A DNA stretch of 20,749 nucleotides from Nitrosopumilaceae archaeon. Its GTDB lineage: Archaea > Thermoproteota > Nitrososphaeria > Nitrososphaerales > Nitrosopumilaceae. The stretch lies in contig CBDATR010000048.1 in assembly GCA_965200155.1 (NCBI GenBank), positions 1-20,749 on the forward strand, given 5' to 3'. The position numbers were made by a program, and so were the translations under genes. Positions within the stretch are counted from its first letter, which is position 1, and the number at the start of each line of letters is the position of its first letter. Positions 1-20,749 of the stretch are shown here, one piece after another. Under the pieces are notes generated by a model. It did no database searches. It was given only the letters and a program-made list of their open reading frames with translations, and had not been told where the DNA came from.

Positions 1-1
1 A

Positions 2-340
2 TCTCGCAATAGAATTGCTTGGATGACGGAGCGTTCAAATGTAGACGAACCTACACTGCGAGATATGCTTGAATTCTATAAATATCAGCCACTGGACTTG
101 ATTGTTGTAGAGGGGTTCAAGCAAGAGCCGTTTCAAAAAATTGAAGTGCATCGAGCCGCACGTGGTCCCCAATTACTTGCTCGTAGCGACAAACACGTTA
201 TTGCTGTTGCAACAGACTCTCCGGAGTCAGTTGATGCTGAAGTATTGATATTGAATTTGAACGATCATGAAGCGATTGCTGAGTTCATTATGGAACGTAA
301 ATTATCTGGTGATCTCAATTTTCCTGATTTTGAAGTTTAA
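2..340 (+). CDS. mobB: Molybdopterin-guanine dinucleotide biosynthesis protein B, 3' part (5' end lies outside the window)
   Basis: Frame is open from base 2 (SRNRIAWMTE...). Contains MobB C-terminal motifs DLIVVEGFKQEPFQKIEVHR, VIAVATD and LNLND...IAEFI. Confidence 0.88.
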   Translation, partial: SRNRIAWMTERSNVDEPTLRDMLEFYKYQPLDLIVVEGFKQEPFQKIEVHRAARGPQLLARSDKHVIAVATDSPESVDAEVLILNLNDHEAIAEFIMERKLSGDLNFPDFEV

Positions 341-1265
341 TTAGTTTGTCCGGATAGTCGGTCACAATCCCATCTACACCTAAGTCGATCATTCGGAGCA
401 TATCTTTTGTTTCGTTTACTGTCCAAGTAATAACTGTCAATCCTAGTTCCTTTGCTTCAGTGAGAGTCTCCAGGTTGAGATCGCGGAAATTGCTCGACCA
501 TGTGTGATAGCCGCGAGTTCGTATCAGTTTCGGCATGGATAATTCCGTATCGGTAAGCGTTCTACTTCCCTTCAAGGCTACCATTGCGTCATCGCAGGGG
601 CTGAAAATTCGCCTCAAGATCCTGACAAGAGTCCCACTTCCCCTCTTTGTGCCTCCCCCAAAATCATTTACATTGAAATGTGTGGAGGTAATTGGCGAAA
701 GAAGGATATTCGAATTAATTTGTTGTATTTGCTCTAATAGGTTCCGATCGAAGGACTTGATGATTACATTCGATGTTATTCCGAATCGTTGAACACTTGA
801 TACCAGCACCTCAGCGAACGTCTCTAAGTCCACCGTCATAGATGGTTGTGAAGACGGTCGCTTTGCTTCAATGTAAATTCGCCCTTTAAATTCAAGTTTA
901 TTGGTGAGATCAATAAGTTCACCCAAAGTGGGAATTCTTATGTCATTAAGTGCCTTTTGATGGGGGAATTCGCGAAAGTATTTAGTACGAGGATTGATCC
1001 TTCCTATGTCGTAACTCTTCAACTCATCAATTGTTAAATCACTAATCTTTGGACCTGGTGAATCTATCCATTGACCATAACTATCCCGAGTGATTTGAGG
1101 ATTTAGTCGTAGGTCGTGATAAACAATCACTTCATGATCAGCCGAAACACCTACATCCAGTTCGATTGCATCTACGCCTAGACGGAAGGCTGCTTCAAAA
1201 CCAGGAAGAGAATTTTCTGGCATCAATCCTCTGGCACCACGATGCCCAATAACTTCAATGTTCAT
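315..1265 (-). CDS. Glycerophosphodiester phosphodiesterase (GDPD family)
   Basis: GHRGARGLMPENSL, IELDV, VYHD, IPTLGE, and C-terminal WTVNE...GVDGIVTDYP motifs. The 3' end overlaps convergent mobB by 26 nt. Confidence 0.93.
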   Translation of the reverse strand: MNIEVIGHRGARGLMPENSLPGFEAAFRLGVDAIELDVGVSADHEVIVYHDLRLNPQITRDSYGQWIDSPGPKISDLTIDELKSYDIGRINPRTKYFREFPHQKALNDIRIPTLGELIDLTNKLEFKGRIYIEAKRPSSQPSMTVDLETFAEVLVSSVQRFGITSNVIIKSFDRNLLEQIQQINSNILLSPITSTHFNVNDFGGGTKRGSGTLVRILRRIFSPCDDAMVALKGSRTLTDTELSMPKLIRTRGYHTWSSNFRDLNLETLTEAKELGLTVITWTVNETKDMLRMIDLGVDGIVTDYPDKLIKLQNQEN

Positions 1266-1380
1266 TAATTACACCGAACAGGAAATTGGCTACTGATACA
1301 ATTGCACATTTGGTTGTGAAGTAAGTTGGAAGAAATCTAGTTTTTCTTTCGCCTGTTGCGAAACAAAATTAAACTACGTA

Positions 1381-2115
1381 ATGAATAACTTGTCCGAGAA
1401 TTTCAACAAGTCAGATGCTGGCACTGAGTTCTTGAATTCCCATGGTATCAATATGATGCATGTGTTCGATGCAAAGGAGATTCAGGATCTAGTTGCTTCG
1501 GTTCTGCCGGCTTCCGAACTCGAAAATTATCAAAGTGTCATTCTATTCGGAAGTGCTGGTTCAAAAGTTTGGAATACGCTCCAAAAGTTTGGAATGAAAG
1601 GCAATGATCCGGTTGATGACTATAGCGCACATATTGCAAAGCAATATGCTAAAGAGTTTCTAAATACCAAATCAGTATTGCTTTATCCATCCATGTACAT
1701 GATCTCCCTGACCAAGCTAGGACTGCGGGCGGGCTGGAGTTTTACGTCCCCTCTTGGACTTGGAATTCATCCAAAGTACGGGCCGTGGTTTGCATATCGT
1801 GCAGTCCTGCTTGTTGCAGCCAAGTTGTCTCCTACCACACATGAATATGATAGGTCTCCATGTGATACCTGCACCGACAAGCCATGTCAAACAGCTTGTC
1901 CTGTAGGTGCAGTCCGAGACATTGGCGAATTCGCACTGGAGACATGTTCTCGATATCGAATTTCAAATGAATCTTCCTGCGAGCGTAGATGTTTGGCCCG
2001 TCTTGCTTGTCCAGTGGGCTCAAAGTATCGATATAGTGAAGAGCAGCTGAACTACTTTTATGACCGATCCAGAAAAACCCTGGTGCGTTATTTCGGATCT
2101 GTTGTTGATGATTGA
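1381..2115 (+). CDS. Fe-S cluster protein with a CblC(MMACHC)/QueG-like segment; function unknown
   Basis: LGLGIHPKYGPWFAYRAVLL followed by CDTCTDKPCQTACP and C...CERRCLARLACP cysteine clusters. Confidence 0.65.
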   Translation: MNNLSENFNKSDAGTEFLNSHGINMMHVFDAKEIQDLVASVLPASELENYQSVILFGSAGSKVWNTLQKFGMKGNDPVDDYSAHIAKQYAKEFLNTKSVLLYPSMYMISLTKLGLRAGWSFTSPLGLGIHPKYGPWFAYRAVLLVAAKLSPTTHEYDRSPCDTCTDKPCQTACPVGAVRDIGEFALETCSRYRISNESSCERRCLARLACPVGSKYRYSEEQLNYFYDRSRKTLVRYFGSVVDD

Positions 2116-2132
2116 TAGTTGGGGACCATCTA

Positions 2133-2576
2133 ATGTATTTTGAAGATTTTGAAGTTGATGCCGAATTTAAAAGTGATGGCGTTACTTTAACTGAGGGTGA
2201 AATCATACATTTCGCTTTGCAGTATGACCCACAGCCGTTTCATATCGATGTTGAGGCCGCATCCAAGTCGCAGTACAAGGGACTCATTGCCAGTGGGTTT
2301 CAAACCATGGCTCTTTCATTTCGTATGTTGCTGCAAAAGGGGATTTTCCCTAATGGTATGGGATCTCCGGGAATTGACGAATTACGATGGTTGAGGCCTG
2401 TGCGTCCTAGTGATACTTTGCATATGGAGGCCAAGGTGTTAGGTGTTCGCGCTTCAAGTTCTAGAAACGATCGCGGGTATGTAGATTTACATTGCGCGAC
2501 GGTTAATCAGAATGCACAAGTAGTCATGACAATGCGGGTGGTTCAAATTCACAGGCGTCGAGAAGTTTTGGAGTAA
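2133..2576 (+). CDS. MaoC-family (hot-dog fold) dehydratase
   Basis: YFEDF start, FALQYDPQPFHID hydratase motif, GLIASG, LRWLRPVRP. ATG 2133 follows GGGGA and is preferred over the track start at 2112. Confidence 0.9.
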   Translation: MYFEDFEVDAEFKSDGVTLTEGEIIHFALQYDPQPFHIDVEAASKSQYKGLIASGFQTMALSFRMLLQKGIFPNGMGSPGIDELRWLRPVRPSDTLHMEAKVLGVRASSSRNDRGYVDLHCATVNQNAQVVMTMRVVQIHRRREVLE

Positions 2577-2765
2577 TTACCTAAAAACTTTTTGCGCCGT
2601 CTTCACGCCCAATCGTTTAATTACAATTCGGTACTCAATCGTCAATGCACTTGGATTAAATCGAGATTTTGAGTGGTGGAATGTTTAGTCAAGTAAGGCT
2701 AAACAGCAGTGAATATCCTCACTTATCTCTATTATGGTCCAGCTTAGGGAAGGAGGTTTATTGCA

Positions 2766-3257
2766 ATGCAACATATTCATCTAATGTCCACATTCAATGC
2801 TTGGGCAAATCAAATCATTTATAACGTCTGTGCCGAATTGAATAACGACGAGTATAGAGTGGACCGCAAGTCTTTTTTCGGTTCCATTCACCACACACTG
2901 AATCACCTGCTACTGGTGGATCGCTTGTGGATTTGTCGTTTGCTCGGATATGAGAACAAGGAAATCAGTTCACTCGATCAAATTCTCTTTGAGAACTTTG
3001 ATGAGTTGAGACATGCACGAATCGAGGAGGATGACCGCCTGCTGGAATTAGTAAACAGTTGGGACGAAAGCGATTTGAATCGATCTGTCAGTTACGCGCG
3101 CATGAACGGCGTAAAGGGTACCAACACAGTCAACGAAGTTATGCTGACGTTGTTTAATCACCAAACCCATCACCGTGGTCAAATTCATACCATGCTCACA
3201 CAATGTGACAAGCAGATTCCAGATATGGATGTAGTCGACTATCTTGCAACAGCATAA
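2766..3257 (+). CDS. DinB/YfiT-family putative metalloenzyme (not DNA polymerase IV)
   Basis: FNAWAN, FFGSIHHTLNHLLLVDRLW and FNHQTHHRGQIH histidine motifs; strong RBS AAGGAGG upstream. Confidence 0.92.
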   Translation: MQHIHLMSTFNAWANQIIYNVCAELNNDEYRVDRKSFFGSIHHTLNHLLLVDRLWICRLLGYENKEISSLDQILFENFDELRHARIEEDDRLLELVNSWDESDLNRSVSYARMNGVKGTNTVNEVMLTLFNHQTHHRGQIHTMLTQCDKQIPDMDVVDYLATA

Positions 3258-3266
3258 GTTCGGCTT

Positions 3267-3290
3267 ATTAGGTGTAATTTCCTAATTTTT
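3267..3290 (+). terminator. Possible weak intrinsic terminator after the DinB-family gene
   Basis: ATTAGG-N8-CCTAAT stem followed by a T run, 10 nt after the stop codon. The stem is short and AT-rich. Confidence 0.3.
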
Positions 3291-3316
3291 CACTTTGTGT
3301 AAGAAAGCGGAGAAGA

Positions 3317-3472
3317 ATGGCTGATCAAACAATGACTGTTAAAGATGTGACTGAAAATCTCATGGTCAATGAGCATACCATTTATCGAGGTGGACAGTAA
3401 GTTACCCGCTTTCAAGGTGGGTGGTCCTGGTAATTCATGCAGGTAGAGATAGGGAAGTGGATTAAGATGTAA
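3317..3472 (+). pseudogene. Frameshifted excisionase-like (HTH_17/MerR-type) DNA-binding protein
   Basis: GGAG RBS and ATG 3317 give MADQTMTVKDVTENLMVNEHTIYR; shifted frames continue KLPAFKVGG and SW*FMQVEIGKWIK, matching the family pattern MTxxEVAxYLxVxxxTIYRL...LPxFKVGGxWRF...IxxWI. Confidence 0.8.
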
Positions 3473-3683
3473 TATAACGATAGTGGACGTTAAACCTGTT
3501 ACAGATGGGTTAACTAAAATAAGGCAGTTTTGAGAGCGCAAGAGAATCGCTCTTACTTGGGAGGGACAGGCAATTTGGACAGAAGTTGTGTTGGATAACA
3601 AGGAAAACGAATATGTATAGGCGTGTGACTGTTCCAATATTAGGTAACACTTTTGCAAAACAGTTTAATTATACGTGTTGGCG

Positions 3684-5819
3684 ATGCTTAGCCATTTAAA
3701 GCTAAATGAAAAATATCGTACGGGTGATAGTCAACTGATAACTGGTTTTTATGCACCCTGCTTAAAAAATTCTCGACTATACGATCGAGCAGTTGGTTAT
3801 TTCCGTTCTTCTGTTTTCCTTCTAATTGGCCCTGAAGTATTAGATTTTGCAAAACGTGGCGGGAAAATAAGGCTTGTTTGTTCTCCATCAATTTCCCAAA
3901 TAGATATTGATGCTTTAGTTAATGGCTATAAGTCCAGAAAGGAGTTGCTTGATAAATCTTTAAGTGAAGACATTGATGACCTATTAGATAACCGTCAAAT
4001 CGCAAAGAACGTTGAAGCTTTAGCAACCTTAATTGCTGTAGGGTCCCTCGAAGTTAAAATTGCGTTTAAACCTAGAGCTAGTGGTATTTTTCATGAAAAG
4101 CTTGGGTTATTCCACAATGGAGATGATGTTGTTAGTTTTCCAGGTTCAATAAATGAGTCTTGGAGCGGATGGCATGAGCGGGGAAATAGTGAAGCCTTCT
4201 CTGTCTTTTGTAGTTGGTTAGGTGGAAGAGATGACCGCGAAACTAAGTCTGACAAGCGTTATTTTGAAGAGCTTTGGAATGATCAAAGGGATGGTTTAAG
4301 TGTTGAAAGTTTTCCAAATATCGCTTTGGAAAGACTTAAAGTGGTAGCAAAGGGGTCTCTAGATGACATAGATCCGGATGGGTTAACAGATTATTTTACG
4401 ATTGGCGACATTTGCAAAAAAAACGATGAAGATGAGACTTCGCTTTCCCCTCCAAAACGTACTCCTTTAAAGCACCAGTTAGAAGCCATAGAGGCATGGA
4501 AAAAACAAGGAAGACGAGGAGTTTTAGAACATGCTACAGGTAGCGGAAAGACCTTTACTGCTCTTACAGCATTAAAAGAATATTTAGGAGATGATGGTGT
4601 TGCTTTGGTATTAGTCCCTGACCGCTTGTTACATAAACAATGGGGCAAAGAGCTTAAGGAAGAGTTGCCGGACGTCACTATTTTAAAAGTTGGCGATGGG
4701 CATAACCGATGGCGTAAGAATATGGCACTCCGCACCTTTACTCAGCCAGGAAAAGGATTAGGTCCACGAGTTGTTCTGGCTACATTGCCGACAGCTAGGC
4801 TACAAGATTTTATAAATGGAATTTGGCAGGGCGAACATCTCATGGTGGTGGCTGATGAGGTTCATGAGATTGGCAGTAAAAAGAACTCAAAGGTTTTAGC
4901 AATTGAATCTGGTCCACGTCTAGGGCTTAGTGCTACACCGCGTAGATATGGCGACCCAGTTGGTACTGCAAAAATATTCCAGTACTTTAAACAGGTTGTA
5001 GAGCCTCCATTTACATTAGAAGATGCAATAAAACAGAAGAGGCTTGTTGAGTATGAATACTTCCCAGTTCCTATACATTTAACAGCAGAAGAATCAGAGG
5101 AGTGGGAAACAGCTACAAAAGAAATTTCTAAAGAATTTGCTCGCTCTAAGCGTGATGATAGCGGTACACCAATAGTATCTCCACGATTACAAATTATGCT
5201 TATTCAACGATCTCGAATAGCAAAAAAAGCAACTGCTAAAGTTCCTTATGCTGCAAAAATTTTAAGTGAAAAGTTTTTAGAAGGCCAGAGTTGGCTTGTG
5301 TACTGTGAGGATCAATATCAATTGTCCGAAGTGATGGATGCTCTCCGCTCAAGGGGTATTGAGGCATGTGAGTATCATACTAACATGCAAGGGGATGCGA
5401 AGGCTTCACTGGACTGGTTTAAACGCTTTGGAGGTGTAATGGTTTCAATTAGATGCCTTGATCAAGGAGTTGATATCCCTAAGATCTCGCATGCTGTTAT
5501 ATTAGCATCTTCGCAGAATCCTCGTCAATTTATTCAAAGGCGAGGGAGAGTGTTACGTACATACCCAGGTAAGTATCAAGCAGTTATATATGATGCTGTA
5601 GTAGTCCCCATATGCCTTGAAGATGAGCCAGGACAGTTATCATTATTAAAAAGTGAGCTCCAGAGAAGTATCCAGTTTTCAGAGACGGCAATTAATAGAT
5701 CTGGAGCAAATCAATTAAATTCTATAGCAATAGAATTAGGTATTGATCCGGAAGAATTTGGTTTAGTTGATACAGATGGTATAGAAGAACCGGGAGAAAG
5801 TGATGTCAGTCAGGAGTGA
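3684..5819 (+). CDS. PbeA-like PT-associated effector: N-terminal PLD(HKD)-like nuclease domain fused to an SF2 DEAH helicase
   Basis: N-terminal YDRAVGYFRSS, FHEKLGLF...GSINES...GNSE. Helicase Q motif PLKHQ, ATGSGKT, DEVH, SAT, LDQGVDIP, QRRGRVLR. Adjacent to a dnd cluster. Start is ATG 3684 or GTG 3675. Confidence 0.85.
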   Translation: MLSHLKLNEKYRTGDSQLITGFYAPCLKNSRLYDRAVGYFRSSVFLLIGPEVLDFAKRGGKIRLVCSPSISQIDIDALVNGYKSRKELLDKSLSEDIDDLLDNRQIAKNVEALATLIAVGSLEVKIAFKPRASGIFHEKLGLFHNGDDVVSFPGSINESWSGWHERGNSEAFSVFCSWLGGRDDRETKSDKRYFEELWNDQRDGLSVESFPNIALERLKVVAKGSLDDIDPDGLTDYFTIGDICKKNDEDETSLSPPKRTPLKHQLEAIEAWKKQGRRGVLEHATGSGKTFTALTALKEYLGDDGVALVLVPDRLLHKQWGKELKEELPDVTILKVGDGHNRWRKNMALRTFTQPGKGLGPRVVLATLPTARLQDFINGIWQGEHLMVVADEVHEIGSKKNSKVLAIESGPRLGLSATPRRYGDPVGTAKIFQYFKQVVEPPFTLEDAIKQKRLVEYEYFPVPIHLTAEESEEWETATKEISKEFARSKRDDSGTPIVSPRLQIMLIQRSRIAKKATAKVPYAAKILSEKFLEGQSWLVYCEDQYQLSEVMDALRSRGIEACEYHTNMQGDAKASLDWFKRFGGVMVSIRCLDQGVDIPKISHAVILASSQNPRQFIQRRGRVLRTYPGKYQAVIYDAVVVPICLEDEPGQLSLLKSELQRSIQFSETAINRSGANQLNSIAIELGIDPEEFGLVDTDGIEEPGESDVSQE

Positions 5820-6003
5820 CCCTCTGTCAGTGTTGTTAGAAATAAAAGCAACCATGGATACCAATATAGATGATGAATTGGTGAAGAGTTGTTATCAGTT
5901 ACAGTCAGAGCATCAATATGATAATAACCGTGAAACTATGCAAAAAATGCAGGCGCTTATTGAAGAGGCAATTGTTAGTAATGAGGATGGTAATCTCCAA
6001 TGA
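5803..6003 (+). CDS. Small helical dnd-associated protein (PbeB-like by position)
   Basis: GGGAG RBS; start overlaps the end of the helicase gene; stop overlaps the next start (ATGA at 6000-6003). Name is inferred from gene order only. Confidence 0.65.
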   Translation: MSVRSDPLSVLLEIKATMDTNIDDELVKSCYQLQSEHQYDNNRETMQKMQALIEEAIVSNEDGNLQ

Positions 6004-7982
6004 AATTAAAAGAGATCATTATTAGTAATTTTATGCCTTATAAAGGTGAGCAGAAAATTATCTTCCCTCAGGATGAAACAGAAAACGTTATGCTCCTTTT
6101 TGGCGATAATATGAGAGGGAAAACAAGTTTTTTAAACGCTATAAGGTGGGGATTTTATGGTAAGGCGATCGGTCGGCACTTAAAACATATTCCGAGAAAA
6201 CAACTGGTAAATATTGAGGCAGCTAAGGAAAACGATTGGAGTATGTCTATTACCTTAAAGTTTTCCAATTTCGGTAATGAGTATGAATTAAGGAGAAGAA
6301 TAGAAAAAAAATCTCATGTATCCCAGCCTAAAACTGATGGAGATTTTGAACAGGTTTTAGGGTTAAGAATCAATGGTGAAGTTAAACCGAATTATGTGAT
6401 AGATAATGAATTGAACCAGATATCTCCAGAAGAAATCTCTCGTTTTTTCTTATTTGATGGTGAGTTGTTGCAAGAATACGAAAACCTATTGATTGATGAG
6501 AGTGAGCAGGGTGAAAAAATTAAGGAGCATATTGAGCAAGTGCTTGGTGTTCCGGCACTTATTCATGGCAGGGATGAATTATCAAGCCTGTTGAAAGAAG
6601 CAAGAAAAGTTCAAGCTAAAGATGCCAAGAAAAACACGGATTTAAAACACTTCGCAGAACGGCAAAATCAACTCGCGGTAAGGTTGAGTTCTATAGAAAA
6701 CGATTTAAAGGATTTAAAGTCTCAGCGCGACGTTGTTCAAAAAGACATAGATGATATAGATGATGAACTCAAGAATACCGAAGCCGTACAGAGAAAAAAA
6801 TTCGAACTAGAAGGATTGGTGTCTTCTAGAAAGTCAACTGAGTCACAGATTCAAACTCTTGCTAATGAGCAGCGTGTGTTGTTAAAAAAAGCTTACCTAG
6901 ATGTTCTGAATACTAATATGTCGCCATTGTTAGCTGAAGTAAAAGACCGCAGGGATCTAATGCAAAGCATTTCGGAAAGAAAAGCTGTACTTAATTCGCA
7001 GATCAACACATTACAAAAAAGTATTGATGGTCCAACCTGTGCTACCTGTAAACAGATTATACCAGATGAGAAAATACAACCTATCAGAGACGAGATAGCT
7101 AACCTTAGGGCAGAGGAAGAACTTTCATCCGTTGACCCAGAAGAGTTAAAGAGGTTAAACAAGCAAAATGACAGGCTGTCTTTAATACAGTCAGCCAATG
7201 AAGGCGCCCGCCTAATTGAAAATAGTCGTAAAGAAAATAGACTGAAGTTAGAGCTCTGGAGAATAGAGAATAAAGAAGATGAGCTTGAAGCTGAAATTCG
7301 AGAGTATGATACTGACCAAATAATGCGACAGCGTAAAAAACGTGATCAACTTATCGCTCAATTGTCGCATTTAAATTCAGATATTGACAAAACTAAGAAA
7401 GATCATAATAAAAATATAGATGAACAAGATCATATAGCCACTTTGATTTCTAAGAATGTAGGAGCACAAGGACAAAGAAGTTCAATACGTGTAAACATGT
7501 ATCAAGACCTAGAAGCAATTTTCTCCGAAGGAATTGACCGGTTACGAGACGCCCTTAGAACTGATGTTGAGTATCATGCAACGAAGGCATTTGCAGAATT
7601 AACAACGGAAAAAACATACAGTGGTTTACGAATAAATCAAAACTATGGTCTGTCAATCCTAGATCAGGAAGGGCGTGTTCTAAATCAGCGCAGTGCAGGT
7701 GCCGAGCAAGTCGTAGCATTGTCGCTTATTGATGGGCTTAATAGGACTGCTCGGAAAGCAGGTCCAATTGTAATGGATACACCTTTAGGTCGCCTCGACC
7801 CGAAACACCGAGGCAACGTACTGAAGTATCTACCTAAAATGGCTGAACAAGTAGTTCTACTTGTACATGAGGGTGAGATTGACCCCGACCGAGATTTGCA
7901 GAATTTCGCAGAAAGAACTGGGTCTCGTTACACAATAGAGCGTATTTCCGCTACCGAGTCACGAATAGTAAAGGGGAGCTGA
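6000..7982 (+). CDS. PbeC-like Rad50/SMC-type ABC ATPase (DndD paralogue) with central CXXC
   Basis: Walker A GDNMRGKTS, FFLFDGE, long coiled coils around CATC, signature SAGAEQ, Walker B/D-loop IVMDTPLGRLD, H-loop LLVHEGE. Confidence 0.85.
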   Translation: MKLKEIIISNFMPYKGEQKIIFPQDETENVMLLFGDNMRGKTSFLNAIRWGFYGKAIGRHLKHIPRKQLVNIEAAKENDWSMSITLKFSNFGNEYELRRRIEKKSHVSQPKTDGDFEQVLGLRINGEVKPNYVIDNELNQISPEEISRFFLFDGELLQEYENLLIDESEQGEKIKEHIEQVLGVPALIHGRDELSSLLKEARKVQAKDAKKNTDLKHFAERQNQLAVRLSSIENDLKDLKSQRDVVQKDIDDIDDELKNTEAVQRKKFELEGLVSSRKSTESQIQTLANEQRVLLKKAYLDVLNTNMSPLLAEVKDRRDLMQSISERKAVLNSQINTLQKSIDGPTCATCKQIIPDEKIQPIRDEIANLRAEEELSSVDPEELKRLNKQNDRLSLIQSANEGARLIENSRKENRLKLELWRIENKEDELEAEIREYDTDQIMRQRKKRDQLIAQLSHLNSDIDKTKKDHNKNIDEQDHIATLISKNVGAQGQRSSIRVNMYQDLEAIFSEGIDRLRDALRTDVEYHATKAFAELTTEKTYSGLRINQNYGLSILDQEGRVLNQRSAGAEQVVALSLIDGLNRTARKAGPIVMDTPLGRLDPKHRGNVLKYLPKMAEQVVLLVHEGEIDPDRDLQNFAERTGSRYTIERISATESRIVKGS

Positions 7983-7983
7983 G

Positions 7984-8364
7984 ATGACAGAACCAAGCAG
8001 AATTGGACTTACCCCGAAGACAGACTATAAACTTGACGAGTTATTAGAAGAATGGAATCCACAATCTGGTGAAGACGGTGTAAAGCTAATTAAGTTTGAT
8101 ATTTATAGGCTGGCTGTTGCTTTGGGTATGCGCAGAACTGATTTACCTGTGCCACTGAACGATAAAAGTACTTCTAGTTTGCGCGTCAACGAACTAGACC
8201 CAGATGGGATTTTGAGCTTGGCCGTTGAAAGTTTAGGGTTAATTGGACCAGGTGAGTCTCATTATCAATTTATAGAACGTCTGGCAGAAAGGGAGATCGC
8301 AGAGTTGTATGAAAAGTATCAACAAACTGGTCAGTTTCCATTTGAAGAATATTTTGGAGAATAG
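7984..8364 (+). CDS. Small dnd-associated protein (PbeD-like by position, distantly DndE-like)
   Basis: Starts 1 nt after the ATPase stop with a GGGGAG RBS. RIGLTPKTDYKLDEL...IYRLAVALGM follows the same pattern as the DndE N-terminus. Confidence 0.6.
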   Translation: MTEPSRIGLTPKTDYKLDELLEEWNPQSGEDGVKLIKFDIYRLAVALGMRRTDLPVPLNDKSTSSLRVNELDPDGILSLAVESLGLIGPGESHYQFIERLAEREIAELYEKYQQTGQFPFEEYFGE

Positions 8365-8372
8365 GTCTACGA

Positions 8373-11177
8373 ATGGCGTATTTAAAACTCTATTTGTTAA
8401 TACTATCAGAGGATGACCCTTTAACAATCAGCGTTCATAGAGATCTAAATACTCTTGAATCTGAGTGGAATGACTGTAATAAGTTACACAGCGTCGGAAT
8501 TATTCACATAAGTTTTCTTCGACCAAAACCATCAAAGCCGGATGACTTGCTCCGGCATAAAGGTTATGTACTTGTAACAACTGCAGCGAAATGGGCGTTA
8601 CCAGAAATTTATAGATGCTCGAAAGCCATAATTTCAGAGTTGAAACTAACTAATCAAACTATTCCACTTCACGTCCTATTGAGCGGGATCGGCTATGAAT
8701 TGGATGAACCTTCAACTCACTATGAAGATTCTATTGAGAAATCTTCAGGCAAAATGACGATTGTAGAGGCTGCACAGGAGGTTCTAGCTAATAGTGATAG
8801 ACCAATAAATAAGGAAGAAATCTTTGCGGGAATAATCAAGAGAGGACTATATAGGTTCGGTGCTAAGAAGCCAATCAGTGTCTTAGATATTGAACTAAAT
8901 AGGCATACGGTTGGTACAAATTACAGCAACCCAGGTCCATCTCTCTTTAAGAAAATTTCAGATAATCGCTATTTGTTAGTCGATAATGACTTGCCTGAAA
9001 TTGAAGGGTGGTTTAAATCCCTTTCTCAAGTAAATCCAGACCTAGCTGAAGCATCTCGTTCTTACGGGATTTATAATGAGGATTCATATAAGGTCCACCG
9101 CCAAAACTTATCGAATAAGCAGCAAAATCAGTTAGACATCTTTCGCTTCTATCACCATCTTCCGCATATTAGTGAAAGTGACCCTCAATCACTTTTTCAC
9201 ATACTTCCAAATTTTATTCTCAAATCAGATGTGAATGCTATTGAAATGCCAGTAAGAGTACTTAATGTTTTAGGTGCGAATGGTATCAAGAAGATTTCAG
9301 GCCTATCTGGTATATCTACAACTGAAATGTTGAATTGGCCTAACTTTGGCAAAAAATCAGTTGTTGATTTGAGTAGTAGCCTTATAGATGCAGTCAATAG
9401 ACTTTCTAGATCTATAGATTATTCTAAAACTGAATCTTCAAGTCTCGTTAGTAATAAGTCTGATCTGCCTGAAGAAAGACAATTGGATAATGATTGTGCA
9501 GACTATCAATTGGAACTGGCATCTTCTATACCACTTAAAGCCCACTTAGAGCAGGCTTTGGGCTCTCTTGAAGAGAAGGATAGGAGAATTATAGAGTGCC
9601 GTACTGGGTATAACGGTCAAGTTATGACATTGGAAGCCGTCGGAGAACTTTTAGGAGTGACGCGGGAACGAGCACGTCAGATTCAAAAACGATATGTTGA
9701 TCGGATTATTGAGTTGGAGTATTGGGACGATTGTATAGCCAATAAAATAGGGCAGTTGTTGTTAGACCGAAAGAGACCCCTTTATTTAGAAATGCTTGAA
9801 ATTGAAGACCCCTGGTTTAAAGGGTATATGGGAAATTACTCACATTTGGCATCTATTATTGAGTTGTTTTCAGAAAATAAGATTCGAGTAATTAAAATAA
9901 ATGGTGCTAGTGTTGTAACTCGTATGAAGGTCGATGCCTGGTATTGTGTCGTAAATAATCTCCGCAAAAGTTTGAAAGATAAAGCTGAAGAGGGTGGATG
10001 GACTCGGCAAGATATTGACATAATATTATCGACTGAGCTGGCTCAGAATGGAGCCGAAGAGCTATTCCCTTTGCTTTGGGAGGAGTTTGTGGGAAGTTTG
10101 CAGTTTGAGACTAAAGACAGTAATGCAAAACTTATTGGGTTTGGCAAATCCGCAGAATCCGCAGTATCAATTGTTCTTGCTAGAGCAGAAAAGCCACTAC
10201 ATTATAGTGAAATTGCAGAGAGGGCTACCGAGATTTATGGCAAACTTGTCAGCGAACGACTAGCCCATAACGCATTACCGAGATTGGGGGCAAAATTATA
10301 CGGACGAGGCGTATATGGACTACCTCATCACAATCCAATATCTGATCGCATGTGTAAAAACCTCCGGTTAATTGTTTCAAAAATGATCCAAGACGGACCT
10401 ATTATGAAACAGTGGCATTGTGCTGAAATTACTTCCCAACTAAAGAAACAGTTTCCAACCCTCCCTGTAGAACTTGATCACTATATATTGAATATTATCC
10501 TAGAAGATGTTGAAAATATTAGCTATCTAAATCGTATGGTTTGGGCTCAATCCAACTCTGGTCATTCTGCAGATGATCGCGTTGATATGGCTGATGCTTT
10601 TACAAGAATTCTCGAGGACAACGGAGGGCCGCTGAAAGGTAAAGAGCTAAAGGAACGGTTAAGCCAGATTAGAGGTACAGTGGAAAATCCGCAAATCCAG
10701 CCTAACGACCAAATGATTAAAATAGGCCCTGATTTTTGGGGACTCATAGATCGAGATATCGGCGGTAGTAAATCAACTATAGAAGAAAAATTAAATTCAA
10801 TGCACGAGATTCTAATTTCTAGGCAGAAAGGGTTACATGTCTCAGAGGTGGGAGAATATATTGAGGTCAAAGATAACTCGAGTGAGTTACCATCTGCTTA
10901 CGCGCTATTATATTTAGCCCAGCGTGATGACCGATTTTATCTTGGTAGATCAATGTATATTGGGTTATCTGAATGGGGAGGTGATATACGTCGTATCAAT
11001 GTTTCACAAGCTGTTAGAAAGCTTCTAAACAATATGACCAAGCCAAAGACATTAGCAGAAATTAGTATGTTGGTTGAAGATATGGTGGAAATGCCAATAG
11101 ATTCAACTTTGAGCAATGTGCTAAAAAATGAAGGTGCAATTTATGATCATGGGAGGCGTACCTGGTCAAAAGGGTAG
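8373..11177 (+). CDS. Large multidomain DNA-binding protein: HARE-HTH + RNAP alpha-CTD + sigma-70 region 4 + repeated winged-HTH units
   Basis: MTIVEAAQEVL..SDRPINKEEI (from 8754); MPVRVLNVLGANGI...PNFGKKSVVDL (~9230-9400); LEEKDRRIIECRTG...MTLEAVGELLGVTRERARQI (~9540-9700); repeats such as VLARAEKPLHYSEI and ILEDNGGPLKGKEL. Starts 8 nt after the previous stop with GGAG upstream. Confidence 0.8.
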   Translation: MAYLKLYLLILSEDDPLTISVHRDLNTLESEWNDCNKLHSVGIIHISFLRPKPSKPDDLLRHKGYVLVTTAAKWALPEIYRCSKAIISELKLTNQTIPLHVLLSGIGYELDEPSTHYEDSIEKSSGKMTIVEAAQEVLANSDRPINKEEIFAGIIKRGLYRFGAKKPISVLDIELNRHTVGTNYSNPGPSLFKKISDNRYLLVDNDLPEIEGWFKSLSQVNPDLAEASRSYGIYNEDSYKVHRQNLSNKQQNQLDIFRFYHHLPHISESDPQSLFHILPNFILKSDVNAIEMPVRVLNVLGANGIKKISGLSGISTTEMLNWPNFGKKSVVDLSSSLIDAVNRLSRSIDYSKTESSSLVSNKSDLPEERQLDNDCADYQLELASSIPLKAHLEQALGSLEEKDRRIIECRTGYNGQVMTLEAVGELLGVTRERARQIQKRYVDRIIELEYWDDCIANKIGQLLLDRKRPLYLEMLEIEDPWFKGYMGNYSHLASIIELFSENKIRVIKINGASVVTRMKVDAWYCVVNNLRKSLKDKAEEGGWTRQDIDIILSTELAQNGAEELFPLLWEEFVGSLQFETKDSNAKLIGFGKSAESAVSIVLARAEKPLHYSEIAERATEIYGKLVSERLAHNALPRLGAKLYGRGVYGLPHHNPISDRMCKNLRLIVSKMIQDGPIMKQWHCAEITSQLKKQFPTLPVELDHYILNIILEDVENISYLNRMVWAQSNSGHSADDRVDMADAFTRILEDNGGPLKGKELKERLSQIRGTVENPQIQPNDQMIKIGPDFWGLIDRDIGGSKSTIEEKLNSMHEILISRQKGLHVSEVGEYIEVKDNSSELPSAYALLYLAQRDDRFYLGRSMYIGLSEWGGDIRRINVSQAVRKLLNNMTKPKTLAEISMLVEDMVEMPIDSTLSNVLKNEGAIYDHGRRTWSKG

Positions 11178-11540
11178 GTAACAATATCACTATGTTCCAA
11201 AAGAGCAGAATATGCAATGCATCCCTTATAATTAAGCCGCCCAACACTTTTCGAACATAAGCCAAGTCATGCAGTGCCTTAGTATCTAAGAGCGTATGCA
11301 CGATCTGAAAGCCAAACAGACGATTCATAAGAAGACACCTTGCTTGATTTGACAAAGAGAACAAGGTAATCCTGTTGAGCATTATTTTGAAGGCGGATAG
11401 CTGACAAACTCCGGTGTTTTCGCGGTGCTTTGTTTTTTCTTTAGGTGCTTAGATACCCGGCACTCAATCGTAGCGATTTAACAGGTACTTGCTGGTATCA
11501 TTAGGCCTGTACTGGAGACCTTTTTAGAGTGCTAAGAACC

Positions 11541-12480
11541 TGTAATCTTCCTCCCCCTTATTATCAGTTTTTTAGTAGAAGGTTTAGTTGAATTTAGCAG
11601 TTGTCTTGGTGGTTCGCCTCCGATGGCAATTTGGACTGCTCATTATTGGTTTGCAACAGCCACTGTGTAGCTAAAAGTTGGACAAGGAATAGTTCTCAAA
11701 CTGATGCAGGTCCAGCCATTCATGCCTGACTGCGCGATTAAACCGTTAAATATACGAATTTTGTGTCGGATTGCTCAATTGACCAGACTTGGTTATGGGC
11801 TTTAGGCTCATTCAGTTCAAGGTAATCCCGTTGTCTCCGTCGTTTGGGTTTGATCTGCTGGTTCAGTTTCAGCTATTGATACATTCGATACATCCGCTTA
11901 TGGTTCCAGCCACAGCCTTTCACTTTGCGCAGATACAGAAAACATAATTCAAAGCTCCAGCACTTATATGTGCTAATCAGGCTAAACAGCCAATCCGCAA
12001 TCTGGTTATTTTCACTAGACAACCGATCTGCATATTGATAGCAGTTCTCGCTGATTCCAAATGTTACATAGACTAATCGGTTACTGATGCTATAACGTTC
12101 ATCGACCTTCCCCATCTCTTTGTGGCGAGGTGGTTGCACAACTTTTTCTATAGAGTTTCCTGCCGAAGTTCAGCCTTAATCCGCTCTTCGGTTTACATCT
12201 TCTTCAGCCAGGCACTTCCGACTATTCGTTGCTTCAAGAGTTTCATAGCGGTGCATCAATACAAACGTATTTGGATCGCCACTAATAAATCAGGGCAGTT
12301 CTCACACCATGACCACGGGCAAGATTAACTACCGTAGTACCAGCCTCATGCTGCTTCAGGACAGAAAGAATCTAGTAGTCTGACAAGTTAACTTTTTCAT
12401 AGAAAACTCCTTTGACTAACATCATAAAAGTCACTACTAAAATATACGATCAATTTTCGGGGGGAGGCAGGGGGATTGAA
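11541..12480 (-). mobile_element. Decayed IS3-family insertion sequence with internal deletion
   Basis: OrfA relic from ATG 12400 (MKK../SDY*ILSVLKQHEAG...Y*WRSKY...LKKM). OrfB relics FLYLRKVKGCGWNHKRMYRMY, AHNQVWS, NPTQNSYI*RFNRAVRHEWL, AIGGEPP. Degenerate ends TGTAATCTTCCTCCCCC (11541) and GGGGGGAGG...GATTGAA (~12459-12480). End points are approximate. Confidence 0.85.
11584..12400 (-). pseudogene. IS3-family transposase OrfA/OrfB pseudogene
   Basis: Multiple in-frame stops and frameshifts; the segment between QVWS and NPTQN is missing. Confidence 0.85.
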
Positions 12481-12719
12481 TCGAATTACGATGTTGGATT
12501 GAAAGGGATAAATACCTCAATAAAGAACCTGACAATACTCTAGACAGGTTCAAATAAATTAACTGAAATTGAGAGTTTTGATGGTAAAGAGGCTGTGTAT
12601 GAAGCAACTTCATTTCCACTTAACAGAATTGTATCTCAGAAGCAATATTGGGGAGAAACTGAAGTTACGAATATGCTGGTCTAAAAAAAATTATCGCTAG
12701 AACTGATTTTAGGGCCTAA

Positions 12720-13079
12720 CTAAGTAGCGCAGGCAAAAAGGTCAGAAATACTAGATACTTTCTGATTCATGTAAGAAATCCCTCTGTGTAAATGAATTTT
12801 AAACCAACGATTTGGGTTGGCCTTTTCTAAGCCGTCTTTGATAAGTCGTTCTTTTACCAGTGCTTCAAACAATTCCGCGTCCGTACCAGCAAAAGTTTTC
12901 CAGGTCATTTCGACGTTGCTGTCTGTAGGAATTTCTTCATCAGGCGGGATTGAGTTCTCTGCTAACGAATAGCAGAGTGCCCAACGACATAGCGTATTCC
13001 AGTTTTCGATACCGGTTCGTCGTTTTAGCGTAATCAATTGTTGTTTTCCTTTTTCGGAAATTCTTACAGTTTCTATCAT
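12720..13079 (-). CDS. dndE: DNA sulfur modification protein DndE
   Basis: VRISEKGKQQLITLKRRTGIENWNTLCRWALCYSL, DSNVEMTWKTFAG, HLHRGI; directly downstream of dndD. Confidence 0.95.
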   Translation of the reverse strand: MIETVRISEKGKQQLITLKRRTGIENWNTLCRWALCYSLAENSIPPDEEIPTDSNVEMTWKTFAGTDAELFEALVKERLIKDGLEKANPNRWFKIHLHRGISYMNQKVSSISDLFACAT

Positions 13080-13088
13080 CGTGAGTGC

Positions 13089-15050
13089 CTAAAAATAGCC
13101 AGCCGAGATGGTCGAAGTTTTCACAGACTGATCGTATTTTATCTGATATTCCTTCCCAATGTTTTTGGCGAGCGTGTCGCGATTTTCACAGTCTATTTCT
13201 GTATCAGTTGAAAGCAAAATGACCTGGTGGCTTGCATTTGGGAAATAATTATTAATTAAGTGTTCCCTATGCTCGCTATCTAAACGTCCTAAGGGAGTAT
13301 CAATAATGGCGGGTAAGGGCTGTCCTGAAGCTTTTGCTAAGCCCCAGAGTATTGATATAGCAAGAAGTTGTCGTTCACCAGCAGATAGGCGGTTGGTAGG
13401 GATTACTTCGTCATTGTATCCAATTACATCGATAGAAAAATTTTCGTTGATACGAATTTTATTAACTAGGTCATTTTTTCTTACAAGTTCTGTAAAGGAT
13501 TCTTTAATTAAGTATTGCAGCCTATCAATATGCTTGCCAACAAGTTGGGCTTTAAAAAGAGATAATATCTTGTCAATGTCTTTCGTCCGCTCAACAACAT
13601 GTTTATCTATGCTGTTATCAAGACGCTCTTCATTGACTTTGTGATAGAGTCGATTGAGTTCTTTATTTCGAAGTTCTAATGAGCGGAAGTTGTGATCGTC
13701 TAATCGCTTCAGGGATTCGATCTCGATTGACAGGGTATGATGCTTTGTCTCAGCATCCCTTAGTTGGTGAGCAATCTGTTGGATTGTTTCACCAGGAGGG
13801 ATTGATGAAATTTGACTCTCTAAGGCGGAAATTTCATATTCAAGATTACGTCTTTCTTTAAGAAGTTCGTTAGCTTCATCGCGCAAGTGAGAAAAAACTT
13901 CTCTTTCGTAGTGTTTGAAAATGACTGGGTCTGTTTCTAGCAGTGTTTTGGTTTCGGCAATATTTTTTCGCTCTTTGATATCTGCCTCGAGCAAATCTCT
14001 GAGTAAATCCGTACCATTATTGTTAATAGATCTAGAATGGAATTTAGCCAAAATTGACTTGTCTCTTTCATCTAGAATACCGATGAGGAGACGGTTTTTT
14101 AGTATTGAATGCTCTTCAGTTGAACGCTGATGAGCTGAATTAATGAGATCTTCGACAATGCAGAGTGGTGCTTTGGATTCTGCGAATTTTTTTATCTTTG
14201 ATTCGTTGTCGAGCATTTTGTTCTTTGCAAACTCATATTGCTGTGCGACGAATTCCCTATTTTCAAATAGATCCCCACCCACCTTACGGTATTCTTCTTT
14301 CAATTGTTTTATAAGATTATTTAATTGATCCAATTCCGTATTCTTGCTTGCAATATGATCGATATACTCCTTTTGTTTTTGGGTGAGTTCACTAACATCT
14401 TTATTGGCTTGTTCAAGTTTGAATGACCAATTCCCTTCGCTTTTAGCAACTGAACGTCTACGTGCTATCGTAACTAGGTCTACTTGCAGTCGTTCAACAA
14501 TCCCAAGTCCCAATAACGAATATATTCCGGTACGTAAAATGTCTTTAGTTTTTGAAGGGTCTGCTAGCTGAGCAATTTGTTCTCCATCAAAGAAGAACAA
14601 CCTGGAAACGCTAGAGGGAATAAACTCATGGACACACTCATACCATTGTTCTGAAAGTACCGGATCTAACTCACCATTTCGAAGAACCTGAAAATTTTCT
14701 TTAAGACTTTTCCCCGTGGTTCTCCAGTAGCGTTTTAAATGGTATTCTTGCTTGACCCCATTTTCGTATCGAATAAACGCTAACTCCAGAGCGGAGCCTT
14801 CCTTTGGGTTAACATGTCGATTGATCATATTACGTAAATAGGTATCGTAGGGTGCTCCTTCTCTAGTTGCAAAGTTAGCAAATTTACCAAAAAGTGTCAG
14901 TTGAAGCGCCTCAAGCATTGTGGTTTTTCCACTACCATTGAGTCCACCAAATAATATGATAGGTTTTCTTTTGCTAGCCGGACTTAGATCGACCATATGG
15001 CGACCTTTGAAAATTCCAAAATTATGAAGAACAAGTTTAGAAAAAATCAT
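13089..15050 (-). CDS. dndD: DNA sulfur modification ATPase DndD
   Basis: PIILFGGLNGSGKTT, LFFFDGEQI, coiled coil, LSAGERQLLAISILWGLA, IIDTPLGRLDSEHR, YFPNASHQVILLSTDTEI. Confidence 0.96.
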   Translation of the reverse strand: MIFSKLVLHNFGIFKGRHMVDLSPASKRKPIILFGGLNGSGKTTMLEALQLTLFGKFANFATREGAPYDTYLRNMINRHVNPKEGSALELAFIRYENGVKQEYHLKRYWRTTGKSLKENFQVLRNGELDPVLSEQWYECVHEFIPSSVSRLFFFDGEQIAQLADPSKTKDILRTGIYSLLGLGIVERLQVDLVTIARRRSVAKSEGNWSFKLEQANKDVSELTQKQKEYIDHIASKNTELDQLNNLIKQLKEEYRKVGGDLFENREFVAQQYEFAKNKMLDNESKIKKFAESKAPLCIVEDLINSAHQRSTEEHSILKNRLLIGILDERDKSILAKFHSRSINNNGTDLLRDLLEADIKERKNIAETKTLLETDPVIFKHYEREVFSHLRDEANELLKERRNLEYEISALESQISSIPPGETIQQIAHQLRDAETKHHTLSIEIESLKRLDDHNFRSLELRNKELNRLYHKVNEERLDNSIDKHVVERTKDIDKILSLFKAQLVGKHIDRLQYLIKESFTELVRKNDLVNKIRINENFSIDVIGYNDEVIPTNRLSAGERQLLAISILWGLAKASGQPLPAIIDTPLGRLDSEHREHLINNYFPNASHQVILLSTDTEIDCENRDTLAKNIGKEYQIKYDQSVKTSTISAGYF

Positions 15051-15064
15051 AGATATTTAGTCGT

Positions 15065-16636
15065 TTAGAAGCCGGTGATCTCATCATAAAGGAGCTCATT
15101 CTCTGAAATATCAGAAGTTATTCGATTATCAATACGCTCTTTTGACGACTGTCTGTCTCTTGCAAATGCAAGCGCATGTTCTGGGTCTTTAAAGGCATAA
15201 CTATTGAGCATTTTGTTAACTTCATCAAATAGCCGAGAACGCCTAACTAGCGTTCGATGCCCGTGTTCGATATGCAATAAATTACGCGTCAGGTCGAATA
15301 GCTCAGAACCAATTTTTGAATCAATCTGTTCGCAAATGTCTTTTAGAATATTTAGGTCGCGGACATTAAATGGTTGTGCGTCGATTCTTTCATTGCCAGG
15401 GTAAGGAGTCCCTTTGACATTCTCATAAATACCAGGTAATAAATCTTCAATTTCATGTTTGTCCATGATCCATATGCGTCGAATTTCTTCTAGGTCTTCT
15501 AGGGTGAGGAGTTCGATATCCTTTACTAGATTAGGTCCAAGTCGACGAACGGATTCTTCGGCTCTTAGTACCGCCTCTAATAACTGGGCTCGAAAATGTT
15601 GCTTGTAGGGACCATGTACTAACTGATCATTAAAGAGCATCAGAGATCCGTTCATCTTGCGATAATCACGATTCTCGCGTTCTTTTCGGAGTTTTTCATA
15701 CTTTTTGTCTTGCTTGGAATCTGTAATGTCGAGCCACTTTGAACGCAATTCGAGTAACGGCAACATCCATTCCTTCTCCGCGTCATTCTGGATCATTGCT
15801 GATAATGATCTGTCCTCGTTGACGAGCGTGCAGACATAACATCCGAAGCGGCTGTCACCGCAACTTGGTGTGCTTGTATCGACAACAAGTGGACATTCAC
15901 CATCAGCTGTCGCACCTTGGTACAGATTTAAGAGTTCTTCATTTGCGTATCCCCAAGGGTTTTTTACCTGCATTAGGTACTGCCAGACATCATCGTCGTG
16001 CCAATCTTGAATTGGGGAATACACCCATACGCGGTCTAAGGAGGCATTTCGACTAAGTAGATTGCGTGTACTGCCTTCAGCGTATTTTTCAATAGTCGAG
16101 GCACGGCTATTGCTCTCTGCTTTGCGGATTCCCAAAACTAAGATCGCTTCTCCATTACTCTGTACGACGTCTTTAATAAAGTCATTGGAGGGAGTTATCT
16201 TCAACCGAAAGGTGCACCAGCGAAATTTAGGTCTTGGTGCAGGATACCCGCGTCCAATGAGATTGACCCAAAAGCGGTCTTTAACTGCTGGGGTAAGTCG
16301 ATGGGCTTGAATAGGTAGTTTTTGGTCAATCGCTGCCTGAGCCATGGTCTCCAAAGATCGCCCGACCCATGTGGCAACGATAGGATTTTCAACCAATGTG
16401 TCGGTACTAATCACATGGAGTGGTTTGATCTGTTTTTCTGGTGGCAACTGTGCAAGGGCATTCCACATTAGTTGTAAGACAGCCGTCGAGTCTTTGCCAC
16501 CACTATAGCCAAGTACCCAAGGAATATCGTCGCTTAGGTATAATTCTTGAGCTTGCTTCATTAGAGGTTCAATAGTTCCGGAAAATCCAGCTACTCTAAA
16601 CGCGGTTTTGCGATTGCTAGTTACATGTTCAATCAT
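15065..16636 (-). CDS. dndC: DNA phosphorothioation sulfurtransferase DndC (PAPS-reductase family, Fe-S)
   Basis: PP-loop YSGGKDS, DTLVENP, GYPAP..FRWCT, ECPLVVD...SCGDSRFGCYVCT. Start set at ATG 16636 (GAGG RBS, overlapping the dndB stop) rather than 16690. Confidence 0.96.
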   Translation of the reverse strand: MIEHVTSNRKTAFRVAGFSGTIEPLMKQAQELYLSDDIPWVLGYSGGKDSTAVLQLMWNALAQLPPEKQIKPLHVISTDTLVENPIVATWVGRSLETMAQAAIDQKLPIQAHRLTPAVKDRFWVNLIGRGYPAPRPKFRWCTFRLKITPSNDFIKDVVQSNGEAILVLGIRKAESNSRASTIEKYAEGSTRNLLSRNASLDRVWVYSPIQDWHDDDVWQYLMQVKNPWGYANEELLNLYQGATADGECPLVVDTSTPSCGDSRFGCYVCTLVNEDRSLSAMIQNDAEKEWMLPLLELRSKWLDITDSKQDKKYEKLRKERENRDYRKMNGSLMLFNDQLVHGPYKQHFRAQLLEAVLRAEESVRRLGPNLVKDIELLTLEDLEEIRRIWIMDKHEIEDLLPGIYENVKGTPYPGNERIDAQPFNVRDLNILKDICEQIDSKIGSELFDLTRNLLHIEHGHRTLVRRSRLFDEVNKMLNSYAFKDPEHALAFARDRQSSKERIDNRITSDISENELLYDEITGF

Positions 16637-17723
16637 TCTTGCCTCGGTTAAATGCATCTTCCACGCGTTGTTGCTCGGGAGATAACGCAAGGTTCAATTG
16701 CTGTTTGAAGTAGTTAGCTGTTAAAACGACATTATTTGAGGCTTTTTGCATTCGCCCACCTAGCATTGCACGTCCTTCCCAAGTTTTAGCATTCGATCGT
16801 CTCCAATTTACTTTTTTTAGTAGTTTTAAGCGTTTTTTCTGATCTATTTTAGATAGGTTTAGAAGTTCATTACCCATCAAGCCTAATGCTTGTAGCACGA
16901 TAGCATGACAGTGGACGAAGTCAGTGCGAATCTCACCAGAGGTGATTTTGGCATCTTTTACGAGTTGCCATTCTCTGATTTGTTTGCCTACTTCATCCCA
17001 AAACGCTATGGCCAACCTCGTAGCCTGATCACCGGATTGAATTTCTAGTCCATTGAGTAATGCTTGATTCGCAGAATGAATTGCACTGAGTGTAAAAAGC
17101 TTTCTCGACCGGGGTGACAGTGTTGATTTTTCCATTTCAACTAGGTCTTTGAAAATTGCCGATTTTAAAACAGTCAATTTAGTTATTTGTGCTGCGTCGT
17201 CTCGATGATCGTAGAGTAGTCCGAGGGATTTACTAGGGCGTACAGCATGACGATTCAAATCTGCAAACATCTGCTGGCAGCGCTCCAGTCCTCTATCGAT
17301 AAAGAAAACTACGGAAATGCTTTCGTCACCCAGTCTAGGCTCTTTTTTTAACGCTTCTGCAATTGCAGCGCGTCTATGTTGGCCATCGTTAATAATAAAC
17401 TGAGAGTTCATATCGATCTTCAGTTTGCCAATACGACTAATTTCTCCAGAGTCTCCAAATGGCTCAAACGTGACTCGCCCGTCGACTGAAGCGGTAATTG
17501 CAGAAAAGCAATAATCCTTTTTATTATTGACAATATATTGCGCCATTTCCGGAATGCGATTTTTATTTAGGATGCGTTGAGCTCTAAGTTCTGGCACCAA
17601 CTCCTCTTCGTCAAATGTGAAGATTTTTGGTATCAGTTTGAGAGGGCACATTGATGTGTAGTATTCGCGCTCTGCTTGAACACCACGAATGGCTGGAAAG
17701 ATATATTCGAAATTGCTACTCAT
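16629..17723 (-). CDS. dndB: DNA sulfur modification regulator DndB (DGQHR domain)
   Basis: FPAIRGVQA, RAQRILNKNRIP, INDGQHR, QQMFADLNRHA; first gene of dndBCDE. Confidence 0.96.
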   Translation of the reverse strand: MSSNFEYIFPAIRGVQAEREYYTSMCPLKLIPKIFTFDEEELVPELRAQRILNKNRIPEMAQYIVNNKKDYCFSAITASVDGRVTFEPFGDSGEISRIGKLKIDMNSQFIINDGQHRRAAIAEALKKEPRLGDESISVVFFIDRGLERCQQMFADLNRHAVRPSKSLGLLYDHRDDAAQITKLTVLKSAIFKDLVEMEKSTLSPRSRKLFTLSAIHSANQALLNGLEIQSGDQATRLAIAFWDEVGKQIREWQLVKDAKITSGEIRTDFVHCHAIVLQALGLMGNELLNLSKIDQKKRLKLLKKVNWRRSNAKTWEGRAMLGGRMQKASNNVVLTANYFKQQLNLALSPEQQRVEDAFNRGKND

Positions 17724-17752
17724 GATTATTTAGGATTTGGCATCTTTTCCGA

Positions 17753-17804
17753 TGTTTGTATATTAACATGCAAACAATGATAGTTGTATAATAAAAAACA
17801 AACA
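17753..17804. promoter_or_regulatory. Divergent dndB/dndA promoter region with two tandem imperfect palindromes
   Basis: TGTTTGTAT-N6-ATGCAAACA (17753-17776) and TAGTTGTAT-N6-AAACAAACA (17781-17804). Plus-strand TTAACA(17763)-N18-TATAAT(17787); minus-strand TGtTAATAT around 17760-17768. Confidence 0.6.
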
Positions 17805-17815
17805 AGTTTTTTGGA

Positions 17816-18940
17816 ATGACAATTTATTTAGACTGCAATGCAACTACTCCCCTGAATCCCAAAGTTGTTGAGTGTGTTCGTTTTTATATGGAACAGGAGT
17901 ATGGGAACGCAGGTAGCAGAACCCACGTTTTTGGTGCTGCGGCAAAAGCAATTGTTGAGAAAGCCCGCGATCAAGTGGGGAAGGTGGTTGAAGCGAGCCG
18001 TGACGAGGTTATTTTTACCAGCGGAGCGACAGAAAGTAATAATTTGGCAATTCTTGGTCTAGCCTCCTGGATGAAGGAGACGGAGAAGACCCGCCTAATT
18101 ACGACGGCTGTTGAGCATAAAGCGGTGCTAGAACCTTGCAGTGTGCTAGAGGCTCGAGGTTTTGAAGTTACATATTTATCGCTGGGAGAATCAGGGGTGC
18201 TTGATCCCGAGCATTTGATGTGTGAGATGAGCGATGAGGTGGGCCTTGTTTCTATAATGCAGGTGAATAATGAAACTGGCTGTATTCAGCCTGTAGAGGA
18301 GATTGCTTCGTTGCTTGATGGTAAAGATGCTTATTTCCACGTTGATGCAGCTCAGGGCTTTGGAAAGCTAAATGAACCCATTCATCACGAGCGTATAGAT
18401 TTAATCAGTGTTAGTGGCCACAAAATATATGGTCCCAAGGGGGTGGGTGCTCTAATTACGCGCCGCCGTGACTATGAGCGGCCACCTCTTGAACCACTCT
18501 TTCATGGTGGAGGACAGGAAAAAGGTTTAAGACCGGGGACATTGCCAGTAGCGTTAATTGCTGGTTTGGGCGTAGCGGCAGAACAACTAATGGAAATTGA
18601 AGCTGAGTGGTGGCGAGACACTGAGATCATTAAAAAACAGGCAACTGAAGCTTTGAGTTTACTGGATGCTAAATTTCATGGTGAACAGACAATGCCAAAT
18701 ATTATTAATTGCTCTCTACCAGGTATCAATTCTGAAGCGGCAATCGTGGCGCTTAAAGACATTGTGGCTATTTCCAATGGGTCAGCATGTACCTCTTCTG
18801 CATACTTACCATCCCATGTGCTTATGGATATGGGTATTGGCGAGAAAGAAGTAAAAGGTGCTTTGCGGCTATCTTGGGGACCAAGTACACCGGACATACC
18901 TTGGGAAGCGATTATTCAAACTTTAGGGTCCCTGCGGTAG
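17816..18940 (+). CDS. dndA: Cysteine desulfurase DndA
   Basis: YLDCNATT, FTSGATESNN, HVDAAQ, PLP lysine in SGHK, catalytic Cys in GSACTS. Lacks the IscS C-terminal tail and is divergent from dndB. Confidence 0.93.
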   Translation: MTIYLDCNATTPLNPKVVECVRFYMEQEYGNAGSRTHVFGAAAKAIVEKARDQVGKVVEASRDEVIFTSGATESNNLAILGLASWMKETEKTRLITTAVEHKAVLEPCSVLEARGFEVTYLSLGESGVLDPEHLMCEMSDEVGLVSIMQVNNETGCIQPVEEIASLLDGKDAYFHVDAAQGFGKLNEPIHHERIDLISVSGHKIYGPKGVGALITRRRDYERPPLEPLFHGGGQEKGLRPGTLPVALIAGLGVAAEQLMEIEAEWWRDTEIIKKQATEALSLLDAKFHGEQTMPNIINCSLPGINSEAAIVALKDIVAISNGSACTSSAYLPSHVLMDMGIGEKEVKGALRLSWGPSTPDIPWEAIIQTLGSLR

Positions 18941-19723
18941 ATGGTCCAGTGTCTCTTCTAGAAGTTGCGGTTCAAGAGGAGGGCATGGTCGAGAAAATTA
19001 ATGTCTTGGTCACGCAATTTTGTTTTTATCCGTCCGGTTAGTTTGGGAACAGGCTAATTTCAATCATCGTAAACCATTATGTTTGACTTCACGCTAGTAA
19101 TGTCAACTTAAATTGGACTTACGGATTCTAAATTGCCATAAACGTTGCATAGCACAACCAACGTACACCCGAATCTCCAGAGGGCAATTATTTAAATACT
19201 CACTTCAAACTACTAAATCGTGTTGCCCATTTAGGATTGAGGCAGGCAATATCTCATTAGCTCTTAGAACAGACAAGCCTCATAAAATTCGCCAGGGTGA
19301 CGACACCTTCTAAGTGAAGTTTGTCTTCTTCGCGAGCAGATGAATACTTACCAAAGTGTGATTTGATATCAAGTTACAGTGAGTTGCCCATCCTCTGGAA
19401 TACTGAACGTTTGCTGAAAAAACTTAGTGTGAAATACACTAGCAAACCATCACGATCCTTCGACTGATTGGTATTAATAATCTGCTTATCAAACTGCATA
19501 CTACAAAACTTGAAAGCTTTGTTGTGAGAGCTTAGTAGATGGCAAATTTGTTCTGATTGCTCAGGTTCATAATTAGTCGGAATCCGCCTAAATTTGAAGT
19601 GTTTTGCCAAAAAAACGTACCTTGTTTTTCCAATGACGATTTTGATTTTCCGAAAGTTAATCCAACGTTATACGGTAGCAGGCTCAATTCACCTATAAAT
19701 ATCTGCGTGAAGAAGCGACGAAC

Positions 19724-20047
19724 TTACCCTCGTTCTATTTTTGAACCGCCTAAACACAATGGTGAGTCAGCAGTAGACTTTTCTTGTTGCTCCCACTCAG
19801 ATGGAGTCATTGTGTGTAGTGAAAGGGCATGAATTGGTCCCGCGATTTCATCCGAAAGTAGTTCGTTAATAATTCGGTGCCTCATGACCAAAGACTTCTC
19901 GCTGAACTGATGTGAAACAGCGATAACCTTGAAATGTGATTCTGATCCCTTCGGAACATTGTGCATTCCGCTTTCATTGATCACTTCAAGATGTTCCGGT
20001 TGCAGTGCTTGATTCAGGGTATTTTCAATGCGATTTTGAACTTTCAT
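19724..20047 (-). CDS. bolA: BolA-family protein
   Basis: LEVINESGMHNVPKGSESHFKV, RHRIINELL, IHALSLHTMTPSEW, SPLCLGG. Confidence 0.95.
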   Translation of the reverse strand: MKVQNRIENTLNQALQPEHLEVINESGMHNVPKGSESHFKVIAVSHQFSEKSLVMRHRIINELLSDEIAGPIHALSLHTMTPSEWEQQEKSTADSPLCLGGSKIERG

Positions 20048-20749
20048 AGGTCGGCTAGGTCAATGACTGTTTTTTTGATGAGCCATTATCGACTCAACAA
20101 TTGATTAGGGAATTATAAACTTGACTAAGCATGATGGATTAGGTGGAAGTTCATAATTAATTGATGAATCAGCATAATCGAACTGTTTCAGATGTTCCCT
20201 GATGACGAGTCTGTCGAGAATTGGTTTGAGGACAATTGCTGGGGTGAGAGTCGAGAGCATTTGTTGTCACCCCCTTTTGCAACTGATTACAGGTGTTTAC
20301 ATGAGGCATAACTAATCGATTCCGTCGATCAAAGAATTGCCATAGCCCCAAAAACAAAAGGGCTCCAGTAAACCAGAACCCAATTGCCGACTGAGCAATT
20401 CCCAATCCATTCAACACTATATAGGAGAAATCCTACGAAACGCAAATTTTTCCTGTCAAAGCCATTTCTTCTGACAAATATAATCCCCAATCCTCGCGAA
20501 ACTGTCACATCCAAGTTTTCAGCCTTGCAAATGAAGGTATTGGAACGGGAGTTTTTGTCCACGGCTCAGGCCTTGGACATGTGGGGTTCGAAGTAAGTTG
20601 TGCTGCTGATCCGTGTTCTACGGGGCAGGTTGCAAGACTATCCGTTCAATTCCCACTAATGATGTGCGTTTTCGAGTTAGCTGATATTAAGCCATATGTT
20701 GGAGTGTCAATTGACTAACAATCTACCGATTAGTCATAACCTTAAATGG

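Follow-up and report, generated by a model that had tools for sequence, protein, structure and literature searches.

The DNA analyzed here carries genes predicted to write phosphorothioate (PT) marks next to an operon of the Pbe type that ends in a large fifth gene, G5. This raises the question of whether writer and effector form one defense system and what G5 contributes to it. The window, that is, the whole stretch of DNA that was analyzed, spans 20,749 nucleotides. Gene identities, intact motifs, a conserved layout, the island status of the locus and the domain make-up of G5 are read directly from the DNA and its relatives. We lean, by a modest degree, towards a five-gene PbeABCD/G5 effector and a DndABCDE writer, facing modules on a strain-variable island, in which the writer would place PT marks and the effector would defend in dependence on them, with G5 in a putative targeting role.

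The island and its gene content

Positions 3258..19730 form a 16,473-bp strain-variable island in a sponge metagenome, and all ten Dnd and Pbe/G5 genes lie inside it. In contigs of three of four runs (X4, X5 and X7, which belong to one study), position 3257 is joined to 19731 with 16,473 bases skipped, and this joint identifies the interval as strain-variable. In run X2 the island is present: a single 16,554-nt contig covers 3228-19781 with 0 differences. The host is a sponge-metagenome bacterium in which a dinB-family gene and bolA converge, and the island is inserted between their ends. The right junction, 19731, falls 7 nt within the bolA 3' end; the BolA of a relative has 108 aa, compared to 107 here, and differs near the C-terminus. 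The flank proteins have counterparts of 97-100% identity, each on a 1,794,440-bp contig elsewhere, and PbeC, PbeD, G5, DndE, DndD, DndB and DndA have no relative of at least 90% identity on any contig of that length. The window's contig is a compositional outlier within its MAG and is probably misbinned there. The features of the island are as follows.

3290..3658, minus strand: unnamed 122-aa ORF at the left edge of the island
3675..5819, plus strand: pbeA, fusion of a single-HKD (PLD-type) nuclease and an SF2 helicase (PADLOC PbeA 708.6 bits, 2.2e-213)
5800..6003, plus strand: pbeB, 67-aa small protein (Pfam PF20306 Sp-DndD, 4e-12, 46.5 bits, cut-off 27.2)
6000..7982, plus strand: pbeC, 660-aa DndD-like ABC ATPase with a Cys hook (PADLOC PbeC 984.2 bits, 7.7e-297)
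7984..8364, plus strand: pbeD, DndE-like by predicted fold, two ribbon-helix-helix-like units
8373..11177, plus strand: G5, 934 aa, array of DNA-binding domains, co-directional with pbeD and 8 nt after it
11178..12719, no strand: 1,542-bp spacer, a variable accessory slot that is empty here (no ORF with a start codon exceeds 88 aa)
11873..12169, minus strand: IS3-family transposase fragment (weak match to NCBIfam transpos_IS3, E 0.0027, model positions 99-176 of 369)
12720..13079, minus strand: dndE (TIGR03184 109.6 bits, cut-off 71.85; Pfam DndE 1e-36)
13089..15050, minus strand: dndD, ABC ATPase without a Cys hook (TIGR03185 573.8 bits, cut-off 245.85)
15065..16690, minus strand: dndC, PAPS-reductase-like sulfurtransferase (TIGR03183 632.2 bits, cut-off 290.4)
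16629..17723, minus strand: dndB, DGQHR/ParB-superfamily protein (TIGR03233 547.1 bits, cut-off 328)
17724..17815, no strand: divergent dndB/dndA control region with promoter-like sites
17816..18940, plus strand: dndA, class-V cysteine desulfurase, divergent from dndB (TIGR03235 476.8 bits, cut-off 480)
18941..19730, no strand: 790-bp island tail with no convincing gene (all ORFs 91 aa or shorter)

The 122-aa ORF had no Pfam, NCBIfam or PADLOC match and no tblastn match among the related loci, and the 91-aa ORF of the tail had no family match in NCBIfam and Pfam scans. An island that is a decaying, non-functional remnant would fit the IS3 fragment (a 98-aa frame, stop to stop) in its 1.5-kb non-coding spacer, the gene-free 790-bp tail, and the state of a related cassette (L025), which has decayed through a stop in pbeA and a split G5. 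The IS fragment does indicate that some local decay has taken place. However, all ten genes are full-length, their catalytic motifs are intact and the gene junctions are tight. Contigs of two metatranscriptome libraries also cover 30 of 30 bins of 2500-20749, although DNA carry-over into such libraries is possible. We regard a decayed island as extremely unlikely.

Writer and effector modules

The earlier note claimed an intact dndA and dndBCDE, and these are present where it had placed them, full-length and with intact motifs. NCBIfam equivalog cut-offs are exceeded by dndB, dndC, dndD and dndE and narrowly missed by dndA. The DndA protein also matches Pfam Aminotran_5 (234 bits), PADLOC SspA (415 bits) and PADLOC DndA (396 bits), and has both the SGHK and SACTS motifs, which hold the PLP-lysine and the cysteine. 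DndB carries DGQHR at residue 113. DndC carries SGGKDS at residue 63 and its profile match begins at residue 44; the true dndC start is probably downstream of the TTG at 16690. A motif scan of the DndD protein found neither CxC nor CxxC.

For the description of the system as DndB-regulated, the intact dndB gene is the one observation in favor. The DndB operator motif, TACGN10CGTA, is absent from the dndB-dndA intergenic region. This region has promoter-like sites on the plus strand at 17763-17792 (11/12 matches) and 17737-17764 (10/12), two of the three best such sites in 3200-19200; the scan of that interval gave 29 sites overall, compared to 36.9 expected by chance.

The effector genes, which had been described as a tightly coupled operon of PLD-helicase, small protein, ATPase and small protein, are intact, with a 20-nt overlap of pbeA and pbeB, a 4-nt ATGA overlap of pbeB and pbeC, a 1-nt gap between pbeC and pbeD and an 8-nt gap between pbeD and G5. 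Checked against Pbe profiles, PbeA and PbeC match in PADLOC, PbeB is the Pfam Sp-DndD protein and PbeD is recognized by fold. The PADLOC match of PbeA spans residues 5-679, and the motifs HEK, GSIN, GSGKT, DEVH, SATP and QRRGR are all present. Pfam finds ResIII, DEAD and Helicase_C, with PLDc_2 at 21.9 bits, under its cut-off of 27, while the match to NCBIfam TIGR04095 (325 bits, below the cut-off of 600) covers the helicase part alone. Four motifs of PbeA are retained in 35 of the 36 relatives that span them. The ATG at 3684 was the pbeA start used in the earlier note. For pbeB, 13 of the 14 genome loci have a tblastn match in the corresponding place.

PbeC had been called an SMC-like ATPase. 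It is instead an ABC ATPase of the DndD type that carries a Cys hook: its Pfam SMC_N score of 28 bits stays below the cut-off (40), and no hinge family matches. Against NCBIfam DndD it scores 162 bits, under the cut-off of 245.85. Walker A is present, and the hook reads CATC at 347-350. This CxxC form is found in 42 of 42 apex-spanning relatives, and distant PbeC proteins have CIC. PbeD had no HMM match in PADLOC, NCBIfam or Pfam, and hhalign against DndE gave a probability of 10.7%. Its predicted model (pLDDT 86.2) returned DndE structures (4lrv, 7x4e, 5wtu) in all of the best 12 listed Foldseek PDB matches, with probability 0.97-1.00 and TM 0.49-0.70, but E of merely 0.017-0.12. PbeD is thus predicted, at fold level only, to be a cognate DndE-like protein.

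Writer and effector were said to be convergent, and the two operons do face each other. Their ten-gene layout is a conserved cassette, as seen in genome and metagenome collections, whose 49 loci reduce to 42 distinct ones. Of the 41 loci that extend 450 bp or more upstream, 40 have pbeD directly before G5; the exception (L041) is a frameshift-ridden contig, yet it carries pbeD. Of the 31 that reach 4.7 kb or more upstream, 29 have the full pbeA-D set, and of the 30 that reach 6 kb or more downstream, 27 have convergent dndE and dndD. Two carriers of pbeABCD-G5 (L014 and L049) had no dnd genes in the available 7.8-10 kb downstream, and in L013 dndE was undetected by tblastn. The spacer between the operons measures at most 347 bp in 5 related loci and 1.76-5.3 kb in 24; the nine long spacers that were annotated hold ParB/DndB-like genes, accompanied in eight of the nine by a partner gene. 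The spacer of the window retains no trace of the accessory genes seen in relatives and is single-copy in the assembly.

G5, the fifth gene of the effector operon

Five effector genes had been claimed, and G5 is the fifth, in the same direction as pbeABCD. Its 934 residues contain five clear winged-helix domains, possibly a sixth, an alpha-CTD-like domain of the RNA-polymerase type and a sigma region-4 domain. Searches with Pfam, NCBIfam, PADLOC, Foldseek and VIA-align revealed no enzyme domain; one of the two domains to which no fold is assigned, the N-terminal (1-105) and the central (~450-592), could hold an unrecognised activity. G5 is 33% identical to the E. coli alpha-CTD and 29% to SigA region 4, and its DNA-reading residues are invariant across 26 homologs of 39-80% identity. 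Among them, R295, N298, G326 and S329 align with the VR..N and NLGKKS segments of the E. coli alpha-CTD, and R431, E432, R433, R435, Q436 and Q438 align with TRERIRQI of SigA region 4.

G5 belongs with the Pbe module, judging from how its sequence diverges: it co-varies with Pbe and not with Dnd. Spearman correlations, computed on identity to the corresponding proteins of the window (n=25, loci not independent), are 0.92 for PbeC/G5, 0.83 for PbeA/PbeC and 0.84 for DndD/DndB, compared to 0.33 for G5/DndD and 0.41 for PbeC/DndD. G5 is also specific to one Pbe clade. Among 401 genomes, 8 had PbeA; G5 is present with three of three close PbeA (at least 64% identity) and absent, within the regions fetched, near five distant PbeA (29-34%).

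The promoter-reading domains of G5 could instead make it a mere transcription regulator that activates or represses the pbe or dnd operons and lies outside the effector machinery. NCBI labels its relatives 'sigma factor-like helix-turn-helix DNA-binding protein', a name in keeping with this account. At 934 aa and with at least seven DNA-binding domains, however, G5 is much bigger than operon regulators, and without sigma region 2 it cannot be a sigma factor. It closes the operon, 8 nt past pbeD, its divergence tracks that of PbeC (0.92), and it is retained with pbeABCD where dnd is missing (L014, L049). We consider the regulator account highly unlikely. Two family assignments were also tried and rejected. 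As a sigma-70 factor, G5 matches Sigma70_r4 alone (395-443), with regions 2 and 3 absent at E <= 0.001; as MzaA, it scores 42.1 bits with NF041931 against a cut-off of 800, and region 4 alone matches (residues 376-438).

Both the alpha-CTD and sigma region 4 are targets of phage appropriators and ADP-ribosyltransferases. G5 could accordingly serve as an RNA-polymerase-mimicking bait, with phage proteins that seize its alpha-CTD and region-4 copies switching on PbeA. Its two RNA-polymerase modules are these very phage targets, they stay near the housekeeping sequences with key residues invariant, and the alpha-CTD region is duplicated in one relative (L012). On the other hand, the invariant residues contact DNA, so that a DNA reader is the simpler account, five clear winged-helix domains would be superfluous for a bait, and no phage partner is known. 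The bait is very unlikely in our judgment. If it were true, transcription hijack, besides a missing PT mark, would trigger PbeA, and a restriction-like system would contain a guard or decoy layer. A broader form of the idea, quite unlikely as well, is that G5 mimics the two promoter-reading modules of RNA polymerase and is wired to a nuclease, either parking Pbe on promoter-like DNA of unmarked genomes that enter the cell or baiting phage factors. Conserved alpha-CTD and sigma-4 surface residues would likewise be expected of an RNA-polymerase mimic with another purpose.

The reading that we prefer makes G5 the DNA-targeting or licensing subunit of the effector, a role that its location in a nuclease operon would fit. 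Going by the protein families and the literature on these, DndA would draw sulfur from cysteine, DndC, DndD and DndE would insert it into the DNA backbone at short consensus sites as PT, and DndB would restrain expression from the divergent dndB/dndA region. PbeC, with its Cys hook, and the DndE-like PbeD may load on and scan DNA, PbeA may attack DNA that is unmarked, and PbeB may act as a small regulator. G5, which keeps the minor-groove contact residues of the alpha-CTD and the -35-reading helix of region 4, would bind promoter-like DNA (A/T-rich UP-type and -35-type) and direct or gate PbeA, PbeC and PbeD there.

Possible dependence on the PT mark and relation to known systems

In the preferred reading, writer and effector would communicate via the PT mark on DNA and not via co-evolved protein contacts. 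The weak co-variation of Dnd and Pbe (0.33-0.41) counts against this reading; it was similarly weak in Xiong 2019 (rho 0.107; PMC6459918). Pbe-G5 could work independently of PT, standing alone or acting by abortive infection, with PbeB restraining the HKD nuclease until a phage cue and Dnd being no more than a common neighbor within a defense island. This is argued in a 2024 reappraisal, which doubts that Pbe is a PT-dependent restriction partner and offers a PbeB-gated suicide model (PMC10853773). Xiong 2019 also reports 320 of 553 pbeAC without a nearby dnd, L014 and L049 lack downstream dnd, and dndFGH lies beside the cassette in three relatives (L002, L010, L013), where PT thus already has another reader. 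Against this stand convergent dndE and dndD after G5 in 27 of the 30 loci with enough DNA, and a geometry that is constant although the Dnd lineage varies, with two groups of DndB, 39-48% and 57-78% identical to the window's. In addition, Haloterrigena jeotgali DndCDEA-PbeABCD showed PT-dependent antiviral activity by experiment (PMC6459918). Overall, we view PT independence as unlikely.

A profile search agreed with the earlier note that the window has no DndFGH genes, and TIGR03236, TIGR03237 and TIGR03238 had no match in its assembly, the search covering the MAG into which the contig was, probably wrongly, binned. The same TIGR03237 search found dndH in four of five related cassette-bearing genomes, which indicates that it works. 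The further claim that Pbe is present instead of DndFGH holds for the island and is not general: dndH is directly upstream of pbeA, in the same pbeABCD-G5/dnd cassette, in three of the 14 genome loci. Both effectors can therefore occur together, and Pbe with G5 is no substitute for DndFGH.

The bacterial pairing of Dnd with Pbe, which had been put forward as new, is already published (PMC6459918, PMC10853773). Xiong 2019 lists 235 bacterial pbeAC beside dndCD and calls the pairs 'widespread among Bacteria', and the reappraisal counts 936 bacterial taxa in which DndD and CxC systems occur in tandem. No G5-like protein is named in the paper text available to the analysis, including the main text of PMC10853773, where a HARE-HTH appears solely as part of a restriction endonuclease fusion and a sigma-related HTH solely within a DndH variant.

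Compared to known systems, MzaA of the MZA anti-phage system (NF041931, PADLOC PDLC02203) is, as G5, large, defense-associated and equipped with a sigma region-4 HTH; region 4 alone matches, and the remaining architecture is unrelated. Salmonella enterica Cerro 87 DndBCDE-DndFGH has the same writer, dndB regulator and PT self-mark logic, whereas the window's island and assembly are without dndFGH. The CxC ABC-ATPase systems, as described in PMC10853773, share the Cys-hook ABC ATPase, a cognate DndE, the HKD-SF2 helicase and a small disordered protein (Pfam Sp-DndD); the window has G5, and the main text of that paper presents no G5-like protein. The window's PbeA is ~30% identical to the distant Pbe clades sampled. 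The DndCDEA-PbeABCD system of H. jeotgali A29 (PMC6459918) has the same pbeA-B-C-D order and protein types, namely an HKD-helicase, a small protein, an ABC ATPase and a small DndE-like protein, and like the window's it adjoins PT-writing dnd genes. In contrast to it, the PbeC hook in the window is CxxC, not CxC, and the window has dndB, a divergent dndA, convergent operons and G5.

Gene content and conserved layout of the cassette

Ten genes take up 3675-18940 of contig C48, which is one of 51 contigs in the metagenome-assembled genome (MAG) G000 and is covered in its entirety by the window.

Genes of the cassette, with strand and family matches
pbeA, + strand: PADLOC PbeA, 2.2e-213; Pfam ResIII, DEAD and Helicase_C, with a weak PLDc_2 match
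pbeB, + strand: Pfam Sp-DndD, 4e-12
pbeC, + strand: PADLOC PbeC, 7.7e-297
pbeD, + strand: no HMM match
G5, 8373-11177, + strand, 934 aa: Pfam HARE-HTH, RNA_pol_A_CTD and Sigma70_r4
dndE, dndD, dndC and dndB, - strand: each above its NCBIfam equivalog cut-off
dndA, divergent from dndB: NCBIfam equivalog, 476.8 bits, just below the cut-off of 480

By the gene coordinates, the first two junctions on the pbe side are overlaps, of 20 nt and of an ATGA, and the next two are gaps of 1 nt and 8 nt; all expected catalytic motifs are present. The family matches, tight junctions and intact motifs confirm the earlier note in its observation of a Dnd writer beside a Pbe-type gene set, and the PADLOC search it had proposed matched both PbeA and PbeC. 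Its description of PbeC as an SMC-like ATPase does not hold. PbeC is not an SMC protein but an ABC ATPase of the DndD-like type that bears a Cys hook, in agreement with the Pfam results and with the re-annotation in a 2024 reappraisal (PMC10853773).

Related loci were collected using an alignment of 26 G5 homologs as query, yielding 14 loci in genome records and 39 in metagenomes. Four distant metagenome loci were set aside, and the 49 close loci collapsed to 42 distinct ones at 97% DNA identity over G5. This alignment-based scan succeeded where a single-sequence scan of genome contigs gave seven pattern matches, none confirmed; a G5 scan of viral contigs gave three, also with none confirmed. 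G5 is preceded by pbeA, pbeC and pbeD in all 14 genome loci, with pbeB detected in 13. Twelve of them have dndD, dndC and dndB converging on G5, dndE was detected in 11, and dndA diverges from dndB in 10. The sequence of one genome locus, L006, stops 2.5 kb past G5, and another, L014, has IS21 and unrelated genes where dnd would stand. Among the distinct loci, pbeD lies directly upstream of G5 in 40 of the 41 with upstream DNA, the single exception (L041) being a contig full of frameshifts that nevertheless carries pbeD. The complete pbeA-D set occurs in 29 of the 31 distinct loci that extend ≥4.7 kb upstream, and convergent dndE and dndD in 27 of the 30 that extend ≥6 kb downstream; the other three are L013, with a diverged ORF in the dndE position, L014 and L049. 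The convergent pbeABCD-G5/dnd layout is a conserved cassette. A decaying copy was also seen (L025:4941-14050), in which pbeA has an internal TAA stop and G5 is split, with ~1.16 kb between two pieces whose query ranges overlap.

Relatives fall into two classes by the distance from G5 to dndE, which is ≤347 bp in 5 loci and 1.76-5.3 kb in 24. All nine annotated long-spacer loci hold a ParB/DndB-like gene in the spacer, accompanied in eight by a partner encoding an ion-channel-like or unknown protein. The window spacer of 1,542 bp holds an IS3-family transposase fragment and no intact gene; a search in it for the accessory genes of the relatives gave no remnant, the sole matches being cross-hits to dndB. 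Among relatives this slot is taken by gene pairs of at least three types, which are candidate accessory defence pairs.

Two-gene inserts between G5 and dndE in related loci
L003:7210-9394, L004:12857-15090, L007:8803-11161: ParB_N-like (PADLOC PDC-M38A / PD-Lambda-5_A-like) and ion-channel protein
L008:12887-14781, L009:12758-14640, L012:13510-15368: DndB/DpdB-like and ~300-aa unknown protein
L005:12989-14801, L014:12407-13678: GIY-YIG-like and DndB-like

A small Mrr_cat restriction endonuclease lies directly 3' of dndA in three related loci (L002:19357-20169, L010:19525-20334 and L011:16452-17240); the window lacks it. In L002 the N-terminus of this enzyme matches Pfam HARE-HTH; in L010 and L011 there were only tblastn matches to the HARE-HTH segment of G5.

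G5 and PbeD

A total of 118 G5 homologs were found. The named ones belong to Vibrio, Aliivibrio, Shewanella, Endozoicomonas, Amphritea, Oleispira, Photobacterium and related MAGs; their NCBI labels are generic, such as 'sigma factor-like helix-turn-helix DNA-binding protein' and 'alpha C-terminal domain-containing protein'. Neither Pfam, NCBIfam nor PADLOC found an enzyme domain in G5, and its AlphaFold model (pLDDT 77.6) was combined with structure searches to delimit further domains.

Domains of G5, by residue
1-105: alpha/beta domain, no fold assignment (model and structure searches)
about 450-592: central domain, no fold assignment (model and structure searches)
592-653, 655-733, 799-868 and 875-934: winged helices (structure searches)
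near 740-768: possible extra winged helix, low confidence (sole support, WH_Rok matches)

The WH_Rok match has an E-value of 0.025 in the window and 8.6e-06 in the G5 relative P0054 (26.2 bits, cut-off 27.6). Two groups of residues are invariant in 26 homologs: R295, N298, G326 and S329, which align to the VR..N and NLGKKS segments of the E. coli alpha-CTD, and R431, E432, R433, R435, Q436 and Q438, which align to TRERIRQI in region 4 of SigA. We take these to be the UP-element and -35 contact residues. Pfam found no sigma region 2 in G5, and G5 is therefore not a sigma factor.

Two relatives depart from this architecture. In a 1065-aa homolog (L012:10001-13198), two tandem segments match query residues 211-344, which hold the alpha-CTD region; this indicates that the alpha-CTD is duplicated. 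A 461-aa protein (L069:9902-11287) has alpha-CTD and sigma region 4 only, with 26% identity to G5 residues 287-724; its gene lies downstream of nusA, infB, rbfA and a threonyl-tRNA-synthetase-like gene, with no defence context.

Spearman correlations were calculated between identities to the window's proteins over 25 full cassettes, which are not independent loci. They were 0.92 for PbeC-G5, 0.83 for PbeA-PbeC and 0.84 for DndD-DndB; G5-DndD gave 0.33 and PbeC-DndD 0.41. PbeA occurs in 8/401 genomes sampled from the order containing a Vibrio carrier. G5 accompanies it in all three genomes with PbeA at ≥64% identity, one of whose cassettes is decaying, and was not found within the regions fetched from the five with PbeA at 29-34%. 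By these comparisons G5 belongs with the Pbe module, and with one Pbe clade. PbeC has a CxxC hook in 42/42 clade members spanning the apex, and two distant PbeC proteins have CIC. Records of the five-gene clade come from Endozoicomonas, Vibrio, Aliivibrio, Amphritea, Oleispira, Halioglobus, Cellvibrio, Cycloclasticus and Alteromonadaceae. A class-level sample around the MAG had G5 in 1/401 genomes, that one being G000 itself, and is uninformative because C48 is probably foreign to the MAG's taxon.

PbeD is not recognised by the PADLOC, NCBIfam or Pfam profile libraries, its profile has no match with E < 1 among PDB sequences, and hhalign of its profile against that of the neighbouring DndE family gave a weak probability of 10.7%. 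A model from 14 homologs (pLDDT 86.2) has two strand-helix-helix units, and DndE structures (4lrv, 7x4e, 5wtu) make up the first 12 rows listed by Foldseek for the PDB, with probabilities of 0.97-1.00, TM ≤0.70 and weak E-values of 0.017-0.12. The predicted fold agrees with the published view of PbeD as a DndE cognate. A complex prediction of G5 residues 1-592 with PbeD scored 0.00 against a mark of 0.32, which is evidence neither for nor against their contact.

Island site, host bin and regulation

Contigs of four public sequencing runs were compared with 2500-20749 of the window. In three of the four, all of one study, contigs run straight from 3257 to 19731, omitting 16,473 bases. The fourth has one 16,554-nt contig that spans the island with 0 differences, together with flank contigs that carry variant letters and have a higher summed depth, depth not being copy number. 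On the left, the junction falls on the final base of the stop codon of a dinB-family gene; on the right, it falls within bolA, 7 nt inside its 3' end. The island showed no integrase, tRNA or flanking repeat; Rfam, tRNA and repeat searches of the window or island gave nothing beyond chance-type short two-copy repeats, and no flanking direct repeats. In the fourth run (X2), a flank contig continues past 3257 into ≥255 letters that do not resemble the island, so island-free strains may carry other DNA at the site and not a clean empty site. The locus thereby provides a natural pair of strains from shared samples, one carrying the island and one lacking it, which is useful for testing PT marking and phage load in situ.

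C48 has a GC content of 0.409, compared with ~0.47 in the large contigs of the MAG. Its tetranucleotide profile correlates with the remainder of the MAG at 0.43, compared with >0.9 for those large contigs, and the housekeeping flanks of C48 are also compositional outliers. The left flank matched in 0/9 relatives from the MAG's genus, matches to the right flank occurred in 2/9 and were limited to 45-82 nt, and the GDPD protein matched in 0/3. C48 is probably misbinned. The flank proteins are 97-100% identical to proteins each found on a 1,794,440-bp contig elsewhere; PbeC, PbeD, G5, DndE, DndD, DndB and DndA have no relative at ≥90% on any contig of this length. G000 itself has at least three compositional groups: besides the large contigs, about 30 small contigs have GC 0.355-0.426 and five have GC 0.49-0.52 with a tetranucleotide correlation of 0.23-0.27 to the rest. 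C48 lies outside the main group, and the bin looks chimeric.

The DndB operator motif TACGN10CGTA has no exact match here, and its three one-mismatch sites (3.08 expected) include none in the dndB-dndA region. In that intergenic region (17740-17775), an inverted pair, TGTTTG ... CAAACA, 12 nt apart and read by eye, overlaps promoter-like sites and is a candidate operator. A terminator scan gave 7 sites against 11.8 expected, with no usable one in the spacer. Two metatranscriptome libraries yielded contigs over all 30 bins and over the spacer; contigs of this kind cannot reveal transcription, strand or transcript ends, and this coverage of the island is not proof of transcription.

Comparison with known Dnd and Pbe systems

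The earlier note had the Pbe-type effector standing instead of DndFGH. The dndH model TIGR03237 has no match in the window's assembly, but the claim does not extend to relatives: a dndH ORF of ~1,715 aa terminates just upstream of pbeA in three related loci (L002, L010 and L013), and TIGR03237 found dndH in 4/5 cassette-carrying genomes tested. Since C48 is probably misbinned, absence of dndFGH elsewhere in the host genome cannot be claimed.

The pairing of Dnd with Pbe in bacteria, put forward as new, is already in print. Xiong et al. 2019 describe dndCD-pbeAC pairs as widespread across Bacteria, with 235 bacterial cases of pbeAC adjoining dndCD and 25 bacterial clusters with both pbeAC and dndFGH (PMC6459918), and the 2024 reappraisal counts DndD- and CxC-anchored systems in tandem in 936 bacterial taxa (PMC10853773). 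The bacterial pairing is thus established knowledge and not a discovery, and the five-gene form is of more interest. No G5-like protein is mentioned in the main text of the reappraisal (PMC10853773), in the abstract and covered parts of Xiong et al. 2019 (PMC6459918) or in PMC12839542, and a wider literature search added nothing. PADLOC-DB v2 has no model for G5, only a region-4 cross-hit to MzaA. An earlier description may exist in Krishnan et al. 2020, the 2012 HARE-HTH paper or supplements.

The main interest is that one Pbe clade always comes with an enzyme-free protein made of the promoter-reading parts of RNA polymerase. Xiong et al. 2019 saw no DNA degradation with Pbe (PMC6459918), and the reappraisal disputes the Pbe model (PMC10853773). 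A dedicated DNA-reading subunit would offer a concrete and testable way into the question of how Pbe locates or spares DNA; the mechanism of this fifth subunit is one that we infer. The system is of an established type, DndABCDE with Pbe/CxC, in a conserved five-gene variant on a strain-variable island.
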